This document shows, in pieces, positions 1 to 64,000 of a DNA stretch of 64,000 bases; the stretch's first letter is position 1, and the number at the start of each line of letters is the position of its first letter. The translations under genes were made by a program, and so were the position numbers. The stretch comes from Nostoc sp. ATCC 43529 (GTDB lineage: Bacteria > Cyanobacteriota > Cyanobacteriia > Cyanobacteriales > Nostocaceae). The stretch lies in the NCBI GenBank assembly GCA_003326205.1, contig LWTK01000058.1, forward strand, positions 2,476 to 66,475, read 5' to 3'. The notes under the pieces are model-generated. The model was not told the origin of the DNA. It searched no databases and saw nothing but the letters and a program-made list of their open reading frames with translations.

Positions 1-165
1 ACAGCTGCCAGTTAGTTTCTTGGCTGCATCTTTGAAGGTAGATTTTATGGTGTCGGTAAGCATGAACCCTGTGATTCCAATTCTAGAAATTCAGAGCAAA
101 CGCGGGCAGATCCGCGCCTCCTATTCTTCTAGAATGACTGGTATTTTATTTTCTTGCAAGCCCCT
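1..165 (-). mobile_element. End of an ISAzo13-like insertion sequence, with the first 21 codons of its transposase (63->1), running off the window edge
   Basis: The minus strand from 63 reads MLTDTIKSTFKDAAKKLTGSC, which I recognise as the N-terminus of cyanobacterial ISAzo13-family transposases. Nramp homology stops abruptly at ~165, where AGGGGCTTGCAAGAAAATAAAAT begins. Confidence 0.65.
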
Positions 166-1248
166 AATTGTAATCAACGCTGGAATGATAGCAAGCAGAC
201 GGGTAACTAAACGCCGTAACCAGGATGGAAGGCGAAATTGTAAAAAGCCTTCCATGACAATCTGCCCAGCCAGGGTTGCAGTTAGTGTCGAACTTTGCCC
301 AGAAGCAAGTAAGGCAATCCCAAAGATGGCGCTAGCAGCACTAACGCCTAATAATGGTGAAAGCAGTTTGTAAGCTTCTTGAATTTCTGCTACATTTTGA
401 TTCCCAGAAAAATGAAATGTGGCGGCAGACACAATTAAAATGGCTGAGTTGATAAATAGTGCCAACGATAGAGCAAAAGTTGAATCAATTGTACCAAACT
501 TAATCGCTTCCCATTTTTTTTCAGTATTAGGTTGCCAATCACGAGTTTGCACAATAGAGGAGTGTAAATATAAGTTGTGAGGCATTACTGTTGCGCCTAA
601 AATGCCAATGGCAATGTAGAGCATTTCTGGGTTTTGTAAAATTTCTTTTTTAGGCAGATATCCTAACAAAATTCCGCCCATATCAGGTCGGGAGAAGAGA
701 ATTTCCGCTGTAAAACAGATGCCTACGGTTGCTACCAGCATTATTACCAAAGCTTCTGTATAGCGAAAGCCTTTACTTTGCAGGAATAGCAATACCAAGA
801 CATCCAGCGCAGTGATGCACACACCCCATAGCAAGGGAATACCGAATAAAAGTTGCAGGGCGATCGCACTTCCCAGTAATTCTGCCAAGTCACAAGCTGC
901 GATCGCAATCTCACACAGTACCCACAAACAAAAGCTCACCCTTGGATTGAAATAGTCTCGACAAGCCTGTGCCAAATCTCGTCCTGTGGCAACACCTAAA
1001 CGCACACATAGCGATTGCAGTAATATTGCCATCAGGTTCGACAGCAGAATTACTGTCAACAGGGTATAGCCAAACTTAGACCCCCCAGCGATATCTGTTG
1101 CCCAGTTGCCAGGGTCCATATATCCGACTGAAACCAGATACCCTGGCCCTGCATAAGCCAACATCTTGGGCCAAAAGCTCTTACTGTTGGGAATTTTAAT
1201 ACTGCGGTGAACTTCAGGGAGACTGGGGCGCTTTTCGGGGCGAGTCAT
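121..1248 (-). pseudogene. mntH: Nramp/MntH divalent metal transporter, 3'-truncated by the IS
   Basis: DPGN and MPHNLYLH signature motifs are present. It is 375 aa and ends LAIIPALITI-RGLQENKIPVILEE*, where the last 14 aa come from IS sequence. The final TM helices of Nramp proteins are missing. Confidence 0.88.
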
Positions 1249-1400
1249 TTATTTTCTAGGGAAATTCTTTCATATTCTTTTCATAATGTCAGAAAATCTG
1301 GACTAAACATCAATCTGTAGTGGCAAAATTTTTCCTTCCTTGCGGGGAAGTTGCAATTTAAGCTCTAGTAGGTTCCCTAGCCTTCGGATTCTGCTCAGGC

Positions 1401-1700
1401 TCAATCCCTACTAATATTAATTGTCCTATCTAAGTTCTGGTCATACCACGATACTGGGTCTTCCAATGGTTCAAGATGGGTAAGGACATAGGTTTCTGGC
1501 AGCGATCGCATAATCGTTAGCTCTATCTCCTCACACAGTGCATGATGACCATGACCACTCTCCTGGCACTAAGACGTGGAATGAGACAAATCTACGCGCC
1601 CCTGCTACTCGCGTTCTTAGGGCATGGAATTGAATACTCTGCTTTTCATAAGTAGCAAAGATATCCATATTTTTTGCTTTGCCAGCTGGAAGCGATCGCT
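1401..1700 (-). pseudogene. Relic of the C-terminal (dimerisation) domain of a FieF-like cation diffusion facilitator
   Basis: The minus strand reads MDIFATYEKQSIQFHALRTRVAGARRFVSFHVLVPGEWS, then after a frameshift GHHALCEEIELTIMRSLPETYVLTHLEPLEDPVSW...*. There is no TM domain upstream. Confidence 0.7.
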
Positions 1701-1841
1701 ACTCTCATCCCGCAGATCATGATAAGTCACATTCTCTACGTCACCGTACTTTGCTAATTAGTTGCCATTAAAACCAGTGATGGTAATAAATTATACTAAA
1801 ATGTTTTAAGTAAAAACGCCAAAATTCAAGTTTTATACACT

Positions 1842-1972
1842 AGCCCTTTCAAAGTGACCAACGAAGATATGTGTTTCAGTGCTACCATCTTGAATCCTCT
1901 GCTCAGATTTTGCGCTTTTTGAAGGTTGAAATCACTAACCTTTGTTCCAAATTTCATCACCTTGAAAGGGCT
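1842..1972. repeat. ~130-bp MITE-like element with terminal inverted repeats
   Basis: AGCCCTTTCAAAGTGA (1842-1857) pairs with TCACCTTGAAAGGGCT (1957-1972) at 15/16 positions. The interior is non-coding. Confidence 0.55.
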
Positions 1973-2039
1973 GGTTTTCTACACTCATCAGCGCTATATG
2001 CTTGGTAAGTATTTTTATATACGCCATTGTTGGTTCATT

Positions 2040-2453
2040 TCACTCATCTAAATGTTCTGCCAAAGAGGAATATAAATTGATGATGTGATTGTCAGCCAAG
2101 CTGTAATAAACATTTTTACCTTCTCGACGATAACTGACTAAACGCATCGCTTTTAATAATCGCAATTGATGAGAAACAGCTGATTCCGTCATTTTCATCA
2201 ATGCAGCTAAATCACAAACACATAATTCTTGGGAGGCCAAAGCTGATATCAGCCGCAGACGATTCGGATCTCCAAGTATTCCAAAGACTTCTGCCATTTG
2301 TTTTGCCTTGTCTATAGACAAGATTTGTGTTTGAATTGACCGCACATTATCCAGATGCACCAAATGGGTATCACACTTTGGTACGCCTGCATTTTGAAGC
2401 AATACCAACTCTTCTTCGCTTTGGCGCTTGTTCATGGCATTAAGTATAGGCAA
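2040..2453 (-). CDS. aztR: SmtB/ArsR-family metal-sensing repressor (AztR/ZiaR/BxmR-like)
   Basis: N-terminal CDTHLVH, ELCVCDL helix, SHQLRLL HTH and C-terminal DNH...HLDE. It is divergent from the P1B ATPase. Confidence 0.85.
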   Translation of the reverse strand: MPILNAMNKRQSEEELVLLQNAGVPKCDTHLVHLDNVRSIQTQILSIDKAKQMAEVFGILGDPNRLRLISALASQELCVCDLAALMKMTESAVSHQLRLLKAMRLVSYRREGKNVYYSLADNHIINLYSSLAEHLDE

Positions 2454-2492
2454 TGGTTATCACTTTCAATTTTAACTAAAATTAAAGTATTG

Positions 2493-2518
2493 TACAGTTG
2501 AACATCTATTCAATTGTT
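2493..2518. promoter_or_regulatory. SmtB/AztR-type operator (TGAA-N6-TTCA core inverted repeat)
   Basis: TACAGTTGAACATCTATTCAATTGTT lies between the divergent repressor and ATPase and matches the known SmtB-family box architecture. Confidence 0.75.
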
Positions 2519-2564
2519 GTATTAGAATATTGGCAGTTAACTTTTTTGCCTTGGTTGTAATGCC

Positions 2565-5039
2565 ATGACTCAAACTCCTTCTCTCAAAAGCCAAACTTTG
2601 CAAATTGGTGGTATGGACTGCGGAAGCTGCGCCAAGACGATTGAAGTCGGTTTGCAGCAGTTAAATGGTGTTACAGAAGTAAAAGTAAACTTTACGACAG
2701 GCAAAGCCAGGATTTCCTATAACCCAGAAGTCTTGAGTGAAAAGACTATCTATGACCAAATTAGAAGTTTGGGTTATGCGGTTGAACAGAGTCATGACCA
2801 TAACGTCGATGTAACTCCTGTGAAAATGCTACAACTACAAATCGGCGGGATGGATTGTGGCAGCTGTGCCAAGACGATTGAGGCTGGGGTGCAGAAGATA
2901 ATAGGCGTAAAACAAGCATCGGTCAGCTTTGCCAGCGAACGATTGCAAGTATCCTATGACCCGCAACTGGTAAATGAGACGGCAATTTATGATCGGATTA
3001 AAAGTTTGGGTTATACAGTTGAGGAGGGTGTTGAGGCAAGTTCCCATCATCATACTGATTCTTGCGATGGCGAAACGCCCGCCGTAAGCGATCGTGAGTA
3101 CGAACACCAACACGAAAAGCCAATAAACAAGCCAAAACAAAAGTCAGACCTGGCAAGCTGGAGATTCTGGATTGAAAATCGCCGGGGGCAGAGTGTCATA
3201 CTTGCAGGTATAGGCTTAGTTTTGGGCTTAATTTCTCAAAATCTAGCGCTACCTATTTGGGTAGCACGGGCTTTCTATGGCATCGGCATAGTAATTACTG
3301 GCTATCCGATCGCACGGGCTGGTTTATTTGAATTGCGCTTGCGCCGCGCCGATATGAATCTGCTGATGACGATTTCGGTGATTGGGGCTGTAATTTTAGG
3401 GGACTGGTTTGAAGGGGCGCTAGTCGTCTTTTTGTTCACTTTTGGTACAACACTGCAAGTTTTCACCTTTGGTCGCACTCGCAATGCCATTCGCTCCCTG
3501 ATGGATTTGACTCCGCCCACTGCTACCGTCAAGCGGAATGGTCAGGAGGTGACAGTTTCCGTCGAAAGTATTCAGCTAGGTGAAACTTTGACAATTCGAC
3601 CAGGAGGGCGTGTGGCGTTGGATGGTGTAGTTGTTTCTGGCGCAAGCGCCATCGATCAGTCTCCAATTACAGGAGAATCAATTCCAGAAGATAAAGCTCC
3701 AGGTGATAATGTCTTTGCTGGGACACTGAATCAGACAGGCTTTTTAGAAGTCAAAGTTACTCACACTGCTAGCGATACAACTGTTGCCAAAATTATTAAT
3801 CTTGTGGAACAAGCTCAAGAAAGCCGCGCACCCTCGCAGCAGTGGGTGGATAAGTTTGCAGAGGTTTACACACCGATAGTCATTTTAGCAGCGATCGCCA
3901 TTGCTTTAATACCACCGTTGGCATTTGCTCAATCGTTCAACGTCTGGCTTTACCGGGCATTGGTGATGTTAGTAATAGCCTGCCCCTGTGCTTTAGTAAT
4001 TTCTACTCCTGTCTCGATTGTTAGCGCCATTGGTGCAGCAACTCGTAAGGGCGTTTTGTTCAAAGGGGGTAATGCGCTGGAAACGGCTGGACGTTTGACT
4101 ACTTTTGCTTTTGATAAAACTGGTACGATTACGCAAGGACTACCCGTTGTACAGAAGGTTTATGACCTTGGCAAGGTAAGCGCAAACATGGTATTACTGA
4201 TTGCAGCTTCAGTTGAGCAACAGTCTGAGCATCCCCTCTCCAAGGCAATTGTAGCCAAGGCTCACGATCAAGGGATGGAGTTAGAAACACCTATTAACTT
4301 TACTGCACTACCTGGGAAAGGGATTCAGGCGAACTTTAAGGAGCAGTTATACTTCATAGGCAATCAACGGTTGTTTTTAGACCAAGGTATTCGCTTATCT
4401 GGTGAAGCTGAATATTTGTTAGCTTCTATTGAACAACTCGGTCAAATTCCGGTGCTGGTAGGAACAAATGAAGGGTTATTAGGAGCGATCGCACTTTCTG
4501 ATGGTATTCGCTTGGAAGCGACGGAAGCCCTGCGACAGTTGAAGCGGGTTGGATTAAAGCGATTAGTAATGCTAACGGGCGATCGTACTGCCGTTGCTAA
4601 ACAGATTGCCCAGCAAGTTGGAATTACAGAGTACCGGGCAGAACTGCTACCAAAAGATAAACTTGAAGAAATTCAACTTCTGCGTCAAACAGGAGTAGTA
4701 GGTATGGTTGGAGATGGTATTAACGATGCTCCTGCGCTTGCTGCTGCGGATATTAGTTTTGCAGTTGGTGGAATAGATATTGCTCTGGAGACAGCAGATG
4801 TCGTGATCGTAGGAAGTGACCTGAGACGACTTGCTTATGCAGTAGAACTAAGCCGTCGCACTGTATCTGTAATTAAACAGAATGTTGTCTTTTCTTTAGT
4901 AACAAAAGGTTTATTTCTGCTATTAGGAACCTTTGGGTTTGTTGGGTTAGCTGTAGCTGTTTTAGCAGATACAGGGACTTCCTTATTAGTTACTGCAAAT
5001 GGAATGCGGCTATTTAGAACCAAGGCTGTCAAGGATTAA
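2565..5039 (+). CDS. aztA: P1B-type Zn/Cd/Pb-translocating ATPase with two N-terminal metal-binding domains
   Basis: Two GMDCGSC motifs, His-rich linker, TGES, CPC (ACPCAL), DKTGT, GDGIND. Confidence 0.9.
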   Translation: MTQTPSLKSQTLQIGGMDCGSCAKTIEVGLQQLNGVTEVKVNFTTGKARISYNPEVLSEKTIYDQIRSLGYAVEQSHDHNVDVTPVKMLQLQIGGMDCGSCAKTIEAGVQKIIGVKQASVSFASERLQVSYDPQLVNETAIYDRIKSLGYTVEEGVEASSHHHTDSCDGETPAVSDREYEHQHEKPINKPKQKSDLASWRFWIENRRGQSVILAGIGLVLGLISQNLALPIWVARAFYGIGIVITGYPIARAGLFELRLRRADMNLLMTISVIGAVILGDWFEGALVVFLFTFGTTLQVFTFGRTRNAIRSLMDLTPPTATVKRNGQEVTVSVESIQLGETLTIRPGGRVALDGVVVSGASAIDQSPITGESIPEDKAPGDNVFAGTLNQTGFLEVKVTHTASDTTVAKIINLVEQAQESRAPSQQWVDKFAEVYTPIVILAAIAIALIPPLAFAQSFNVWLYRALVMLVIACPCALVISTPVSIVSAIGAATRKGVLFKGGNALETAGRLTTFAFDKTGTITQGLPVVQKVYDLGKVSANMVLLIAASVEQQSEHPLSKAIVAKAHDQGMELETPINFTALPGKGIQANFKEQLYFIGNQRLFLDQGIRLSGEAEYLLASIEQLGQIPVLVGTNEGLLGAIALSDGIRLEATEALRQLKRVGLKRLVMLTGDRTAVAKQIAQQVGITEYRAELLPKDKLEEIQLLRQTGVVGMVGDGINDAPALAAADISFAVGGIDIALETADVVIVGSDLRRLAYAVELSRRTVSVIKQNVVFSLVTKGLFLLLGTFGFVGLAVAVLADTGTSLLVTANGMRLFRTKAVKD

Positions 5040-5364
5040 TATTAGCGGGCGATGCTGCAAAGCAGCCGCTACGCGAACGCCATAATTAAAGATACAGCAG
5101 TTTTCGTGTGCATGAAGTACAAATTTACAGGTTGTGAGGCAGGAGGCAGAAAGTTTGTATATTTGATTTTGAGTCCTGCATTTATACTTCACCTACTTGC
5201 AAACTGCTGTATATCTATTGCTGAGTCAGATTAGGTGACATACCCAATATGCACAGACAGTAAAACTTTTAGTAGCTTTAAATTGTCTTAGATATCCCAT
5301 TTTTTACTTTTAAAATATGTTCCATTTCTTCAAATTTCCTCAACTTTCGCATTAGAGGCGTTGA

Positions 5365-6057
5365 ATGCAAAAAAAAATAATTATGAATTTCACTAACCAA
5401 AAATTGGGACATTACCACTATCCCTACACTAAAGCTGTAGAGAGTACACAAAACTTAGAGTTACTTTGGGTTATTTTAGGGCTGCGAAGTAGCCTATTCC
5501 TAATAGAATTAGGAGTTGGACTTTGGGATAGTAGTTTGTCACTTTTAGCAGGTTCGGGACACCTATTTTCTGATGTAGTGACTTTGGGATTGACAGTGTT
5601 AGTAGTCTGGTTAACAGAGCGTCAATCTTCGGGTGAAACGAATTTTAAGTACCAGCAAATAGAAGCTTGGGTAGGATTACTAAATGGGGTGAGTTTAGTA
5701 ACTTTAGCTGGTTTCATTGCTTTAGAAGCTGTGGAACGTCTTCAAAATCCTCAACCTGTATCAGGCTTACCCATGCTGGCTGTAGCTACCTTGAGCATAG
5801 TAATTAACGGCTTAACTATCCAACCATTGCACAAACATAGTCATCATAATTTGAATCTGCGGGGAGTTTTCTTACATGGGATTGCTGATGCTGGCAGTTC
5901 TATCGGTGTAATTTTGGCTGCTGGTTGTGTTTATTTTTTTAATTGGCTATGGGCAGATGCAGTAGCTAGTTTACTGGTTGCCTTGTTTTTGAGCATCAGT
6001 GCTATTTCTCTAATTAAAGATAGTCTGAGGCAGTTTCAACTTACTTGCAAGCTATGA
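5365..6057 (+). CDS. Cation diffusion facilitator (CzcD-like), lacking the cytosolic C-terminal domain
   Basis: HLFSD (TM2) and HGIAD (TM5) HxxxD metal sites, a HSHH loop and six hydrophobic segments in 230 aa. Confidence 0.8.
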   Translation: MQKKIIMNFTNQKLGHYHYPYTKAVESTQNLELLWVILGLRSSLFLIELGVGLWDSSLSLLAGSGHLFSDVVTLGLTVLVVWLTERQSSGETNFKYQQIEAWVGLLNGVSLVTLAGFIALEAVERLQNPQPVSGLPMLAVATLSIVINGLTIQPLHKHSHHNLNLRGVFLHGIADAGSSIGVILAAGCVYFFNWLWADAVASLLVALFLSISAISLIKDSLRQFQLTCKL

Positions 6058-6141
6058 CGTTCGCTTCAGTTTGACACCTTGTCTCTTGACAGAAGCGATC
6101 GCCATAGTTAAGAATTCGACTACCAGCTGCCATGCACCACA

Positions 6142-6759
6142 ATGTCACACCAATCAAAGATTAATATAAGCTTGATGGGAGCGGTATTTCTGTCACTGCT
6201 CGTCACCCCAGTGTTAGCACATAACATTCAACTATCGGGGGATGTGGCTGGTACTTGGCACGTTGAACCAAATCACAGTCCCAAAGCAGGAGAAACAGCG
6301 AGAGTCTGGATTGCACTTACCCGCAAGGGAGGTAAAATCTTGCCAGTGTCGGAGGCGAATTGCCAAATGGCTGTCTACTCTCAACCTCGTAAACAGAAAG
6401 ATTCGCCTGTGCTACAGCCTACGGTGCAAGCGATTTCAGTTGAGAGATATCAAGGTATTCCTGGTGCAGATGTTGTTTTTCCTAAAACAGGAGCTTATCA
6501 GTTAGAGTTAGGTTGCACTCCCAAAGTCGAAAGTAATTTTAAACCCTTCCAGATGCAGTATGAGGTAGTAGTAGCTAGTGGTGTAGCAGCATCGACACCA
6601 GCACCAGTTACAAGTTATCAAAAAACTGAGCAAGAATTACCATCCAGTCAGTCAACCAAGTCTGGAAATCAATGGTTTCCTGGAGCTATGGCGCTCGGTG
6701 TCATGATTGCAGGTTTGGGAACCTTTTGGTGGATGAAGCAAAGGACGAAAGTCAAATAA
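6142..6759 (+). CDS. Exported, C-terminally membrane-anchored hypothetical protein; candidate metal-binding protein
   Basis: Signal peptide ending VLA|HN, a beta-rich middle, a Ser/Thr/Pro linker and a C-terminal TM helix followed by KQRTKVK. Confidence 0.6.
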   Translation: MSHQSKINISLMGAVFLSLLVTPVLAHNIQLSGDVAGTWHVEPNHSPKAGETARVWIALTRKGGKILPVSEANCQMAVYSQPRKQKDSPVLQPTVQAISVERYQGIPGADVVFPKTGAYQLELGCTPKVESNFKPFQMQYEVVVASGVAASTPAPVTSYQKTEQELPSSQSTKSGNQWFPGAMALGVMIAGLGTFWWMKQRTKVK

Positions 6760-6788
6760 CTACTACAAACTTTCAAAATTAAGGAGCA

Positions 6789-7829
6789 TCAGCCAGCTAG
6801 ATAGCTACGTGAGTTAACCCCATATCTTCGTAGAAGTGTGAGAGCTTGTTGTTCCACTTGTCGCACTCGTTCCCGACAAATGCCCATACGTTGACTAATC
6901 TGTACCAGGGTAAGTTCGTGTCCACCTGCTAAACCAAAGCGCAAGATTAATACTTCCTTTTGCTGGGGAGTCAGCTTTGCTAATAGGTTGTGAATGTCTT
7001 GATAGAGTAATTCCCGCTCGGCGTAGCGTTCGGGAGATATTCCATCATCCTCCAGCATATCCTGCAATTGAGTATCCTGCTCAGGCCCAATTCCCATATC
7101 TAAGGAAACAGGTTGACGAGCAAACTGCAAACATTCTCGAATCTGACTGGGTTCCAGATTAAGCGCTTGGGCGATTTCAGTCACGTCGGCAGTGTGACCA
7201 AGCTTTTGAGATAACTCTCGTTGAACACGCTTAATTTTGTTCAGCTTCTCAGCGATGTGAATGGGTAAACGAATGGTGCGGGATTGTTGTGCGATCGCTC
7301 GTGTAATTCCCTGACGAATCCACCAGTAAGCATAAGTAGAAAACTTGTATCCAAGAGTTGGATCAAATTTCTCTACCCCTCGTTCTAGCCCCAATGTACC
7401 TTCTTGAATTAAGTCTAGAAACTCAATATTGCGTTTCTGGTATTTTTTAGCAATAGATACCACTAGCCGCAGATTAGCCTGAATCATCTTCTGTTTGGCA
7501 ATTTGTCCTTGACTTAGTTGTTGCAGCAGCACATTTTCTTTCAATTGCATCTTGTCAGCCCATTCTTGCAGAGTAGGTTCACGCTGTAATTTTTCAGATA
7601 CTTCTTCCTTCGCAGTAATAATTGCCATCATTTGCTGAACTTGTTTAGCAAAAAAAATTTCTTGCTCATGGGTTAACAGAGGTATACGTCCAATTTGATG
7701 AAGATAGATACGCACTATATCTGCTGTAGATGAAAAATCGTTATTCTTGCTCTTAAGTTTAGTTACTTGGGATGCTGAATTAGGCATGAATAGGTTAGCC
7801 TCCATTGAATCAATATTGAATAAATTCAA
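6789..7829 (-). CDS. Group-2 sigma-70 factor (SigB-like); probable start ATG at 7787
   Basis: Region 1.2 YLHQIGRIPLL, region 2 ANLRLVVSIAKKY / DLIQEG / STYAYWWIRQGITRAI, region 4 RERVRQVE. There is no region 1.1. Confidence 0.9.
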   Translation of the reverse strand: MNLFNIDSMEANLFMPNSASQVTKLKSKNNDFSSTADIVRIYLHQIGRIPLLTHEQEIFFAKQVQQMMAIITAKEEVSEKLQREPTLQEWADKMQLKENVLLQQLSQGQIAKQKMIQANLRLVVSIAKKYQKRNIEFLDLIQEGTLGLERGVEKFDPTLGYKFSTYAYWWIRQGITRAIAQQSRTIRLPIHIAEKLNKIKRVQRELSQKLGHTADVTEIAQALNLEPSQIRECLQFARQPVSLDMGIGPEQDTQLQDMLEDDGISPERYAERELLYQDIHNLLAKLTPQQKEVLILRFGLAGGHELTLVQISQRMGICRERVRQVEQQALTLLRRYGVNSRSYLAG

Positions 7830-8103
7830 AAGTTTAAAAAATTATAAATAAACATAAATTAATGAGATGAGAAATATTCTAAGATTCCTCACCAGATCCA
7901 TCTGAAGCACCTTCTATTGACGGTTTACTAAATTTATTAAAGTTTGAAAAATTGTAAAGTTGCTCATTAAACAAGAGACATAGTTATCAAAGCTTTTAAT
8001 ATTGTTAATTTTTACAAATCAGAAGGAGGGGGAATATTTTTGACAGTTGATTGTTTTAGAAGGTGAAAACTATAAAATTCACATTTCATTCCTATCGCCC
8101 AAA

Positions 8104-11100
8104 TCAATTTTCCAACACAGATCCTACTACCTTCCCATTTTCCACAACAGCCGCACTTCGCTTAGGTAACAAAAACCTACCAAACTTAGAATATAAAGCA
8201 GGTAAAACCAGCAAAGTTAACGCCGTAGAAGTAAACAACCCACCTAACACTACAATCGAAAGAGGTTGCAAAATTTCCTTCCCTGGCCCCACTGAAATTA
8301 TCAACGGAACTAAACCCAAAGCTGAAGTTAAAGATGTCATCAAAATAGCGTTGAGTCGTTCCATTGATCCAGCAATTAATACTTCTTTTAAAGACATCCC
8401 TAACGCAACTTTTGTGGTGTAATTATCTACTAATAATAATCCGTTTCGAGTAGCCACACCAAACAAAGTTACAAACCCTACCAATGAGGCTACAGAAACA
8501 ACTCCACCTGTAAAAGCTACCGCAATTACTCCACCCACTAATGCAATGGGCAAGTTAATCATAATCATTGCTGTTGAAGCGATTGATTTCACAGAAAGAT
8601 ACATTAGTACTGTAATCACAACAAAGGAAATAGCACCGAAAACCAGAATATTTTGTGAAGCTCGTTCTTCTGCTTCAAATTGACCTCCATATTGGATAAA
8701 ATAACCTGAAGGAAGTTGCACTTGTGCCTTAACTTTATTTTGAATATCTGTCACTACAGAGCGCAAATCTCTACCTTTAGCATTAGCAGACACCACAATT
8801 AAACGCGAAACATTTTCCCGATTGATAGTATTAGGCCCAGTGCCATAGGCAACCGTAGCAACTTTAGCTAAGGGAATTTTATTACCATCAGGGGTATCAA
8901 CTAACAAATTCTCAATTGTTTGTAGATTTTTGCGATACTGTGGTTGCAACCACACAACCAAATCAAAGCTTTGTTGCTTCTCTAAAACTTGAGAGACTAC
9001 TCTTCCATTGAGCGCAGTTTCAATAATATTAGATAATTGTCCAATAGTTAAACCGTAGCGAGATGCAGCAACACGGTCAAACTTAATTTGAATTTGTTCA
9101 ATAGGAATTTGTGGTTCGAGTTGTAAATCTACAATTCCCGGAATAGATTTTATTGCGTCTTCAACTTGCTTTCCAAGCTTGCGAAGTTCTTCCAAGTCGG
9201 AACCAAAAATTTTGACCGCGATTTGACTCCTGACCCCAGACAAAATTTCATCAATACGGTGAGCAATAAATCCACCAATATTGGATGCAGCCCCTGGTAT
9301 TTTGTTAAACTCTTCCCGCAACCATTCTACGGTAGCTCCGCGATTTTTCATTCCTTTGTCACTCAACCCAATATCAAGGTGAGCCAAATTCACAGGTGCA
9401 GCATCCGGATCATTGGGGGCGCGTCCGGCGCGTAATTGAATATACTTTAATCTAGGGTCGTCTTTGAGTTTATCTTCCAAAGCAAAAGCAGCACTATTGG
9501 TAGCTTCTAAAGATGTACCTGGGTAAAGTGCTAAAGTATTTACCAAAGTTGTTTCTTGGAATTCAGGTAAAAATGCTCGTCCTAAAGTTGGGAAAATTAT
9601 AATTGCTGCTATCATTCCCGCCGCAGCCACAGTAATAACAATTACCGAATTTCTGATAGCAAAATCGAGAAAAAGGTAATAAATCCTTTTACAAACTCTT
9701 GGTACAAAGGGTTCCCTGACTGACATTTTATTGTGAGGTAATAAAATTGCACATAAAGCCGGACTTACAAGCAGCGCTTCTAAGCTAGAAACTACAACTA
9801 CCACCAGATAACTAAGACCCATCGGGCCAAAAATCCGACCTTCCACACCAGCAAGGGCAAATATTGGAGAAAAGACGACAATAGTAATTAAAGTTGCCCC
9901 AATCAGAGATTCCTGGACTTCCTGTACTCCTTCAAAAACAATTTCCAGTACTGGACTAGGGTTGGGAGAGTATTTATTTTGTCGTAATAAACGAAAAACA
10001 TTTTCTGCATAGACAATGGCATCATCGATCGCTGTACCAATGGCGATCGCTAATCCTCCCAAAGTCATTGTATTCAGCCCCAAGCCCAAAAAAGATAATA
10101 CTTGCAATGAAAATATAAAGGTCAGGGCAAAATTCAACAGCACAACTCCAAGAGTCCGCCAATTCATTAAAAAAGGGATGAGGATAACTGCTGCAATGAT
10201 ACTACCTTCCACCAAGGCTGACCTGACATTTTCCACCGAAGTATCGATATAATCTGCTTGGCGGAAGGTTTGATTTACTTTAATTTCTTTCGGTAAACCT
10301 GCTTTTAGCTCAGATATTGCGGCTTCAATAGCGCGGGTGACGGTGGGAGTATCAGCTAGGGGTTGTTTATTCACCATCACCACAACAGCATCTTTCCCAT
10401 TTAAACTACCATCGCCGATTTTCACAGCACCACCAATTTGCACTTGGGCGACATCTCCCAGGCGGACGGGCGTTCCTTGACGGGCGACAATGACAGATTG
10501 TTGAAGATCATCAAGGGATTCAATCCGCCCAATTCCCCGAATTAAAGTTTGTTTATCAGGAGTAGTTAAAAAGCCACCAGGAGCATTGACATTTGCCGCC
10601 TGTACAGCTTCACTTACCTGTTGTAAAGATACATTAAAAGCTTGTAGTTTGTTGAGGTCTACTAACACTTGATACTGACGCACATCACCGCCATACACAA
10701 GTACTTGACTGACACCGGGAACTGCTAAAAGGCGATTCGTCACTTGCCAATCAACAATTCTGCGGACTTCCATGAGGTCGATTTTAGTGGCAGATTGATT
10801 ATTGCCTTCTCCTTCCACAGTCAAGGCGTACTTTAATACAGTACCGATGGGAGAGCTAGTGGGAGCAATTCGTGGGGTTTCGACTCCTTCTGGTAGCTTG
10901 CTTACGGCTTGTTGCAGTCGTTCTTGTATCAACTGGCGGGCTTGAAAGATATCTGTTCCCCAGCCAAAAACAACTCTGACTACAGAAAGTCCGGCTGAAG
11001 AAGAGGAACGAACGGTAGTTAAGCCTGGAGTTCCATTAATGGCACTTTCAATTGGTAATGTCACCAAAGATTCGATTTCTTCTGGCGCTAGTCCAGGGGC

Positions 11101-11259
11101 TGCTGTCTCAATTTCGACTTGGGGAGGTGCAAAGGCTGGAAAAACATCCAGCGGCATTTTGGGAATGGTATTAAAGATGATGACTAATGTGGAAATGAGC
11201 GCAGCAATTACTATAAGCCAGCGTCGAGAAATTACCCATCTAGCAACTGTACTAATCAT
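8104..11259 (-). CDS. Heavy-metal efflux RND permease (CzcA/CusA family)
   Basis: 1051 aa; MPLDVFPAFAPPQV, GTAIDDAIV, ERLNAILMT, GGLFTST. Confidence 0.9.
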   Translation of the reverse strand: MISTVARWVISRRWLIVIAALISTLVIIFNTIPKMPLDVFPAFAPPQVEIETAAPGLAPEEIESLVTLPIESAINGTPGLTTVRSSSSAGLSVVRVVFGWGTDIFQARQLIQERLQQAVSKLPEGVETPRIAPTSSPIGTVLKYALTVEGEGNNQSATKIDLMEVRRIVDWQVTNRLLAVPGVSQVLVYGGDVRQYQVLVDLNKLQAFNVSLQQVSEAVQAANVNAPGGFLTTPDKQTLIRGIGRIESLDDLQQSVIVARQGTPVRLGDVAQVQIGGAVKIGDGSLNGKDAVVVMVNKQPLADTPTVTRAIEAAISELKAGLPKEIKVNQTFRQADYIDTSVENVRSALVEGSIIAAVILIPFLMNWRTLGVVLLNFALTFIFSLQVLSFLGLGLNTMTLGGLAIAIGTAIDDAIVYAENVFRLLRQNKYSPNPSPVLEIVFEGVQEVQESLIGATLITIVVFSPIFALAGVEGRIFGPMGLSYLVVVVVSSLEALLVSPALCAILLPHNKMSVREPFVPRVCKRIYYLFLDFAIRNSVIVITVAAAGMIAAIIIFPTLGRAFLPEFQETTLVNTLALYPGTSLEATNSAAFALEDKLKDDPRLKYIQLRAGRAPNDPDAAPVNLAHLDIGLSDKGMKNRGATVEWLREEFNKIPGAASNIGGFIAHRIDEILSGVRSQIAVKIFGSDLEELRKLGKQVEDAIKSIPGIVDLQLEPQIPIEQIQIKFDRVAASRYGLTIGQLSNIIETALNGRVVSQVLEKQQSFDLVVWLQPQYRKNLQTIENLLVDTPDGNKIPLAKVATVAYGTGPNTINRENVSRLIVVSANAKGRDLRSVVTDIQNKVKAQVQLPSGYFIQYGGQFEAEERASQNILVFGAISFVVITVLMYLSVKSIASTAMIMINLPIALVGGVIAVAFTGGVVSVASLVGFVTLFGVATRNGLLLVDNYTTKVALGMSLKEVLIAGSMERLNAILMTSLTSALGLVPLIISVGPGKEILQPLSIVVLGGLFTSTALTLLVLPALYSKFGRFLLPKRSAAVVENGKVVGSVLEN

Positions 11260-11546
11260 TTGGTTTTTGGTTAAGAAATGACGAAAGGTTTATTTATTCG
11301 TGATAAACGAGTAAGTAAATTTAAATATTAGGTGTGGCTGTTGCTAGCATTAAGCCCCAAATCAGCCCAAAGCGAACTATTCCTAAATAGGATATGAACA
11401 AACTACATTCTTATACTCTTTACGTCTGGAGCGTGAGATTTATAAACTGTCTGTTCACAATCTAAATAGTCTTGCTGTAGGTTGGTTTGATGTTAGAAAA
11501 TTTAACAGAACCAAACTTCAGGTATTATCTGCAACTTCGCTAATCA

Positions 11547-13244
11547 CTAACCACCATCTGAATGTCGAGGACGATCATGCTCCTCAAGATTTTTATCAGA
11601 AGTAGACAGGGTTGGTTGCTTGTGGTTGTCGAGATAAACCTCTGTTTCATAATTGAACCCGTCGTACTCTAAATTACCTGCTGGTACTAAACGGGTACGA
11701 CGATTAGACCAGAAAGCACCTCCCATGAAAGCAGCTACTACAAGTGCTACTCCTCCACCTGCTGTTAACCACAAAGGTAGTGGGAAACTGTTAGTTTTAA
11801 CTTCAGTTTCTTCTGCATGAGAACCACTTTCTTCGTTGTGTTCTTCTTCTGGTTTACTATCACCCCGCAATGATTGAGCGTAAAGTTGGGGTGCACGTTG
11901 GGTGACGATCGCATCTCCCTCAAACAAACCCGTCTTCACTTCAACCATGTCCCCAGAGGTTTGACCCAAGGTCACTTCCGCAGATTGGAAAGCATTCCCA
12001 TTTTGGACGTAGACCATTTTTTTCCCATTCGCATCGACTACAGCCGAGCTAGGAACCGCCAAAATAGGTGCGGATGATTGGTTTGTTAGTACCTCCAATT
12101 CCGCAAACATTCCAGGTTTGAGTTGTCCGCCTGGGTTATTTACTTCAGCTTGTACTGAGACAACCCGTGTTTCCCCTTGTACTACCGCACCAATCTGTGT
12201 AATCTTTCCAGAAAAGGTACGGTCTGGTAAGCTAGCAACTTTTAGACTTACTCTTTGACCTACTTTTACTTTGTCTAAATCTTTTTCATAAATATTGGCT
12301 GTGGCAAAAACCCGACTATCATTGACAATAGTCATGAGTGTGCCACCTGCATCATTAAAAGTTTGACCAAGGGTAACTTGGCGATCGGCAACTTTACCGG
12401 AGATGGGAGCAGTCACTGTTACCAATCCTTTGGCATTGGGACGGTTCCCTATTTGTTGTAGTCTAGTATTATAAGCAGAATCACTAAGACGTAAACGCTC
12501 TTGTGCTACTTGAACAGCAGACTGAGCGCGTTTCATTTGGGCTTCGCTTTCAATGATATCTCGTCTGCTGTTAGCTGAGGTGAGTTTGGCTTTTGCTTCC
12601 GCTAATTGTGTTTGAGATTCGAGCGCGTTGCGACGTGGTAAAGCGCCTTCATTAGCTAACTGTAAATCCTTATTATATTTTTCTTCAGCAAACGCTACCT
12701 GGCTTTGTGCTTGGGCAATGTCGGCGTTAGATATTTGTAAATACCTTTGATAATTTTGTTGAGCTAATCTGGAATCGGCTTGCGCTTGCTGCAAAGAAGC
12801 TATAGCTTCCGCTCGTTTTTCTTGGGAACTAACCCGTAACTCCACCAAGTCAGGACTGGTAACAACGGCAAGGGGTTGACCTTTTTTGACTACAGCACCG
12901 GGTTCCACCAACAATTCAACCACTTTTGCCCCTGTAATTGGGGTATTCACTTCCACTTTTTGGCTAGGTAAGGTTTCAATTTGTCCAGTACTTTTAATAC
13001 CCAAAGCCAGCTGTTGCCGTTTCACTGGTTCGACTTTAATTCCTAGCCTCTGGGCGGTTTCGGCATCAACTTCGACAGAACCACTTGCTTCGCTTCCACC
13101 ACCCTGAAATGAACTTCCACCGGTATGATCGTGTCCAGCACCAGCTAATACAGCCGTGGGAGTTGTCAGTAATAAAAGGCTCAGGAGTGTGCCGGAAACA
13201 CAACGAATTACTGTAGGTGGTTGGAGACTGTTAGAGATTCCCAT
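11547..13244 (-). CDS. RND periplasmic adaptor (CzcB/CusB-like membrane fusion protein)
   Basis: Signal/anchor followed by GAGHDH, a coiled-coil hairpin, VTAPISG and LKPGMFA. It is directly upstream of the permease. Confidence 0.87.
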   Translation of the reverse strand: MGISNSLQPPTVIRCVSGTLLSLLLLTTPTAVLAGAGHDHTGGSSFQGGGSEASGSVEVDAETAQRLGIKVEPVKRQQLALGIKSTGQIETLPSQKVEVNTPITGAKVVELLVEPGAVVKKGQPLAVVTSPDLVELRVSSQEKRAEAIASLQQAQADSRLAQQNYQRYLQISNADIAQAQSQVAFAEEKYNKDLQLANEGALPRRNALESQTQLAEAKAKLTSANSRRDIIESEAQMKRAQSAVQVAQERLRLSDSAYNTRLQQIGNRPNAKGLVTVTAPISGKVADRQVTLGQTFNDAGGTLMTIVNDSRVFATANIYEKDLDKVKVGQRVSLKVASLPDRTFSGKITQIGAVVQGETRVVSVQAEVNNPGGQLKPGMFAELEVLTNQSSAPILAVPSSAVVDANGKKMVYVQNGNAFQSAEVTLGQTSGDMVEVKTGLFEGDAIVTQRAPQLYAQSLRGDSKPEEEHNEESGSHAEETEVKTNSFPLPLWLTAGGGVALVVAAFMGGAFWSNRRTRLVPAGNLEYDGFNYETEVYLDNHKQPTLSTSDKNLEEHDRPRHSDGG

Positions 13245-13640
13245 CGCTATTTTGTGTCCTTGAGTTACTATGGTCTGGATTTGTGCTTAGACGTTGGTTG
13301 ACTTTTTAAGCGGGATTTCGAGAACTGCTTTTGGCAAGCAAGCGGTTTCACTCTTGTAATTTGTTCACGAAGCCAACTTAACCACTTAACTTAATAGTTT
13401 TTCACATAGATATGAAATTGGGATGAAATTAGGACAAGAGATTAGCAATGAAGCTCACCCACTAACTTGCAATGCTAATCCAGAAATATCCCCAACAACC
13501 ACTCCACCAAGTATTTCTGTCACCAAACCACGAGCCGAAAAACTCCTGAAGCGATCGCAATACCCATCAACACTGGAAAAGCAACGAGAAATACGACAAA
13601 AAACGCTATTATATCTTTGCTCAAAGAGCATTTGTAGTAT

Positions 13641-13896
13641 TTAATACTTTAAATTACCTCTTAGGATTTCTCGTAAATCTACTTCTACAGGATGCCCAAA
13701 CCCCTTAGGTGTAGGTAGAAGAGGCTTGAGAATTAACCATTCAGCATCGCTTAAATCGCTTGGGTAGGGTTTGCGATACGGATTCTCAATTGTAGGTAGA
13801 CGGCTCATCGACAACAACATAACTACACTCGATTTAGCCTATAACCTTAGTCAAGGCAGATTTAGTTCTCTTTAGATTTTGTTTACGAATCAGCTC
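13641..13896 (-). mobile_element. Truncated IS5-family element (one end plus 55 codons of transposase, 13808->13641)
   Basis: The minus strand reads MSRLPTIENPYRKPYPSDLSDAEWLILKPLLPTPKGFGHPVEVDLREIL and then loses homology. YPSDLSDAEW is the IS5 transposase N-terminal signature. The element appears to start with GAG right after the TAA of the acetyltransferase. Confidence 0.75.
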
Positions 13897-14541
13897 TTAT
13901 AACTCGATTTTTCTTATTACTTTAGCCGGGACACCGTATGCCAGGACACCATCAACTAGATCATTGACGACAACCGCACCAGCTCCAATCAGCGTATTTC
14001 TACCTATCCGCACATTGTTTATGACTGTCGCTCCAATTCCTACCCAAGTTCCACTTCCCACAGTTACTCTTCCTCCTAAATGAACACCTGGGGAAATATG
14101 AACTCCATCTTCTATTACGCACTCATGGTCAACACTCGCACAACTATTAATAATCACATTTTGACCAATCTTTGCTTGAGAATTAACTATTGCTCCTGCT
14201 GCTATGACGGCTCCCGCTCCTATAGATACATCAGCAGCAATTGTTGCTTTTGGATGGATAGCATTTGCTAAAGTAAAACCTTTTATCTCAACTAATTGAG
14301 ATAAATTTAATCGTGCCTGACAATTACCAAATCCAAAAATTATGTACTTAATGCTTTTATTATAAATATCTAATTGTTCCTGTCCCCCAAGAATTGGCGC
14401 TCCGCAAAATTTTTCGCCACGACGCTGTGGATTCAGATCGTCAATAAAGCCGACAATTTCATAGTTTTCTTGTAATCGGATTATATCTGCCACTACTAAG
14501 GCATGTCCCGAAGCACCCCATACCAACAATTTTGGAAGCAT
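13897..14541 (-). CDS. Hexapeptide-repeat acetyltransferase (NeuD/PglD-like)
   Basis: N-terminal LLVWGASGHA Rossmann-like motif, repeated [IV]GxxxxIGxxAVV hexapeptides, GVPAKVI C-terminus. Confidence 0.85.
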   Translation of the reverse strand: MLPKLLVWGASGHALVVADIIRLQENYEIVGFIDDLNPQRRGEKFCGAPILGGQEQLDIYNKSIKYIIFGFGNCQARLNLSQLVEIKGFTLANAIHPKATIAADVSIGAGAVIAAGAIVNSQAKIGQNVIINSCASVDHECVIEDGVHISPGVHLGGRVTVGSGTWVGIGATVINNVRIGRNTLIGAGAVVVNDLVDGVLAYGVPAKVIRKIEL

Positions 14542-14718
14542 AAAGGTTTATCTAAATAGTTAAGTCTCTTGTCTGTGGAAAACTGTAAATTAGAAATAGG
14601 GAGCGATCGCACCTACGCAAACATCTATAACCCATACACCATAGTAGTTTGTCTAGTGCGATCGCTCCTGTATTTGGAATTTCATCATTCAATTCGGCAA
14701 CGCCATTTTTGCACTGAA

Positions 14719-16044
14719 TTATTGACGTTGCAGTGCGAAAATAAGTACCAGAATTTCACTCACAATTCCCGCAATCATTCCATAGGCTGCTGAAGTAGCT
14801 CCACTATGTCCAGTGAAAATGAGACTTCCACATACTATCAAGGTGAGGGCAGCCGCAATTAACGTTGCCAGATTAATGAACCAGTTCTTTGCGCGGTGAA
14901 TCAAAAGCCCTTGAAATGTATTTTGGAGTGCAAGGAGGAGGGGTAAACACGAAAGCACTTGTATGACTGGAATTGCTGCTTCTACAAGAGATGGATTATC
15001 ACCAAAAAACTGGCGAAGCAGCGAGAATCCTTGGCTGGTAAACCCTAGAAAAAGTGGTATCGAGGTAAAACCCAAACCGACAAGAACTACGAAAGTAGCA
15101 AGTGTCTGCTTTGAAGTCTCTTCATAAGAGGAAATTACTACTTGCTGAACCATTCGTGTACCGTTGGCAATAGAAAGAACCAGTCCCCAGGCAGCAGGCC
15201 ATACAGCAAGAGCAAGACTACCATCGAATGAGCGAGCAACGAAACTCAAGAGTATTGCCCTCGCACCCCAGATTAGCAGCATTGTTGAGGCAAGGGGAAG
15301 ATAGTAAAATGTGACACCTTGAAAGGTTTTAGGAAGCTTCTTAATATCCTGGTGTGTCTGCTGGTCAAGAATAGTGGCAATACTAAGACGCGAACAGAAC
15401 CATGTGACTAGCATTGCTTCAATAAGTATTGCTCCCATCATAGTAATACCCGCAAGCACTGCCCCATCACTTTTAAGATTCACTCCTATTGCCAAGGCTA
15501 CAATTACCCAAGTAAATCGTGCAACACTTGCCCATCCTACAGGAACACTTTTTCGAGCGCGGATCAGAAGCCCTTGAAAGAATCGTCGCCAAGCAATGAC
15601 GAACGGCCACAGGAACATCAAAAGAAAGGGAGTTCTGCCTCGTGTGGCGATGAAAGAACTGACTCCAAATACATCAATAAGAAGCCAGTTATATAGAGGT
15701 TCCCAGGTGAGTACCAGAAAGATCCCACTGAGGGAGAGTCCTGCAATCATTGTAAACTGCCAAAGCGCCCGCCGAGACGCGTTATAATTCCCCAGTGCGG
15801 TTGAGGCATGAAGGATCATAATAATGGGGCTTTCCAGAAATACAGCAACTGCCTTGACGACACCTACTCCTGCTAAGGTTTCTTGAGGGAATGCAAGGCG
15901 ACTGAGTGCTGCTGTCTGAAGCGGATCGCCAAGAGTCATGGCTACATCGGACAGAGAAAGAGGGATAAATTGGGTGAGTAGCGTCAGGAGCGATCGCTCT
16001 TGAAGTGCGTTCTTACCTTCCTCAAGCTGGGGTGGGGTATTCAT
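14719..16044 (-). CDS. MATE-like (ANKH-related) multi-pass exporter
   Basis: 441 aa with ~12 hydrophobic segments in two halves; FIPLSLSD...FLESPIIMILHASTAL and WPFVIAWRRFFQGLLIR. Confidence 0.65.
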   Translation of the reverse strand: MNTPPQLEEGKNALQERSLLTLLTQFIPLSLSDVAMTLGDPLQTAALSRLAFPQETLAGVGVVKAVAVFLESPIIMILHASTALGNYNASRRALWQFTMIAGLSLSGIFLVLTWEPLYNWLLIDVFGVSSFIATRGRTPFLLMFLWPFVIAWRRFFQGLLIRARKSVPVGWASVARFTWVIVALAIGVNLKSDGAVLAGITMMGAILIEAMLVTWFCSRLSIATILDQQTHQDIKKLPKTFQGVTFYYLPLASTMLLIWGARAILLSFVARSFDGSLALAVWPAAWGLVLSIANGTRMVQQVVISSYEETSKQTLATFVVLVGLGFTSIPLFLGFTSQGFSLLRQFFGDNPSLVEAAIPVIQVLSCLPLLLALQNTFQGLLIHRAKNWFINLATLIAAALTLIVCGSLIFTGHSGATSAAYGMIAGIVSEILVLIFALQRQ

Positions 16045-16073
16045 GAAATTTTTTAATGCTATCCGATGAGATA

Positions 16074-17177
16074 CTAAAAATACACGGGACTCAGTGAGGC
16101 GATCGCCTGATCAAGATGCTCTCCTTCGATCAGTGCAAACCCATGATGGTCAAGCCAATTGGCATCATATACAGTTTCAAGATAGCGATCGCCTCTATCG
16201 GGGTTGATCATGAGAATACGTGCATCGGGGCCAAGCTCACGCGCCAGATGCAAACCACCAGCCACAATTGCCCCAGTTGACGCACCCAGAAGTAATCCCT
16301 CACGACGTGCAAGTGCATGGCACACCGAGTAGGCGATCGCTTCAGGCACTACATAAGCACGACTTAGGAGCGAGAGATCGAGATTAGGTGGAAAAAATGA
16401 TAACCCAATACCTGTCATCTTGTATGGTTTTGCTGGTGTTCCCATAATCACTGACCCCTCCACATCGACACCAACAACTTGCAGTCCAGGAAACCGGGGT
16501 AAAAGATAGCGGGCAATTCCCATTATCTGCCCCGCAGTGCTAACACCAACCACCACAGCATCGAGGTCAGAAGGAAAGTGAGCTTCAATCTCACGCGCCG
16601 TGTAGTATGAATGTGCCTCAAGATTTAGAGGATTTAAGTGCTGACACGGATACCAAGCATGAGGAATAGTTGCTGCAAGCTCTTTCGCCCGTTTCATTCG
16701 TGCCTTTTGCATCGAGCCTGATTCGTCTGCTTCGTGAAGAGGTACATCCACAAGTTCTGCACCGTATGCTGCAAGCATTCCCCGAAACGGTGGAGCAGTT
16801 TTTGCATCAACTACAATAATGACTCGATATCCTCGTGCCGCTCCCACCATTGCCAGCCCAACGCCAAAATTGCCTGAACTTGACTCGATAATCGTACCTC
16901 CAGGTGTAAGAAGTCCCTCTTCCTCCGCACGCGTAACGAGGTAAACCGCATTTTTCTCCTTAATTGATCCTCCAGGATTGCAGCTCTCAAGCTTTAATAA
17001 ACATTCTGATTCAAGACATACACGAGAGATGTTTCCCAGCCGTACAATCGGTACATTTCCCAGTGCTTGGGTAACATCTACAGAGCCAATCTTTTTGTAT
17101 CTATTACGATTGTTACATTCAGAGCTAGAAAAGTTCTTGAACGATGAAGATTGGGTGAGATAATTCATATTTAACAT
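16074..17177 (-). CDS. PLP-dependent cysteine-synthase-family enzyme, most like SbnA
   Basis: NPGGSIK (PLP lysine), IESSSGNFG, VDAK, VSTAGQIMG, VDVEGSVI, GASTG, PDRGDRYLETVY. Confidence 0.8.
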   Translation of the reverse strand: MLNMNYLTQSSSFKNFSSSECNNRNRYKKIGSVDVTQALGNVPIVRLGNISRVCLESECLLKLESCNPGGSIKEKNAVYLVTRAEEEGLLTPGGTIIESSSGNFGVGLAMVGAARGYRVIIVVDAKTAPPFRGMLAAYGAELVDVPLHEADESGSMQKARMKRAKELAATIPHAWYPCQHLNPLNLEAHSYYTAREIEAHFPSDLDAVVVGVSTAGQIMGIARYLLPRFPGLQVVGVDVEGSVIMGTPAKPYKMTGIGLSFFPPNLDLSLLSRAYVVPEAIAYSVCHALARREGLLLGASTGAIVAGGLHLARELGPDARILMINPDRGDRYLETVYDANWLDHHGFALIEGEHLDQAIASLSPVYF

Positions 17178-17792
17178 CTACTAAAAGAATGAGTAATTTG
17201 GCAAAATTACCGTAAGTACTGCTTCATGAACTCGCTCACTCAATAAGGCTTATTTTCTGTTATGCTTACAGCCTAATTTTAGTGAGATTGCAAATAAAGA
17301 GGATGTTGTGTATAGCTCTATTGCAATGTCTAATTACATCAGCCACCGTCGTTATTTGTAAATTGGCTTTTGTGCTGTAGCAAATGGTGTGTCAGAATGA
17401 CAAAATATCACTCTTAGGGAGGAATTTATGTTTAATAAAGTCATTCATTCAAGCCTATTACAAAAAATATAAGTTCTATTCATAGTTGAGTAGAACTTAT
17501 ATTTCTATGTTGAACGCTGACGATGAAAACAGGATGAAATTTTAAACAAAATCTTAATTTTTTTTCAAACAGCAGTAGTTATGATATGGTTTATACCGCT
17601 AAAAAACTGTTTAGTACCACTGCCACTTTCGATGTACAAAATTGTGAGGTGCAGACAGGTCATAGTCTAAACTCTATTTGGTACAGTGATTTGATACAAC
17701 ACAGCAAGGGTCTGAGACTCCTAAATTTTAGACGATTCAATTAGGGTGATAAAAATATTAAACCTGGGTCATTAAGTTCTTAATGTAACTTT

Positions 17793-18086
17793 CTACTCTA
17801 CTGCCCATTTCACTCTTTTTGCAAGTAACAATGATAAGGTTAGTGCCAGCATCCCCAGCGATGCAATTCCGAGATGAACCAAATGGTAAAAAGGCCACTG
17901 ATAACGAAGGTCAGCCCAGTTACTTGGAGCATTAACTGGAGTCCAGGTATCAATTTGCTGATTAATCGGTTGAATAAATAATGCCCAGATAAGCCACATC
18001 AGAATCATGCAAACTAACCCAACTAAGGTGAGCCAGAAAGACTTTCGCTGACGGCGAATCAAAATGGTCTGCATACGGGTTAGCAA
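17793..18086 (-). pseudogene. C-terminal fragment of a DUF1772/anthrone-oxygenase-like membrane protein
   Basis: IQPINQQIDTWTPVNAPSNWADLRYQW...HLVH resembles the DUF1772 C-terminal half. The N-terminal TM helices are absent. Confidence 0.55.
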
Positions 18087-18351
18087 TACTATTGCTTCTG
18101 CATCTACACCAGAGGTGAAACCAGCCCAAGCTCAACCAAATGAGGATAGAGTTGTAGAGTTTACCGCTCCCGAAGCCCAACTAGAGCAGGGTAGGGCTGT
18201 AGAGTTAGCCTATGCCCGTATCCAAGAGTTTCCTGAGTTAGAATTCACTCATGAAGAGAGTGAAACTTCCATAGCTTTATTTGGCTGCGATTGCCCACCC
18301 TGCTTAAATGCTCTACGTCAGATGCGGGGTTTGCCTGGTTTAGCAAGCTAG
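18064..18351 (+). CDS. Small acidic protein or C-terminal fragment ending in FGCDCPPCLNALRQMRG
   Basis: ORF track; CxCxxC motif near the C-terminus. The 5' end overlaps the DUF1772 relic, so it is probably 5'-truncated. Confidence 0.5.
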   Translation: MVCIRVSNTIASASTPEVKPAQAQPNEDRVVEFTAPEAQLEQGRAVELAYARIQEFPELEFTHEESETSIALFGCDCPPCLNALRQMRGLPGLAS

Positions 18352-18549
18352 TACATTGAAAGGGACAGCAATACTTAAATTTTAATTTTTTTGGCTTTGA
18401 GTTTAAGTTTTTGCACCATTAGCTGATTGAGTTGGAGCAGGCTGTTGAGTCAGTACAGTCCAAATAAAAAAAGTTTTATCCGATTAACTTACCAATTTCA
18501 TTTAATTTCTGCTCCAAGATTTCTTGTAAAGATTGAAGTTGTTCACGAC

Positions 18550-18654
18550 TATAGGACTCCTATTTGATTTTTGAACAACTAAACTCCTTAGAAGCTTGAG
18601 ATACAAAGCTTTCTTGCTCAGTATACTGAGCAAGATTCAAGTAGGATTCCTATA
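18550..18654. repeat. 105-bp MITE, copy 1
   Basis: Bounded by TATA at both ends. The termini ATAGGACTCCTA / TAGGATTCCTAT are inverted repeats. It has an internal perfect 22-bp palindrome CTTGCTCAGTATACTGAGCAAG and a second copy at 32279-32383. Confidence 0.8.
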
Positions 18655-19344
18655 GCATTAGCTAAAGTTATCTCAGATAATCCACTACTGATTTATTGAA
18701 TAATTACTTTTACTTCTTTCGATTCAGATTGTTCTGATGTTAAATACTTAGCTTTAATACCCTTAATTAAATTACGTGTCTCAGGTAGAGTTAAACTTTC
18801 TTAGAATAAGGGTTTACCCAAACTTTGAAAATATTGAAAATTAGTTTTTATAAAGTTATTGATTTTATTAACAAATATGTAGCCATCCGTATTTTAAGCA
18901 AACTGTATGAAATTTATTACTAATTTATATATCAACGAATGTTGGTTAAATATTGAATTTTTGTTGATTTGCTTTTTGAGATAGAGCTTACATAATAGAA
19001 CCAATCTATGTAAAAGAGAGTAGTCAGATTTCATTGAATAATGAGTATTTATTTGCTTCCTTATATAGCTAATTATCAGGGCAAGTATATGAGCATTTTA
19101 GAATTGATACAGATATTAAATTTTTTGCATAAGTATATTTATGATTATTTATTCTGGAAGTATTCATAGAATGATGTAGCCATTTTATGTGGTTTGCAGA
19201 TACCTATATAACCAATTAGTCTCATCGTTAAAGCTTGCTTATACTAAACGTATTTCAATTATTACAAATGATTTTTTATGAAAAATAAGGTTTAAAAGTT
19301 TCGATTTACATCAACAAAGTGTATTTGCGTTGTAGAGGATTGCT

Positions 19345-20262
19345 ATGTCTCAAAATAGAACCAATAAGGGTAATAAAGTCATGTCTGATGATAATACAAC
19401 CAATAGTAATAATAGTAAACCTCAAAAGCGGCTAATAATTGTCACAGGTGATAAAGGTGGCGTGGGAAAAAGCACCTTTGCACGGGCGCTGTTTCAACTG
19501 TACATTAATAAAAATTTACCTTGTGTTACTTATGAAGCTGACTTAAGAAATCCTCAGTTAGAAAGATATTTCAAAAAAGACTACCGACCAATAATACGTT
19601 ACATTGATATTTTCCATAGAGGTGGTGCTGACGATTTATTAATTAATTTAGATGAGAGTGATTGTCCTATTACGCTATTAGACTTACCAGCACAATCTGG
19701 AGGTTTCTTTGAAAGTTATGTCAAAGAACTTTCATTTTTTGAAGTGCTTAAAACCGATATTAATTGTCAAGTTACGATGGTTTCAGTGATTAGTAGGGTT
19801 CTTGATTCCATAAATGTTCTAGAAAAACTGCGTGAACTTTGTAAAGATCAAGTAGATTATATTGTCGTCAAGAACTTATTTCATGGTGAAGAAGAAAAAT
19901 TTGAGCGATATAATGACGCTTTTCTACGTCAAAATATGCTTGCAGAAGGTCTAGTAGAACTTGTGATGCCAGATTTATTCTACAAATCCTACGACTTTAT
20001 TGACCGCCATGCTCTGACATTTAATGAAGGTCAGACTCATAAAGGAACAAATATTGTGATTAAGTCGAGAATTAAATCTTGGCTTGCTGAGTTTGAAGCG
20101 CAAATCAAGCCAGCATTTAATTTATTTGGTTTTGATATACAACCAGATGATTGTTACTATCCAGCAGTTGTTGAAAAGTCTAAAGAGCTTAGAGAAAATG
20201 AAGAAAAAGAAAAAGCTAAAAATCAAGATTCAAATTTACAATCTGAAAATATAGCTGCTTAA
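19345..20262 (+). CDS. MinD/ParA-superfamily ATPase, TraL/MobD-like
   Basis: VTGDKGGVGKST deviant Walker A, YEADLRN, LLDLPAQ, YIVVKNLFHG. Confidence 0.7.
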   Translation: MSQNRTNKGNKVMSDDNTTNSNNSKPQKRLIIVTGDKGGVGKSTFARALFQLYINKNLPCVTYEADLRNPQLERYFKKDYRPIIRYIDIFHRGGADDLLINLDESDCPITLLDLPAQSGGFFESYVKELSFFEVLKTDINCQVTMVSVISRVLDSINVLEKLRELCKDQVDYIVVKNLFHGEEEKFERYNDAFLRQNMLAEGLVELVMPDLFYKSYDFIDRHALTFNEGQTHKGTNIVIKSRIKSWLAEFEAQIKPAFNLFGFDIQPDDCYYPAVVEKSKELRENEEKEKAKNQDSNLQSENIAA

Positions 20263-20285
20263 TTTAGTAGTTTGCTTAGTTTATT

Positions 20286-21092
20286 ATGTTTAGAAAGCGT
20301 TTTGTGATTACATCGGGTGATGCTCGTGTAGGTAAGTCCACAGCTTCTAGGCTCTTACTAGAGTTGTACTTGAAAAATAAACTCAATGTGCGTGTTTTCT
20401 ACCACGGGCATCGCAATAAGCTATCGATGTATCAAACACAACGCTTTGAGATAAACCATTTGGGATTCTCTAGAGGTGATTCTGATAGGTTATTACTCGA
20501 CTTAGAAATGTTTCCGAAAATTGAAGTGATTTTGACTGATATGCCAGGTCAAAACCTCCGAGAATTCAAGTTTTTTGAGAGGGATGTTTCACTGATAGAA
20601 AACCTTAATTGTCTGGGATATCGTGTTACTTTCTTGCACCCGATATCACACCGTAAAGACTGTGTTGAAGATTATCTTCAGGATTTATATCAGCATTTTG
20701 GTAGTCAGGTTGATTATGCTGTTATCCAAAATCATTACTTTGGCAAGCAATTTAGACACTATGAGGGGAGTCAATTCCAAGCTGATATTAAAAAATTAAA
20801 CGGCTTGGAACTAGTTTTAGGTGGATTGCATAATGACTTTTACCAGTTGCTTGAGGATGCTAGTTTACCTTATACTCAACTGATTGAAACTAACTCTCCT
20901 CTTAATACTATTCAGCGTTCGATAGTATTCAACTGGATGGAGAATTTTCATAACTCTATTGTTTCTAATGGAATAGCTTCTAATTATCTAGGGTTGAGTA
21001 TCAACTGTGCAGAATTAGTTTCTCCGGGTGTAAGTAAACAAAGTCCTTCCAATCTTGATGTAACTGAAGATGTTGAATCTGAGAAATGGTAA
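20286..21092 (+). CDS. Second TraL/MobD-like paralog with a degenerate Walker A
   Basis: ITSGDARVGKST lacks the signature Lys-Gly-Gly; LTDMPGQ and YAVIQNHYFG parallel the upstream paralog. Confidence 0.62.
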   Translation: MFRKRFVITSGDARVGKSTASRLLLELYLKNKLNVRVFYHGHRNKLSMYQTQRFEINHLGFSRGDSDRLLLDLEMFPKIEVILTDMPGQNLREFKFFERDVSLIENLNCLGYRVTFLHPISHRKDCVEDYLQDLYQHFGSQVDYAVIQNHYFGKQFRHYEGSQFQADIKKLNGLELVLGGLHNDFYQLLEDASLPYTQLIETNSPLNTIQRSIVFNWMENFHNSIVSNGIASNYLGLSINCAELVSPGVSKQSPSNLDVTEDVESEKW

Positions 21093-21147
21093 GTATTTGC
21101 TTTACCAAATTAACCGTGAGATTTAAAATTGACTATTTAAACAACCT

Positions 21148-21768
21148 ATGACCAATATTGCAAAAGTTGTTGAAAAAGTTGTTGCAGAATATTCTGAAGA
21201 AAAAAAAGCAGAGGTTACTGATTGGATACTTAAATTGGGTATTCGGCCTGATGACCCCTTGTTTAACCTATATGCGGAACTGGGTACAACTCAGTTTGCG
21301 TTGCAGCAGCTACCAGGTAGGCTTGACTCCCTTGTGGTGGGTTGGACTGACATGGTAGACGATAAGCTTAATAGTGCTTCTAAGGTGGCTATACACCAAC
21401 AAAAAAGTGCGATCGCAGAAGCGGCGAAGGATTTAGTTAAGATGACTAAGCAAGCTGGTGGGATTTTGCCTCACTTCGGTGTAAGTAATTGGCGATTGGC
21501 ACAAGTGGCCGGGGTATTGGGTTTTGTACTGGCTTTAGGCGCTGCAATTGGTGTTTTTACATACAAGACTATCGCTGGAAGTGTAACTTTTCAGCAGGCG
21601 GCTTCTGGATCTGCCATCTTACAATCTGAAGATAAAAAGCTTCTAGATTGGGCTAAATCCAATGAAGGTAAGATAGCACGTAGTATTTATGTTAGAAACG
21701 CCGCCATCATTAAAACTTGCCGCCAGCAGAAAAAGTATTCAGGTGGCTGCATAATTGCAGTTGATTAA
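21148..21768 (+). CDS. DUF6753-like membrane protein (TraM/MobE position)
   Basis: LGIRPDDPLF motif, a coiled-coil region and one TM helix. It follows the TraL-like pair. Confidence 0.55.
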   Translation: MTNIAKVVEKVVAEYSEEKKAEVTDWILKLGIRPDDPLFNLYAELGTTQFALQQLPGRLDSLVVGWTDMVDDKLNSASKVAIHQQKSAIAEAAKDLVKMTKQAGGILPHFGVSNWRLAQVAGVLGFVLALGAAIGVFTYKTIAGSVTFQQAASGSAILQSEDKKLLDWAKSNEGKIARSIYVRNAAIIKTCRQQKKYSGGCIIAVD

Positions 21769-21772
21769 TTTT

Positions 21773-22561
21773 TTAGGCAACCCAGCCTTTGTATCCCTTA
21801 TTACTCGTTTTAGCTGTATCTTTTTGACTTTTTTGGTTTGTTTTGACTCTTGTGTGGGTTTCTTGAGTAACTTCTTCTTCGATTTTCATGTCTGTAAAGC
21901 TGAGGATTCCCAGGCGGATTGCTTCGCGGATAGCGTTTAACCTATCTTTGACTCCTAGCTTTATAAATGAATTATGTAGATATGACCTTACTGTACCTTC
22001 TGAAACATACATGACATTGGCAATTTCATTATTTTTCATGCCTCCGGCAGCTAATTGAAGAACTGTGATTTCTTTATTAGAGAAATCACTTAGCAAATCT
22101 AGTGCATTTCTATCGGGTGTGTCATTTGACCTGAGACTATCAATCAGAATACGATTAATAGTTGGGTCAATCCATGATTCATTATTGTACGCAGCCATTA
22201 CTGCTTCAACGAATCTTTCTCCTACTTCTTCTCTAACGCTATTTTTAGCGTAGTAGCAGTCTGCGCCATTACTAATTGCTGCGTTAATGGTATCTCGGCT
22301 GCTATTTGCAGTCATAACCACAATTCTAATTGATGCGTGTTTGGATTTAATTGTGCTTATTACATCAATGCCATCGATATCCGGTAAATCAATATTTATG
22401 ATTACGATATCTGGCTTTTCTTTGTCAACAATTTCTATTCCTTGTTTTCCGTATTTGGCAACGCCACAGACTTGGATTGCACCAGTTTCAGATAATATTG
22501 TTGCCGCGCCAATCCTAGATATGTTCTCATTTTCAATGATGACAACATTAATAGGTTTCAT
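21773..22561 (-). CDS. NarL/LuxR-type response regulator with an atypical receiver
   Basis: Receiver fold plus C-terminal FSNKEITVLQLAAGGMKNNEIA...SEGTVRSYL HTH. The phospho-acceptor position reads N (PDIVIINIDLP). Confidence 0.85.
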   Translation of the reverse strand: MKPINVVIIENENISRIGAATILSETGAIQVCGVAKYGKQGIEIVDKEKPDIVIINIDLPDIDGIDVISTIKSKHASIRIVVMTANSSRDTINAAISNGADCYYAKNSVREEVGERFVEAVMAAYNNESWIDPTINRILIDSLRSNDTPDRNALDLLSDFSNKEITVLQLAAGGMKNNEIANVMYVSEGTVRSYLHNSFIKLGVKDRLNAIREAIRLGILSFTDMKIEEEVTQETHTRVKTNQKSQKDTAKTSNKGYKGWVA

Positions 22562-22819
22562 ATTATATGCTTTTTTGGTTTGGTATTGTCCCTGATAATA
22601 ATACTTATAGCACTTAGCTTTTTTAGAATTTTTAATCTTTACAATTACTATAAAATAATTAGCTTATTTAAAATCTTTATTATTATTTGTAAAAATTTTA
22701 CAAAGTAATTGGGTGGTTTATATAGTTTTCATTAAGCAATCTATTTACTAGATGATTTTATTTATCAGTACTGGTTTTAATAGTTATTAGCGAATTGATG
22801 GAGGAATAAATAATTTTTT

Positions 22820-23065
22820 ATGAAGAGCGATAAAATTTTAGGATGGATAGAAACGATTGTTGTTTGGTCTTTAATGGGGATGCTATGTTTGGTCGGGTTA
22901 GGCAGATTGCCTGTTAACCCGACGAGTTTGTTTGACTTTACTGCGTCTTTTTACTATTTTGCTGTTGTGGTTGTTATTTGTCCAAAGACTCCACTGAGTT
23001 TTAATAAAAAGCTGATTTTTGGATTTATAGCTTTTATGTATGGTGTGTGGTTTGGGTTGATTTAA
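22820..23065 (+). CDS. Small membrane hypothetical protein
   Basis: 81 aa with three hydrophobic segments; GGAGG RBS-like sequence upstream. Confidence 0.5.
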   Translation: MKSDKILGWIETIVVWSLMGMLCLVGLGRLPVNPTSLFDFTASFYYFAVVVVICPKTPLSFNKKLIFGFIAFMYGVWFGLI

Positions 23066-23832
23066 TCTAGCTCTTTAGCAGAATCCTGGTTTTTGAATTT
23101 TTTTTGACTCTGTTCACGGCGTGCTTGTTGCTCATTGAACAGAGTCTTGAAACGTTGAAATTCCTCTTTGGTGAGATTATTAATGGTGATAGAGTACTCT
23201 TCTGAGTTATTGTCACAAGATGCCAAGAGTACTTCTCGACTTTGTTCGGAATCAGGCCAATTTCTATCAAGGCTAAGAGTTTGCGAATCTTCTTCTAATT
23301 TTAGACTTGCGGTATATTCTTCACTTTCATAAATAATACCTTGTGTCTCTTTATCTGATTTTCCCAATATATCTAAGCGGTCTAAAATTATAGGAATAAC
23401 AAACTGTCTAATTTGAAAATCTGCGGTAAGAGATTGTACTTTGTCTTCTGGAGTTTCTTCTACTGGTTTGCCATTATTGTCGTCATTTTTAGTTGTGAGA
23501 TTTTTTAGAATCTCTGGTTCAATTGTATTTTCTTTAGACTGGTTTACTTCGGGTTGTAAAGATAGTTTTTGACTAACTGAATTAACAGAAATGATAGGTT
23601 CAATTTCTGTCGAGCTTAACTTTACTTCCTCTTGCGCTATTTCACTGATTCTATTCATTTCTGAATTTAAGTTTAACACAGCCTGTTTTCGTTCCTCAGC
23701 AGTTGGAGGCTTTTTTGCAGATTCTTCAAATTTATCATCAGGGATGTTAAGCTGTTTGATCAATTCTCTGAGGAGACTGGCTTGCATAGCCGGAGTTAAA
23801 CCTTCTACTGGAAGTTCGATTAGTTCTTTCAT
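23062..23832 (-). CDS. Hypothetical protein, likely co-transcribed with the giant ORF
   Basis: 256-aa ORF starting 8 bp after the stop of 23840..31714. Confidence 0.65.
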   Translation of the reverse strand: MKELIELPVEGLTPAMQASLLRELIKQLNIPDDKFEESAKKPPTAEERKQAVLNLNSEMNRISEIAQEEVKLSSTEIEPIISVNSVSQKLSLQPEVNQSKENTIEPEILKNLTTKNDDNNGKPVEETPEDKVQSLTADFQIRQFVIPIILDRLDILGKSDKETQGIIYESEEYTASLKLEEDSQTLSLDRNWPDSEQSREVLLASCDNNSEEYSITINNLTKEEFQRFKTLFNEQQARREQSQKKFKNQDSAKELD

Positions 23833-23839
23833 GCTAAAA

Positions 23840-26800
23840 TTACCTCTCCACTAAATCTTTTTTGACATTTTTGAGAGCATTATCGATACGGGAATTCATG
23901 AGTTGAAAGTCCTGTAATGTTTCATCACTAATGTTACTTACTTGGGTTCTTCCTTCTTTGACATATAATAATATGTTGTCATTTTTATCTTTAACTAAGT
24001 AAATTTTGTCTTGAACTTTTGTAGCAATTTGGTATTTTTCTGTTTGTACTGACATAATGCCATTGATATCTTCCTGTCCAATGATTTTAACTAAACTTTG
24101 GGAAAGACTGGTCATTTCATTAATTTTTTCTAGCTCCTTAATATCTTGCTCCATTGCCTTAAAAGCGTTCTCAAGACTGATATTTTCTTTGATGTATAAA
24201 TCAGTTACCTCCTGAATTCTATTGAGATATGTTTCTGATTTACCGAGCTTTTCAGCTGCTACATACCAGTCTTGAAGATTTTGCACTGTATTAGCTTTCA
24301 TCCGCTCGATAATGCTATCCATCGCTCCAAACTGCTGTATTCTGGGTTGAGAAGGTGATGCAAGTGCTTGGTCAATATTTGGTTGTTGGCTTTGTTGTGG
24401 AGATAAAATGCTCTTGTCATTAGTAATAAATGGGTTATGTGATACTTGTGTATTGGAAGAAATAGTGTTGATATTAATTTTGATATTTTCTATAGGATTA
24501 AATACAGCGTATCCTTGGGAAGTTTGTTCTACTTTGTAGCCTTTTTCTTGAAGATAATTTTCAACTAATTGATCAGTTCCTTGTGCGTTTCCGACTATGA
24601 AAGAGCTTTTGGCTTCTATTGCCTTATTAAGTAACCGTTTGTAATGATTTTCAAAAGTTTGGGCGATTTGCTCGCTTGTCACTCCGCGCCACGGGCCAGA
24701 TCCGGATACCATAATGATGTCGTCTTTTGAGTAATTTCCAGTGTTGGCGCGTTCTCCCCATGCTTGCTCGTAATTCCGAGTGCTTGAAGGTGTTTCGGGG
24801 GGCGCAGCTGATTTACCGATAAACTGGGTAGCTATTTGTGCCATCGCAATATCTTTTTTCATGTGTTCAGCGACGGCGGCGTTTATCGGTTCGAGTTGGG
24901 ATAGTGGATTTGTCAGCGGGCGATCAGTCTGTTCGGACTTTTCCTGCTGGGTTTGTACTGTAGTTTGTTGTGACTTTTCAACTACATTGATATATGCTTC
25001 GCTGAGGGCTTGAATAAATGCGGATTCTTTACCTTTACCTTCCCACCTTTTATCCTGGGCGTTAGTTATGTTGGTGAGGCAGTGCGTTGTGGAGGACAGT
25101 CGCGTGGGCGGGTTTCCCGACTTGAGCCAACTGTCCGTTGGGGTTCCCCCCGTTGTAGCAACTGCCGTACAGTTTTCCAGCCACTCAGTTCCTCCGCGTT
25201 TAGCGATCGCCTCAGTTAGCCGCGGGTGTTGTTCGAGTTTAGCCTGAAGCACTTCTACCATTAGCTTGTATTCATCAGCCGATGGATGCAACTGCTTTTG
25301 GTGGTTAAATGCGTGTTCGGCGGATGCGTATGCTACTCCTTCAGGTTTTTGGACATGGTTCTCTACTCCATACTGTCCGGCGGGAGCTTCTGGATTATTA
25401 TTGACTGAAACTTGGTAATCGTTTTGTAGCTTGCCTTGTTCTTTTGCGAGTGCAGTAGCAAGACTGAGTGCTACTCCAAGCCCATCTTTGGAGTCAGGAC
25501 TGATATTTACTGGAGTTGCAGGTTGTTTTTGAATGGCTGGGAATGGAACAACTTTGCCATTGACATAATCCCCTAGCGGCTCCATGAATAAGCCATATAG
25601 CTGACTCTTACTCGCCTGGGTTTGGGTAAGTTCTTTCGGTGAATGCTTTTCCCATTTCGCCCACGCTTGCTGGTAACTTGGATCTTGAATCATTTCGGGG
25701 GTAATTTTGTATTGCTTACCCACCCGGAAAGCAACTTGCTCGCCGTTTTTACCTTGAGCGATCGCAATATCTCCCTCTTTGACACCATAAGTTTTGTGGT
25801 AGTCTACACCTCGGGTAGTGTGTATTCTACCGTGTCCCCGCATGGCATCGATAGTTGTATCAGCTGGTACTTTGGAAGGTTCGCCGTGCAGATGCAGCGA
25901 ATAAACCATTGGTACTGGTTTTCCAGATATAGTCGGGTTGTCTGGAATCTCAGGGTTAGCAGCGCGTGCGGCAGTGGAATTCCCGATGGCGATAATTTCT
26001 TCTACAGTTGGTTGGTTTAAAGGGTGTGAGGGTATGTTTCGGGTGGCTTCTCTGAGGCTGGTATAACTGCGCTCTACTTTAATTTCTCCCCCAGGTGTCC
26101 ACTCGTTAGTTTTGATGGTGAGGTCGCTGTTGCTTTGGACTATCGCACGAGGAGGTTGGTTTGAGGCGAGGAAGTTCTCAAATTTTTGGCGAACGCTGTT
26201 TTCTCTGCCCAGGTCATTTTTAATTGACCAGATGTTGATAGACCATCTGCCAGCCTCAGTATTGAGGGCAGCGTGTTCGTTCTTGCAGTTAAAGCGCGTT
26301 ACAGTACCGGACTCAAGTTTAAACTCTTGGTATTGTGCGTCCTGATTCTCCTCCCTAGTCCATGCCATTCGTTCCTTAGCGGCGCGATATCCCCAATCAG
26401 AATTTCCGATATTAATGCTGCGGGCTTCCGTTGTGGCATAGGAGTCATCGCGGTGGTAGTTGATGCCAGTGCCGGGGTTCTCGGAGTAAGTGACCAGCAC
26501 AATATCAGCATCAGGATATACTTGCTTGACAAGTTCCATTAACTTGTCGTCTTGTATCCCTGGCTTGAAGTCTTTATCCTTCAAATCCCATTTTGCACCG
26601 ACCCATGCGACTTGTCTTAGTAGTGCGTAGTTGGATTTATCGTTTTCAAGTATAGGTTTGAGGTGGGTTTCAAGGTGCGATCGCAATTGTTCTACTTTTT
26701 CCTCGCTTATCTTACCCAATATTTCGACAGCTTTGGTTTGATCGGCTTGACGCGAGTTTGGTAGTAATATTGCTTGGTTTTTAGTTTCTATTTTCGTTTT

Positions 26801-29800
26801 TTTTGATACTTGTACTTCAACTGAGTTTTGATAAATTTGTGAAATTCCTGCAACTGTGGCATTAATACCTGATTGAATGTTAGTTATATTCTTTTCTGGT
26901 ACAGCTTTTGCAGGAATAATTAGTACTGGAGAATCTTCTTGATTAAGCTCTCTGGGACGGTTAGGTAGTGCTTGTAGAGCTTTTTTGTACTCACTATTTT
27001 CTGGAATTTGGTTTAATTCTAAACGACTACCTTCAGTCGCAATTTTTTGATTTAACTCTGCACTAAGCTGTTCATAGTGGTAAAATCCCTCAACTTCACC
27101 GATATTAATCGGTTCTCCAAGTAAACTATTTAATTCTTCGTTTATTTTTTCACTAATCTCATTTTTATTAAAAATAAATGTAGCTGTGTTACTCTCAATA
27201 AAATAATGATTTTCAGTAGATTTTGATTCTAGCCAAGTAGTTACAGCGATCGCGTCTTGTGCGGGAACAACTAATCCGAGAGCTTCTTTAGTTTCTATCT
27301 GCGATCCATCTGGAGAACTATATTGTTGGTTTGGGTTATAAAAATATACAGTTTGTTCTGGAATAATTGGAGTGGGTTGTGATGATGTATTTGCACTCTT
27401 GATATTACCACCAGCCCGGTCAATAAATGTTTGTTTTAATTCGCCACTCATGGTACTTTCATCGAGTACGAATACACTCATACCTTTTTTGGCTTCTAAC
27501 CGAGCTTGTGATCCGGTAAGCTGTTCGTATGATACTCCTACTTTTTCTAGATACTTTTTAGTTTTGTCGGCTATATTTTCGTCAACTGCTAATCCTAAAA
27601 GCCCTACTAATTTTTGTTCTTTATCTTGGAATATGATTGTAGGACGTTCATTAATTTTACCGAGTATTTGGTTACGTTTTTCTTGCTGTTCGTTTCTGAC
27701 AGACTTCTCATTACTGATAAGCTGACTGCGCTTAACCCATTTGTCGGGATACTCTACTGTTTCTGGATTAATAGTTATTTTACAGGTACTTTCATTACTG
27801 GTAATCTGTACAGGGATAGTAGTTCGTTGTTGGTTTAAGCGAATAATACCCGTATCAATTAGTTTTTGTACAGTGCTACTTTCTTTCCTTTGCCACTGTC
27901 TTTGTACATTCTCTCTATTTAACTCGGTTTCAAGGCGTTCACTATGCTGACCAATAATACCGAGTGATTGATCGCCAATTTTAGCAATATAAACGTGCTT
28001 TTTATCAAATGCCCGAACTAAAGTTTCTTTAAATGCTTGGTTGCTAATCTCCTGTTTTTTGTACTTTGGATTAGTAATATTAATTCGTAAAAAGTTTCCC
28101 TTAGATGTCTCTGCTATTGCATAGGCATTTTGTCCGGTGATGATGGTTTGAATTTTAAGCTGTAACTGTTGCCCATTACCGGGTTTTTCTGCTAGCCAAC
28201 CTTCAGCAATACCCTCTTTAATTGATTCCTTATCAATGTTGCCTAATTTCTCAGGTTTATTACCATTTTGAAGATAAATGCTATAGTCTTCCCGAATAAG
28301 GTCAACCTTTTCGATTGTTAACATTACAGGCTCATTATTGAACCTTTGGGAATTTCCAAACTTATTAACTTCACCTACTTTAAAGGTAAGTTCTGGAAGT
28401 CCGGGTACTTTGGTTGTAATAGAGGTGGTATATACTTCACCTTTTTCAACGCTGGCAATAGCAACACTACCAATTGGTAGTCTGGCGTTACTTTGTTCTA
28501 TATTTCCAAATGTTTCGTAATTACCTTCCTGGTTCTGGAGTTCAATGACACTTTTTCCATCTTCAGCTAGATTAAATCGAATATTTTGAGGTTTATTTTC
28601 ATGAAATAATTCACTACTCCTGTCGAAGCCAGTGATACTAAACTCGTTAAATCTGAGTGTGTCTAACTGACTGATAATCTCTTCAGAAAAGGCAGCAAAG
28701 GCGAAATTAGAAACTTTCTTTTGGTAATCGCTACTTTTATCACTACTACTCTCACGAGTAGTTGATACTGCCCAGGTAGCAGCTGCCATTGCTAGCTTTT
28801 GTCCTTCTGGAATTGAATTGTAAAATTCTTCTGCTATCTGGTAGGCTTTTTGGTAAAGAAGTTTAATTTGACCTTCGCTTAGTTCAGCTTGGAAGGCTAT
28901 TCTGTTAGACGTTACTTCCTGTCCAAGTCCAATTCCTATCTCTTCGGCTTTATTTTCTTGCTCCTTAGCAAGTGTTCCTAATGCCCTAAACTTGGGTTTG
29001 TTGTTCTCAGTTTCATCGTTAATTTGGGCATAAACTAGATATTTATGTGGGCGGTTACTGTTGCGCTTGTCTTCAGATATTTCTGATAGCTTGATTGTAA
29101 TTTTATTAGCTTTCCAGATAAATTCGTTGTCATACTGTAAAAGGTTAGTTACACTTACTTGATTGCCGTTAGCAAGGGTAATATTTGCAGACGGCCCTTT
29201 TTCAGTTTCTCTTTGTCTAGATAGCTGACTCGCTTGGTTAAAGGATTTGTCGAATTCTTTTTTGACAAGAGTAGCTATTAATCGCTGTTCGTTAGAAAAC
29301 TCGACACCTTTAAATAAAGCTTGAAATTGGGCGATTTCACGCGATTCGAGACGAGCTTTTTCAAAATACTGGTTGGTTTGAGCAATTAGTAATTCAACAG
29401 GCGAGTATCCCGTGGGTTGAATTGTATTGTCAATATAAACGTCTTTCTTCTTATCCTTAATATAGTTAACCTCCCGGTGGAGAATCCGATTGTTGTTGCG
29501 GATAATTTCCATTTCGGGTTTTTTGGCACTTTTGAAGAGGTCAACTGCAATTTGGTTTTGAAATGCTGCCTCGGCAATCATTTCGCGGTATATCTTGATG
29601 TTAGTATTCATTGCCACCAGTGCATTGACCTGGTTTAGGGATTCTTGCTGAACAGTTTTGATAAACTCTTCCATGTAACCGCGATACTTGGTCGGAATCT
29701 CCTTCCCTTCAATACCCTTGGATTTTGCCCAGGCTTCTGTTTTAAATAAATCTTCGTAGTGTTTGGCTACCTGCTGTACGTACTCAATTTGGTCTTTTTC

Positions 29801-31714
29801 ACTACCAAAGTTTTTCAGGATAGTAATTTCTGACTCTAACGCCTCAATTGAGGTCAGGTGATTGTTGATAACACCGACACTAATGCCATCGCTCATGTGG
29901 ATGGCGATTTCTTCAAATTCCGGCTGACTGCCATCTTCCTGGTAAAAAGATTGTTTTTTGAGTTTAACAGTTGGATCGTAAGCGTTTTCAGGCAGGTTGC
30001 GCTCCCTTGCCTCGGCAGTGAGGTTTGGATACCTGCTTGCCCGCTCAAAGCCAATACAATCACCATCGTAGTCGCGTGCTTGACGCTCTTGTTCGGACTC
30101 TTGAGGAAGAATTTCTAGCTCGTAACCAGCCGATTGTAGTTCTGAAATATACTGATTAAATTTGTTGGTAAACTCGATTTTGTCTTTAGTTTCGAGCTTG
30201 CCGATGTTTTTATATAAGTAATTTTCAATACCTTCTAATTGAATATTTTTACTTTGGGCTTCGGGTAGGGCAGATTTAATTTGCTCGTTTAGACGGTTAT
30301 AAATGCGATCGCTTGTTTCGTCTGAGACAGCGATCGCACCCGCGAGAGGTTGACCATCAGGCCCAAGGATGTCTTCTACAATTTTGTTAGTTGAGACGCA
30401 CAGACCATTTGAGTTGAGGAAAGGGGAGCGGAAGTTGAGAACTTCTTCCCCATCTTGATAATGCGGGATGGAGATTTCCCCATTTTGTAGGTCTTTAGAG
30501 GGAATCACCATTGCCCGCTCAAATGTGAGCGTCTTGCCGATGGCGATTTCTTTCCACTCGTTTTGAACGAACCGGGCCAGTTCGCGCTGTACTTTCTCAG
30601 TTTCGAGAAGTTGACCTTCTCCTTGCAGATCAGCTTTGATGAGTTTGTAAATAAATGAATCAGTAGCAATGCGATCGCCTACGGCGGGCGCTCCTGCGCC
30701 ATCGCGCAAAAGTTCTAAATCTTCTGCTACTGTTGGATCTTCTGCTGCTTGTTCTTCTAGTGTGGTTGCTTGTTCTTCAAGAAAAGCTTTCCGCTTCTCG
30801 TACTTTTCGCAGTAAAGTTGTGCAAGTTGCCGGGGGTCGTCCTGTACAACATTCAGCTTTTTGGCTTCAAGTTCTAGCTGTTCGGTAAAGTCTTTCAGCC
30901 CGTTAGGGAATGAAGCGAGTAACTGCGAGATAGCTGTTTTACCGAGTTCAGATTGTGATTTTTCACCTAGCCAGATATTTTGCCTGTACAGTCCAGGTTG
31001 AATTTGGGGCTTGCTTGGCCCATTAGGGTTGTCTTTATCAGTTCCCTTGAATGCAGATAAGGGAAGAATTAAGTCAATTCTAGTTGAGTTCTTGGGATCT
31101 GAATAATTGAGAATTTGGTCAAGGTTTGCAGGGCGTAGTGTACCTTTGCCAAAGCGGTATTTATTATCATCTCCGTCTTGGTCAGTCCAACCGAAGCGGT
31201 GTTGAATTACTCGATATTTATCACCTTTTTGATGCTTAGTTAATTCGTAATATAGGTCTGTGGATATTTGCCCGTAACAGTCTCCTGTTAGCTGATATGC
31301 TTGGTCATTACTAATAACGCCGCCATTCTCACCATTATTATCATCGACAATTAGAATATTTAACTCTTTCTTGACAGCATTTTGACATGAACCAAGAAAG
31401 ATAGACCCGTAAGCACCTCTATCTTTGTTATCAGGGCATAATTGTCTAATTGTATCTAGACATTCTTCTGGCCCATATAACAACCGAGTTTTTGATGATA
31501 ATAATAATTTATGACCTTCAGGATGATTAATTAATTGTTCCACAGTAGACTTTTCGTCTATATGCCCAAACGAAAAGTTTACCCCAGGAAAGAAATGTTC
31601 TAGTAAGGTATTATTAAGTTCTTCCTTTAACAGCGAATCTGGATTATTTGTATTACCATCTGTATGAATCCATTGATTTAATCTAGTGTCAAAATGTTTA
31701 GCTTGAATTGTCAT
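23840..31714 (-). CDS. 2624-aa multidomain protein: two-barrel (RdRP/YonO-like) RNA polymerase + AlkB-like 2OG-Fe(II) dioxygenase + ASCH-like + NADAR-like + SLOG-like domains
   Basis: Polymerase motifs GDCYGQIS (aa144-151), QHRFG (171), GKGTL (189), ILPLSAFKG, RSP (429) and DYDGD (548-552). Dioxygenase motifs H1754-x-D1756...H1814...R1823. Then GHGRIHTTR..KEGD; SAEHAF..MVEVLQAKLEQHPRL..DKRWEG; IMVSGS..FIVGNAQGTDQL. Confidence 0.75.
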   Translation of the reverse strand: MTIQAKHFDTRLNQWIHTDGNTNNPDSLLKEELNNTLLEHFFPGVNFSFGHIDEKSTVEQLINHPEGHKLLLSSKTRLLYGPEECLDTIRQLCPDNKDRGAYGSIFLGSCQNAVKKELNILIVDDNNGENGGVISNDQAYQLTGDCYGQISTDLYYELTKHQKGDKYRVIQHRFGWTDQDGDDNKYRFGKGTLRPANLDQILNYSDPKNSTRIDLILPLSAFKGTDKDNPNGPSKPQIQPGLYRQNIWLGEKSQSELGKTAISQLLASFPNGLKDFTEQLELEAKKLNVVQDDPRQLAQLYCEKYEKRKAFLEEQATTLEEQAAEDPTVAEDLELLRDGAGAPAVGDRIATDSFIYKLIKADLQGEGQLLETEKVQRELARFVQNEWKEIAIGKTLTFERAMVIPSKDLQNGEISIPHYQDGEEVLNFRSPFLNSNGLCVSTNKIVEDILGPDGQPLAGAIAVSDETSDRIYNRLNEQIKSALPEAQSKNIQLEGIENYLYKNIGKLETKDKIEFTNKFNQYISELQSAGYELEILPQESEQERQARDYDGDCIGFERASRYPNLTAEARERNLPENAYDPTVKLKKQSFYQEDGSQPEFEEIAIHMSDGISVGVINNHLTSIEALESEITILKNFGSEKDQIEYVQQVAKHYEDLFKTEAWAKSKGIEGKEIPTKYRGYMEEFIKTVQQESLNQVNALVAMNTNIKIYREMIAEAAFQNQIAVDLFKSAKKPEMEIIRNNNRILHREVNYIKDKKKDVYIDNTIQPTGYSPVELLIAQTNQYFEKARLESREIAQFQALFKGVEFSNEQRLIATLVKKEFDKSFNQASQLSRQRETEKGPSANITLANGNQVSVTNLLQYDNEFIWKANKITIKLSEISEDKRNSNRPHKYLVYAQINDETENNKPKFRALGTLAKEQENKAEEIGIGLGQEVTSNRIAFQAELSEGQIKLLYQKAYQIAEEFYNSIPEGQKLAMAAATWAVSTTRESSSDKSSDYQKKVSNFAFAAFSEEIISQLDTLRFNEFSITGFDRSSELFHENKPQNIRFNLAEDGKSVIELQNQEGNYETFGNIEQSNARLPIGSVAIASVEKGEVYTTSITTKVPGLPELTFKVGEVNKFGNSQRFNNEPVMLTIEKVDLIREDYSIYLQNGNKPEKLGNIDKESIKEGIAEGWLAEKPGNGQQLQLKIQTIITGQNAYAIAETSKGNFLRINITNPKYKKQEISNQAFKETLVRAFDKKHVYIAKIGDQSLGIIGQHSERLETELNRENVQRQWQRKESSTVQKLIDTGIIRLNQQRTTIPVQITSNESTCKITINPETVEYPDKWVKRSQLISNEKSVRNEQQEKRNQILGKINERPTIIFQDKEQKLVGLLGLAVDENIADKTKKYLEKVGVSYEQLTGSQARLEAKKGMSVFVLDESTMSGELKQTFIDRAGGNIKSANTSSQPTPIIPEQTVYFYNPNQQYSSPDGSQIETKEALGLVVPAQDAIAVTTWLESKSTENHYFIESNTATFIFNKNEISEKINEELNSLLGEPINIGEVEGFYHYEQLSAELNQKIATEGSRLELNQIPENSEYKKALQALPNRPRELNQEDSPVLIIPAKAVPEKNITNIQSGINATVAGISQIYQNSVEVQVSKKTKIETKNQAILLPNSRQADQTKAVEILGKISEEKVEQLRSHLETHLKPILENDKSNYALLRQVAWVGAKWDLKDKDFKPGIQDDKLMELVKQVYPDADIVLVTYSENPGTGINYHRDDSYATTEARSINIGNSDWGYRAAKERMAWTREENQDAQYQEFKLESGTVTRFNCKNEHAALNTEAGRWSINIWSIKNDLGRENSVRQKFENFLASNQPPRAIVQSNSDLTIKTNEWTPGGEIKVERSYTSLREATRNIPSHPLNQPTVEEIIAIGNSTAARAANPEIPDNPTISGKPVPMVYSLHLHGEPSKVPADTTIDAMRGHGRIHTTRGVDYHKTYGVKEGDIAIAQGKNGEQVAFRVGKQYKITPEMIQDPSYQQAWAKWEKHSPKELTQTQASKSQLYGLFMEPLGDYVNGKVVPFPAIQKQPATPVNISPDSKDGLGVALSLATALAKEQGKLQNDYQVSVNNNPEAPAGQYGVENHVQKPEGVAYASAEHAFNHQKQLHPSADEYKLMVEVLQAKLEQHPRLTEAIAKRGGTEWLENCTAVATTGGTPTDSWLKSGNPPTRLSSTTHCLTNITNAQDKRWEGKGKESAFIQALSEAYINVVEKSQQTTVQTQQEKSEQTDRPLTNPLSQLEPINAAVAEHMKKDIAMAQIATQFIGKSAAPPETPSSTRNYEQAWGERANTGNYSKDDIIMVSGSGPWRGVTSEQIAQTFENHYKRLLNKAIEAKSSFIVGNAQGTDQLVENYLQEKGYKVEQTSQGYAVFNPIENIKININTISSNTQVSHNPFITNDKSILSPQQSQQPNIDQALASPSQPRIQQFGAMDSIIERMKANTVQNLQDWYVAAEKLGKSETYLNRIQEVTDLYIKENISLENAFKAMEQDIKELEKINEMTSLSQSLVKIIGQEDINGIMSVQTEKYQIATKVQDKIYLVKDKNDNILLYVKEGRTQVSNISDETLQDFQLMNSRIDNALKNVKKDLVER
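25076..25169. repeat. Nested small dispersed repeats inserted in frame in the NADAR-like domain
   Basis: On the minus strand, ACGGCAGTTGCTACAACGGGGGGAACCCC...CAACGCACTGCCTC encloses a related unit (GACAGTTGGCTCAAGTCGGGAAACCCGCCCACGCGACTGTC). The segment is GC-rich against an AT-rich background. Confidence 0.65.
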
Positions 31715-32278
31715 ATATTAACAATTAAACTTATAAAATTAAATATAAATTTTTACTTTTTGGCACTAAAATACCCTTAAAGCTTGATTTTACTTTCTCT
31801 ATCTTGGTAATTTATTAAACAATTTTCTAATTTCCACTTGCAAAATAAATATAGTTTTTTATACACCAAAATATAGCTATTACTTAGAAGATAGCTTTTA
31901 AAGATATAATTCAGCGTGATCTCAAAATTTAAGTATGAAAAAAATATACAAACTTCTCAATTATTTCTTGCTTAATGCTAAATCAGTAGTAACATTCTTA
32001 ATGTTTGCCATTGTGCTGATGTTTGTAGTTTGAGAGAGAAAGCTAAATTAGCATGGCAGCAACTTGATAATTTTATGCCTCCCTAATTTTTTACTCTCCT
32101 GTAGTTTTTCAATTTTGAGTGTGTTTTTGGTTCTAGCTATTATTTTTATTTAAAATAACTAGAACAAAGTGGATTACTCTCTGTGACTGAATTGGGCATC
32201 ACTGTAGTTGGGTCGCAGTAGTACAGTGACACCTATATGGAGATCAAACTCATAAAGGAGAATTTAATTTTGTTTATA

Positions 32279-32383
32279 TATAAGACTCCTATTTGATTTT
32301 TGAACAATCGAGCTGCCTAGAAGCTTGACATACAAAGCTTGACTTCTCAGTATACTGAGCAAGATTCAAGTAGGATTCCTATA
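32279..32383. repeat. 105-bp MITE, copy 2
   Basis: Same length, orientation and TATA boundaries as 18550-18654, with scattered substitutions. Confidence 0.8.
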
Positions 32384-32499
32384 TAAAATAGATAATTTTG
32401 TATAGTGTTGTAGACGTTCTGCGTAATATTTAGCTTTAAGTTGGTTCTCTAACTCTTCCAATTTAGATGATTTTATAGGTTCTAAACCTAAATAATTAT

Positions 32500-32709
32500 G
32501 ATACGCCTCATTAGCTTCATTAAGAACACTATGAGATTAATATGATGTTTCGTTTTTAACCATAAACTCTATCAAGCTTTCTATAGTGTCACCCTGCCAA
32601 GAGTCTGAAATCTTCCTCTTTTAGTCGATGTGGCATCACTCCATAAATCACCAAAGGGTGCATCTTGATTTTTAAATTGTTTGAGCCATTCTCTAAAACT
32701 TATGGTCAT
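32500..32709 (-). pseudogene. Possible frameshifted YozE/SAM-like small gene
   Basis: MTISFREWLKQFKNQDAPFGDLWSDA, continuing in another frame as DSWQGDTIESLIEFM. Confidence 0.3.
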
Positions 32710-32880
32710 TTTTCATTTCCCCCTAGTCGGTTGTTAGCCTGTTGGTATACCTATCAGAGCGATTCGCTCGTAACCATCACAGCCTACTGGTAGGTAAAGC
32801 AGCTTTACAAATAATCCTGTATTTCAGTATCTATATTTTGTGGCAGTAATGAAGTAAATTTTCCCATTTTGCTGGTTTTA

Positions 32881-33558
32881 TTAGCCGATGGATATAATTT
32901 CATCGGTGTTTAAAACTTCAACTGTTGCGTTTGGACTGTTCATATCTGTGGTTTGTTCGAGTAGGCGTGTTGCTTCCTCAAGCAATGCGCTTGCGTTGTG
33001 AAGCAGTGTTCGCACTTGGGTTAACTTGTTCCGCCGTTCGATACCAAGTTGTGCTTCTATATACCGTGCATCATGCTGATGGCTGAGGTGAATTACCCGT
33101 ACTTCTTGTTCTTTCTCTGAAGGTGCAAACATTGCGTTTTCGGCGGTTAGTTTATAGTACGAGTACGTACCACTCGGTCGTTTGACATTGTAGATGTGGA
33201 GTTCGCAACCAGGTGGCGCGATGTACTGTCCGTCGAAGTTGGTAAGTCCAGTACGAATATTATTTAATGTGGTGGCGATCGCCTCAATTGCGGGGATAAC
33301 ACTTAACGATTCTGGTGATTGCGGGCAACCGCGCCTCATCAGCATCATGATAGCGGCAGAACGACGGGTCAGGCGAATTTGTTCTTGATACTGGCGCATT
33401 TGTTCTTCCCGAATACGAACAAGTTCAAGTTCTTCATCGGGGCTTAGTTGAACCGCACTCCCACAGGTTTTGTAATTTAAGCAGTCGCCAGAGTCTATGC
33501 CTGGGTATTGCATCATACTGGCACAGTCAAATCCAAGTCCGCATTTTTTCTTGGGCAT
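32881..33558 (-). CDS. Hypothetical protein with a Cys-rich N-terminus
   Basis: 225-aa ORF; C-x5-C...C-x5-C N-terminus and a coiled-coil C-terminus. Confidence 0.65.
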   Translation of the reverse strand: MPKKKCGLGFDCASMMQYPGIDSGDCLNYKTCGSAVQLSPDEELELVRIREEQMRQYQEQIRLTRRSAAIMMLMRRGCPQSPESLSVIPAIEAIATTLNNIRTGLTNFDGQYIAPPGCELHIYNVKRPSGTYSYYKLTAENAMFAPSEKEQEVRVIHLSHQHDARYIEAQLGIERRNKLTQVRTLLHNASALLEEATRLLEQTTDMNSPNATVEVLNTDEIISIG

Positions 33559-33703
33559 AGGTTACATCCTTTTATTCTAGTTACTTTTATAATTTAATAT
33601 AGCTAGAACTAGGTACAGTTATTTCCTATGGGGTTATGGGCAAGATAAACGATATTAGGTTTAAGATTATTCTTATAAGTTTAAATTTTTCTCATCAATA
33701 GGC

Positions 33704-34072
33704 TCAAATAGCTATCATACAAACTTCTTGATGTCCGGCAACTGCTTGTTCCCAAGTTGAATATCTCCAGAATTTACCACTATATTCACCTCCAAAAACC
33801 ATAGTTTCAAAAAGCTGTGGTTCTTGATTAGGAAAATTAGAATAATCCTTTCCTAAAAAGATGGTAGATACTCTTCCCCACGAAAAAGTATCTAAAGCTA
33901 CTTGTATATTGTTCTCATTTTTCCGCCAATCAGACCATTGCTCAAGACTGCCGGGCTTAATAGGTTGTTTATTTTCATCTAATATATAAAGCTCATCGAG
34001 TAGATCCATGTAATTTATAAAATTTTGTGTCATAAGATAATCATCGGACAAACTTATGTGTATTGTGTACAT
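33704..34072 (-). CDS. Small hypothetical protein of a phage/plasmid-type family
   Basis: VSTIFLG...FETMVFGG...RYSTWEQAVAGH motif, which I recall from phage hypotheticals. Confidence 0.55.
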   Translation of the reverse strand: MYTIHISLSDDYLMTQNFINYMDLLDELYILDENKQPIKPGSLEQWSDWRKNENNIQVALDTFSWGRVSTIFLGKDYSNFPNQEPQLFETMVFGGEYSGKFWRYSTWEQAVAGHQEVCMIAI

Positions 34073-34308
34073 TTTTTCACCTCAGTCTTCGTACGCGACG
34101 TAAGGGTAATGTATCGCCTGGGCAACTGTCTTTATTGTGAGAGTTATGTTGTCAAAATTATATTTTAGCAGATATTGCAGAACTGCAAAAATACAAAATA
34201 ATGTAAAATTGTTATGTTACTTTCAACATTTATGACAAAACAAGAGTTATGTCACAAGAAAGTAAAATTATAGAATTAGCTAACTAATTTTGAAACAAAA
34301 TCTAACTT

Positions 34309-34644
34309 TTGATTATGTGCATAGATGAAACGATAGCATCTGATATTAAAGAAGCTGTAGCTAGAGTCTCTTGCTATTTAGATGATTTTGGCAGTCATAT
34401 TAGCCACTTAGATTTTTCAATTGAAAATTTAGAAGATTTAAAAGAAGAATTTGCAGAAGGAACTGATAAAGATTCAATCGATACTTATTTGTACATTGCA
34501 TTATTCCGAATAAAATCTACTAAAAATCGACTAGAAGAAGATATTAAAATTATTAAAAGTTACTTAACTTATTTTATTGAATCCTCTAGTAAAATGCCTG
34601 AATTTACTTACGATTATGAAAAAAATGAAATCAAAAATAGATAA
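34309..34644 (+). CDS. Acidic helical hypothetical protein
   Basis: 111-aa ORF in very AT-rich DNA. Confidence 0.5.
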   Translation: MIMCIDETIASDIKEAVARVSCYLDDFGSHISHLDFSIENLEDLKEEFAEGTDKDSIDTYLYIALFRIKSTKNRLEEDIKIIKSYLTYFIESSSKMPEFTYDYEKNEIKNR

Positions 34645-34691
34645 AAATCAGTTTAAGGAAATTCTTCTTCATAAAAGATATAATAAAAGTT

Positions 34692-34946
34692 ATGCCTAAA
34701 AAAGATGTCTGGGTAGTATTTGGTCACTTTCTAGATTTAAATTACTATTATGTATCAAATACTGAATGGACTTTTGAAATAGAAGAAGCTTGCTTATTTA
34801 AAACCAAGGAATTAGCCGAAAGCACAATAGGTAGGCTAAAAACTTATGAGAAAAAGAATCTAGACTTTCATGGAATCAACCCAGATAGCTTGTCTGTTGA
34901 ACGCACCTGGCTTGAAGTTAGTGAATTTCTGCATTTTACGGTTTAA
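34692..34946 (+). CDS. Hypothetical protein
   Basis: 84-aa ORF co-oriented with 34309..34644. Confidence 0.45.
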   Translation: MPKKDVWVVFGHFLDLNYYYVSNTEWTFEIEEACLFKTKELAESTIGRLKTYEKKNLDFHGINPDSLSVERTWLEVSEFLHFTV

Positions 34947-35209
34947 TTCATCTCTAACAAATACGAGCGCAAAAAGTTGTACTTTTGATGCTAAGACACC
35001 AATAGACAAAACAATTTTTTATGCCCCACAAATCCACAAATAGCTGCCCCAAAATTCACATCCAGCTAGACAAAGAACCCGGATTGCTAAACGAAATTTT
35101 TAAAACCTAAACTGTTTAGTTTGCACTTGGTGACAACTTCGCCAACAGTGTCTTTGCCAGTCCTACCCCTAATTTTGAGTAGATTAAACTCTCTCTATCT
35201 ACAGATTTA

Positions 35210-36742
35210 CTATTGCTCAATACCTCTTTGCGATCGCGAAGCGCTGCTGCGAAGCGCAGATCGCGATTTATTCATTAACGCTTGTTGGGTAAAGAAACGC
35301 AAACTTTCAATCTGCTCAATTTCGTTTGTTGTTAGTCGAGTTGGTATCTCTTCGTACCAGGTTCTCTGACTGTAGCAGATTTGCATCACAGGAGTATTAT
35401 CCCCATGACGGTAAACACTCAGAGTATTGTTATCTAAGCTGGCACTCAACTCCCGTCCTTTGATACGGAAGTTATTGGTAACAAGCATATAGTCAGTAAT
35501 TATAAAAGGCAGATGTTTGAGAGTAGAAGGCAGAAGGGTAACAGAAGCAGGAATAAGGGAAGATTGCTCTTCCAGGATTTGTTGAGTAGTAAGACCGTTT
35601 TCTTCTGAAATATCCTGTTGTGGGTTCTGTTTCTTTGGATGCGGCTGAACTTTTTTCTTGGTCTTATTTGCTTCCGAAGTGGGGTTATATTCTAATTTTG
35701 GTTGTATTATCGAAATCTCACTGGGATAATTACTGTTTAGTGTATATATAGTAACAAATTTTTTAGAGTTACTATCGGTATCACCATTACTATCACTTAT
35801 ACTGCTATTAGTAGGTTTATCACTATATAAGTAATCAATGTTACTTAAAATTATACTATTTATGCGAGCAATTGCTTTGGCTTTAGCTTGTTGAATTACT
35901 TCTTTATCTTTATCTGGGTCGTACATGATTCCATATTCAGACCGCAGTTTGTTCCAGCTATAAGGTTTGTATACTTGATAACCAGCAATTTTTACATCAT
36001 TATGAGTGTAGGTAAAGCCTAGTAGTTCTTCCCCCTGCATCTTAGGCAATACTCCAATGTTATTTTCTTCCAGGCGTTGAATAAACGTAGAGACGGTGGG
36101 ACTATCCTTAATGGCTTCTCCTATTGCTTGGCGAATAATTTCCTTACTTGTTGGGGTTTTGTGCTTACTGTTGACTGCTCTAATACTTTTTGATCGGTTG
36201 GGACTGGTGAGTGTAATTATTCCGTACTCTTGCTCTAACCTAGAGGCGACGGCTTCATTTGTTGTCGGTGTTACTTCCAATCCTAGTACCGCCGCGATGC
36301 GTCTAGTTGAGACTTGGGAGTTGAAATAATCATAGGAATCATTAACTAAGCTGCCATCTAACCGAATCCGGGAGGTGATTATATGCAGGTGTTCGTGGTT
36401 GCGATCGTGGTGGCGTACTGCAACGAACTGACTGGTAGCTGCTACAGATGATTCTTCCTTGGGCAAGTATCCCATATCTTTGAGATATTCTCTTGCTACA
36501 TAACTGTACTGACTGTTGGATAAATGCTCGTGGTAGTTTGGGCGGTGTGCGATTGAGATGATGAGGTGCGCGCACTGCCGTTTAACTGCTTTGTTGGTGT
36601 ACTTGATGGTGAGAAACTGCTGGTTAAATTCATCTGGCTTTGTTCCCATCATATTAGTATCGACAATCGCAGCATCATCTTTCCCCAAGACATACTTGAG
36701 CGTGTCGAGAAAATTCGGTTTTTTATAAATGACGGGAATCAA
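35210..36742 (-). CDS. MOB-P-type relaxase (MobA/VirD2-like)
   Basis: LKYVL (motif I Tyr), HLIISI (motif II), RHHDRNHEHLHIITSRI (HUH motif III). Confidence 0.9.
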   Translation of the reverse strand: MIPVIYKKPNFLDTLKYVLGKDDAAIVDTNMMGTKPDEFNQQFLTIKYTNKAVKRQCAHLIISIAHRPNYHEHLSNSQYSYVAREYLKDMGYLPKEESSVAATSQFVAVRHHDRNHEHLHIITSRIRLDGSLVNDSYDYFNSQVSTRRIAAVLGLEVTPTTNEAVASRLEQEYGIITLTSPNRSKSIRAVNSKHKTPTSKEIIRQAIGEAIKDSPTVSTFIQRLEENNIGVLPKMQGEELLGFTYTHNDVKIAGYQVYKPYSWNKLRSEYGIMYDPDKDKEVIQQAKAKAIARINSIILSNIDYLYSDKPTNSSISDSNGDTDSNSKKFVTIYTLNSNYPSEISIIQPKLEYNPTSEANKTKKKVQPHPKKQNPQQDISEENGLTTQQILEEQSSLIPASVTLLPSTLKHLPFIITDYMLVTNNFRIKGRELSASLDNNTLSVYRHGDNTPVMQICYSQRTWYEEIPTRLTTNEIEQIESLRFFTQQALMNKSRSALRSSASRSQRGIEQ

Positions 36743-36783
36743 ATTGAGGGAGTTTAAAGTGGATATATAGAACCTGTAATGCC

Positions 36784-37218
36784 TTATTTATTTTGGCTTG
36801 AGGGTGATTTGTCTGGAACGTCTAGGTTAAATGCAGCAGCTATGGTCTGATCTACGAGTGCGATCGCATTATTGACAGTATCCAAAATTTGCTGGTTGTT
36901 TGTTTCCTTTGCTAAGTGAGATAACATCATCAGTTCGCTTTTGAGGTTTCCAGCAGTAGCGCGGATAGTTATCAAGTCGACAGATGGTTTTGCCGTTAGT
37001 ACCCGCCTTAACCCACAGGAACGTAAATATTCAGATGCAGTTACCCCTGTGGCGATCGCTTTTTCCTCAATGGTAGTTTTCTCTTGCTCAAAGAGGTATA
37101 CCTTGATGGATTTGGTTCGCTTTATGGAGTTACTTACCATACCTTGTTTTACTATGGGACTGAGTGGCATAGTTAGAGACTGCACTGAGGGAGTTGGGGA
37201 TAACCGGAAATCTGACAA
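36784..37218 (-). CDS. mobC: MobC relaxosome accessory protein (ribbon-helix-helix)
   Basis: SIKVYLFEQEKTTIEEKA...SEYLRSCGL; immediately upstream of the relaxase. The real start may be the internal MVSNS. Confidence 0.75.
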   Translation of the reverse strand: MSDFRLSPTPSVQSLTMPLSPIVKQGMVSNSIKRTKSIKVYLFEQEKTTIEEKAIATGVTASEYLRSCGLRRVLTAKPSVDLITIRATAGNLKSELMMLSHLAKETNNQQILDTVNNAIALVDQTIAAAFNLDVPDKSPSSQNK

Positions 37219-37562
37219 CAGTGTATGGTCTCAATTGCGGACAATATTGCTGCTACTTTTGGTATAAACTATACTTGATTTAGATGCCGCCAGTGAGAGT
37301 ACTGTAACTTGTGATAATACAAGGTAATATCTTATGGTTCGTCTTGTAACTGACACTGAAGCCGTAAACCTTGTTTTTAATGATGCAATTGTTGGGTTGT
37401 AGAGATTGTATGGCTATGTCGCCAGCGTGCGAACCGACAGGTCGGCGCTTCTCTGCCAGACGCTCCGCGAACGCTATTGCGTAGTAGGTACTATCCATAA
37501 TCGTGGATTCAATTACACGTAATTACAACTGTTTATAGGTATTATTTTTAATCTATTTATTT

Positions 37563-37686
37563 AGGGACTTCCAAATAAAAAAATATACAACTTTTCTTGT
37601 GGGGTGGGCGTCTCGCCCGCCCGTGGAAAGGGGCGGACAAGATGTCCATCCCACAGGAGTGGATAATTTATTTCTTGGTAATCCCT
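37563..37686. repeat. ~125-bp MITE/REP-like element
   Basis: Imperfect terminal IRs AGGGACTTCCAAATAAAAAAAT / ATTTATTTCTTGGTAATCCCT, with internal GC-rich inverted units GTGGGGTGGGCGTCTCGCCCGCCC / GGGCGGACAAGATGTCCATCCCAC. Confidence 0.7.
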
Positions 37687-38139
37687 TATCAAACAGTAAA
37701 TATACGACAAAAGTAGTATTTTGTGCTACAAAATAAGATGATTGGTATTAAAGAACTGTCAATTAATCTAGTTTATTGATAATAACTTTAGTGATAAAAT
37801 GACCCTACTAAACATACCTTGTTTTAGTTAGAGGACTGTACGGCGACAGCAATGGTCTGTAGTGGAATGCGACTAAAGTAAATGCTTGTGCAGAGCGGAT
37901 TGTGGGGTTCTATCCTAAGTTGATTAACTTCTACGTAATGCTGAAATAATTGGGTTAATTTGCCCTCAGAATACCTCAACTATGGGGATTGTTAGAGTTT
38001 ATTTTTAAGTTAATTATTTATTTTGATTGACAAAAATCAAACCCAATTTCACTTAATTGGGGTAATTAGCGTGTGAATTGGGGTAGTTAGGAGTAAATAC
38101 GGGGGTGAGTTCTCCCATCGTATGGTTAAAGTATGAGTA

Positions 38140-38772
38140 TTGACAAATAGCTTACTGAGAAGCTTGATTTGCACGTTATATAGAAGAGAAGTTATGGCAA
38201 GAGCGAGTAAGCCAGCTGATTCGGTTGAGTTGGCGCGTATCATGCGGAATAAAGATATGGAGGACGGTATAGTAATTAGCTATCTCCAGTCAAAGAAGCG
38301 AGGGCAAACTGAGTTAGTATGTGAGGCGCTGCGGGCGTATTACCTACCGTTTGCGCTATCTGCTGCGGGGGTATGTGGTGTTGAATTGCAGTCAGCCCTC
38401 CATGATGCGATCGCGCAACTTGAAGTTCAGATCATTAAGATGAAACGGACGTTTGGGATGGAGGGGTTGCCCCAGATAGTTCTTGTTAATCCTCATAGTG
38501 GAGTTTTCTCGCAAGGTGCAACTGGGTTACAACCAACAGTTGGAACTAATGGCGTGGAAATAACTCCTATTTCAGCTAATTCGGTTCCCCCTTCAGTTTC
38601 TTTTTTTGATTCCACTGGGCCAAGTCCTGTGTCGTTAACTGTTGAGACAGAACCAGTCGGATCAAATGTTGTGGGAGAAGATTCCGAAGATGATGGGTTC
38701 TTTAATGATGATGAGGATGACCCAATTGCTAAGGCAGAAATAGAAGTTGATGCGGGATTTCGTCTGGAGTGA
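38140..38772 (+). CDS. Hypothetical protein, candidate ParR-like DNA-binding adaptor
   Basis: N-terminal ELVCEALRAYYLP helix pair and a long acidic, disordered tail (DSEDDGFFNDDEDD). It is co-oriented with the ParM gene. Confidence 0.5.
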   Translation: MTNSLLRSLICTLYRREVMARASKPADSVELARIMRNKDMEDGIVISYLQSKKRGQTELVCEALRAYYLPFALSAAGVCGVELQSALHDAIAQLEVQIIKMKRTFGMEGLPQIVLVNPHSGVFSQGATGLQPTVGTNGVEITPISANSVPPSVSFFDSTGPSPVSLTVETEPVGSNVVGEDSEDDGFFNDDEDDPIAKAEIEVDAGFRLE

Positions 38773-39078
38773 GGGGATTATGAGGATATGGGTGGTTAGG
38801 TGTTGGAGAAAAGCATACTCTCTGCCTTTGCTTGTGATACTTGCGTAAGTCCTGCCCTTGTCCTGTTTGTCGTTGTGGGCAATATCTCCTGAAGTGCGAT
38901 CGCCTGGCGCTGTTGTTAGGAGGTGCTTTTCACCTCTCCACTGGGCGCAGCTAACTGTTGAGGGAGTATAAGTTATAGTACAAGCGACTTGTTGGAATAG
39001 AGCATCGAACCGAAGATTCGCGCACGAATCAGGCAAAGGTTTTTAGCCTACCTAATTTCTTTCATGTAAGTGCCGATG

Positions 39079-39672
39079 TCAATTCTCTATATTCGCATCA
39101 ATCAGAACTGAGAGCGCACTTTGAGCAAACGTTGCTCCGTTGGCTGACTGTTCGATTGTTGCCATTAAGCTGGCTCCTCCAATCAGCAGAAGGTACTGTT
39201 GTGAAAAGAATTCTGGATTTTTGACACCAGCCTCAGCTGCCAAGCGCACAATAATTTGTCGAATCGACTCACGTAATTCTACTGAAACTTGATGTGCTTT
39301 ATGAGAGGCATCGGCAATTTCTAAAACAGCATTGATGAACGGACAACCGCGAAAATTGGGACTTGAGTACCACTCACGCAACACATCAAACGTTGCTAGT
39401 AAACGTTCTTTGGGTGTAATGCCTCGCTCTGACACTGCATCCTCAAACCAGCGTAACCACTGAACAGCGCGATATTTCATCACTTCCTCGATTAACAGGT
39501 CTTTAGACGGAAACCAACGGTAAAGTGTGCGTTTAGCAACACCTGATACTGCAATGACTTCATTAATGCCGACATGCTGAATTCCCTTCTGATAAAAGAG
39601 TTCAGAAGCCGTTTCTAGGATTTGTTGTCGAGCGTGGCTTGATTGGGCAGTCATAGTTGGATGAGTAGACAA
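39079..39672 (-). CDS. TetR-family repressor (NemR/ComR-like)
   Basis: ILETASELFYQKG...SGVAKRTLYRWFPSKDLL HTH; GCPF motif. Confidence 0.9.
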   Translation of the reverse strand: MSTHPTMTAQSSHARQQILETASELFYQKGIQHVGINEVIAVSGVAKRTLYRWFPSKDLLIEEVMKYRAVQWLRWFEDAVSERGITPKERLLATFDVLREWYSSPNFRGCPFINAVLEIADASHKAHQVSVELRESIRQIIVRLAAEAGVKNPEFFSQQYLLLIGGASLMATIEQSANGATFAQSALSVLIDANIEN

Positions 39673-39707
39673 TATTGTCTCCTTTTAAATACAATAGCAC
39701 CAACTTC

Positions 39708-39729
39708 AAGTAGACAAGCTTGTCTACTT
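39708..39729. promoter_or_regulatory. TetR operator palindrome
   Basis: Perfect 22-bp palindrome AAGTAGACAAGCTTGTCTACTT, with a second copy AGACAATATTGTCT at 39667-39680. It resembles the TAGAC-N6-GTCTA NemR-type box. Confidence 0.75.
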
Positions 39730-39754
39730 AAGCGCATATTTAAGGCAACAACTG

Positions 39755-40327
39755 ATGAAATTTACTATTCACACGATTGATACCGCACCTCAAGACTCTA
39801 AAGCGGCATTAGTTCACGCACAACAAACGTTTGGGTTTATTCCAAATTTAGAGGGAGTTTTCGCCCAAGCACCTGCATTACTTAAAGGTTCGATGGCACT
39901 ATGGGATTTGTTTGCTACGACAAGTTTCAGCCCAATTGAACAGCAAATCATTTATTTAACAGTGAATTATGAACACGAGTGTCACTACTGCATGGCAGCC
40001 CATTCCGGCTTGGCAAAGATGATGGGTATGAAGAGTGAAGATATTCAAGCGTTACGTGATGGCATCCCACTCCAAGATTCAAAATTACAAGCACTACGTC
40101 ATTTTACACAACGAATGATTCAAGCACGGGGTTGGGTTGAAGATAGTGAAATTGAGGAATTTTTAGCAGATGGTTATGGTAAACAGCAAGTGCTAGAAGT
40201 CATTCTGGGCATAGCAATTAAAGTGATGCACAACTACACAAATCACATTGCTAAAACGCCCCTTGATAAACCATTTCAGCCATACATTTGGTCAAAGCCT
40301 TTGGTCGAGGGCATCAACAGTATTTGA
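39755..40327 (+). CDS. Carboxymuconolactone decarboxylase / AhpD-like peroxidase
   Basis: GFIPNL, ECHYCMAAH (CxxC) and NYTNH motifs. Confidence 0.85.
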   Translation: MKFTIHTIDTAPQDSKAALVHAQQTFGFIPNLEGVFAQAPALLKGSMALWDLFATTSFSPIEQQIIYLTVNYEHECHYCMAAHSGLAKMMGMKSEDIQALRDGIPLQDSKLQALRHFTQRMIQARGWVEDSEIEEFLADGYGKQQVLEVILGIAIKVMHNYTNHIAKTPLDKPFQPYIWSKPLVEGINSI

Positions 40328-40997
40328 CCGAACTGGAAAGGCGATCGCATTCTAGTTTTAGAGGTGCGATCGCCTGGAATAATCACTTCATATATCTCAT
40401 CTGTAAAAGCTACAATCAAAAATTTGACAGCAAAGCAAATGTGTAATTGACCCCATCTGACATACCTTGTTATTGCCCAAGACTCCACAATAACGATACT
40501 TTTTACTGGGGTAATTGCGGGGATGGTTGAGGTAATACGGGGTGTAATGATGACAATCACATTGTTTGAATTACAGCCAAAAAGCTAATTTTGTTTAATA
40601 ATTCAACTTTTAGTTGATACAGAATTTGGGTGTGATTGGGGTAATTTAGTCATGATCTAGGAGGTGATTTGACAGTGAATATTAAAGCAGTTTTTAGTAC
40701 ATTAGTGTAGTTAGAATCTACGGTTTGGATTTGGTATTAGTGCTATGGAGGTACTTCAGTTAGCCCCGTGGCAATTTGAACTTGGTTGCTAGCAGTTTGC
40801 AGTGGACTCCCTACTCAACTCCATTGAGTATGAATGCTGTAGCACCATCGAAGAACATCGCCGTAATAGTTTTTTCTCTACGCACTTTCTATGTAAAAAA
40901 GCTGTTAAACCCTGTAAAGAAAGTGTTTTGCACCACAGTATTTTTCCCATTTCGGTTAAATTGGGAACGATAGTAAAAGGTAATAAAAGATAAAGAT

Positions 40998-42233
40998 ATG
41001 CCCAAAACTAAGGAGAAAACAGACGTAAAAAAGGTAGTAATTACGATTGACATGGGTGCAAGTAAAACCAAGGCGATCGCTCAGGAGTATCCAGAGGGAA
41101 AGCCTGTTGTTTTACTTTTCGACTCAGAAGTAGCAGATGTTGCTAAAGCTTCGATTGAGAGCGTTCAACAAGAAGGTAGTCCTGAATCTCGTATTTGGGT
41201 AGGAATAGGTGATGAGTACTGCGCCTTGGGAGAGCTTGCCCGTCGTCGATTTGGGGGTATATCGCAACTGAAGGAGCTAAAGTACGAACTGGCAGTCCCT
41301 AAAATTTGTGGTGCATTTTGGCTGGCTAAGGAGAAGTTGAACCTGGGTAATGATGTTGCAGCTTACTTGAGCATCCTGCTGCCGCCCGGTGAAATGCAAG
41401 ACAAAGAACAGTTACAAGTGCGGTTGAAAGATGCGTTTCGAGGATTTGATACACCAGCAGGTAAGATGCGGGTAAAAATGCTTCGTTATGATGCAGCTTC
41501 TGAGGGTAGTGGGATATTTTTTCACCGTAGGCGATCGCTTGGCAATAATATGCCTGCTTCTATGTATGTGATGCTTGGTTATCGCAACGCAAGTATTTTC
41601 ACCTTTCGCAGTGGTTCAATTGGTACGGGAATAACCAGTAATTTTGGTATGTCTTGGCTGATGAATAATTTTACTTCCAAGACATCGGGACTAAGCCCTG
41701 ATAATCCCAATATTATCGAGGTGTTGGTAGAAGCTGGGGTTAGTTGTGACTCCCAGGTGATGCAGAAACTCTCACGCAAGCGCAAAGGTGATGAAATTCA
41801 ACTTGATGGCGAATTGATGTCCAAGGCTTTATTGCTTGCTAGAGATGAATATTGGCGTGCGATCGTCAGATGGTTGCGCTCGAAGATGGATGATGATATT
41901 GAAGAACTGGTGTTTTGCGGAGGGACTGCGGATTATATTCGTCCAGAAATAGACGCTTACTTCCAGAAAGAGGGGATTAAGGTATCTTGGCACGGTAATA
42001 TTTTTATACCTGATGAGATATCTTCCGGTATTGGCAATCGGATGGCGGATGTCTGGGCGCTCTACCAATATATGATTATTCAGTTTGATGAGTTGACTGG
42101 TTATACCCGCTCTGAGGTTGTACTGCTAACTAAATCCGCTGAAGGTAGTACAGATGAAGAAGTTAAACGTAAGTATAATTTTACGCCTTGTGAGCGACCT
42201 AGTACCTTTATTGCTGTGAACGAGAATGTTTGA
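40998..42233 (+). CDS. ParM/StbA-family actin-like ATPase (1)
   Basis: IDMGASKTK (phosphate 1), LLPPGE, MLGYRN (phosphate 2), FCGGTA (adenosine). Confidence 0.8.
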   Translation: MPKTKEKTDVKKVVITIDMGASKTKAIAQEYPEGKPVVLLFDSEVADVAKASIESVQQEGSPESRIWVGIGDEYCALGELARRRFGGISQLKELKYELAVPKICGAFWLAKEKLNLGNDVAAYLSILLPPGEMQDKEQLQVRLKDAFRGFDTPAGKMRVKMLRYDAASEGSGIFFHRRRSLGNNMPASMYVMLGYRNASIFTFRSGSIGTGITSNFGMSWLMNNFTSKTSGLSPDNPNIIEVLVEAGVSCDSQVMQKLSRKRKGDEIQLDGELMSKALLLARDEYWRAIVRWLRSKMDDDIEELVFCGGTADYIRPEIDAYFQKEGIKVSWHGNIFIPDEISSGIGNRMADVWALYQYMIIQFDELTGYTRSEVVLLTKSAEGSTDEEVKRKYNFTPCERPSTFIAVNENV

Positions 42234-42249
42234 TTAGCTCAGAAAAAGT

Positions 42250-42278
42250 AGTGTAGTTACAAGGACTGCAACTACACT
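42250..42278 (+). terminator. Stem-loop downstream of ParM(1)
   Basis: AGTGTAGTTACA-aggac-TGCAACTACACT, 11/12 paired. Confidence 0.5.
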
Positions 42279-42880
42279 TCTGGGATGCTTTTTACGTAAC
42301 TTCTCAATAACCACTGCATGAATGAGCCGATTACTCGTGGTTAGGTGAGAATAGCTAGTTCTAGGGGGATTGAAAATAATTCCTTGTTGGCAGCGCCCCT
42401 TTCTATAATGACATCAGGTAGATAGACAGTATTGTTATCCCGCTTCAATCGAGTACACTTTGAACAAAGACTGTTGTTCAGCGTAGAATCTTCATGGCAA
42501 GGTGGTTATATTATGTCAACAGAAGATTTTTCTTCTCAATAAGCTCAAAAAAGTCGCATTAATAGCTGCTGGTTGACACAGCTTTAAAGGTTGAAATCAC
42601 ATTAGAATTATGCCGTTGGTTTTTATACTCAATAACCAGCTTGCACAAAGGCAATAATGCTTTCCTACGGAACTATTAGATTGAGCAAGTGCTGAGTGAA
42701 TATCTCTTGGACGGGGTATATTTCTTTTTGTGTACAATTCCACAATAGGCAATCTGTGTAGCTAGGTCGATATTACTTGCAGTCAACCTCTGTGTTGATA
42801 GCAATCCTTGTTAGAGAAATCAGAAAAATGATATAACATTATCTCAAAATTCTTCGCCCAAACTGATATAACGTTATCTC

Positions 42881-43729
42881 ATGACTGGGAGTCGGAAATA
42901 TAGTAATCAAGAAAGAGAAAAATTTATGCCTGCCAATTTGACCCTTTCGATTGAGACAAACGCTGGAGGAGTGGCGAAAAGTACTATTTCATACAATCTT
43001 GCGTATGAATTGGGTGTTCGTGGCTATTCAGTGGCACTATTAGACATCGATCCTAACGAATCATTGACATTATTTTGCGGATTAGGAGAATTTAAAACTC
43101 AGGGAACAATGGCTAATGTTTACCATCCAGACTTCAATGGGAACTGGCCTTTAGTTACAGCTTGGCAAGGTAAGATTGACAAAATTCAAGTTTGTAAAGG
43201 CGGAAAAGAATTACACGAAACAATTCGGGAAGTTTCAAAGGATCTGCGTGGAGCTTATACTCTTGCAGATCGGTTGAGTGATTATCCCTTATCTCACGAT
43301 TTTGTAATTATCGATTGTCCTGCAACATTGGAGCCTTTACCACTGACTGCTCTTGCAGCTTCTAGCCACGTGTTAATTCCAATTCAACCTGAATACAAGG
43401 CTTCTCAAAGTGCTGCGGCGATGATTGAGTGGTACTATTTCAACTGCAAGCGGCTGAGATTGAAACCGACTCCAAAAATATTAGGTATAGTTCCTACTCG
43501 TTGGAAAAGTGATTGGGGAGCGCATAGAAGTATTGTCGAGGAACTTCCCCTAGTCTGTAAAAATTTGGGAATTCAGTATTTTAGCCCAATTCGAGAATCA
43601 GCTGATATTCTTAATGCTTCTGGTAGAGGGCTACCTCTGGGAATTTACAGACCAGGTAAAGAGGCAAGAGGAGATTTTCTGCCAATTGTTGATGCACTAG
43701 TTCAAGAACTTAAGCTAATAAGAGGTTGA
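42881..43729 (+). CDS. parA: Plasmid partition ATPase ParA
   Basis: NAGGVAKST Walker A, LLDIDPN, IIDCP, PIRES. Confidence 0.88.
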   Translation: MTGSRKYSNQEREKFMPANLTLSIETNAGGVAKSTISYNLAYELGVRGYSVALLDIDPNESLTLFCGLGEFKTQGTMANVYHPDFNGNWPLVTAWQGKIDKIQVCKGGKELHETIREVSKDLRGAYTLADRLSDYPLSHDFVIIDCPATLEPLPLTALAASSHVLIPIQPEYKASQSAAAMIEWYYFNCKRLRLKPTPKILGIVPTRWKSDWGAHRSIVEELPLVCKNLGIQYFSPIRESADILNASGRGLPLGIYRPGKEARGDFLPIVDALVQELKLIRG

Positions 43730-43732
43730 TCG

Positions 43733-44884
43733 ATGACAAAATTAAACAAACCGAGTGTACTTGGAATGTTTGCTTCTGCTGCTGATTCTCAACAGGTATT
43801 TGAGCTTGAAGAACGAGTAGAAGATTTACAGGCAGAGATTACAAGATTAAAAGATGAACAAGCACAGGGAAAGCTCGCTGAAGAAGAACGTACAGTCCTC
43901 AATCAAACTATTGAAGACCTACGAGAACATTTGAAAGCATCTGGAATTTTTAAAATTCACTATAGTGAAATAAAACCCAATCCGAAACAAGCAAGGCAAA
44001 CATTTACTTCGGATAGTATTCGGAGTATGGCTGTTTCAATTAGAGAGGAAGGGCAACAACAGCCGATTATCTTACTACCGGGAAATCTCATTTTTGATGG
44101 AGAACGGAGATGGAGATCAGTTGCAGAAGAGTTACAGCCAGAAATTGAAACGCTTGATGCAGTGATGCTTCAGAAAGTTCTTTCTGAAGAGGAATTACAT
44201 GCACGCACTTTATTAACTAGTCTTCACCGAGAAAGCTTGAATGAGCTAGATTTAGCCGAAGGTTTGATTCAACAGGCTAAGTTAGCTTTGGAATTTGAAC
44301 AGGAAGAAGTAGTTAGAGCGCTTAGGAGAGCAATAGCTAGATTAAACGCAAAAAAGCTTTTGCCCCAATTAACTGAATTGGTTATTTTAACTAGAAAAGA
44401 GCAGTCAGAAGGCATTAAAGCATTTAATTTAGACGAAATAGAACAAAGTATTCTTCTGTTATTACTACGTTTTCAACAAAATCCAGCATCAGTAGATGCA
44501 AATGTCTTTCCTTGCTTACGGCTTTCAGAAGACTTAAAAACTGCGATTAGACAATCAGGACTTGGTGCAAACCATGCCCGTTCACTCCAAAAACTAAATT
44601 CTAAAAATTTAAAAATTGAGGAAACTAAAGCTCTTAAAATCCGACAAGATGCTACATCACAAGTTTTGCAAGAAAGGCTAACAGTCGCTCAAACTCGTTT
44701 TCTAGTTGCCCAAACTATTGCTGAACATGCTCCTGAAACAAAACCTAAACCAAGTCACCAAATCAGTTCTCTAATTCGAGATGTCTCAGCAACTAAAGTC
44801 GAAGATATCCAGCAAGAGCAACTGAGAGATTTATTGGCTGTATTAGAAGCTAAGGCAAAAGAGATTCGGAAAAAGTTGGACTAA
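43733..44884 (+). CDS. parB: ParB/Spo0J partition protein
   Basis: NPKQARQTF, GQQQPI, IFDGERRWR, RESLNELD; 3 bp after parA. Confidence 0.88.
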   Translation: MTKLNKPSVLGMFASAADSQQVFELEERVEDLQAEITRLKDEQAQGKLAEEERTVLNQTIEDLREHLKASGIFKIHYSEIKPNPKQARQTFTSDSIRSMAVSIREEGQQQPIILLPGNLIFDGERRWRSVAEELQPEIETLDAVMLQKVLSEEELHARTLLTSLHRESLNELDLAEGLIQQAKLALEFEQEEVVRALRRAIARLNAKKLLPQLTELVILTRKEQSEGIKAFNLDEIEQSILLLLLRFQQNPASVDANVFPCLRLSEDLKTAIRQSGLGANHARSLQKLNSKNLKIEETKALKIRQDATSQVLQERLTVAQTRFLVAQTIAEHAPETKPKPSHQISSLIRDVSATKVEDIQQEQLRDLLAVLEAKAKEIRKKLD

Positions 44885-45293
44885 TACTATCTCGTCCGAC
44901 TTAGTTCCCTGAATCGGAGATGTCCATGTAATCTGTGAGTGCCTATCTAAACTACCCAAATGGCTTTCGCCTGAATCCCGCAGAGTCAAACCAGAATTAT
45001 CAGCGGAACGGTTTCAGCATGTGAGATTTCTAGACTGCGACAAAGCAGTGATCCGAATTATATTTGAGTGCTGGTACTGCCAACAGGAGATACTTTGTGA
45101 GTTTACGGGTGAGCCTGTAGTTGGAGAATATAATGGACGGACTTCAATCATCCAAGTTAAAGTTCAATGCCCCAACTCTGAGTAAACTGCTATTAGAGTG
45201 AGTACGGGAGAAGTGCTTTCTACAATAGCGATTCCTTCTCCTTGGACATAAATAAGTTTTCAAGAAACCAAATAATCTTTAATCTGGTCTTGC

Positions 45294-45687
45294 TCACCTC
45301 GTAAAGCTTTCATTCCTTGTCCATGAGCAGAGCGTACCTTGGAATGACTCCTCTTCAATCAGATCCAGAAATTCCAGGTTACTCCAGCGACATTTTTTAG
45401 CTACCGCAACCACTAATCGGAGGTTGGCGGTAATCATTTTTTGTTTAGCCAGCTGACCAAGCTTTTGGATTTGGGTTAACTGTGCTTCTGTTTTATTTAC
45501 CTCGGTAGCTAGTTCAGCCCTAGTTGGGGAACGCTCTAGTCGTTGCACTTGAGAATCGTTTTGCTTATCAAGTTTTGCATTGACCTTACAAGTCTTGTGT
45601 AGATAATCTTTTACTCTGGCAATAGCCTTGGAAAGCTACGATTTCTCGTAGGTAAATTCCAACTGTATCAGATATAGGGCTAGACAT
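45294..45687 (-). pseudogene. Degraded group-2 sigma factor fragment
   Basis: MSSPISDTVGIYLREI, then frameshifts and stops, then AKQKMITANLRLVVAVAKK...FLDLIEE. Regions 2.3-4 are missing. Confidence 0.75.
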
Positions 45688-45950
45688 CTTGCGGGAAGCT
45701 AATTTAATAACAAAGACATTGACAGGAGATTATAAATCAAATAGTCAACCATTTTAGAGGGTGTAGGGAACCAATGTTTTGAAACGCGGGATTGAAGCAA
45801 GGACGCTTTGTATTTCGTTCTATGCGTCTCGAAAGAAATATTTTTTTAAGTTGGCTTAGATCCACAACTAAAGTTTTTTATTCCTTTTTCTCTATTTTTT
45901 TGTAAGTTAATTTCTACTGCGTTGATAGAAAAGATTTCAAAAATTGCTAA

Positions 45951-46095
45951 TGGGGGCTATATGGGGGCTATATGTACCCCAAAGATAGACTAGAGCTTTT
46001 AGGGAAATTTGACACCCATGTGGGTATTATCTGGGGGCTATATGGGGTACAAAGTGTCGTCCAAGCAAATGTACCCCACTTAGCCCCCAAGGGGT
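45951..46095. repeat. Iteron/centromere-like repeat cluster upstream of ParM(2)
   Basis: TGGGGGCTATAT three times (45951, 45962, 46032), inverted TAGCCCCCA (46081), and GTACCCC / GGGGTAC copies (45974, 46044, 46071). Confidence 0.6.
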
Positions 46096-46235
46096 TATGA
46101 TAAGCTCTTGAGGTTAGAGAGGGAAGGGGCAGAGTTCTGGAGAAAAACTCATAGCAAGTTATTCTTCTCTCCCCTGCTTTCCTGCTCCCCTAGATAATCT
46201 GAACAGATAACTTTCAAAAATCAAAACGTATTGAC

Positions 46236-47183
46236 TTGATCCCTATGTCAAACATTCACGCCTTGCAAAAAATTTTTCCTGCTGGGTTTGATAACGGTTA
46301 CGGAAGCCTAAAACTTTTAGTCGATGGCTTTGAAGTAGTTCGTGTCCCCAGCTATATTTCCACAGCCGACATGGAAGATGTACCAGGGAGGGTAGTTTTT
46401 AATGGTAGTGCTTACACTGTCGGGGAATCAGCTTTCCGTACAGGTTATCATTTTGACCGGAACACGGATAACAATGAAAACAAAGTCAATAATGCGTTGT
46501 TGACATTATTCGGTGCGTTGGCACATCTGTCACACCGTAAGGCTTGGCACTTAAAATTAGTTGTCAGCTTACATGATGTTGGTCTGGCTGACGAATTGCA
46601 AAAAGTACTAAGTGGAGAATATCAGCCGATACTTGCTGGTAAACAATCAGAGGTGAAAGTAGAAGTGCTAAAAGTCGTTCTAGAGGGGATGGGTGCATTG
46701 TTTGGGCATCAACTACCCAAAAAATTAACAATTTTAGACTTTGGCAATGGAACGACTCTGTATTCTCGTTACAACCAGGGGAAGCGAGAAGTTCACTCTG
46801 CGTACCCCATCGGTGTAGAAGTTCTCATCGATGATATTTCCCAAAAAATGAAACATTTGAATGGCGGAAAAATTGGGGATGCTTCCAAAATCCGATTTTG
46901 TCTGGAAATGGGACATACCAAGTACAGCCGTGACATCGATATTAAAGATATATATAGTGCTTGTTTGAAAGATTGGTATGAAAAATATTTGAAGAAAGTG
47001 GTGAATTTGACACTTGATGCCAAGCATCAAGGGGATGAAATCTGGGCGATAGGTGGAGGCTGCCTCTTACCAGGATTTAAAAAGTTGTTAGAAAAGAATG
47101 GCTTCAAAATCCTGGACAATCCAGTGGAAGCTAATGTCTTTGGGCTTCTAGAAATGGCAAAAACCATTACGAGCAAGAATTAA
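46236..47183 (+). CDS. ParM/StbA-family actin-like ATPase (2)
   Basis: GFDNGYGSLK, VLEGMG, LDFGNGTT, AIGGG. Confidence 0.82.
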   Translation: MIPMSNIHALQKIFPAGFDNGYGSLKLLVDGFEVVRVPSYISTADMEDVPGRVVFNGSAYTVGESAFRTGYHFDRNTDNNENKVNNALLTLFGALAHLSHRKAWHLKLVVSLHDVGLADELQKVLSGEYQPILAGKQSEVKVEVLKVVLEGMGALFGHQLPKKLTILDFGNGTTLYSRYNQGKREVHSAYPIGVEVLIDDISQKMKHLNGGKIGDASKIRFCLEMGHTKYSRDIDIKDIYSACLKDWYEKYLKKVVNLTLDAKHQGDEIWAIGGGCLLPGFKKLLEKNGFKILDNPVEANVFGLLEMAKTITSKN

Positions 47184-47214
47184 CCAAACACATCTGGAAA
47201 GTGAAGTTATAACA

Positions 47215-47505
47215 ATGACAGATAAACAAGACTTAGCTCCGGTAAAAATTCGGCTCAAAGAAAACTACCGAGAACGCATATTTGCAGAATCCCAACAACT
47301 AGGTAAAAGTTACCTGGAGACGCTTTATTTTATCATTGATTGCTATTTTGTTTTCATCAAGGCTGGATTAGCCACACAACAAGTAGCTTTCACGCCGCTT
47401 ACTACTAACGAAAACAGACTCCAGCAGCCAATTCCCCAGCCATCTACAGACCAAAAACTAGAAGATCCTGATGGCGAAACATTCAGTCTTGATTTTGAAT
47501 TATAA
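47215..47505 (+). CDS. Small protein downstream of ParM(2), candidate ParR adaptor
   Basis: 96 aa; VKIRLKENYRERI RHH-like start and an acidic tail; 31 bp after ParM(2). Confidence 0.5.
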   Translation: MTDKQDLAPVKIRLKENYRERIFAESQQLGKSYLETLYFIIDCYFVFIKAGLATQQVAFTPLTTNENRLQQPIPQPSTDQKLEDPDGETFSLDFEL

Positions 47506-47734
47506 CCGTCAGATGAAGTTGACAACGGTAATTCCCAACTCGTGGGGTAATTATGTTAAAAAAGTTTTAAATTTAGCTCTTGTGTAAGTATTTCAGTATT
47601 TATGTACTATATAAGATGAGTTGATGTCAGCGATTCTACCAAACAGTAGATTTTTATTCTGGATTTCTATAAAAAAATAATGCCAGTACTAACAAGTAAG
47701 CCTGTATGTACTAGCATTATTCAGTTAATTGGGT

Positions 47735-48154
47735 CTAGAACGGAGGTTCTTGATCTAGGTCTTCATCTGTCGAAGTAACGTTATCTTCGAGTAGTTCTTT
47801 GGCAAAATCGGGAGTTTCAGGCGAGTGAGGGGTTTTACTAACCTGGGTGAGTTCGTTGATGGGTTGTGCTGACATAAAGTTTCTGATTACGAATGTGGCA
47901 ATCTTTTCTTTGTAATCACCCCTGTTATCAACTAGCAAATCGAGATATCCTTCTGCTGTGCCGTGTACGCCTTCCCCCTGTTCGTTAATAACGACGGCGG
48001 GTGCGCCCTTGGAACGGAATGGCATCTCGTCAGCAACTACTCCTTCCTTGGAACGGTAGTAGAATTCGGCGATCCCAAAGGCAATCAAGGAACCTTCTTT
48101 GTCGTGGGTAATGTTCACTGACTTAAGATTGATAGTTGCAGTATTATGAATCAT
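47735..48154 (-). CDS. Hypothetical protein, possible divergent SSB/OB-fold
   Basis: Beta-rich 139 aa ending DEDLDQEPPF, an SSB-like acidic tail; directly downstream of ssb. Confidence 0.5.
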   Translation of the reverse strand: MIHNTATINLKSVNITHDKEGSLIAFGIAEFYYRSKEGVVADEMPFRSKGAPAVVINEQGEGVHGTAEGYLDLLVDNRGDYKEKIATFVIRNFMSAQPINELTQVSKTPHSPETPDFAKELLEDNVTSTDEDLDQEPPF

Positions 48155-48226
48155 GTTCGTTTTATTTGTAGATTGATTAGATGGTTTATCGCCTACGATT
48201 TATAGTCATAGGCGATTTGTAATTTC

Positions 48227-48610
48227 CTAAAAATTTGCGTTAGCTACAGTCTGTGTTTCGTTTGGTGCAGAAGTGGATGTAGATTCTTCCTTACGGGGTG
48301 AACCTAACAATTCAATAGCGTTGATTGTAATTACGGGTTTTTGCCGCATAGTGCCAGAATTTTTATCTGCCCAACGATCAAATCCAAACTCGCCAGTAAT
48401 TGCAATTTGGGTTCCTTTACGAACGTAATTTCCAATCACTTCTGCTTGATTTCCCCAGGCTACTAAATCAAACCAAAGGGCTTGTTCACTTCTGTAGGGT
48501 GGTCTGACTGCAATAGATATTGAAGCCTTAACTGCGCCAGACTCGAAATATTTGAGTTCTGGTTCTTGTCCGCATCTGCCAACCAGCATGACTTTGTTGA
48601 TATAGTTCAT
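48227..48610 (-). CDS. ssb: Single-stranded DNA-binding protein
   Basis: INKVMLVGRCGQEPELKYFESG, WFDLVAWG, YVRKGTQIAITG. Confidence 0.92.
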   Translation of the reverse strand: MNYINKVMLVGRCGQEPELKYFESGAVKASISIAVRPPYRSEQALWFDLVAWGNQAEVIGNYVRKGTQIAITGEFGFDRWADKNSGTMRQKPVITINAIELLGSPRKEESTSTSAPNETQTVANANF

Positions 48611-48847
48611 AACGCGAGAATTTATATATTTCTCTTATTGCTGCGTCAGCATTAGTTCTTTCAGGATTTATTGTTTTGACGAGTTATTTTATTTAAACCA
48701 CATTCTTTTTTATTCATACTTATAAGTTATTTTTTGTCCTTGTTTCTCGTAAAGTTGTGGTTTTTACTAGGGAACGACAAGTTACCCTGTGCTATGGTGG
48801 TATCGCAATTAATGTGGTCTGTATCTAAAAATTATAAGTAATGACTT

Positions 48848-50026
48848 ATGCCTGAATATCTTCTCCTGAAGCGAGTAAGTATTTGTAAGCTGATGCTTTT
48901 GGCTTTGATGTGGATACAGTCGGATGAGGATAGCCAAAACCAGCTGACTTCTGGCTACTCATCTTCTTTGCGGGTAGAAAATCTTACCTGGTTAGGAGAA
49001 ACATCTGTTGGAGAAGATGTAGAGCATTTTTGTGATGTTTCAAATACAACTAGGATAGGCGTTTGGGGAGAAATTCTAGAACTAAAGTTAGTAGATTTAA
49101 TTGCTGATTTACCGACTTGTTTGCACGATGCGTCATGGTTTGCCCTACTGGCAACTACCATGATGCTAGTGGATAAGGAATTAGACCGAGTATGCATGCA
49201 TCCACAAGATGAGTATTTTGCCCGGACTATCGCGCTTGAAATTTTAGCAGATTTGGGTGATTCTTACTTAGCCAAAGGTCATCCTTATTTAGATTTTCCT
49301 CTATCGTTAGAAGACGCTAAATCATTACTGCCAGTTAATAGAAAGCAAGAGCTAAAAATCGAATTAGATAAATTTATTATTGATACTTATGAAGACGATT
49401 TTGAGGATCAATCTCCAGAGATTAGTGAGTTTTCACCTATCTATTTACAAGAGATTTTAAAAGAGTTTTTTACTGAATCTGATTGGCAGGGTGATATCAA
49501 TCAAGAGGCTGTTGCCCAACTGCAACAGAAGTATGGTTCGCAGTATTCAGAAGGTGCGTTTTCTGCTGAAACTGAGGGACACGAACGTTGGGGGAAAACG
49601 CTTGTTTTTCTAAAACAGTTTATAGGCCTGGATTCCAGCTTTATCGAAAGCCAGAGCGATTTATTCCTTGATGATGAATCTCAGGCGGCTGATTTACCTG
49701 ATTACTTCCGTATCAAGTCTCATTTAGAACGTTGGCAAGATAGAACAGTTGTCTTGTCCCGGTTGGTTCATACTTTGGTTTATTTCATGCTGGTAGGGCA
49801 AAATTATCATCCCAGTCATCTGCAAGATTTGATGGCTATTCCAGCTTCTTCACGGGCGATATCCAGCTTACAAGCTTGTTTGGGTGTAGCTGCTTACAGA
49901 AGTGGTTATTACATGGCTGCTTCAAATATTCCTGAATCAGAAGTTGGGCGCAACTGGCTTTTAGAAAAAGCTTTCCCTAGTCTGCGTGATTTTTATCAAA
50001 CAGGTCGGTTAAATGGGAAGCAATAA
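48848..50026 (+). CDS. Acidic helical hypothetical protein
   Basis: 392-aa ORF; no motif recognised. Confidence 0.6.
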   Translation: MPEYLLLKRVSICKLMLLALMWIQSDEDSQNQLTSGYSSSLRVENLTWLGETSVGEDVEHFCDVSNTTRIGVWGEILELKLVDLIADLPTCLHDASWFALLATTMMLVDKELDRVCMHPQDEYFARTIALEILADLGDSYLAKGHPYLDFPLSLEDAKSLLPVNRKQELKIELDKFIIDTYEDDFEDQSPEISEFSPIYLQEILKEFFTESDWQGDINQEAVAQLQQKYGSQYSEGAFSAETEGHERWGKTLVFLKQFIGLDSSFIESQSDLFLDDESQAADLPDYFRIKSHLERWQDRTVVLSRLVHTLVYFMLVGQNYHPSHLQDLMAIPASSRAISSLQACLGVAAYRSGYYMAASNIPESEVGRNWLLEKAFPSLRDFYQTGRLNGKQ

Positions 50027-50037
50027 TTAATATTTTA

Positions 50038-50766
50038 TTGTTGGTTTACAAATACAAATTTATATTTATGAATAAATACTTATTTATAGGATTGTTACTC
50101 TTACTCGTTGGATGTTCATCTCCAGAAAAAGAAGATAAAGTCTCGGCTATAGAATCAAATTCTTCACCTACCCCATCATTATCCTCAGCTAATGTTAATA
50201 ATGCTACGCCATCGCTAAATCCAGAAGTGTTGCCTGATTTATCGAATAAAGAGAAGCTTGGAGAAGTTAATGCAGAGAACGACTTAATTGACTTGTTCTA
50301 TTTTGATGGTAATGGTGTGAAAGTGAGTTTGACTGTAGCAGCTGATAAAGGTTGTTTTGTCTACGTGCGGCCCAGTACTCCAGACCGAGTTGGCGAGGTT
50401 GAAATTGAGTCATTACGGCGCGAGAAACTGGGTCTGTGGCGTTCGTATAATACTCAGCGACTTCTAACTCAACCTGCTGGCAATAAACTAAAGGTTTATT
50501 CATCAAGTGAGGAACTTTCTTCTACTTATGAAAATCCTGCCATATCACAAGAAATGCTTGTAGCAGTGAAGGAATTGAAAGAGCGTGAAAAATCGTTTAA
50601 ATTACTTTTACGTCAGGACTTGAGAGCTAGTGATTCAGCAAGACGAATTTATGTCAATCAGTGTCAGAAATTAGGTAATTTTTATTATAAAGAAGAACTA
50701 CCTCCTCTCACAGACAAGGAGAGGAAGGACTTTGAAAAGAGTGTTGAAAAAAGGACTGAAAATTAA
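50038..50766 (+). CDS. Hypothetical lipoprotein (probable start at MNKYLF)
   Basis: MNKYLFIGLLLLLVG|CSS lipobox followed by a Ser/Pro linker. Confidence 0.65.
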   Translation: MLVYKYKFIFMNKYLFIGLLLLLVGCSSPEKEDKVSAIESNSSPTPSLSSANVNNATPSLNPEVLPDLSNKEKLGEVNAENDLIDLFYFDGNGVKVSLTVAADKGCFVYVRPSTPDRVGEVEIESLRREKLGLWRSYNTQRLLTQPAGNKLKVYSSSEELSSTYENPAISQEMLVAVKELKEREKSFKLLLRQDLRASDSARRIYVNQCQKLGNFYYKEELPPLTDKERKDFEKSVEKRTEN

Positions 50767-51441
50767 TTATGAGAACAGTGATAATTGCTCCATCTGAATA
50801 TTACTTTCAGTTGTAGTTGCTTTAACAGGGTGTTTGTTCTTATTCGACAACCTTTTACCCCAACCTTCTTTCACCGCGTGTTTGACTATACGGGAACGGA
50901 TATCAGCAGCTAGGGTTTCATAATCAGAGCGGATTTTGTCATACTGAATTGGGGTTGTACCAATTTTCTCCCACAGTTTATCGTATTTGAAATTCTCAAA
51001 AGGTCTGTGCCTTACCAGGGCATCATAACTTGCCCAGAGGTAAACATCCGTCCATTCAGATGAAAGCGGCACTTCAAAAGCAATTGGCATCATAAGTGCA
51101 ACAACTTCGCTACTAGAGGCGAGTTTACCTACTTTTCCCTTGTCTATCTCTTCTAGCGCTGCATCTAATCTATCGACTGCGATCGCTTTTCCTACCCAGG
51201 ATGGAATTGACTGTTGCCAGCCGTTTTGCTGAGTTACAATTGGCCCGACGATGTATTGAACAATTTCACGACTTGCTCCTGCTAGATCGAGTAGACTGGC
51301 TGTTACAGCTTTGTTAATCCCTTGGCTGGTTAGTAGCTGAAGCATCTTTCTAGTGCTAGGAGTAAGAATTTCGCTAGCTTTTTGGCTTTTGCTGTTACGG
51401 ATGCTTTCTTCGACATCGAATAAGCTTTGCTGCTGGTTCAT
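50767..51441 (-). CDS. Hypothetical protein with beta-clamp-binding-like motifs at both ends
   Basis: Starts MNQQQSLFD and ends EQLSLFS; lies downstream of holB on the same strand. Confidence 0.7.
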   Translation of the reverse strand: MNQQQSLFDVEESIRNSKSQKASEILTPSTRKMLQLLTSQGINKAVTASLLDLAGASREIVQYIVGPIVTQQNGWQQSIPSWVGKAIAVDRLDAALEEIDKGKVGKLASSSEVVALMMPIAFEVPLSSEWTDVYLWASYDALVRHRPFENFKYDKLWEKIGTTPIQYDKIRSDYETLAADIRSRIVKHAVKEGWGKRLSNKNKHPVKATTTESNIQMEQLSLFS

Positions 51442-51462
51442 ATTCTTTATGTGTAAATAAAT

Positions 51463-51494
51463 ACTGCCAGCTAGAAATAGTTCTAACTGGCAGT
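51463..51494. terminator. Stem-loop between holB and 50767..51441
   Basis: ACTGCCAGCTAGAA-atag-TTCTAACTGGCAGT, 13/14 paired. Confidence 0.5.
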
Positions 51495-51519
51495 GCTTTT
51501 TGATAATGGGTGTGTTTTG

Positions 51520-52368
51520 CTATGGCAGAAGTAGGTTATCCCAAACGCTTCTAGGAGTAACGTGATGCAGCAATTGCTTCCTTGCTTGAGTAAATTTAGC
51601 TAGCAATTGAGTGTTTTTTAATTTCTGCCACCAGTCGTGTTGCAGGTAGGTAAGCAGCCATAATTGTGTCTCATGATTCCAGCTTGAGATGGAGTTACTC
51701 AAACTGAGTGCGTTGAGAATATCGTCAGGAGGCACTTCCAGTTGACTTGTGATTTCTTTTGAGATGGAAGCTAACATTGTGATGTTGGCGATCGCTTGAC
51801 CAGGACTGCCTGAACTCATAGCTAGTATTTTTTCTGTTACCTCGATTTGTTGGTCTTTCAGAACAGAAATAACCTCCTCATCAGTTAACCTTTGGAAAGG
51901 TATGATTTGACACCTACTCTTGATAGTGGGTAATAGCTTTTGAGGATAGGACGAGATCAGGATAAATGTTCCAGTTTTCGGTTCTTCCAGCGTCTTGAGA
52001 AGTTTGTTGGCGGCGGTAGGGTTGAGCATATCTGCTTCGTGGATAATCACCACCTTTTGCTTGGCCTTGACTGCACTAGTTGAAAGAAATTCAATTACCT
52101 CGCGCACCTGTTCTACTCGAATAGCAGGTATACCTTTCTGCTGGGAGGTGTTTTCGGGATGGGTTGGTTTGATTTGTAAGATGTCTAGATGGTTATTTTC
52201 TCCTGCGATCTCAGTGGCGATCGCCAGAGCAGTTTTTCCTTTCCCCACTCCCTCAATTTGACTGCTAAATAGGTATGCAGGAGCAATTTTATTCTGTTCG
52301 ATTGCTTCAGTCAGGAGAAGTTTGGCGGTATGCTGTCCGGTGATTTCTGTAAATGGGTTGTTTTTCAT
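51520..52368 (-). CDS. holB: DNA polymerase III clamp loader delta' subunit
   Basis: IAPAYLF, GVGKGKTA, IRVEQVRE, AANKLLKTLEEP, LLPTIKSRCQ. Confidence 0.88.
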   Translation of the reverse strand: MKNNPFTEITGQHTAKLLLTEAIEQNKIAPAYLFSSQIEGVGKGKTALAIATEIAGENNHLDILQIKPTHPENTSQQKGIPAIRVEQVREVIEFLSTSAVKAKQKVVIIHEADMLNPTAANKLLKTLEEPKTGTFILISSYPQKLLPTIKSRCQIIPFQRLTDEEVISVLKDQQIEVTEKILAMSSGSPGQAIANITMLASISKEITSQLEVPPDDILNALSLSNSISSWNHETQLWLLTYLQHDWWQKLKNTQLLAKFTQARKQLLHHVTPRSVWDNLLLP

Positions 52369-53324
52369 ATCGTAGAAATTTCAGCAATTCGACTGGTTAG
52401 GTTGTCAACTCCGCTTTTGAGTTCGGCTTCGAGTTGTACAAGTAAAGTAAGGCTGTTTTTAAGCTTTTGAACGCCTACAAACTTGACTTCATCTTTGAGG
52501 TAATACAATCTTTTGGGATTTTTCAGTTCTGCTATTTCTACAATCTTAGTATCAGATAATTTAGTTTCTATCCCAGCTTTGGTTATTAACCAAGTGCGGA
52601 AAATAGAGGTAAGTGTTGCTACTATTTTGAGCGGATGTTCATTATTATCTAGTAGTTTAGATACTTGCAATATTGCTAAAATGGGATGGTTTCTTAACAT
52701 AGCAATGGTAAGCTTTATATAGTCAGTATTATGATTCCCAACGAGCTGTTTTACTTCCTCAATAGAGATTATTTTTCCACTTGTATAAACAGCAAGTTTA
52801 GCGAATTCGCTATTGGCTCGTGCAGCGTTATTCCCAATTGCTTCAGCTAGGTAATCAGTGACATCTGGTGTGAGTTTAACTTGATGGATGGCTGCATACT
52901 TTCCTATCAAGTTAACTATCCCCTTTTTATCCCAACTAGGGACGAGGGTAAACTCTTCTTGTTGGGCATATTTTAGGATAGTTTTTACTACTGTTCTGCG
53001 CGAATCTGGCTTTTTGTTACCAGTAATTAGAAGAATATTGCTTGACGGTATTCGGGAAAGTTGATTTTCAAGTTCTTGGTTATTATCTTCATTTGATAAG
53101 CTTCCAATTAGAGAGTCGCTGTCTGTATGAATAATTTTGTTACCTTCTCCAAAGGGCAAAGTCATAACCTCGGTAAAGACTTTGGTAGCAATATTTTTCT
53201 CATTTCCAGATAGCTTAACGTAATTGAAAGCTCTCCATTGTGCATGAACATTTTGATTCACTAAATAATCAATTCTTTGATTGAGTGAGTAGCTATCTTC
53301 GCCGTAGTATAGGTATACAGTCAT
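52365..53324 (-). CDS. holA: DNA polymerase III clamp loader delta subunit
   Basis: VYLYYGEDSY, MTLPFGEG, KKPDSR, SEFAKLAVY, EHPLKIVATL; 4-bp overlap with holB. Confidence 0.85.
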   Translation of the reverse strand: MTVYLYYGEDSYSLNQRIDYLVNQNVHAQWRAFNYVKLSGNEKNIATKVFTEVMTLPFGEGNKIIHTDSDSLIGSLSNEDNNQELENQLSRIPSSNILLITGNKKPDSRRTVVKTILKYAQQEEFTLVPSWDKKGIVNLIGKYAAIHQVKLTPDVTDYLAEAIGNNAARANSEFAKLAVYTSGKIISIEEVKQLVGNHNTDYIKLTIAMLRNHPILAILQVSKLLDNNEHPLKIVATLTSIFRTWLITKAGIETKLSDTKIVEIAELKNPKRLYYLKDEVKFVGVQKLKNSLTLLVQLEAELKSGVDNLTSRIAEISTI

Positions 53325-53468
53325 GATAGATTAGATAAACATTTATTTATCAGGCGTTAGTCGTAAGCGGTGGTTTAAAAAAAGAAGAGTTAGTGTTAAC
53401 TCTTTCTATATCCTTAGTGTTTGTTATATAGCCGCTAGCAAAATATAGCGATCAGCAAATCCTTACAC

Positions 53469-54251
53469 TTAATTTTGTATTGGCTGTACTGACTTATGAT
53501 TTGAGACTTTCTCAACAGTATTTTCTACTGGTTGAGTACCCAAATATTTCCGCCAATAATCCAATTGTTGGAGATACTCTACGACTCCACTAGAACCAGT
53601 TACCTCATATAGCGCAATAGCTGTTTCCCACTCCTTTAAGCTAGCTTTTTTCTTGGAAAGAATTTTGACTATAGCTCCTGGAAGTTTAGTCTCTTTACCA
53701 GTATCTAAATTTAGGTGTGATAACCTTTCTAGTAATAGTTCTTCTTCTGATAAAGGAACACCACCATCTTCGATGTTTATAGTATGAAGTTGGGCACTAA
53801 TTCCTGATAGAGGAAGAGTATGCTGAATTAATTTTTTAACTTTCTTGGTTTTAGTATTCCTCCTTTTTGCTTTAACGATAACTGGGTTGTTTGGGTCTGC
53901 AACTTCGTAACACTGGGGAAGTTCTAGAGAAAGTTGACCTGTTAAGTGCCATGATGCAGTTCGTTTTTCTGGCGGGGTGATCCGGTACGAGAACTCAGCT
54001 GTTTTTCTTGCATCGCCAAATTTCCTTAATTTGACCCGCATCTTGTAGCTGATAATTCCTTGAATGTAGGTTTTTGGGTCTAATATTACTGGGTTTGTAT
54101 TTTCCCACCACTCAATTTCAACAACGCGATCGCCATCTAATTCATAGATATTTCTAACTCTGGCATTAGGATGAGATGCAAGGAATGAGTTCACCCAAGC
54201 CCTTTGTTTTTTATTAAGCCTGGGCTTGCGATATGAGGATTTATTTTTCAT
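53469..54251 (-). CDS. Basic hypothetical protein
   Basis: 260-aa Lys/Arg-rich ORF inside the replication cluster. Confidence 0.6.
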   Translation of the reverse strand: MKNKSSYRKPRLNKKQRAWVNSFLASHPNARVRNIYELDGDRVVEIEWWENTNPVILDPKTYIQGIISYKMRVKLRKFGDARKTAEFSYRITPPEKRTASWHLTGQLSLELPQCYEVADPNNPVIVKAKRRNTKTKKVKKLIQHTLPLSGISAQLHTINIEDGGVPLSEEELLLERLSHLNLDTGKETKLPGAIVKILSKKKASLKEWETAIALYEVTGSSGVVEYLQQLDYWRKYLGTQPVENTVEKVSNHKSVQPIQN

Positions 54252-54523
54252 TAGTTACTTTTCCAATTTAAGAATGACATCTCCATTAATACATCAATAA
54301 ATTAACGAACTTAATCAGTTAATTAATGACTGATACTGTTTTTACTAATTTGACTTTTAGCGATAATTTTTTGTTTGTATGAAGGACTGAAAATAGTTTA
54401 ACGAAAGCCGATTTTCTTGTAGGTATTTGTCATTATTTACCAATTGTTGATAATTCATGAATTTAAAAAAAGACTTGATATTTATTATTTTCATTGGTTA
54501 CGTTAAATATCAAGTTTGTTCAT

Positions 54524-56356
54524 CTAGAAAAGGGATAACTGACGTTTATTACCTTCTAGTATTTCAGGAGCGGCTATTTTGAGGATTTCTTCTCGCCTTT
54601 TTTCGATTAGGTCAAGATAGTATTGACGTGAATAGCTCTCATTTGTGCTGATATTAGTAATACCTCTGATTCCGTAATAGTAAATTACTACATCACCAGG
54701 CTTTCCTAATTTAAGAAGTTCTTTTTCCCCAACACGAATTTTGCGAGTAATGCAGAGTTTTTCTATCGGGTATTTTCCTGATAAAATCTGCGATTTTACT
54801 TCTCTGAAATATTCCTCTGCCGTAGATTGGTTTTGGATTAAGTAGGTTAGATATTCAACAGGGAATTCTTTCTCTAGCCTTGAGCGAGAACGGTTTCTCC
54901 AACTACCTTTGGGGATAATTCTGTTATCTTTCAGCCATAACAGATAGTTCTTAGTTCCCCTTTGCGGAATAAACATTGCATTGGCAATAAACTCTAATTT
55001 GACGGTTATCCCTTTGGGTAATTGAGACTGAAGTGTGGCATATACTTTTTCTGGGTTTGGATGAGTAAAGAACACCCCGTCAGTATCAACTTCTACAGGG
55101 GTTGCACCAGCTTGATTGATTACCTCAATCATGAATTGTAGGATGCGCCGACCGTAAGCTGTTACTAAGGCGGCTGCTTCCATATCGTTGAAGGCGAGTT
55201 CCGATGTTCCGAAGAACCCAAACTGAGAATTAGCTAAAACTTTGGTGGATTCTCTTTTTTCCTTGGCAACAATGTCTCCGGTGCTGGCAATTTGTTCCAA
55301 CCTTGATTTCTCATTTACCAAATATTGCAAGATGCTCAAGCCGATTCGCTTTGTATCCTTACGAGAGACAATTCCTTTCGACAATATGGTTTTGGGGTAC
55401 ATAGAACTGATATCGATGTATCCAACCTTTTTATATAGTCCTGGAATAGAGTAGGCTATTCCCCCTTGGAATTTATACTTACGGTCGGGTTTGGGTTTGT
55501 ATCCTGGATAGTGATGCGAGAATATTTGCTTCCACTTGGTGCCGTTACCAGCGAGGGCTAACTGCTGGAGGTTCATTCCCGGTACAACCAGTGCTTCATA
55601 GTGGTATGAGGGTACAAGTCTGTTAGCTATGAATTGCGTATCTTCCAAGTCGTAAATAAGATAATCCTTGATTTTCTGCCATCTCCTACTACCAGAACCG
55701 GCTTTCCAGCAGGCGAGAATTTCTTCATAGGGGAGAACCAGTCGCGCTTGCTTACGCAATCCCATTTCCAGTACCACCTGTTTAAGCGATCGCCCGTTAG
55801 TAAGTTCCTTGGCGACAAAATCCCACCTGAGAACGCAGATAAAGATATCTACGTGCAGGCAGTTGCGGATGAATACCTCCCGAATTTCCAGTGGTTCGCC
55901 GCGTACTTGGGCAGTTCGGATAGTGCGCTTCTTAGATGCAATTCTAAATGGATGAGGAATGCCGTGTAACTCGCAGCGGGTGATGAGAAACGGTAGGTCA
56001 AATTCTGTTCCATTGTAGGTGTAAATTACTTCTGGTTTGCTTGCTTCTATGTGTTTGAAAAACTCCAGGAGGATTTTGCTTTCGGCTTGATCCATAAAAA
56101 TGGCAATCTCTCCTATCTCCCTCATACAGCCAATTGCATAGATACGATTTTCTCTTGGATTTATCCCTGCCGTCTCAATATCGACTACCAGAGTTTTGAG
56201 CGTTCCGTAGGTCGGAATATTTACTGTGGGGTGCCACTCAGGTATTGGGGTAGTATCTGACCAGAATATGTCGAGTCTTTCCTCATCAACGATAATCTTA
56301 TTACCAGATTTGCTAATAAAATCTCGGTGGTTGTAATTCATAATCTCCAAAATCAA
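54524..56356 (-). CDS. Family-B DNA polymerase with 3'-5' exonuclease and a C-terminal beta-clamp motif
   Basis: Exo I VDIETAG, Exo II YNGTEFDLPFL, Exo III YLIYDLEDT; Pol motifs DISSMYP, KVLANSQFG, VDTDG; ends RQLSLF*. Confidence 0.88.
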   Translation of the reverse strand: MILEIMNYNHRDFISKSGNKIIVDEERLDIFWSDTTPIPEWHPTVNIPTYGTLKTLVVDIETAGINPRENRIYAIGCMREIGEIAIFMDQAESKILLEFFKHIEASKPEVIYTYNGTEFDLPFLITRCELHGIPHPFRIASKKRTIRTAQVRGEPLEIREVFIRNCLHVDIFICVLRWDFVAKELTNGRSLKQVVLEMGLRKQARLVLPYEEILACWKAGSGSRRWQKIKDYLIYDLEDTQFIANRLVPSYHYEALVVPGMNLQQLALAGNGTKWKQIFSHHYPGYKPKPDRKYKFQGGIAYSIPGLYKKVGYIDISSMYPKTILSKGIVSRKDTKRIGLSILQYLVNEKSRLEQIASTGDIVAKEKRESTKVLANSQFGFFGTSELAFNDMEAAALVTAYGRRILQFMIEVINQAGATPVEVDTDGVFFTHPNPEKVYATLQSQLPKGITVKLEFIANAMFIPQRGTKNYLLWLKDNRIIPKGSWRNRSRSRLEKEFPVEYLTYLIQNQSTAEEYFREVKSQILSGKYPIEKLCITRKIRVGEKELLKLGKPGDVVIYYYGIRGITNISTNESYSRQYYLDLIEKRREEILKIAAPEILEGNKRQLSLF

Positions 56357-56376
56357 TTATTGTTTTTTGGCATAAA

Positions 56377-56517
56377 TCAGCATTTTTTACCTTTGATAAT
56401 GCATGATTCGCCAAAACATTTGGAGCATCGCGGTAATTCATCAATATACGTATCGAAATCTGCGATCGCTGCTGGTAATTCAAGTCCTGTACGAAGGCTA
56501 ATTGCTGCAACTGGCAT
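56377..56517 (-). CDS. Possible 46-aa Cys-rich microprotein, not in the ORF track
   Basis: MPVAAISLRTGLELPAAIADFDTYIDELPRCSKCFGESCIIKGKKC*, ending just upstream of polB. Confidence 0.3.
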   Translation of the reverse strand: MPVAAISLRTGLELPAAIADFDTYIDELPRCSKCFGESCIIKGKKC

Positions 56518-56764
56518 AATTTTAATCGGATACTTCTAAAATGCCAGTTGTTAAATTTTGTTGTGGTATTACTTGATATCTTAATTTTTTGCTTCCCAGT
56601 CAGGATAGTCTTTATTAATATTGAGGCTTACTGCACAAGGTAGATATTGCTGTAGATGAAAGTGTATTATATTTAATGTAGTTTTTGAATAAGCCTGAAA
56701 AAATCTTTCCCCAAAGTTTTTATTGGGGAAAGTAAGTGCTTTTACAAAGTGACGAACATTTGAA

Positions 56765-58126
56765 TTAGGCAGTTTGTAATTGAGACTTCATCTGAAGCTC
56801 TTGTACCAGTTGTACCCACGCAGGTGCTTTTTTACCTTTAATGGGAGTAACATTGTTCCAATGCCTTTCGAGTTCAGATTGAGATAAATGTGGGAGTTGT
56901 TCTTTACCCCAATTGATAGCATCTTGGATTGTTTTCCAATTAGTCCAAGGTTGTTTTTCTTCTTTGATATTGGTTAACTCAATGAGTGTCGCTTCCAACC
57001 AAAGTTTAGCTGCCTCCGAGTCACGCATTAACTGTTGTCTTGACATTAACAGGGCAATACTTGCCTGAATCTGGGTTAGTTCCCACATCTGAGAAATAGT
57101 AACGAGTTCCTGCCAAGTGTCTTCCTCCAGTTGAGTAATTTGTCTATTATCAGGAGCAGTTTTAGCCACTAGCAGGTCTTTGAGAAACCCAGTTAAACTT
57201 GAGTATATGACGAATGGGTTTTTGCCATACTCAATTAAGTCTTGGAGGATTTGTAAGTTAGTTGTTACGTCTCCTTTAGCAAGGTTTTCTGTTAGGGTAA
57301 GTAGGTCATGTTCGGGAACGACACCTGATAATTCCCAAACCCAATTTGGTGTGATTTCATCTACTCCCAGGTTGCTCAATTGATCGAGCAATACAAGACA
57401 GTTGCGAATAAAACCTCCACAAGACTTGACGATCGCCCAAATACCAGGTGCGTTAATGTTGATGTTTTCATTCTGGGCAACTTTTGATAAATACTGAACA
57501 AGTGTTTCTAGTCCTACTCTCCTAAAATCAAACTTTTGACAGCGCGAGATGATAGTTTCAGGAACCTTGTGTATTTCAGTTGTGCAGAAGATGAAAACTA
57601 CATGACGGGGTGGATTTTCAATTGTCTTGAGGAGTGCTTGCCACGATTGACTGCTCAGGGCATGACATTCATCAATAATGAAAATTTTGTATCTTCCCTC
57701 AACTGCTGCAAACTGGGTAGTGGAAATTAACTCGCGGATTGTTTCTACCCCGCTATTGCTGGCAGCATCTAACTCAGTTACATCCAGTGAAGAAGAGGCT
57801 GTAATTCCCTTGCATGAATTGCATTCTCCGCAGGGCTTGGTTGTTGGCTCATCGGTTAACTGACAGTTAAGGGATTTAGCCATGATGCGGGCGGTGCTAG
57901 TCTTGCCTGTGCCTTTGGGGCCGTTAAATAGGTAGGCGGGTGCAATCTTCTGGAGTGCGATCGCCGTCCCTTGCGCGTCTCCTTTAGGAGAAGGCGGGCG
58001 TTTAGCGATCGCGGAGTCACTCCCTACTGGGAGTATCGCATTTATGAGAGTGCGGACGATATGTTCTTGCCCGATTACTTCACTAAGGGTCTGGGGACGG
58101 TATTTGAGATGTAGTGGTTGGTACAT
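56765..58126 (-). CDS. dnaX: DNA polymerase III gamma/tau clamp-loader ATPase
   Basis: LKYRPQTL, GPKGTGKTS, the PCGECNSC zinc module, ELDAASN, IIDECH, ETIISRCQ. Confidence 0.92.
   Translation of the reverse strand: MYQPLHLKYRPQTLSEVIGQEHIVRTLINAILPVGSDSAIAKRPPSPKGDAQGTAIALQKIAPAYLFNGPKGTGKTSTARIMAKSLNCQLTDEPTTKPCGECNSCKGITASSSLDVTELDAASNSGVETIRELISTTQFAAVEGRYKIFIIDECHALSSQSWQALLKTIENPPRHVVFIFCTTEIHKVPETIISRCQKFDFRRVGLETLVQYLSKVAQNENININAPGIWAIVKSCGGFIRNCLVLLDQLSNLGVDEITPNWVWELSGVVPEHDLLTLTENLAKGDVTTNLQILQDLIEYGKNPFVIYSSLTGFLKDLLVAKTAPDNRQITQLEEDTWQELVTISQMWELTQIQASIALLMSRQQLMRDSEAAKLWLEATLIELTNIKEEKQPWTNWKTIQDAINWGKEQLPHLSQSELERHWNNVTPIKGKKAPAWVQLVQELQMKSQLQTA
57957..58039. repeat. 75-bp in-frame insertion at a HIP1 site inside dnaX
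   Basis: NAI-[LPVGSDSAIAKRPPSPKGDAQGTAI]-ALQK. Two GCGATCGC copies plus a split ATCGC; internal hairpins ACTCCC..GGGAGT and TCTCCT..AGGAGA. Confidence 0.75.
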
Positions 58127-58192
58127 AATTTCGATGATAAACGAGTGTTTTATTTACTTCCTACCAGTGTGGTTGGTAGGAAGTTTGATTTT

Positions 58193-59569
58193 TTAGGCAG
58201 TCGCCGCTTCTTTTTTCGTTCGTGGCGATCGTGAGGTTGACTTCCCTTTGTTAGTATCTTTCGCTACTACCGTTGGCGTTTCTATTTGAGGAGTTTCACT
58301 ATCGTCTGTTGCCTGTGCCACATTTGCTACTTCTTCAGTACTAGACTCAGTTTGAGTGCTAACTTCTGTTACTTCTTCAGTACCAGGCTCACTTTGAGTG
58401 CTGACTTTCGCCTTTGTACTTTGGCTATTTACCTTTCCAAACCCCTGCTTGATTTCCACAGGCATTACCAGATACAACTGATTGAGCAGCCCTCCCATCG
58501 GGCAGACAATGACTGGTTGCGTGGGTTTGTTGCACCGCACCACGATTTCATCGGTACTGATATGCTTTAATCCTTCGATAAGGTAGTCGATGTTTAATCC
58601 AATACTGATGTTTTCTGAATTACTAGTTACCGATTTCATCAGTACCGAGTCAACTGCATCCCCAATATCAGTAGCTTCGGTGTATAGTGTTGCTTGTGTA
58701 GCTTCCAATTCCCAGAGGATTTTGACAACCTTTTGCTTGCGTTCGGCTAGATAACTTACCCGCTTCAGCGCGCTCTCAAATCCCTTGCGCTCTAATGTAA
58801 ATTCATACTCAAACGACCGGGGAATCAAGCTATTGATTTTGGGATATTCTCCCTCCAGAAGCCGGGAAATGAGCTTTGTATTGGGAAGGCTAAACTCGAT
58901 AGTTCTATCTGATAGAAGAATATTGCACACGCTCGTATCGGCGCTTTGAGAGAGAATTTTGTTTAACTCGCCAAGTGACTTACCTGGAACGGTGAAGTCG
59001 ATTGGGTCAGAATATTCGCTATCGAGTGTTCCTGTTACTAGCGCTAATTTGTGACTATTTGTACTAGCAGCTTGCCACTTGTTGGTATCAATTTTGAAGT
59101 TGACACCAGTTAAAACCAACTTTGTTTCGTCGCTGCTGGCGCAATAGAGCGTCCCTTCAAGTGCAGCTTGGAGTTTCTTGGCACTTAAGTTTATCTCTGT
59201 TGGATTTTCTGCCTTTGGAAGTGTTGGGAACTCGTCAGATTTTCCGCCAATTAGTCGGCACTTACCGCTATTGTGAGTAATTATGCAGGCTTGATTTTCT
59301 ACTTCTAGGGTAATTTCGCCTTTAACATTACTAACAGTATCAGTTAGTAGTTTGGCAGGGAGTGCTACCTGACCTGAAATTTCGACATTAGCGGTGGTTG
59401 TAGTGTGAATTGTGAGGTTAAGGTTTGTACCTGTTGCTGATACTATCCCGTCTTCATCTGCAATCAGTAAGATATTTCCTAAAATTGGGTCAGTGGGTTT
59501 AGGACTGATTGCGAGGTAAGCAGTTTCTAGAATTTCTGCGAGTTTAGATTGTTCAATGGTTAGTTTCAT
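58193..59569 (-). CDS. dnaN: DNA polymerase III beta sliding clamp with a long C-terminal tail
   Basis: SATGTNL, ASTNSHKLA, SRLLEGEYP, IGLNIDYL, YLVMPV; then ~85 low-complexity residues. Confidence 0.92.
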   Translation of the reverse strand: MKLTIEQSKLAEILETAYLAISPKPTDPILGNILLIADEDGIVSATGTNLNLTIHTTTTANVEISGQVALPAKLLTDTVSNVKGEITLEVENQACIITHNSGKCRLIGGKSDEFPTLPKAENPTEINLSAKKLQAALEGTLYCASSDETKLVLTGVNFKIDTNKWQAASTNSHKLALVTGTLDSEYSDPIDFTVPGKSLGELNKILSQSADTSVCNILLSDRTIEFSLPNTKLISRLLEGEYPKINSLIPRSFEYEFTLERKGFESALKRVSYLAERKQKVVKILWELEATQATLYTEATDIGDAVDSVLMKSVTSNSENISIGLNIDYLIEGLKHISTDEIVVRCNKPTQPVIVCPMGGLLNQLYLVMPVEIKQGFGKVNSQSTKAKVSTQSEPGTEEVTEVSTQTESSTEEVANVAQATDDSETPQIETPTVVAKDTNKGKSTSRSPRTKKEAATA

Positions 59570-59649
59570 TTGTTACTTGGTTTTTAGTGGATGATTTCTT
59601 AACGGGCGCTATTTATAGCACCCTTTTTGCTTAGATGAGGTAGTTTGTT

Positions 59650-60642
59650 TTAGTAAGGCAGTTGTTCCATCTCAGTACTGTATGCTGTATAATCATGACC
59701 TCCTGTACTAGGAGGAAGTGCTGCTATTGGCATATCGGCTGCACCTATGAGGCGGTTATGTTCTGCTACAACGGTTGATGTTTTACCGATGCGGTGAGAG
59801 AATTCGGGATTTGCCTGCATCGTTGTTTGGATATGGATTTCTTTGGACTCTGAGAAGAATTCTAGAAAATCGCTTCCATCCGGGTTTGGTGATTTGTAAG
59901 AAGTGACAACTGCTACCCAAGATTTATCTCTTTGGTTAACTGCTTCTTTCGGTTCAAGGGATGGTGTGAAGGTAGGTTGAAATGCACCAAGGCGATGAAA
60001 CTCTGCACGTTTTTCAGCGACAGTTGTATCAGTAAATCGGGCGAATGCAACCTCTAGTTCGCGTTGGAACTGTTTGTAAGCCTCGCCAAATTTTGATGAT
60101 GCAACGCCTTTGATTGACAAGACAATTGGTACTGAGTGCAGGTTGTTATTATTTTCATCGACAAGTTGCAACAAGTAGAATCGTCTCAATACTGCGGCAT
60201 CTTTGCCGAGTGCTTGGTACATTTCGTACCCATCAGGTGATTCGTACACTCCCACAATTTTGCCATCATCGCGCTGTTCAATATATCTGGGAGAAATATC
60301 AAGAATGTGCATTCTGGGCGATTGCAACAACACTCCCATTTCTGGCGTACCACTGGAGAAGGTGTGCTTGTGTGTAGGTTCTTGTCCTTGCCAGTTAATT
60401 CCTGCTAAATACTTATCTTTTATAAACAACCCAACTTTTTCTGCTTCCATGTGGTTGATGACTTGGCAGATGCAGATATTGCTAATCGGCGCATTGTACT
60501 CAGGATTTGCAAATTTAGAAATAGCTGATTTACGCTTTTGTATGTTTGCCCCATTCTGAACGGTTTGTTGAGGAGGTTCTAACTCGGACGCTGCGCTTTC
60601 TTCAATAGCAGAATTAGTAGGCTTTGTTTGATTTCTTGCCAT
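59650..60642 (-). CDS. DUF5895-like hypothetical protein
   Basis: GVLLQSPRM, RRFYLLQLVDENN..LH..PIVLSIKG, FQPTF motifs recalled from this cyanobacterial family. Confidence 0.55.
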   Translation of the reverse strand: MARNQTKPTNSAIEESAASELEPPQQTVQNGANIQKRKSAISKFANPEYNAPISNICICQVINHMEAEKVGLFIKDKYLAGINWQGQEPTHKHTFSSGTPEMGVLLQSPRMHILDISPRYIEQRDDGKIVGVYESPDGYEMYQALGKDAAVLRRFYLLQLVDENNNNLHSVPIVLSIKGVASSKFGEAYKQFQRELEVAFARFTDTTVAEKRAEFHRLGAFQPTFTPSLEPKEAVNQRDKSWVAVVTSYKSPNPDGSDFLEFFSESKEIHIQTTMQANPEFSHRIGKTSTVVAEHNRLIGAADMPIAALPPSTGGHDYTAYSTEMEQLPY

Positions 60643-60773
60643 AATTTTAATTAATTGAAATCAATCTTTAATGCGTCAAGCAAAAAGCCGTTGTAAAAAA
60701 TAAAAGTCGTCTGTTATAAAGACGACTTGAAAGATTTATTAATTTTTCACTATTTAGATACAGTTTTCATCAT

Positions 60774-61121
60774 TTAAACTTTAGAACCTTTAATCGAGAA
60801 AACCTCGCAATCGCTTGTGGAGGTAAACCCTCTCGCAGTGCTGTTCTCAATGCACTCTTTCTTGAATTCGGTAAAGTTGTTCATGTAAGTGTCTTCCTGA
60901 ATAATTCCAGTTTTGGTGTTTAAAAGTGTCTGATAGATTTGCTGAAGATTGATGATGATTTGTTTAAGAACAGATGTATTTTCAGTTGTGAAAGTCAGTG
61001 ACACAGATGTTGTGCTTGAATTGTGAATTGCAACTGTTTGTTCTTCAGGTGCGCCATAAGTTGTTATGTGACTATCTTTACCAGGAATAAATCTGTAGGA
61101 AGCAATAGTTTCAATTGCCAT
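60774..61121 (-). CDS. Hypothetical protein
   Basis: 115-aa ORF in the minus-strand run. Confidence 0.5.
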   Translation of the reverse strand: MAIETIASYRFIPGKDSHITTYGAPEEQTVAIHNSSTTSVSLTFTTENTSVLKQIIINLQQIYQTLLNTKTGIIQEDTYMNNFTEFKKECIENSTARGFTSTSDCEVFSIKGSKV

Positions 61122-61123
61122 AT

Positions 61124-61342
61124 TTATCTCCTTGTTCGTTGGGGTTTAATTTCAAGCATTTTATTAGTAAGTTTGGTGACATTACTGACTTTCCAACCAG
61201 CAAGCTTACACTTAGTAACTGCTAGTTCTAATTCTTGCTGTGTAAGGATTTTGTATCTCGCATAGTTTCCGAATTTAGGGAAAATGTACGTGACATACCT
61301 AGTTTCATCAATTTGGCAGTACGCCATACGTTTGTGGTACAC
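61124..61342 (-). CDS. Hypothetical protein
   Basis: 72 aa; its start overlaps the stop of the methyltransferase. Confidence 0.55.
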   Translation of the reverse strand: MYHKRMAYCQIDETRYVTYIFPKFGNYARYKILTQQELELAVTKCKLAGWKVSNVTKLTNKMLEIKPQRTRR

Positions 61343-62394
61343 TATGGTTTAATTATTTTGATGATTCTGGTGGCTACATTTGTAGGGTTATTTGAACTCA
61401 AAAAGGCATCTTTATCTACCAACTCGACATAGCTCTTATTGCTCTGTAGCCACTCTTTGAAGCTTTGATACTTCCGGTTGAAGAAAACCGATTCAGGGAC
61501 GACTGAAACTAATACACCACCTGATATAATTAACTTCCAAGCTTGATAGATATGTTCGACAAGTTCGCAAAATGGAGGATTCATGATACAGGCATTGTAT
61601 AAATGACTGGGGTTAAACTCCAGAAAGTTTTTCCCTACGAGATTAAATCCTTTGAGTTCTAGAATTTGTCGTAGGTTGTAATTCACTTCAACTACCTCTA
61701 GTTGGACATTGGAGTAGGTTTTAGTGATATATTCAGCAATATTTCCGCTACCAGCGCTCGGCTCTAAAATTCGCCAATTTGGTTCAATATCTGCCAGTTG
61801 AATAAGCCGTTGACAGACTGGTTTGGGAGTAGGAAAGAAATCTCCAGATTTCATGCCAATGATTTCTAACTCAAGCTTATTAAGTTGTTGCTTGGTAGTA
61901 TCAATTGCTTCAGGTTTTACTATCTGTTGAATTTCTGTTATTGCTGATATGATTTCGCCTGATGTATTTAACCCGGCGCGACTGAGAGATTTTACCCAGT
62001 CTTGGTAATATTCGCCTTCTAGTATTTCTTGGACTTTCTGGCTAATTTCTCCACTTTGAGAAATCCTAAATAGCACTTCCACCTGTGATTTACGAGATAT
62101 ACCGCGTAGTATTGGTGGGATATTTCCTATTTCCCACATTTGTGCGATCGCAAATAACCAAGACTGGATAATCTCAAGTTCAATTCCTTCTTGGATTATC
62201 CCTTGAGCTATAGTTTTACGGCGCTTGGTTGCCCTTTGATTCCCAATAGTAGGATTTTTCTTTTGGTCAATTCTTGACTGCATTGAGGCAGCTAGTTTGC
62301 GGAGAGCTTCTGCTTTTTCTAAGTTAGGAATATTGAAAATATCTAGTGATGAGTTATCCTCGTTGTAGGACAGATTTAGTAGAGATAGTTGCAT
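61342..62394 (-). CDS. Class I SAM-dependent (N6-adenine-type) DNA methyltransferase
   Basis: DFFPTP, ILEPSAGSGNIA (motif I), CIMNPPF (motif IV); starts MQLSLL. Confidence 0.8.
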   Translation of the reverse strand: MQLSLLNLSYNEDNSSLDIFNIPNLEKAEALRKLAASMQSRIDQKKNPTIGNQRATKRRKTIAQGIIQEGIELEIIQSWLFAIAQMWEIGNIPPILRGISRKSQVEVLFRISQSGEISQKVQEILEGEYYQDWVKSLSRAGLNTSGEIISAITEIQQIVKPEAIDTTKQQLNKLELEIIGMKSGDFFPTPKPVCQRLIQLADIEPNWRILEPSAGSGNIAEYITKTYSNVQLEVVEVNYNLRQILELKGFNLVGKNFLEFNPSHLYNACIMNPPFCELVEHIYQAWKLIISGGVLVSVVPESVFFNRKYQSFKEWLQSNKSYVELVDKDAFLSSNNPTNVATRIIKIIKP

Positions 62395-62704
62395 TGCTAG
62401 ATTCCTTTAAATCTTTAACGGCGCATTTAAGAATTAGGGAGGTTGGTACATTCCAAGTTTTTACCTCCCATTCAGTAGCTAATCGTTCGGAGTGACGGAT
62501 CACTGCACTACTACATTTGTTTTTTCTTACAAGCCAATCTCTAAATTTTTCGGCTTGTTCTTTGTTATCGAACCCGAAATAGCTGGTTTTCCGGTTTCCC
62601 AAGGGATCAGTAATAGTTGCTACCCGACGTGAGAGAATATTGAGCGTCCAACCACCGTTAGAAGTGAGTTCGATTTTAGTGATATTTAATTCTGTTGGAT
62701 TCAT
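62354..62704 (-). CDS. Hypothetical protein
   Basis: 116-aa ORF overlapping its neighbours in operon fashion. Confidence 0.55.
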   Translation of the reverse strand: MNPTELNITKIELTSNGGWTLNILSRRVATITDPLGNRKTSYFGFDNKEQAEKFRDWLVRKNKCSSAVIRHSERLATEWEVKTWNVPTSLILKCAVKDLKESSNATISTKSVLQRG

Positions 62705-63384
62705 AATTCCACTTCAGGAATTGCTGCTAAATATTCCGTAGTTGATATTTCTCTTGCCAGCCATTTATCATGTGCTTCTTGAGGAGTTATTTTATCGGCT
62801 AAATGTTTCTTTTTATTGTTGTCTCCTATAAAAGGAGCCAGTGTTTCTTCTAACCGTTCTTTGAAAGCCAAATGTTTTTTATCAGAGTAACTAAACTGGT
62901 AGATACTATCAGTATTTATGAACAAGTAAACTAGGCTTATTTGTTCTAATGGCATTCCAGTTCGTTCGTGAAGGAGAAATAATCTCAATTGGGTTTGCCA
63001 CTTGCTCTCAAGAATTTCAAATTTAAGAGGTTTTTGAATTGTCCAGTCAAACCCAACTACTTGATTTTCACCATAGATAATAAGGTCACACTCGCTATAG
63101 AGAAGGATATCGTGATATAAATATTGAATTTGAGCGCTCCATTGTTTGTTTCCAAGGATGTTTATAAAAGGTTTTACCTTATCAACCCAGTTATTAATTT
63201 GGGGATATTCCTTTAAGAAAGGTTCGACTGGTAGCCCTAACCCAATTTGTTGCATGACGAGGTGAAACTGACCTCCAGCAACTTCGGATTCACTTTTTAC
63301 AGTGAGATTAGAATAATTTTTCGTCGATAAACACTCTGGATGATGTTCGGCTAACTCAAGTGTTTTGTGATTGAATCGATTCAT
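62701..63384 (-). CDS. PD-(D/E)XK-nuclease-like protein, possibly inactive
   Basis: ECDLII...GFDWT...QLRLFL pattern; the expected catalytic Lys is Thr. Confidence 0.5.
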   Translation of the reverse strand: MNRFNHKTLELAEHHPECLSTKNYSNLTVKSESEVAGGQFHLVMQQIGLGLPVEPFLKEYPQINNWVDKVKPFINILGNKQWSAQIQYLYHDILLYSECDLIIYGENQVVGFDWTIQKPLKFEILESKWQTQLRLFLLHERTGMPLEQISLVYLFINTDSIYQFSYSDKKHLAFKERLEETLAPFIGDNNKKKHLADKITPQEAHDKWLAREISTTEYLAAIPEVEL

Positions 63385-63446
63385 AAAAATCTATCCCAAA
63401 TTTGATTTTTGGGATAAATATGCGTGAGCTAGTTGTGGTGATTTGT

Positions 63447-64000
63447 CTACGGCATATAGTATTTTTTCAGATTGTCGATACTTGTGTATAAACTTCGGGT
63501 TGACATTGCTTTGAGGTCAAAATAACTGACAAACTTTTTCAACCCTCCCGTAAGGGTTAATTCTAGTAAGTACTGGGCTGCGATCGCACTCGTCATTTTA
63601 TTGACAAATAGCGACTGATAATTTCGTGCTTGAATTTCTGCACATGAGAGGTTATTGTCTGTGATCTCTTCCAGTTGAGGAACTAACAATTCCGGGTGAA
63701 CCAGCGCCGGAGAGGGAAGATGCAACCAGAATTTAGGTTTGTCTGGGTTATTGGCAGCTTGAACTATATCAAAATTAGAGTGCGTTCCAACTACTACTTG
63801 GCCGGAGTGGTTGCTGTTTCCACAATCCAGCCAAAATAGCGATGCTGGCTCATTTGCACTGTTCAGTTTGAGAACTGAGTGAATTTTGCTCCTGGCGGCG
63901 CTGTTATCCACACAACCAATAATTACTGTTAGGGTGTTCCATGAATTGGTGGTGTGAATCATATCTTCTTCAAACCAGTCGCAAATGGCTGTAATCTCAA
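63447..64000 (-). CDS. ThiF/E1-like adenylyltransferase (PRTRC-type), 5' part outside the window
   Basis: IIGCVDNSAAR, WLDCGN..SGQV, LPSP..HPELL, SCAE, QSLFVN. The frame stays open to the window edge (EITAICDWFEED-MIHT). Confidence 0.82.
   Translation of the reverse strand, partial: EITAICDWFEEDMIHTTNSWNTLTVIIGCVDNSAARSKIHSVLKLNSANEPASLFWLDCGNSNHSGQVVVGTHSNFDIVQAANNPDKPKFWLHLPSPALVHPELLVPQLEEITDNNLSCAEIQARNYQSLFVNKMTSAIAAQYLLELTLTGGLKKFVSYFDLKAMSTRSLYTSIDNLKKYYMP

Follow-up and report, generated by a model that had tools for sequence, protein, structure and literature searches.

The region between positions 24,500 and 26,650 of the window (the whole 64,000-nucleotide stretch of Nostoc DNA that was analysed) appears, with a probability of about 0.45, to be the variable "payload" zone of a family of giant multi-domain proteins found on conjugative plasmids of the Nostocales. 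The tail third of the protein looks like a string of interchangeable small domains, two of which are recognisable as base-adduct removers and two of which would represent undescribed families. By analogy with polyvalent proteins, we give slightly less than even odds to the proposal that this payload acts in the establishment of transferred DNA, where it would strip adducts from bases.

The giant protein and its constant and variable parts

The region corresponds to codons ~1689-2405 of a single intact open reading frame on the minus strand (23840..31714), which encodes 2,624 amino acids and holds all of the modules. The gene coding for this giant protein is real. It has 246 protein homologs, and 11 plasmid records cover at least 80% of the gene, with a nucleotide identity of 95% for a plasmid of Nostoc sp. 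C052 and of ~89% for ten others, including pCC7120beta. Compared with pCC7120beta, every segment of the protein has a dN/dS of 0.08-0.29. Upstream of the giant ORF and on the same strand lies a gene for a MobA/VirD2-type relaxase (35210..36742, minus strand; Pfam PF03432, E=1.3e-20), and the syntenic region of pCC7120beta was typed as MOBP / MPF_T conjugative.

The two ends of the protein are constant or nearly so. The N-terminal core (aa 1-1650; 26765..31714, minus strand) is kept in all 120 homologs listed, and six diverged sequences agree fully in its DxDGD motif and in ~60 further columns. The first-pass annotation had described the domains of the region as fused behind a polymerase. The core contains the motifs FRSP (aa 428-431) and DYDGD (aa 548-552; 30059..30073) but has no match in Pfam or in PDB sequences, and the polymerase stays putative. 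YonO-like two-barrel polymerase relatives have been mentioned for cyanobacteria (PMC2919709), and the core is probably a two-barrel (YonO/RdRP-like) nucleotide polymerase. The near-constant C-terminal tail (aa 2401-2624; 23843..24514, minus strand; dN/dS 0.22) is kept in all complete family members, whatever their cassette content. It matched no family in a Pfam scan, and is at most a candidate delivery signal.

Between the constant core and tail, 120 family members show at least 15 different combinations and orders of the four modules. RNase H, PIF1-type helicase and cpYpsA domains replace or join them in other homologs, and each of the four is also found alone or in other orders, both in homologs and in unrelated proteins. 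The surroundings of the stand-alone copies are phage-like or those of plasmids, and the source names of the stand-alone homologs are all "hypothetical". The domain swapping for which a survey of homologs had been suggested is strongly borne out, modules being present, absent or reordered independently between homologs.

Each of the four segments of the region is a separate domain, and purifying selection acts on all of them (dN/dS 0.08-0.22). The idea that they are chance motif matches was rejected: the motifs are invariant, the segments occur independently of one another, the folds are confident and dN/dS is low. The positions and residues given in the first-pass annotation are correct: H1754, D1756, H1814 and R1823, GHGRIHTTR, KEGD, SAEHAF, DKRWEG, IMVSGS and FIVGNAQGTDQL were all found. 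Pfam, NCBIfam and PHROG scans, of the whole protein as well as per segment, gave no model above threshold on any module. For the N-terminal core and for the AlkB, ASCH-like and alpha/beta modules, searches of PDB sequences (single-sequence and profile) yielded either nothing or spurious hits (eL39, thermosome).

The AlkB-type and NADAR-like modules

The 2OG-Fe(II) dioxygenase proposed at the N-terminal side of the region is confirmed as AlkB-type by its predicted structure and its HxD...H...R motif. The domain spans aa 1661-1850 (26165..26734, minus strand), its fold beginning ~28 codons upstream of the end of the region, at aa ~1661 (position 26734). The AF2 model (pLDDT 94.5) has a double-stranded beta-helix with an N-terminal AlkB-like nucleotide-recognition lid. 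In the Foldseek top 50 against the PDB, all hits belong to the AlkB family (AlkB, ALKBH2/3/5/6/7, NMAD-1 and Ofd2; probability 1.0, E 8e-8 to 3e-6, ~200 aligned columns, TM (target) 0.52-0.65) except a YcfD-like arginyl hydroxylase at rank 40. The residues H1754, D1756, H1814 and R1823, carried by the motifs HRDDSY (26438..26455), NEHAAL (with H1814; 26264..26281) and RWSINIW (26228..26248), do not vary among 22 sequences that are 27-39% identical.

The domain shares with the AlkB family the fold with its lid, the HxD...H triad and the first 2OG-binding arginine, but it is only 10-18% identical to known members over ~170-190 residues and stays below the PF13532 threshold. In the RxxxxxR motif the first position is the invariant R1823, whereas the second is an invariant tryptophan, W1829, so that the substrate may differ. 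No Pfam model reached its gathering score on the domain in the window (best PF03171, 15 bits against 23). Among 22 relatives, PF13640 was matched in seven, PF03171 in two and PF13532 in one, with a best E of ~6e-4. The domain has a dN/dS of 0.08 against pCC7120beta and forms its own clade, with ~25 stand-alone representatives.

The NADAR-like module (aa 2075-2250; 24965..25492, minus strand; dN/dS 0.16) was recognised by profile-profile comparison, which supports the earlier assignment. Using hhalign, it matched E. coli YbiA with 85% probability (P=6e-6) and an alignment of more than 100 sequences of the YbiA clade with 95.7% probability (E=9e-9, 110 columns), which places the homology in the helical core. 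The motif SAEHAFNHQK (25295..25324) matches SEHYFQAQK of YbiA, and E2133 and K2140 within it have the +7 spacing of E88 and K95 in the E. coli C7 NADAR, for which these two catalytic residues and a third acidic residue have been defined (PMC11543638). E2180, in WLENCT (25166..25183), aligns with the conserved acidic residue of the family (the Glu of "LVE" in YbiA); the motif DKRWEG follows at 25037..25054. These matches support a divergent NADAR N-glycosidase in which, as judged from sequence, the Glu, Lys and Glu for guanine de-ADP-ribosylation are retained. Some homologous copies are without the catalytic Glu or Lys.

PF08719 stayed below its gathering score on the NADAR-like module (16.4 bits against 35.1), with sub-threshold Pfam NADAR matches in six of 15 relatives (E 0.008-1), and a PDB profile search placed YbiA and a NADAR among the top three at E~1. 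The Foldseek top 50 against the PDB for a model of the NADAR and alpha/beta modules contained no NADAR (best E 0.2), and against BFVD the weak matches included five NADAR proteins (E 1.2-3.8, with TM (target) values of at most 0.40). Just after E2180 the module contains an in-frame insertion of 93 nt (aa 2185-2215; 25070..25162, minus strand), which is absent from the pCC7120beta homolog; other homologs carry inserts of other lengths at the identical site. The 31 inserted residues, which adjoin the active-site Glu, are predicted to be disordered (pLDDT <50). That the insertion is a repeated element or a hairpin was rejected, since it is unique in the window and has a folding z-score of -0.9.

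With YbiA, the DarG1-type antitoxins and the phage protein AdfN the module shares S-x-E-H-x-F-x-x-Q-K and use by mobile elements (PMC11543638, PMC11825919). It is proven that phages use NADARs to counter DarTG1 (PMC11825919). Known NADARs lack the ~20 additional residues that precede the catalytic motif here and the insertion after E2180, and they stand alone or pair with DarT, whereas the module is embedded in a giant protein. DarT1-associated NADARs typically carry a DNA-binding extension.

The ASCH-like and alpha/beta modules

A structured linker (aa 1851-1924; 25943..26164, minus strand; dN/dS 0.29) connects the AlkB-like domain to the ASCH-like module; in the AF2 model it consists of helices and short strands, mostly with pLDDT >90. 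The ASCH/YqfB-like small module itself spans aa 1925-2045 (25580..25942, minus strand; dN/dS 0.22), with the motifs GHGRIHTTR (25811..25837) and WEKHS (25640..25654). YqfB is an N4-acetylcytidine amidohydrolase with a Thr-Lys-Glu triad and an Arg oxyanion hole (PMC6972931). The module has the same length as YqfB, its element order in the confident AF2 model (beta-alpha-beta-beta-beta-alpha-alpha-alpha-beta) is compatible with ASCH, and the alignment to the YqfB clade is co-linear end to end, over YqfB residues 2-103, but it is not significant (hhalign probability 2.5%, P=0.019; 0.4% with YqfB alone). In this non-significant alignment T1966, R1968 and E2022 stand opposite T24, R26 and E74, whereas Lys21 is unmatched, facing a gap or Arg1963. 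T1967 (alignment T43) and E2022 (E98) are invariant in 20 diverged sequences, and T1966 is mostly T. None of 20 members matched PF04266 (ASCH), and the module had no match in Pfam, NCBIfam, PHROG or PDB sequences. For the two-domain model of the AlkB and ASCH-like modules the Foldseek list was taken up by matches to the AlkB part. The ASCH assignment of the first-pass annotation, plausible though only suggestive, has gained no significant match, and we tentatively describe a module with a conserved Thr/Arg/Glu site that may be related to YqfB/ASCH. The protein P0163 combines the ASCH-like module with a Macro-like segment in one fusion.

The last module (aa 2270-2397; 24524..24907, minus strand; dN/dS 0.10) carries the motifs ATQFIG (24815..24832), IMVSGSG (24695..24715) and FIVGNAQGTDQL (24566..24601), and had been called a SLOG-like Rossmann segment. 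This assignment failed in every sequence, profile and fold search. The AF2 model is confident and has three beta strands and four helices; nothing in Pfam, NCBIfam, PHROGs or PDB sequences matched the module significantly, nor did any fold in PDB or BFVD, and no SLOG, LOG or DprA appeared in the Foldseek searches of PDB and BFVD (best E 0.2-0.3). Aligned to the cpYpsA SLOG domains of the family itself, the module reached a probability of 0.2% (hhalign), with only the GxxxGxD motif aligned, and Pfam YAcAr was found in two of 23 members, at E=0.028 only. What it shares with SLOG domains (cpYpsA PF12694, YAcAr PF10686, DprA) is a beta-strand, G-x-x-x-G-x-D and a helix ("VGNAQGTDQL" against "SGGQTGAD" of cpYpsA), as well as the association with NADAR; it differs in having three strands only. 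Since the SLOG call failed, the argument that DprA binds single-stranded DNA has lost its basis for this module and was dropped. On the predicted fold and sequence, the module is best treated as an undescribed alpha/beta family.

Of 144 newly listed 50%-cluster representatives, 76 contain the alpha/beta module, among them proteins as long as 6,057 aa; a Pfam scan of two giant proteins that bear it (4,650 and 4,830 aa) found no families. It co-occurs with 18 of 25 NADAR-like representatives, and it fills the slot that in other family members is held by a true cpYpsA SLOG domain, such domains lying beside or between NADAR-like copies in homologs. A stand-alone copy adjoins a weak-hit DUF4326-like gene, four genes downstream of a relaxase. 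This contextual link to NADAR and DUF4326 shows a similar role, not membership of SLOG.

Proposed role in transferred-DNA establishment

The location of the gene, on a plasmid and next to a relaxase gene, is consistent with a function in the establishment of transferred DNA. In the recipient, the giant protein would work on the single strand as it enters, like polyvalent proteins and the RP4 TraC and ColIb Sog primases. Its N-terminal core would prime or transcribe the incoming strand, and the payload enzymes would strip base adducts that block priming or transcription. The AlkB domain may remove N-alkyl groups and the ASCH-like module N-acyl groups, and the NADAR-like module, aided by the alpha/beta module, may remove ADP-ribose placed by DarT-type defence toxins. 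We infer these substrates, the anti-defence role and the transfer of the protein itself into the recipient.

The closest concept is that of the polyvalent proteins (Iyer, Burroughs, Anand, de Souza and Aravind 2017, PMC5512222), of which the giant protein looks like a cyanobacterial version, by analogy. Like these, it is one very long polypeptide near a relaxase, with several unrelated enzymatic domains and shuffled content. At least two disparate catalytic domains are predicted in one plasmid polypeptide, and the architecture varies among relatives. Among the themes described for polyvalent proteins (PMC5512222) are a rapid start of transcription or replication and the neutralising of host defences. 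On the other hand, Pfam scans of the giant protein detected none of the hallmark polyvalent domains, such as zincin protease, ArdC, methylase, SNF2 and MuF. The survey of polyvalent proteins (PMC5512222) lists few of them in cyanobacteria, and AlkB, ASCH, NADAR and SLOG are absent from its text, so the family could also be a different kind of thing.

Conjugative primases offer a second comparison: the putative core would also polymerise nucleotides, in a large protein encoded in a transfer region downstream of the relaxase gene. RP4 TraC and ColIb-P9 Sog are transferred together with the DNA, and their presumed substrate is the single strand that enters the recipient. The giant protein differs from them in its unrelated core (of the DxDGD two-barrel type, not DnaG/TOPRIM) and in its predicted adduct-removing payload. 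We doubt the more far-reaching proposal of a new class of polyvalent proteins on Nostocales conjugative plasmids, in which a YonO-like polymerase would be injected with the T-strand, the payload would erase methyl, acyl and ADP-ribosyl marks, and at least two payload modules, the YqfB-like and the alpha/beta one, would be new enzyme families that are also found in other giant proteins, of up to 6,000 residues. Under this proposal, the erasure of base adducts would be a general anti-defence strategy of conjugative elements.

If our reading is right, the polyvalent-protein strategy extends to cyanobacterial plasmids, where it is reported to be rare. Direct enzymatic removal of base adducts, by AlkB-type demethylation and NADAR-type de-ADP-ribosylation (the latter so far known as a phage counter to DarTG1), would be a theme unlisted for plasmids until now. 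The ASCH-like and alpha/beta modules are compact, strongly conserved families without a Pfam, NCBIfam or PHROG model; members turn up in giant proteins as well as in sequence clusters that number in the hundreds, and both families are good targets for structural and functional work. These plasmids are also the natural means by which genes move in Nostoc and Anabaena, and their establishment functions matter for cyanobacterial genetics.

For the NADAR-like module paired with the alpha/beta module (or cpYpsA), the degradation of NAD signals is an equally good reading. As an account of the payload it seems rather unlikely to us that this pair destroys or sequesters NAD-derived immune signals (cADPR isomers etc., TIR/Thoeris-type) in the recipient, with AlkB and ASCH as a separate nucleic-acid-directed pair. 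SLOG, NADAR, Macro and DUF4326 domains co-occur and are fused in DNA viruses, and degradation of such signals has been proposed for these viral SLOG-NADAR-Macro fusions (Iyer et al. 2022, PMC9503650). The joint occurrence with NADAR-like copies, the true cpYpsA domains beside them, the DUF4326-like neighbour and the ASCH-Macro fusion in P0163 are in line with this. However, the alpha/beta module has no SLOG match, the NADAR in the window keeps the residues for guanine de-ADP-ribosylation, and the fusion to the putative polymerase core and to AlkB speaks for substrates that are nucleic acids; nothing in the analysis indicates Thoeris-type systems in the hosts.

It is also doubtful that the giant protein is a resident enzyme of plasmid replication or transcription that is not delivered at all, its accessory domains being housekeeping repair functions for the plasmid's own templates, primers and transcripts. 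The RNase H and PIF1-type helicase in the payload zone of homologs would then serve primer processing and unwinding. Genes for PolB, clamp-loader and beta-clamp are present on the same plasmid, Pfam scans of the giant protein found no secretion signal or processing protease, and the gene follows that of the relaxase instead of being placed in an identified leading region. The gene for the RP4 TraC primase, however, is also located downstream of the relaxase, and TraC itself is nevertheless transferred. Moreover, rapid shuffling of the payload between close relatives is typical of conflict-driven rather than housekeeping genes, and NADAR, SLOG and Macro-type domains are known components of conflict systems.

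Very improbable, finally, is an erasure by the AlkB-like and ASCH-like modules of donor-type epigenetic base marks (N6-methyladenine, N4-modified cytosine) that would hide the incoming strand from modification-dependent (type IV) restriction in the recipient. In its favour, NMAD-1, which demethylates 6mA, ranks first among the structural matches, ALKBH5, an eraser of m6A, accounts for many of the top hits, and N4-acetylcytidine is erased by ASCH proteins (PMC6972931; bioRxiv 10.64898/2026.02.27.708502). In addition, AlkB-like is followed by ASCH-like in 34 of the 37 family members that have AlkB-like, and the RxSxNxW motif departs from repair-type AlkB. Against it, Foldseek scores are equal for E. 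coli AlkB, ABH2, ALKBH3 and ALKBH6 and do not separate the subfamilies, the ASCH assignment itself is not significant, and the scheme is without known precedent.

A further parallel to the fusion of AlkB with the core is found in plant viruses, where AlkB domains of replicase polyproteins are likewise joined in cis to the polymerase (here putative) of a mobile replicon. These embedded AlkB domains of plant-virus replicases are thought to carry out housekeeping repair, as the accessory domains of the giant protein would if it were a resident plasmid enzyme.

A conserved conjugative-plasmid gene with shuffling modules

The giant protein is a plasmid-borne product in which a constant core and tail enclose fast-shuffling accessory domains, an AlkB-type oxygenase and a NADAR among them. 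It is encoded by a single, uninterrupted ORF of 2,624 codons (23840..31714, minus strand), of which window positions 24500-26650 correspond to codons ~1689-2405. The gene is real and conserved: at the DNA level it shares 95% identity with a Nostoc sp. C052 plasmid and ~89% with ten further plasmids of Nostocales, among them pCC7120beta of Nostoc PCC 7120, and 11 of the 15 records matching it are typed conjugative. The protein has 246 homologs (E<=0.001), which are cyanobacterial in every case among the matches listed with a source name. In both the window and pCC7120beta (typing: MOBP relaxase, MPF_T) the gene lies downstream of a MobA/VirD2-type relaxase gene on the same strand (35210..36742, minus; Pfam E=1.3e-20). 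A 256-aa ORF (23062..23832, minus), also annotated in pCC7120beta (WP_010993978.1), lies 7 nt past the giant ORF; no family match was found for it, and it may encode a co-expressed partner.

For comparison with the best 120 of the 246 homologs, the protein was divided into six parts: the N core, four candidate modules and the C tail. The N core (about 1,400-1,650 aa) was found in all 120, and every complete member retained the last 150-220 residues. The modules were present or absent independently of each other, sometimes in changed order, giving at least 15 combinations. With SLOG as the original label of the alpha/beta module, these were led by ASCH-like only (37 members), AlkB-ASCH-NADAR-SLOG (16), none of the four (15), ASCH-NADAR-SLOG (13), AlkB-ASCH-NADAR (10) and AlkB-ASCH-SLOG-NADAR (6). 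In some members the payload zone holds a Pfam-recognised RNase H (PF13456), a PIF1/AAA_30 helicase or a cpYpsA SLOG domain (PF12694). An exhaustive HMMER search of 1.84 billion cluster representatives with aa 1651-2400 matched 459 proteins at E<=0.001; each module was also found alone, as proteins of 130-220 aa, and embedded in unrelated proteins, the longest of 6,057 aa. In the deletion variants P0013 and P0014 a truncated ASCH-like module is fused straight onto the alpha/beta module, which is evidence for recombination within the cassette zone.

All modules evolve under purifying selection. Against the pCC7120beta ortholog, dN/dS was 0.08 for the AlkB-like module, 0.29 for the linker, 0.22 for the ASCH-like, 0.16 for the NADAR-like and 0.10 for the alpha/beta module, compared to 0.14 for the N core and 0.22 for the C tail. 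The first-pass annotation had described the region as a series of discrete segments and had proposed a survey of homologs for domain swapping; both the separate anatomy and the swapping are confirmed, since the architectures vary, the modules occur alone or in unrelated proteins and dN/dS is low. The tail (23843..24514, minus; aa 2401-2624) is kept whatever the payload. No family match was found for its ~220 aa, and it is a candidate translocation signal, for secretion or docking.

The AlkB-type and ASCH-like modules

The residues named in the first-pass annotation (H1754-R-D1756, H1814 and R1823) were found precisely at those positions, and its strings GHGRIHTTR, KEGD, SAEHAF, DKRWEG, IMVSGS and FIVGNAQGTDQL were all located in the giant protein. 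Of its four domain names AlkB and NADAR proved right and ASCH is plausible, whereas SLOG is unsupported.

Curated profiles hardly recognise the AlkB-type dioxygenase (aa ~1661-1850): the best was PF03171 (E=0.03-0.04), 22 relatives gave a handful of matches to PF13640, PF03171 and PF13532, and the only PDB sequence picked up by a profile search was a spurious ribosomal protein. When the module is aligned with 21 relatives, most of them stand-alone (27-39% identity), H1754, R1755, D1756, Y1759, H1814, R1823 and W1829 are among the invariant residues. AlphaFold2 modelled aa 1661-2050 from a 43-sequence alignment with a mean pLDDT of 94.5, and in a Foldseek search of the PDB 49 of the top 50 matches to it belonged to the AlkB family (C. 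elegans NMAD-1, ALKBH6, E. coli AlkB, ABH2, ALKBH5, ALKBH3, ALKBH7 and Ofd2), with probability 1.0, E-values between 8e-8 and 3e-6, alignments of about 200 columns and TM scores, normalised to the target, of 0.52-0.65; rank 40 was the sole exception, a YcfD-like arginyl hydroxylase. The invariant columns, the confident model and the structural matches together identify the fold and the metal/2OG site as AlkB-like. The module is nevertheless a separate clade from the known AlkB proteins, being only 10-18% identical to them, compact, and carrying RWSINIW in place of the AlkB motif RxxxxxR. P0185, a stand-alone homolog of 184 aa, is encoded among small genes that share one strand in a phage-like arrangement (L004:8001-11541) and adjoins an HNH protein and a CCA-adding/poly(A) polymerase-HD enzyme, surroundings that suggest an RNA- or DNA-repair neighbourhood.

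Of the 37 family members with the AlkB-like domain, 34 have the ASCH-like module (aa ~1925-2045) after it. Neither this module nor 19 diverged relatives matched Pfam, NCBIfam, PHROG or PDB sequences. It is confidently folded in the AlphaFold2 model, with the element order strand, helix, three strands, three helices and last strand, an order compatible with that of YqfB, an ASCH protein of 103 residues. The profile scores are weak (hhalign 0.4% against YqfB; 2.5%, P=0.019, against 117 YqfB-clade sequences), but the latter alignment is co-linear with YqfB residues 2-103 and places T1966, R1968 and E2022 opposite T24, R26 and E74, the Glu being invariant and the Thr and Arg conserved; Lys21 of YqfB is without a counterpart. 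The three YqfB residues are among the four needed, by mutagenesis, for hydrolysis of N4-acetylcytidine (PMC6972931). We therefore regard the ASCH identity as a reasonable lead rather than a result. A stand-alone copy occurs in a phage-like contig, and in P0163 and P0267 the module is joined to a segment with the Macro-domain-like signature GYMGAGLAKAI, a fusion that ties it to ADP-ribose biology.

The Foldseek scores of the AlkB-type module do not separate repair-type AlkB proteins from m6A/6mA erasers and so point to no particular substrate. Removal of base adducts is the role we propose; a rival reading is that the AlkB and ASCH pair would remove epigenetic marks and so evade modification-dependent restriction.

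The divergent NADAR and the alpha/beta module

Pfam NADAR scored 16 bits (cut-off 35) on the third module (aa ~2075-2250), and sub-threshold matches were found in six of 15 diverged relatives. YbiA and a "NADAR domain-containing protein" were among the three matches, at E about 1, in a profile search of PDB sequences. Direct comparison by hhalign gave 85% (P=6e-6) for E. coli YbiA alone and 95.7% (E=9e-9, 110 columns) for more than 100 Pfam-labelled YbiA-clade proteins. The motifs agree: SAEHAFNHQK with SEHYFQAQK of YbiA, including a Glu-Lys spacing of seven, WLE with LVE, and DKRWEGKG with DAYWGDGG. In two members that lack an insert of ~20 residues, PVEFAGNKYPDAKQACIHQKK aligns to PIKVDGKTWPTSEHYFQAQKF of YbiA, which fixes the register. 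Schuller et al. 2023 (PMC11543638) report that three residues are required for taking ADP-ribose off guanine, namely this Glu and Lys, which are E88/K95 in the E. coli C7 NADAR, and one further acidic position; all three equivalents are present in the giant protein (E2133, K2140 and E2180). Judged by its sequence, the module is thus a NADAR with its catalytic residues. A model of the NADAR and alpha/beta modules was confident (pLDDT 88.9); Foldseek with this model gave nothing significant in PDB (best E 0.2) or BFVD, although the weak BFVD matches include five viral NADAR proteins. The missing fold match weighs against the NADAR assignment, as do an insertion beside E2180 and the loss of catalytic residues in some homologous copies.

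Directly after E2180 lies an in-frame insertion of 93 nt (25070..25162; aa 2185-2215), which occurs once in the window and is missing in the pCC7120beta ortholog. Its 31 residues are predicted to be disordered; its DNA is G+C-rich and holds a 7-bp inverted repeat (GGACAGT/ACTGTCC). Further homologs have other inserts at this position, differing in length and sequence. The catalytic Glu or Lys is lost in some homologous NADAR-like copies, the Glu being replaced by Lys, Asn, Gln or Ala in several of them. Some members (P0017, P0023, P0033, P0041 and P0042) have two NADAR-like copies around a Pfam-recognised cpYpsA SLOG domain.

None of the other three modules is as widespread as the alpha/beta module (aa ~2270-2397), which occurs in 76 of 144 newly listed representatives. 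Its model is confident but small, with three parallel-type strands (ATQFIG, IIMVS and FIVG) and four helices. Pfam searches with 23 diverged members gave two YAcAr matches at E=0.028 and nothing else; there was no match in NCBIfam or PHROGs, only thermosome noise in PDB sequences, and in Foldseek searches of PDB and BFVD only generic Rossmann-like folds (best E 0.2-0.3). Against the cpYpsA SLOG domains of the family itself hhalign gave 0.2%, solely by placing FIVGNAQGTD on KVISGGQTGAD. As every SLOG test was negative, the argument drawn from DprA, a SLOG member that binds incoming ssDNA, has no basis, and we list the module as a family yet to be described.

The module is present in 18 of 25 representatives bearing the NADAR-like module, and it takes the zone that in other members holds a true cpYpsA SLOG domain, there often flanked by NADAR-like copies. 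A stand-alone copy on a metagenomic contig (L007:2974-9295) lies four genes downstream of a relaxase/NikA-like pair; a split DEAD/ResIII helicase precedes it, and a gene with a weak DUF4326 match and then a RecG-like helicase follow. In DNA viruses, SLOG, NADAR, Macro and DUF4326 are described as occurring together and processing ADP-ribose (PMC9503650). By analogy with this viral set, co-occurrence with NADAR, the cpYpsA slot and the DUF4326 neighbour make it probable that the module plays the part of a SLOG domain alongside NADAR. That part need not concern DNA adducts: in a second rival reading the pair would break down NAD-derived immune signals. The module is also contained in giant proteins from elsewhere, P0211 (4,650 aa) and P0225 (4,830 aa), which over their whole length match no Pfam family at E<=0.001 and represent large tracts of uncharted protein.

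The N core and the proposed role of the giant protein

The N core (26765..31714; aa 1-1650) carries the motifs FRSP (aa 428-431) and DYDGD (aa 548-552), which are invariant in six sequences, down to 32% identity, and has about 60 other invariant columns. No match was found in Pfam, NCBIfam or PDB sequences, and the sole PHROG match was to the unannotated phrog_34895 (E=3.8e-5, aa 96-224). Both motifs recall those found in the double-psi barrels of RdRPs and two-barrel RNA polymerases. YonO-like proteins, one of five families, have been reported in cyanobacteria (Ruprich-Robert and Thuriaux 2010, PMC2919709), and the N core family is probably this cyanobacterial YonO-like two-barrel polymerase family.

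We hypothesise that the giant protein would act when the transferred strand becomes established, the core making a primer or transcript and the payload stripping base adducts. AlkB enzymes favour single-stranded substrates. The TraC primase of RP4 is transferred as a protein, and the place of the giant gene downstream of the relaxase gene resembles that of the TraC gene. In ssDNA, NADAR enzymes free guanine of ADP-ribose, and the AdfN NADARs of phages overcome DarTG1 (PMC11543638, PMC11825919). A third rival reading is that the accessory domains serve replication or transcription of the resident plasmid.

The nearest concept is that of the polyvalent proteins of conjugative elements and phages; in their survey such proteins are scarce in cyanobacteria, and AlkB, ASCH, NADAR and SLOG are not mentioned (PMC5512222). 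NADAR, AlkB and DarT are likewise not mentioned in a survey of anti-defence genes in plasmid leading regions, and a literature search found no publication on the Nostoc giant protein.

Elsewhere the window contains partition genes, heavy-metal efflux genes and PolB polymerase, clamp-loader and beta-clamp genes. The replisome genes stand in a row (54524..59569, minus); they encode a family-B DNA polymerase of 610 aa that includes an exonuclease domain, together with a DnaX-like clamp loader of 453 aa and a beta sliding clamp of 458 aa. The heavy-metal resistance cluster (2565..13244) encodes a P-type ATPase with HMA domains, an RND pump of the AcrB/CusA type and a CusB/HlyD-type adaptor, and a similar cluster is found in pCC7120beta.

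Follow-up and report, generated by a model that had tools for sequence, protein, structure and literature searches.

The window (the whole stretch of DNA analysed, 64 kb of a Nostoc megaplasmid) contains a giant gene with 246 homologues, cyanobacterial wherever they are named; for distant members, cluster look-ups yielded no taxonomic assignment. The encoded protein follows a plan of N-terminal two-barrel polymerase core, variable middle and conserved C-terminal domain:

23840-31714, minus strand: giant gene, 2,624 aa, from ORF and translation
27365-31714, minus strand: polymerase core, aa 1-1450, common to all family members (BLAST ranges, 120 homologues)
30935-31417, minus strand: first (beta-like) barrel region, aa ~100-260; RFGKGT (187-192) and SFKG (221-224) are invariant here
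30035-30532, minus strand: second (beta'-like) barrel, aa ~395-560; contains NFRSPFLNSNG (427-437) and, at 544-555, the catalytic RQARDYDGDCIG
26105-26617, minus strand: putative AlkB-like Fe(II)/2OG dioxygenase module, aa ~1700-1870, from motifs read in the sequence
24485-25933, minus strand: further modules, tentatively ASCH-, NADAR- and SLOG-like, independently shuffled among homologues
23843-24397, minus strand: conserved C-terminal domain, aa 2440-2624, with a helical bundle and a sheet of five strands, ending in a basic helix

Sequence searches with the giant protein against Pfam, NCBIfam and PDB gave no match, and fragments of it compared with Pfam at E values up to 1 returned a weak match to NADAR only (E 0.049). 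An AlphaFold (AF2) model of aa 1-1200 (pLDDT 76.8) was matched by Foldseek to plant RDR2 (7w82, E 2.4e-6), Neurospora QDE-1 (7y7t_A, E 5.1e-6) and RDR2 (7eu1_M, E 6.4e-6), each with a probability of 1.00, while beta'/Rpb1 chains were weaker matches ranked after these. A phage protein named 'RNA dependent RNA polymerase' was matched in BFVD (E 1.9e-10). With QDE-1 and RDR2, the giant protein has the two-barrel catalytic core and the DxDGD motif in common over about 1,000-1,100 aligned columns, but the sequence identity is only 9-11%, and TM-scores are low (0.22-0.37), so that only the core is common to these proteins. In the first barrel, K190, G191, K223 and G224 are invariant in alignments of 30 and 18 sequences; K190 (RFGKGT) and K223 (SFKG) may be equivalent to the lysines of the beta subunit, the basic residues in contact with substrate and RNA. 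The invariant residues of the second barrel are R429, P431, N434, D548, D550, G551 and D552. RDYDGDC at 547-553 represents the DxDGD metal-binding loop and is kept in alignments of 30, 9 and 18 sequences; the motif of QDE-1 also reads DYDGD. Judged from the modelled fold and these motifs, the giant gene product is an RNA polymerase of the YonO/cellular-RdRP branch that has both double-psi beta-barrels of the two-barrel type on one chain, with template-dependent NTP polymerisation as its predicted activity. Four RNA runs of the organism carrying the sequence contained zero reads across 19000-38500.

Within the family, the N-terminal core and the C-terminal domain are fixed, whereas the middle is swappable. 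The AlkB-like module was assigned from the motifs HRD (1754-1756), a later H and RWSINIW, and a 91% identical homologue (P0009) bears the UniRef name 'Fe2OG dioxygenase domain-containing protein'. This label is tentative, since neither Pfam nor the fold search recovered a dioxygenase. For aa 1450-2624, AF2 gave a low-quality model (pLDDT 57, with confident islands only), which led to weak LAGLIDADG-like matches only in the PDB fold search (E 0.027 or worse); therefore, the ASCH-like (aa 1928-2066), NADAR-like (aa ~2075-2260) and SLOG-like (aa ~2268-2410) labels are as tentative as the AlkB-like one. Among 18 homologues, cpYpsA(-SLOG) modules were found in five, RNase H-like modules in three and an SF1 (PIF1-like) helicase in three. 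The C-terminal domain was modelled with a pLDDT of about 90 and is located at the extreme C-terminus in 108 of 120 homologues, whichever internal modules are present. It was not found in any other ORF of the compared loci. A role as export signal common to the relaxase or other plasmid ORFs was discarded, as no similarity was detected.

The surroundings of the giant gene comprise the following features:

36784-37218, minus strand: NikA/MobC-like relaxosome accessory protein (PF21983, E 2.3e-13)
35210-36742, minus strand: MobA/VirD2-type (MOBP/Q-type) relaxase (PF03432, E 1.3e-20)
32881-34072, minus strand: two small ORFs of 225 and 122 aa between relaxase and giant gene
23062-23832, minus strand: 256-aa ORF, starting 7 nt past the stop codon of the giant gene
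19345-22561, strand not assigned: conserved downstream module made up of two P-loop ORFs (weakly ParA-like), one DUF6753 gene and one response regulator gene of the LuxR type

The original prediction had grouped the giant gene with relaxase and MobC genes, and this is borne out by the PF03432 relaxase and the PF21983 gene, both located upstream of the giant gene on the same strand. The 'TraL-like' genes of the same prediction are better described as weakly ParA/CbiA-like P-loop ORFs (19345-20262, E 6.6e-5, under the Pfam cut-off). The oriT presumably lies at 37219-38139; upstream of nikA, the search for an oriT-like inverted repeat revealed only short AT-rich repeats. The 225-aa ORF has a 97% identical equivalent in pC052_E, a close relative of the plasmid that harbors T4SS genes, VirB10 and a coupling protein and is rich in defence and anti-defence genes. 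An ORF in the equivalent position after the giant gene is found in pC052_E, pCC7120beta and Chroococcidiopsis pCHRO.01; despite the conserved position, no sequence similarity was detectable between the Nostoc and Chroococcidiopsis ORFs. Most genome loci have the DUF6753 and response regulator genes on the downstream side of the giant gene, and so do pCHRO.01 and pNLP1.

A relaxase was encoded at most 10 kb upstream of the giant gene in 46 of 56 phylogenetically non-independent genome loci, with a median gap of about 4 kb. Sorted by query, 34 of the matches were MOBP-type, 12 MobV and one MobF, with one locus matching two queries. About 17 PLSDB plasmids have a relaxase 1-6 kb upstream of the giant gene, and the linkage persists in annotated plasmids down to 48% identity. 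The orientation relative to the relaxase varies by clade: the giant gene is co-directional with MOBP relaxase genes and divergent from those of the MobV and MobF types, which fits no single leading- or lagging-region logic. ParM and ParAB genes are also located near the giant gene, and general clustering of backbone genes could be a partial source of the relaxase linkage. MOB-suite types 21 of the 64 plasmids with a giant gene as 'non-mobilizable'.

The replication genes of the window form a separate block, which continues beyond its edge:

48227-59569, minus strand: PolB replisome block with dnaN, dnaX, polB, an uncharacterised ORF, holA, holB-like, further uncharacterised ORFs and ssb
58193-59569, minus strand: dnaN
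56765-58126, minus strand: dnaX
54524-56356, minus strand: polB
52365-53324, minus strand: holA
51520-52368, minus strand: holB-like
48227-48610, minus strand: ssb
67289-68311 in window numbering, outside the window, minus strand: Prim-Pol/PriCT-2 gene, 340 aa, on contig JAUDRJ010000002.1

The PolB motifs are intact (DIE59, DISSMYP315, KVLANSQFG372, DTD424, KNY469). Within the 64-kb window, no ORF matched a TOPRIM or AEP primase family, and the cluster had been taken to lack a primase. This does not hold, since the apparent absence is caused by the window edge, which cuts the replication block. Contig JAUDRJ010000002.1 (GCA_030382115.1) equals window positions 52701-64000 at 11295 of 11300 bases and encodes, 3.3 kb past base 64000 and in a co-directional block with dnaN-dnaX-polB, a protein with an AEP Prim-Pol (PF09250, E 1.8e-25) and a PriCT_2 domain (PF08707, E 9.3e-24), in the sequence of which DCD and SFH motifs are visible. 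A DEAD/MZB helicase gene follows immediately beyond it. The PolB block amounts to an almost complete replisome carried by the plasmid, comprising an AEP primase, a helicase, the clamp with its loader, PolB and SSB. A self-priming PolB (piPolB or protein-primed) was considered and dismissed, the best matches being primer-dependent archaeal-type enzymes; with a Prim-Pol present, the question is moot.

With this ordinary primase gene just past the window edge, the proposal that the giant gene is the missing PolB primase is not supported. A role as primase of the plasmid PolB/clamp/clamp-loader replisome might have been favoured by the lack of a primase match among the ORFs of the window, by the resemblance of PolB to primer-dependent archaeal-type enzymes, which means that a primer is needed, and by co-occurrence. 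In a survey of PLSDB covering 64 giant-gene plasmids and 19 cyanobacterial PolB plasmids, the expected association was found in one direction only: every one of the 19 PolB plasmids has the giant gene as well, but PolB is absent from 45 of the 64 plasmids with a giant gene, and in the others the giant gene is 19 to 165 kb away from polB. The intact Prim-Pol, in contrast, accompanies PolB in 19/19 plasmids, at 6-15 kb in 16 of them and at 23-46 kb in the other three, and is 31-34% identical to proteins named CyRepA1-family replication proteins. Furthermore, a survey of 80 genome loci revealed no gene for PolB, Prim-Pol, DnaN, DnaX or SSB at a distance of up to 10 kb from the giant gene. Priming of the PolB replisome by the giant protein is accordingly regarded as highly improbable. 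The best reading places the giant gene in the backbone for DNA transfer of cyanobacterial megaplasmids and not in the PolB replisome. Taken together, the fold with its DxDGD motif, the Prim-Pol in the PolB block, the relaxase linkage and the fixed ends with swappable middle are held with high confidence.

As an RNA polymerase of the transfer module, the giant protein would initiate RNA synthesis, independently of a promoter, on the single strand generated by relaxase-driven transfer. Promoter-free RNA chain start on single-stranded templates is known for QDE-1 and RDR2, and ssDNA is transcribed by QDE-1. If exported via the T4SS, for which the invariant C-terminal domain is a candidate recognition element, the giant polymerase would act in the recipient; if not exported, it would act on the strand remaining in the donor. 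The RNA might serve as primer for complementary-strand synthesis by any available DNA polymerase or as early transcripts, and the appended modules may repair or process ssDNA and RNA:DNA hybrids. RNA polymerases are known as primer-forming enzymes: that of E. coli primes M13 and the F Frpo site, and the ColE1 primer is made by RNAP together with RNase H. YonO, in contrast, is a processive DNA-dependent transcriptase (PMC5467207), a precedent that favours transcription over priming. A TraC/Sog-like role in establishment after transfer is consistent with the relaxase linkage, the RdRP/QDE-1-like fold and the swappable modules. The explanation as a whole, a two-barrel RNA polymerase of the transfer backbone with a mechanism on ssDNA, is plausible but somewhat short of probable. 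The mechanism itself, action on transfer-generated ssDNA by priming or early transcription, is put forward tentatively, and the most specific form, in which a relaxase-coupled, T4SS-exported polymerase starts without a promoter, has its product processed by the modules and acts as the establishment enzyme of the megaplasmid, is doubtful.

Instead of acting on transferred ssDNA, the giant protein could be a YonO-like transcriptase that recognizes plasmid-specific dsDNA promoters and expresses plasmid genes (e.g. for transfer or establishment) independently of host RNAP and sigma factors. YonO, the only bacterial member of the branch that has been characterised, does so for the SPbeta late genes (PMC5467207). 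The presence of an own copy on each co-resident plasmid (on five plasmids in Nostoc sp. C052 and on two, alpha and beta, in PCC 7120) fits plasmid-specific promoter recognition; the fusions to RNase H and SF1 helicase, however, are better suited to the processing of RNA:DNA hybrids than to mRNA synthesis. Since, moreover, neither a candidate promoter nor a specificity factor was identified and the plasmid has its own sigma-70 gene (6789-7829) for host RNAP, such a transcriptase is considered rather unlikely. The one copy for each co-resident plasmid might also point to an origin-priming RNA polymerase, which would provide the plasmid origin with an R-loop or a primer transcript for vegetative replication, as in ColE1 or T7. 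This would agree with a backbone gene found on 64 megaplasmids beside partition genes, and the RNase H fusions recall ColE1 primer maturation. It is nevertheless improbable, because the tight and repeated linkage is to relaxases of three families and not to an identifiable rep or origin gene, and because the PolB-bearing plasmids already have the CyRepA1-like Prim-Pol.

An RNA-templated polymerase (a true RdRP) or conflict effector, amplifying or copying RNA against host defence or competing elements, would account for RNA-dependent RNA polymerases as best structural matches and for an architecture similar to that of the polyvalent conflict proteins of mobile elements (PMC5512222). Defence and anti-defence genes are plentiful on pC052_E. 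This role is nonetheless quite improbable: no small-RNA machinery is linked to the giant gene, the conserved relaxase linkage is left unexplained, and QDE-1 also uses ssDNA templates.

Among known systems, YonO of the Bacillus prophage SPbeta resembles the giant protein as a single chain with two double-psi beta-barrels and DxDGD, borne by a mobile element; to our knowledge, it is the only such bacterial polymerase with a known job. YonO-like proteins, which are known from firmicutes and cyanobacteria, and the giant protein alike miss most domains of multisubunit RNAP. With its 2,624 aa, the giant protein is two to three times longer than YonO and has additional appended modules and a family-specific C-terminal domain; its gene is located on megaplasmids beside relaxases, whereas YonO is encoded in the late operon of a prophage. 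The separation of YonO-like and RdRP-like polymerases is believed to predate the diversification of multisubunit RNAP. The cyanobacterial group is one of five YonO-like families, and its members were earlier assigned to 'main genomes' with a proposed role in stress-specific transcription (Iyer et al. 2003; PMC2919709; PMC5467207). Unlike QDE-1 and RDR2, the giant gene is bacterial and plasmid-borne and has no link to RNA silencing.

Like the giant protein, TraC (IncP/RP4) and Sog (IncI/ColIb) are very large and encoded in a transfer region near a relaxase, and the role proposed here by analogy, RNA synthesis on transferred ssDNA for plasmid establishment, would be theirs. However, TraC and Sog have a DnaG/TOPRIM-type fold, to which the catalytic fold of the giant protein is unrelated: no DnaG-type zinc-binding or TOPRIM domain was matched in Pfam or NCBIfam with the whole protein or with fragments at E values up to 1, and a match to the N-terminal part of T7 helicase-primase was non-significant (E 0.069). 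Passage of the primases into recipients has been demonstrated for TraC and Sog (cited in PMC5512222), while export of the giant protein is putative.

Polyvalent proteins, encoded by phages and conjugative elements (Iyer et al. 2017; PMC5512222), are likewise multidomain giants with a shuffled effector region encoded near transfer genes. Their variable effector combinations have a counterpart in the internal modules that differ between giant-protein homologues, but Pfam detected no MuF, ArdC, SNF2, ART, Zn-peptidase or methylase domain in the giant protein and 18 homologues. PMC5512222 describes polyvalent proteins as scarce in cyanobacteria and, among the terms looked for, does not mention the DPBB domain. 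No paper linking two-barrel polymerases with cyanobacterial conjugation was found in the literature; matches for 'YonO + plasmid' in Clostridium papers were due to the author name Yonogi.

The virion RNA polymerase of phage N4 is a giant enzyme that is delivered together with the DNA and transcribes early genes from single-stranded hairpin promoters. It is a functional model for early transcription on incoming ssDNA by a giant polymerase, but has a T7-like right-hand fold and is delivered by the virion, in contrast to the two-barrel fold and the putative T4SS route of the giant protein.

A cyanobacterial family formerly assigned to 'main genomes' is now seen to belong to the backbone of megaplasmids, where its genes are linked to relaxases and encode a modular tail in the style of polyvalent proteins. 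PCC 7120 (Anabaena/Nostoc), with a copy on both the alpha and beta plasmids, offers a setting in which the hypothesis is testable. If the enzyme indeed acts on transferred ssDNA, it would represent a new solution to plasmid establishment and a bacterial model of how QDE-1-type enzymes use ssDNA as template, and would be a functional analogue of TraC/Sog and the N4 virion RNAP on an unrelated, very ancient fold.

The window is a piece of a Nostoc-type cyanobacterial megaplasmid. Contig JAUDRJ010000002.1 (222 kb; assembly GCA_030382115.1) is identical to it at 11295 of the 11300 bases compared, and plasmid pC052_E of Nostoc sp. C052 is approximately 95% identical across the giant gene. The gene content, assigned by Pfam, is as follows (window numbering).

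121-17177: cargo genes for metal handling and efflux
19345-22561: two P-loop ORFs with weak ParA likeness, DUF6753 gene, response regulator of the LuxR type
23062-23832 (-): 256-aa ORF downstream of the giant gene
23840-31714 (-): giant ORF, 2,624 aa
32881-34072 (-): two small ORFs
35210-36742 (-): MobA/VirD2-type relaxase
36784-37218 (-): NikA/MobC-like gene
39079-40327: TetR gene and CMD-family gene
40998-47183: two actin-like ParM/ALP genes either side of ParA and ParB
48227-59569 (-): ssb, holB-like, holA, an ORF without assigned function, polB, dnaX, dnaN
59650-64000: DUF5895 gene, DNA methyltransferase, start of an E2/JAB/ThiF cluster

Metal handling dominates the cargo region, with genes for an Nramp transporter, a P-type ATPase for heavy metals (two HMA domains), a CDF efflux protein and an RND pump plus adaptor; a plasmid-borne group-1/2-type sigma-70 gene (6789-7829) is also located there. 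Three partition systems adjoin one another (ALP/ParM, 40998-42233; ParA-ParB, 42881-44884; second ALP/ParM, 46236-47183). The intergenic stretch upstream of nikA (37400-37660) contains GC-rich hairpin-type repeats amid AT-rich DNA, e.g. CCGCCCCTTTCCACGGGCGGGCG; these could be repeat elements general to Nostoc or could belong to an oriT.

The giant protein is a predicted two-barrel polymerase, as originally proposed; the assignment was borne out by AlphaFold2 modelling with fold matches and by invariant motifs. Searched by sequence, the protein had no match in Pfam, NCBIfam or the PDB. Every named sequence among its 246 homologues is cyanobacterial, and many are labelled plasmid-borne. Residues 1 to approximately 1450 (the core) and the last 180 or so are common to the homologues, while the middle differs. 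Invariant positions in a 30-sequence alignment concentrate at NFRSPFLNSNG (427-437) and RQARDYDGDCIG (544-555), and an N-terminal RFGKGT/SFKG pair is likewise invariant. In the PDB, the model of residues 1-1200 (pLDDT 76.8, pTM 0.65) matched the folds of RDR2 from maize (E 2.4e-6) and from Arabidopsis (E 6.4e-6) and of QDE-1 from Neurospora (E 5.1e-6), each with a probability of 1.00, followed by weak matches to the largest subunits of multisubunit RNA polymerases. In a viral structure library, the model matched a phage protein bearing the name 'RNA dependent RNA polymerase' (E 1.9e-10). A profile of the core retrieved only 294 clusters (50% identity; E <= 0.001) among 1.84 billion representatives, and the best 80 of 202 genome loci with relatives of the giant gene are all cyanobacterial. 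The cyanobacterial group has already been listed among the 'YonO-like' proteins, assigned to 'main genomes' and without a function being given (PMC2919709; PMC5467207).

Beyond the core, a Pfam scan of 18 homologues identified cpYpsA-SLOG (5 of 18), RNase H-like (3 of 18) and PIF1/RecD-like SF1 helicase domains (3 of 18), none of which was found by Pfam in the giant protein of the window. Motifs in the latter (HRD...H...RWSINIW) tentatively indicate an AlkB-like dioxygenase, and a 91%-identical homologue carries the UniRef name Fe2OG dioxygenase; putative ASCH-like, SLOG-like and NADAR-like blocks (the last with a Pfam E of 0.049 only) were also assigned. These four labels are tentative, since the AlphaFold2 model of the C-terminal half is poor and a fold search with it was uninformative. 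The last 185 or so residues were modelled with confidence as a helical and beta domain. Of 120 homologues, 108 end in this domain, which was not found in other ORFs of the loci examined. The ORF at 23062-23832 (-) begins 7 nt past the stop codon of the giant gene, and an ORF is likewise placed directly after the giant gene in plasmids of Nostoc, PCC 7120 and Chroococcidiopsis. The Chroococcidiopsis counterpart has no detectable sequence similarity to that of the window (E 6); the ORF could encode a fast-evolving partner or a specificity subunit.

The original prediction started from a replication cluster devoid of a primase. None of the ORFs inside the window matched TOPRIM or AEP families, but the replication block extends beyond the right-hand edge. 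On JAUDRJ010000002.1 the block runs on in unchanged orientation, via methyltransferase, ThiF, JAB and E2 genes, to a gene for a 340-aa primase (Prim-Pol PF09250, E 1.8e-25; PriCT-2 PF08707, E 9.3e-24), which would lie at 67289-68311 in window numbering, 3.3-4.3 kb beyond base 64000. A DEAD/Helicase_C/MZB helicase gene adjoins it on the far side. The gene arrangement is identical in pC052_E, where the primase gene is annotated as 'bifunctional DNA primase/polymerase' and no further primase is annotated in bases 1-150000. In PolB both the exonuclease and the polymerase motifs are intact, and the enzyme is nearest to primer-dependent archaeal-type PolBs. The continued block therefore has genes for a primase and a helicase as well as for clamp, clamp loader, polymerase and SSB.

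The window segment 48227-64000 together with L002:1184-6096 (L002 being a stretch of JAUDRJ010000002.1 that overlaps the window and runs past its right end) makes up an almost complete replisome carried by a plasmid: DEAD/MZB helicase, AEP Prim-Pol, DUF5895, dnaN, dnaX, PolB, holA, holB-like and ssb. The PolB block is found again in 19 cyanobacterial plasmids. PolB is short (610 aa) and lacks the usual N-terminal domain, and conserved ORFs without assigned function are scattered in the block (53469-54251, 50767-51441, 48848-50766). The C-terminal 220 residues of the 350-aa DNA methyltransferase (61342-62394, -) match methyltransferase segments in PHROGs (E ~1e-52) that sit inside giant phage proteins of 1,400-3,400 aa, which suggests a module in common with phage polyvalent proteins. 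Between the methyltransferase and Prim-Pol genes lies a Prok-E2_D/JAB/ThiF(E1) ubiquitin-like conjugation cluster (62701-64000 and L002:7790-9938), the ThiF gene of which is cut by the right-hand edge of the window. On pC052_E there is another, distinct E1/E2/multiubiquitin set, as well as a gene pair for a nucleotidyltransferase and a SAVED-domain protein.

Co-occurrence was assessed by tblastn against 72,556 PLSDB plasmids. The polymerase core was found in 64 plasmids (cyanobacterial in all of the 60 listed) and PolB in 19 cyanobacterial plasmids, with distant matches on Deinococcus plasmids. The expected association holds in one direction only: all 19 cyanobacterial PolB plasmids carry the giant gene, whereas 45 of the 64 giant-gene plasmids are without PolB. 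A Prim-Pol orthologue is present in 19 of the 19, at 6-15 kb from PolB in 16 plasmids and 23-46 kb in three. Between the giant gene and polB the distance is 19-165 kb (approximately 82 kb in pCC7120beta, where the giant-gene homologue is WP_010993977.1). Thus, Prim-Pol is the constant partner of the replisome and the giant gene a wider-spread backbone gene independent of PolB. Plasmid dnaN tracks the distribution of PolB, and one Gloeothece plasmid has a clamp and clamp-loader block without it. This block (DUF5895-dnaN-dnaX-holA-holB'-ssb; 525-10582 of the G. verrucosa plasmid Cy782202 locus) adjoins a giant-polymerase homologue fused to RNase H; the plasmid clamp and clamp loader may serve more than PolB.

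A different neighbourhood is shared by the giant genes. In about 17 PLSDB plasmids a co-directional gene for a relaxase homologue lies upstream at a distance of 1-6 kb; among them are plasmids of Chroococcidiopsis, Sphaerospermopsis and Anabaena cylindrica, in which the relaxase is just 36-39% identical. In a Nostoc clade with shorter proteins (approximately 1,600-1,730 aa) other relaxase families adjoin the giant gene, MobV in pCC7120alpha and pNLP1 and MobF in pNPUN01 and pNe_5, here 4-8 kb off in divergent orientation with a ParM gene in between. The best 80 of the 202 genome loci were scanned for relaxases, ParM, DUF6753, response regulators and replisome proteins. Among the 56 with a complete 10-kb upstream flank, 46 have a relaxase within it (median gap approximately 4.1 kb; MOBP-type query 34, MobV 12, MobF 1, one locus matching two queries), counts that are non-independent, as loci share descent. 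PolB, Prim-Pol, DnaN, DnaX or SSB were found within 10 kb of the giant gene in none of the 80. Even allowing for the shared descent of the loci, the repeated pairing of the giant gene with relaxases of three families, in two different gene orders, speaks for a functional link to DNA transfer. T4SS genes, VirB10 and a coupling protein are encoded on pC052_E. One family member is located on the 11.4-Mb chromosome of Calothrix sp. PCC 7716 (AP025018.1, 7506710-7528935) with a MOBP-type relaxase 2 kb upstream, which suggests an integrated conjugative element or plasmid.

The proposal that the giant polymerase is the missing primase of the PolB replisome is not upheld, an AEP primase being present elsewhere on the plasmid, and a role as an origin-priming enzyme is among the less likely readings. 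An RNA-templated conflict enzyme is likewise less likely. The strongest competing reading is a YonO-like transcriptase that would serve plasmid genes from specific promoters. We infer that, of the alternatives tested, an enzyme acting in establishment after plasmid transfer, the other half of the original prediction, agrees best with the new evidence. It is favoured because the giant gene belongs to the relaxase neighbourhood, because its closest structural relatives, QDE-1 and RDR2, initiate RNA promoter-free on single strands, because relatives bear RNase H and helicase modules, which would act on RNA:DNA hybrids, and because the fixed C-terminal domain could be a recognition element for the coupling protein.

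Neither the enzyme class nor its occurrence in cyanobacteria is new. What appears to be undescribed in the literature searched is that the cyanobacterial members sit next to relaxases on megaplasmids and that they have modular tails resembling polyvalent proteins, together with the hypothesis of a relaxase-coupled two-barrel RNA polymerase.

Follow-up and report, generated by a model that had tools for sequence, protein, structure and literature searches.

The clamp, loader and polymerase run

The window analyzed here, 64,000 nucleotides of Nostoc sp. ATCC 43529, holds a single minus-strand run of dnaN, dnaX, polB, Y260, holA, holB and X224, with ssb 2 kb off (Table 1). For dnaN, dnaX, polB, holA and holB, the positions and minus-strand assignments of the initial annotation are exact. 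Two further genes within 50767-59569 had not been named there: Y260, in the gap between polB and holA, and X224, after holB.

Table 1. Features of the replication module and its surroundings in the window
Feature	Position	Strand	Evidence and description
MOBP-type relaxase	35210-36742	-	PF03432 at 1.3e-20
NikA-like accessory gene	36784-37218	-	PF21983 at 2.3e-13
ssb	48227-48610	-	PF00436 at 5e-23; plasmid single-stranded-DNA-binding protein; C-terminus ANANF
X224	50767-51441	-	224 aa, helical; clamp-binding-type motifs at both ends
X224 motifs	QQSLF 51418-51432; QLSLF 50773-50787	-	
holB	51520-52368	-	Delta-prime; NF005638 at 2e-95, 319 bits vs cut-off 230; PF13177
holA	52365-53324	-	Delta subunit; TIGR01128 at 1.2e-51, above cut-off; Pfam DNA_pol3_delta N-/C-terminal domains
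Y260	53469-54251	-	260 aa; two internal clamp-binding-type hexapeptides
Y260 motifs	QLSLEL 53919-53936; QHTLPL 53808-53825	-	
polB	54524-56356	-	DNA_pol_B_exo1 at 1.6e-12; DNA_pol_B at 4e-8 (Pfam); NCBIfam family-B matches
PolB C-terminal clamp-binding motif QLSLF (predicted)	54527-54541	-	Read from sequence; TAG stop follows directly
dnaX	56765-58126	-	TIGR02397 at 1.9e-121; gamma-like loader ATPase, 453 aa
dnaN	58193-59569	-	TIGR00663 at 2.4e-79 and three beta-clamp Pfam domains; 458 aa; residues 1-373 clamp
DnaN C-terminal tail	58196-58450	-	Residues 374-458; acidic, Ser/Thr-rich, basic end
DUF5895 gene	59650-60642	-	PF19247 at 7e-30; directly upstream of dnaN
Orphan DNA methyltransferase	61342-62394	-	PHROG DNA methyltransferase families at 1e-52; PADLOC methyltransferase models
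Methyltransferase N-terminal motif MQLSLL	62377-62391	-	Clamp-binding type

The loader ATPase is short. DnaX has domains I-III only (Pfam DNA_pol3_delta2, AAA and gamma3), with tau domains IV and V absent, and its match to the cyanobacterial DnaX model NF011510 is confined to positions 32-388 out of 640. It carries a Walker A motif, an SRC motif and a Zn module, and its short C-terminal tail, LTPIxGKKAPAWV, is conserved. It is the tau domains of DnaX that would bind DnaE and DnaB. HolB has an intact P-loop sequence (GVGKGKT) and an SRC motif, and holB and holA overlap by 4 nt. The nearest relatives of both clamp and loader are cyanobacterial chromosomal genes. Solved beta clamps match DnaN across residues 1-372, and the DnaN peptide-binding pocket is identical at L155, T172, H175, L177, P242, N320, Y323, M362 and P363 (E. 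coli numbering). Overall identity between the plasmid clamp and chromosomal (host) cyanobacterial clamps is 38-40%, and the pocket is the same in both. All clamps of the plasmid clade, however, carry a C-terminal tail of 54-111 aa that begins beside this pocket, where chromosomal cyanobacterial clamps have two residues.

PolB and the clamp-binding-type motifs

Counted from the ATG at 56341, the start used by homologues, PolB is 605 aa long and compact, almost without an N-terminal domain and starting about 50 residues ahead of Exo I. Exo I-III, motifs A, B and C, and KxY are invariant across 24 homologues. The AlphaFold model (pLDDT 90.8, pTM 0.80; last 7 residues disordered) finds its best structural matches in Thermococcales PolB (E 1e-30, TM 0.65-0.72), and the profile match to Thermococcales PolB chains begins at their residue 133. 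As judged from sequence and model, PolB is a compact proofreading family-B polymerase of replicative-type fold, and it groups with bacterial PolB group G3. The initial annotation had placed a terminal RQLSLF at 54527-54541; QLSLF lies exactly there, but the preceding R occupies 54542-54544. The motif recurs as QL[ST]LF at the very end of practically all full-length cyanobacterial PolB homologues, down to about 41% identity. Moreover, a count of the tetrapeptide QLSL over all 51 ORFs of the window gives four, every one within the module's ten ORFs, against a shuffled expectation of 0.13 (0 of 5,000 shuffles reach four). Given its conservation at the C-terminus and this enrichment over shuffles, the putative clamp-binding tail of PolB is no chance match. 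Since the pockets of plasmid and host clamps are the same, the motif is no proof that PolB uses the plasmid clamp over the host's, and PolB relatives without a private clamp still keep it.

Conserved motifs of this type are found on five proteins: PolB, Y260, X224, the methyltransferase, and a small protein that neighbors a prim-pol in sister plasmids, beyond the window end, and likewise ends in QLSLF. Y260 has no match in Pfam, NCBIfam, PHROG or PADLOC, and both of its motifs, QLSL[EYT][LI] and Q[HYQL][TSK]LPL, are kept down to 48-49% identity; a 30%-identical homologue has the first as QLALDI and lacks the second. The Y260 family comprises just 37 representative clusters, and in nearly all of them a QLSLP[LIFV]-type motif occurs once or twice. 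X224, for which profile searches gave no domain match and structure prediction a poor model (pLDDT 43), has 26 homologues, all within the same plasmid family, and keeps both motifs down to 52% identity. In the methyltransferase, the N-terminal MQLSL[LF] is kept down to 60% identity.

Because the pocket residues are identical, these tags should bind both clamps, and one could imagine that the tagged proteins, X224 and Y260 especially, act mainly on the host clamp, so that host replication is blocked or redirected, while the tailed private clamp sustains the plasmid's own synthesis. The two motifs each on X224 and Y260 would be enough for both pockets of a clamp dimer, and the tail beside the pocket is a feature of plasmid clamps only. 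We nevertheless regard such host manipulation as highly improbable: the argument is purely inferential, these plasmids coexist stably with their hosts with no sign of toxicity, and tags meant for the private clamp would account for the motifs just as well.

Conservation of the module

The module is syntenic wherever PolB identity is at least 45%, as the initial annotation had suggested checking at homologous loci. Every PolB at this level is accompanied by dnaN, dnaX, holA and holB, as far as contigs reach, and the only exceptions are short or truncated contigs. The co-occurrence spans Nostocales, Chroococcidiopsis, Phormidium and Hydrococcus, and survives rearranged gene order. The DUF5895 gene, whose product ends in E[EQ]LPY, is syntenic with the module, as is ssb in most loci. 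All module genes are under purifying selection, with dN/dS of 0.04-0.25 (ssb 0.04, PolB 0.08-0.13, X224 0.19, Y260 0.22-0.25). On this comparative sequence evidence, the run is a coherent conserved gene module.

Is PolB the sole replicase?

The initial annotation had read the locus as a holoenzyme that replicates the plasmid independently of the host Pol III core, and had noted that DnaE, DnaB and DnaG are missing from the window. The absence of dnaE extends to the sister replicon pCC7120beta: tblastn with E. coli queries against the window and 183 of the 186.6 kb of that plasmid (about 98% coverage) gave only noise for DnaE, DnaB and DnaG (E at least 1), and its RefSeq annotation contains none of the 3. 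For the window, the statement about DnaB and DnaG is correct; sister plasmids, though, encode a prim-pol and a DEAD/DEAH helicase just past the window end. A full parts list of helicase, prim-pol, SSB, clamp, loader and polymerase is present and, together with the missing dnaE, the tau-less DnaX and the lack of an annotated, recognizable Rep gene on pCC7120beta, would fit a PolB holoenzyme that is the only vegetative replicase, the host Pol III core never replicating the plasmid. RNA-seq contigs of related strains that span the module, with depth varying from gene to gene, point the same way, though as weak evidence of expression: RNA assemblies holding 65-kb contigs may reflect DNA carry-over.

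We consider this strong form of the proposal possible but doubtful. No origin or initiator linked to the module was identified, and the helicase is of the DEAD/DEAH type rather than a known replicative hexamer. Copies of the module also reside on megabase-scale scaffolds labeled chromosomal, where the element would be passively replicated. Finally, the neighbors are ssb, the orphan methyltransferase and E1/E2/JAB genes and the orientation matches that of the relaxase, as would be expected of a conjugative leading region. The positions of the relaxase and the NikA-like gene indicate a probable oriT at about 37.2-38.1 kb; the module array would then fall on the leading side and share the orientation of the relaxase, with ssb and the methyltransferase alongside, so a role in establishment after conjugation would be as plausible as one in vegetative replication. 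Sister plasmids are typed in PLSDB as conjugative, MOBP and MPF_T.

Comparison with known systems

The locus had been presented as a hybrid on the premise that family-B replicases normally use PCNA or gp45 clamps. That premise is not supported: E. coli Pol II binds beta through its terminal QLGLF (PMC3716654), and beta-clamp-binding motifs are already reported for both the G1 and G3 groups of bacterial PolBs (PMC12926913), so a PolB-beta clamp pairing is no hybrid surprise. The proposed PolB-on-beta-clamp holoenzyme keeps partial support, from the conserved module, the intact PolB motifs, the conserved tail, the clamp pocket, the tau-less DnaX and the lack of a dnaE match on the sister replicon. 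Pol II, a G1 enzyme, resembles the plasmid PolB as a family-B polymerase with 3'-5' proofreading and a C-terminal pentapeptide (QLGLF versus QLSLF), and both would rely on a bacterial beta clamp and a DnaX-type loader. Pol II, however, is a chromosomal accessory that takes its clamp and loader from the cell, whereas the plasmid PolB is encoded with private ones and is without the N-terminal domain; its profile similarity to Pol II is modest (E 2e-19, versus 1e-46 for archaeal PolB).

The likeness raises the question of whether this PolB might be an accessory polymerase for repair, restart or gap filling, with the extra clamp and loader serving damage tolerance of plasmid or host. Among bacterial family-B polymerases with a C-terminal clamp motif, the one studied best is indeed a repair/restart enzyme; elsewhere, G3 PolB genes stand alone on chromosomes, with neither clamp nor loader adjoining; and accessory polymerases (umuDC homologues) often lie near the leading regions of conjugative plasmids. 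Such a role seems improbable to us, as it would call for no private clamp, complete private loader, SSB or prim-pol; that distant lineages strictly inherit all of these together with PolB points to a single machine, and the proofreading site is intact in a replicative-type fold.

Within G3, the EpsilonN-like clade (Kazlauskas et al. 2020, PMC7544198; PMC12926913), the plasmid PolB shares the clade's named hallmark, a glutamate in motif C (VEVDTDG), and distant G3-like PolBs carry QxSLF-type motifs near the C-terminus. Its nearest viral relatives, the Nostoc and Salinibacter phage PolBs, are the sole viral members reported for the group. It differs in that the canonical N-terminal domain described for G3 is nearly missing and in that the plasmid subclade travels with dnaN, dnaX, holA and holB. 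The plasmid clade was described in 2016, when the enzymes of pCC7120beta, A. variabilis plasmid C and a Cyanothece plasmid were identified as the closest relatives of phage PolBs; clamp, loader and motif were not discussed (Chenard et al., PMC4916379). The PolBs of cyanophages A-1, N-1 and Elbi belong to the same clade at 37-38% identity, but the QLSLF tail is absent from the two phage C-termini read (Elbi and Dfl-JY23), and none of these cyanophages is among the organisms listed in the dnaN search.

As in the T4-type replisome (gp43, gp45, gp44/62, gp41/61 and gp32), PolB, clamp, loader, primase, helicase and SSB are borne by the element, and the polymerase would dock by a C-terminal peptide; but gp45 and gp44/62 are PCNA/RFC-like, whereas the plasmid has a bacterial beta and DnaX/delta/delta-prime. 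The location across the probable oriT from the relaxase, the gene direction shared with the relaxase, the ssb and the orphan methyltransferase recall conjugative leading regions (Samuel and Burstein 2024, PMC11541004), although that survey mentions no clamp, and the sole DNA polymerase it discusses is of the umuDC type. The plasmid primases Sog and TraC offer a parallel for an element that supplies its own priming function. We found no published description of this private clamp (39% identical to host clamps, with a unique tail of 54-111 aa), of the tau-less DnaX loader, or of a clamp-tag network comprising PolB, X224, Y260, the methyltransferase and the prim-pol's small neighbor.

A proposed private clamp-centered machine

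From gene content and conservation, we lean modestly towards the view that the run encodes a private, clamp-centered DNA-synthesis machine with which a Nostocales conjugative megaplasmid copies its own DNA. Several points speak against it: no origin or initiator was identified; plasmid annotation shows neither a Pol I-type nuclease nor a ligase for Okazaki-fragment maturation, so the host would still have to help; plasmid and host clamps share one pocket; and in pCC7120beta cargo of about 70 kb lies between module and relaxase. The physical contacts, template and timing that we infer would be as follows. The loader, tau-less DnaX with delta and delta-prime, would place the plasmid beta clamp where primers end on SSB-coated plasmid DNA, the SSB being the plasmid's own and the primers probably coming from the prim-pol encoded just past the window end. 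PolB, as a Pol-epsilon-N-like G3 enzyme, would dock on the clamp via its C-terminal QLSLF and extend processively. With no tau arm on DnaX and no DnaE, such a machine could not have the host's Pol III alpha subunit as its core. The same clamp may be a hub for the tagged methyltransferase and for the double-tagged X224 and Y260. On entry into a new host, the machine's first job would be to turn the incoming single strand into duplex; a further part in plasmid maintenance is possible.

Gene content of the module and its sister plasmids

The minus-strand run of dnaN, dnaX, polB, holA and holB, with ssb nearby, lies exactly where the initial annotation had placed it, as does the QLSLF end of PolB immediately before the stop codon, and the gene names are backed by curated models scoring above their cut-offs (see the table). 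Transcription on this strand proceeds from dnaN through dnaX, polB, Y260, holA and holB to X224, where Y260 and X224 are our names for two unnamed genes. Searches of Pfam, NCBIfam, PHROG and PADLOC gave no match for X224 and Y260 or for the window ORFs o139, o392, o115, o116 and o227; the structure prediction for X224, made from a 14-sequence alignment, reached a pLDDT of 43, too low for a fold search, and Rfam had no family match anywhere in the window.

Coordinates of the module genes and related features (window positions unless a locus is named; L001 is on plasmid pC052_E of Nostoc sp. C052, L002 on pCC7120beta of PCC 7120, and L094 is the Anabaena PCC 7108 locus)
Feature	Coordinates	Strand	Identification or remark
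ssb	48227-48610	minus	
X224	50767-51441	minus	224 aa, unnamed gene after holB, helical
holB	51520-52368	minus	clamp-loader delta-prime; NF005638 2e-95, 319.5 bits vs cut-off 230; 4-nt overlap with holA
holA	52365-53324	minus	clamp-loader delta; TIGR01128 1.2e-51, 176 bits vs cut-off 80
Y260	53469-54251	minus	260 aa, unnamed gene between polB and holA
polB	54524-56356	minus	Pfam PF03104 and PF00136 above cut-offs; start of homologues is the ATG at 56341
QLSLF of PolB	54527-54541	minus	directly 5' of the stop codon
dnaX	56765-58126	minus	TIGR02397 1.9e-121, 406 bits vs cut-off 250; PF13177, PF00004, PF12169
dnaN	58193-59569	minus	TIGR00663 2.4e-79, 267 bits vs cut-off 138; PF00712, PF02767, PF02768
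orphan DNA methyltransferase	61342-62394	minus	N-terminal MQLSL[LF], conserved to 60% identity
prim-pol neighbour	L001 29187-29681; L002 30787-31269; L094 720-1187		

Plasmid pC052_E is 95% identical to the window, and the module is found again on 12 Nostocales plasmids, 11 of them typed as conjugative, which include pCC7120beta and a plasmid of A. variabilis ATCC 29413. On the sister plasmids RefSeq already annotates dnaN, dnaX and holA, and labels PolB a "3'-5' exonuclease" and HolB an "AAA family ATPase". The same-strand array goes on there just beyond the end of the window, with ThiF, MPN and E2 genes, a prim-pol and a DEAD/DEAH helicase, and in Anabaena PCC 7108 the same prim-pol/helicase gene order stands beside a PolB of 55% identity. 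RNA-seq assemblies of related strains span the module; some runs are of near-uniform depth and 65-kb contigs are present, with DNA carry-over possible, and the coverage is a weak sign of module expression.

Genes of the Pol III core were sought in the 64 kb of the ATCC 43529 plasmid, in the whole annotation and 183 of the 186.6 kb of pCC7120beta, and in 34 kb of pC052_E. Across these sequences, tblastn with E. coli DnaE, DnaB and DnaG found nothing better than E = 1; for DnaE there was no match better than E = 4 in the window and the 183 kb of pCC7120beta, and neither that stretch nor the annotation of this sister plasmid holds a dnaE elsewhere on the replicon. The pCC7120beta annotation also lists no ligase and no Pol I-type nuclease, so the independence of the host that had been proposed for this plasmid can at most be independence of Pol III alpha.

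A family-B polymerase with a clamp-binding-type tail

The PolB sequence carries DIE, NGTEFD and YLIYD as Exo I-III, DISSMYP, KVLANSQFG and DTDG as motifs A, B and C, and KNY as KxY, and none of these positions varies among 24 homologues, the most distant at 36% identity. Compared with solved structures by Foldseek, its AlphaFold model (pLDDT 90.8, pTM 0.80) shows the exonuclease, palm, fingers and thumb arrangement of replicative PolBs and comes closest to the archaeal replicative enzymes 9N, KOD and Tgo PolB (E 1e-30, probability 1.00, TM 0.65-0.72). Predicted disorder is confined to the last seven residues, KRQLSLF, which fits what would be expected of a flexible docking tail. By motifs, Pfam and fold, then, PolB is an RNA/DNA-primed-type family-B DNA polymerase with predicted activity. 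A decayed relic can be rejected, given purifying selection (polB dN/dS 0.08-0.13) and the invariant catalytic residues. Protein-primed PolBs and piPolBs have TPR1 and TPR2 insertions, a terminal protein or primer-independent synthesis, and no clamp; these too were rejected, since in both sequence and fold it is RNA/DNA-primed PolBs of archaea that match best, and the plasmid enzyme has both a clamp-binding-type tail and a private clamp.

The PolB family profile matches archaeal PolB at E 1e-46, versus E 2e-19 for E. coli Pol II, and an orthologue of Pol II (group G1 of the bacterial PolBs) was rejected because the Pol II profile score falls far behind that of archaeal PolB and the NCBIfam Pol II models stay far below their cut-offs. 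Since the archaeal match begins at chain residue 133, with about 50 residues ahead of Exo I in the plasmid PolB, the N-terminal domain of the latter appears to be essentially missing. Searched against a phage collection with tblastn, PolB found matches only in phages of Nostoc, Anabaena and Dolichospermum (37-38%) and of Salinibacter (24-28%); the Nostoc and Salinibacter phage PolBs are the sole viral members of G3, the EpsilonN-like clade, according to Kazlauskas et al. (PMC7544198). Motif C reads VEVDTDG and thus includes the glutamate (ExDTDG) that is a hallmark of that clade (PMC7544198). On these phage relatives and the motif C glutamate, the plasmid PolB would belong with G3. It departs from G3 in being nearly devoid of the N-terminal domain, a loss that has been ascribed to minor groups and not to G3 (PMC12926913). 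The clade of plasmid PolBs itself was already described in 2016, as sister to the enzymes of phages A-1 and N-1 (PMC4916379).

QL[ST]LF forms the extreme C-terminus of practically all full-length cyanobacterial PolB homologues, down to about 41% identity, and QxSLF-type motifs lie close to the C-terminus in distant G3-like PolBs (Myxococcales, Gemmatimonadetes and others). Pairing of the plasmid PolB with a beta clamp is thus well supported by sequence. The initial annotation had presented this pairing as a hybrid, on the premise that family-B replicases normally use other clamps. Its gene set, its motif and the absence of dnaE from the window all stand, and its interpretation is upheld in part, but the premise was overstated: E. 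coli Pol II, a family-B enzyme, ends in QLGLF (NC_000913.3) and binds beta via this C-terminal peptide (PMC3716654), and a 2026 survey reports beta-clamp-binding motifs in both major proofreading groups of bacterial PolBs, G1 (Pol II) and G3 (PMC12926913). Pairing of a family-B polymerase with a beta clamp is therefore established biology, and the finding is to that extent less surprising than it first seemed.

The plasmid clamp and loader

The plasmid DnaN matches solved beta clamps over residues 1-372 and is only 22% identical overall to E. coli beta, yet nine core pocket residues are identical (L155, T172, H175, L177, P242, N320, Y323, M362 and P363 in E. coli beta numbering). The pocket has the same residues in the chromosomal cyanobacterial clamps, so that clamp specificity by an altered pocket can be dismissed. 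All clamps of the plasmid clade carry an acidic, Ser/Thr-rich tail of 54-111 aa with a basic end, beginning right after the pocket-forming C-terminus, where the chromosomal cyanobacterial clamps have two residues. In the window the tail is 85 aa long (58196-58450, minus strand) and is built partly of a 42-bp tandem duplication (tandem repeat at 58328-58407).

DnaX stops about 55 residues past domain III, without tau domains IV and V, and covers positions 32-388 of the 640-position model NF011510 with a score under the cut-off of that model; it carries a conserved C-terminal tail of its own, LTPIxGKKAPAWV. Since DnaB and Pol III alpha are bound by tau domains IV and V, a DnaX lacking them is without the known means of holding DnaE or DnaB. 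A conventional Pol III holoenzyme was rejected on this ground, the lack of the alpha-binding domain, together with the lack of an encoded family-C subunit (DnaE/PolC) in the window and in 183 kb of pCC7120beta. An origin of the whole module from phage was likewise rejected, because phages of the A-1/N-1 type share PolB only and the nearest clamps outside the plasmid clade are those of cyanobacterial chromosomes (38-40% identity). The NCBIfam models that the loader subunits match best are, as we take them to be, cyanobacterial.

Co-inheritance and probable exchange

Synteny of the module was read in 79 genome loci, and dnaN, dnaX, holA and holB stand beside every PolB at least 45% identical to that of the window, wherever the contig extends far enough. 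Y260, X224, ssb, the DUF5895 gene and the methyltransferase are the usual further companions of these PolBs, and in Phormidium the module genes are still together despite a rearranged order. No clamp or loader gene lies within 10 kb of the PolBs of at most 41% identity; one such distant relative, whose cyanophage-like contig encodes a DnaB helicase but no clamp, keeps QLSLFS. Relatives of this kind presumably use the host clamp. Read from its sequence, then, the system is a G3-type PolB with a clamp-binding motif that would have gained a beta clamp of its own, a tau-less loader and tagged partners on a conjugative plasmid.

The module is also mosaic. Against one homologous locus (L022), polB and dnaX show a dS of about 2 while their neighbours show 0.3-0.5, and against another (L019), identity is 82% for PolB and 46-52% for DnaN, HolA and HolB; the polB-dnaX block (54524-58126) seems to have been swapped as a unit between plasmid lineages. 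The dnaX-polB spacer (56357-56764) is a hotspot of insertion: in pC052_E it contains a methyltransferase gene on the plus strand, in pCC7120beta a gene for a protein of 208 aa, and RNA contigs of related strains have differing joints at 56378 within it. A database protein of 625 aa from a 15-kb contig (P0048) has a DnaX-like start and a PolB-like end that includes QLSLF; it is either a dnaX-polB deletion fusion or an assembly artefact.

Clamp-binding-type tags on neighbouring proteins

PolB is not the only protein of the module with a motif of this type. Among the 51 ORFs of the window the QLSL tetrapeptide occurs four times, always in the ten-ORF module, where shuffles lead one to expect 0.13 and none of 5000 reaches four. 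X224 carries a motif at either end, QQSLF N-terminally and QLSLF C-terminally, each conserved to 52% identity, and these two tags would suffice to fill the two pockets of a dimeric clamp. Inside Y260 there are two Hda-like hexapeptides, QLSLEL and QHTLPL, spaced by about 37 residues; a search of 1.84 billion representatives assembled its family into 37 clusters, nearly all with one or two QLSLP[LIFV]-type motifs, and found no member longer than 281 aa and no larger architecture. By its N-terminal tag, the orphan methyltransferase may be a clamp-tethered methyltransferase, for which we found no bacterial precedent in the literature. Beyond the window, a protein of 155-164 aa encoded directly downstream of the prim-pol ends in NNQLSLF (SNQLTLF in Anabaena 7108) and may link the primase to the clamp. 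Our literature search found no paper on the co-inheritance, the private tailed clamp, the tau-less loader or the tag network.

Three other C-termini in this region may be noted. The product of o139 (47735-48154, minus strand), beside ssb, ends in DEDLDQEPPF, which we take to resemble the acidic tip of bacterial SSBs; the plasmid SSB ends in ANANF, and the DUF5895 protein (59650-60642, minus strand) in E[EQ]LPY.

Conjugation context and possible roles

Transcription of the relaxase gene (35210-36742) and a NikA-like gene (36784-37218) leads away from the module, which begins about 10 kb on, and this orientation would put a probable oriT at 37.2-38.1 kb and the module on its leading side. Encoded on the relaxase strand are o139, ssb, X224 through dnaN, the DUF5895 gene and the methyltransferase, followed beyond the window by E1/E2/JAB genes, the prim-pol and the helicase, in a run broken only by two plus-strand ORFs, o392 and o242, at 48848-50766. 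Such an orientation lets leading-region genes be transcribed off the incoming strand (PMC11541004). Strong stem-loops with stems of 9-14 bp occupy gaps between module genes (51463-51494, 56705-56732, 58156-58184 and 60704-60728) and could act as terminators or attenuators, or as structures resembling single-strand promoters.

Several further features of the backbone may be recorded. The GC skew changes sign at 17-19 kb, within an AT-rich 2.1-kb gap (17178-19344) beside ParA-like and DUF6753 genes; searched for a replication origin, this gap gave no iterons or tandem repeats, the homologous ParA/DUF6753 region of pCC7120beta has no skew switch, and the gap may be a junction with cargo genes. 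Over the backbone (18000-64000) the plus strand is G-rich and T-rich, and the opposite strand encodes most of the genes. In pCC7120beta the cumulative GC skew stays monotonic for about 170 kb. Strand composition and skew fit either unidirectional replication or a strand, inferred to be the T-strand, that is repeatedly single-stranded. Downstream of the relaxase, an ORF of 2624 aa (23840-31714, minus strand) has zero Pfam domains; pC052_E and pCC7120beta both conserve it. At 40998-47183 on the plus strand, a ParA/ParB pair stands between two actin-like (ALP_N) genes (40998-42233 and 46236-47183), which suggests more than one partition system.

On balance, we lean towards a cooperating machine, in which the plasmid loader would load the plasmid clamp, PolB would dock by its QLSLF, and the complex would copy plasmid DNA without Pol III alpha. 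Such a machine may serve vegetative replication, establishment after conjugation, or both. Vegetative replication is suggested by the complete parts list and by the fact that no Rep gene is recognisable. Establishment after conjugation is suggested by the apparent place of the module on the leading side of the probable oriT, co-oriented with the relaxase, and by the presence in the array of ssb and an orphan methyltransferase, both hallmarks of leading regions (PMC11541004); against it, the 37.2-38.1 kb gap yielded only a weak 12-nt inverted repeat when searched for an oriT, and in pCC7120beta about 70 kb of metal-resistance cargo intervenes between module and relaxase. These two roles are compatible. 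A repair role like that of Pol II is less likely than either, since a private clamp, loader, SSB and primase would be superfluous for a repair enzyme.

A more ambitious account, which we consider rather unlikely in its entirety, would make the module an establishment replisome on its private tailed clamp: upon entry into a new cell it would prime, load the clamp and have PolB copy the incoming strand. A clamp-tethered methyltransferase, in a bacterial parallel to DNMT1 on PCNA, would modify the fresh duplex ahead of host restriction, and X224 and Y260 would control clamp occupancy or block the host clamp. If this account is true, the plasmid would carry a beta-clamp replisome that is complete in itself and orthogonal to Pol III, and its methyltransferase would be the first DNA methyltransferase of bacteria for which recruitment by a clamp is known; demonstration of either would raise the importance of the module.

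If the parts cooperate, they make up a natural bacterial replisome on a beta clamp and a DnaX-type loader in which a family-B polymerase replaces Pol III alpha. For replication biology, such a system would be compact to reconstitute, from six or seven small proteins, and would show how a tau-less loader couples to a polymerase. Clamp biology gains a set of testable clamp clients, the methyltransferase among them, and a replisome of this kind could seed an orthogonal replication system in cyanobacteria. For the plasmids themselves, it could explain how large cyanobacterial plasmids become established in new hosts.
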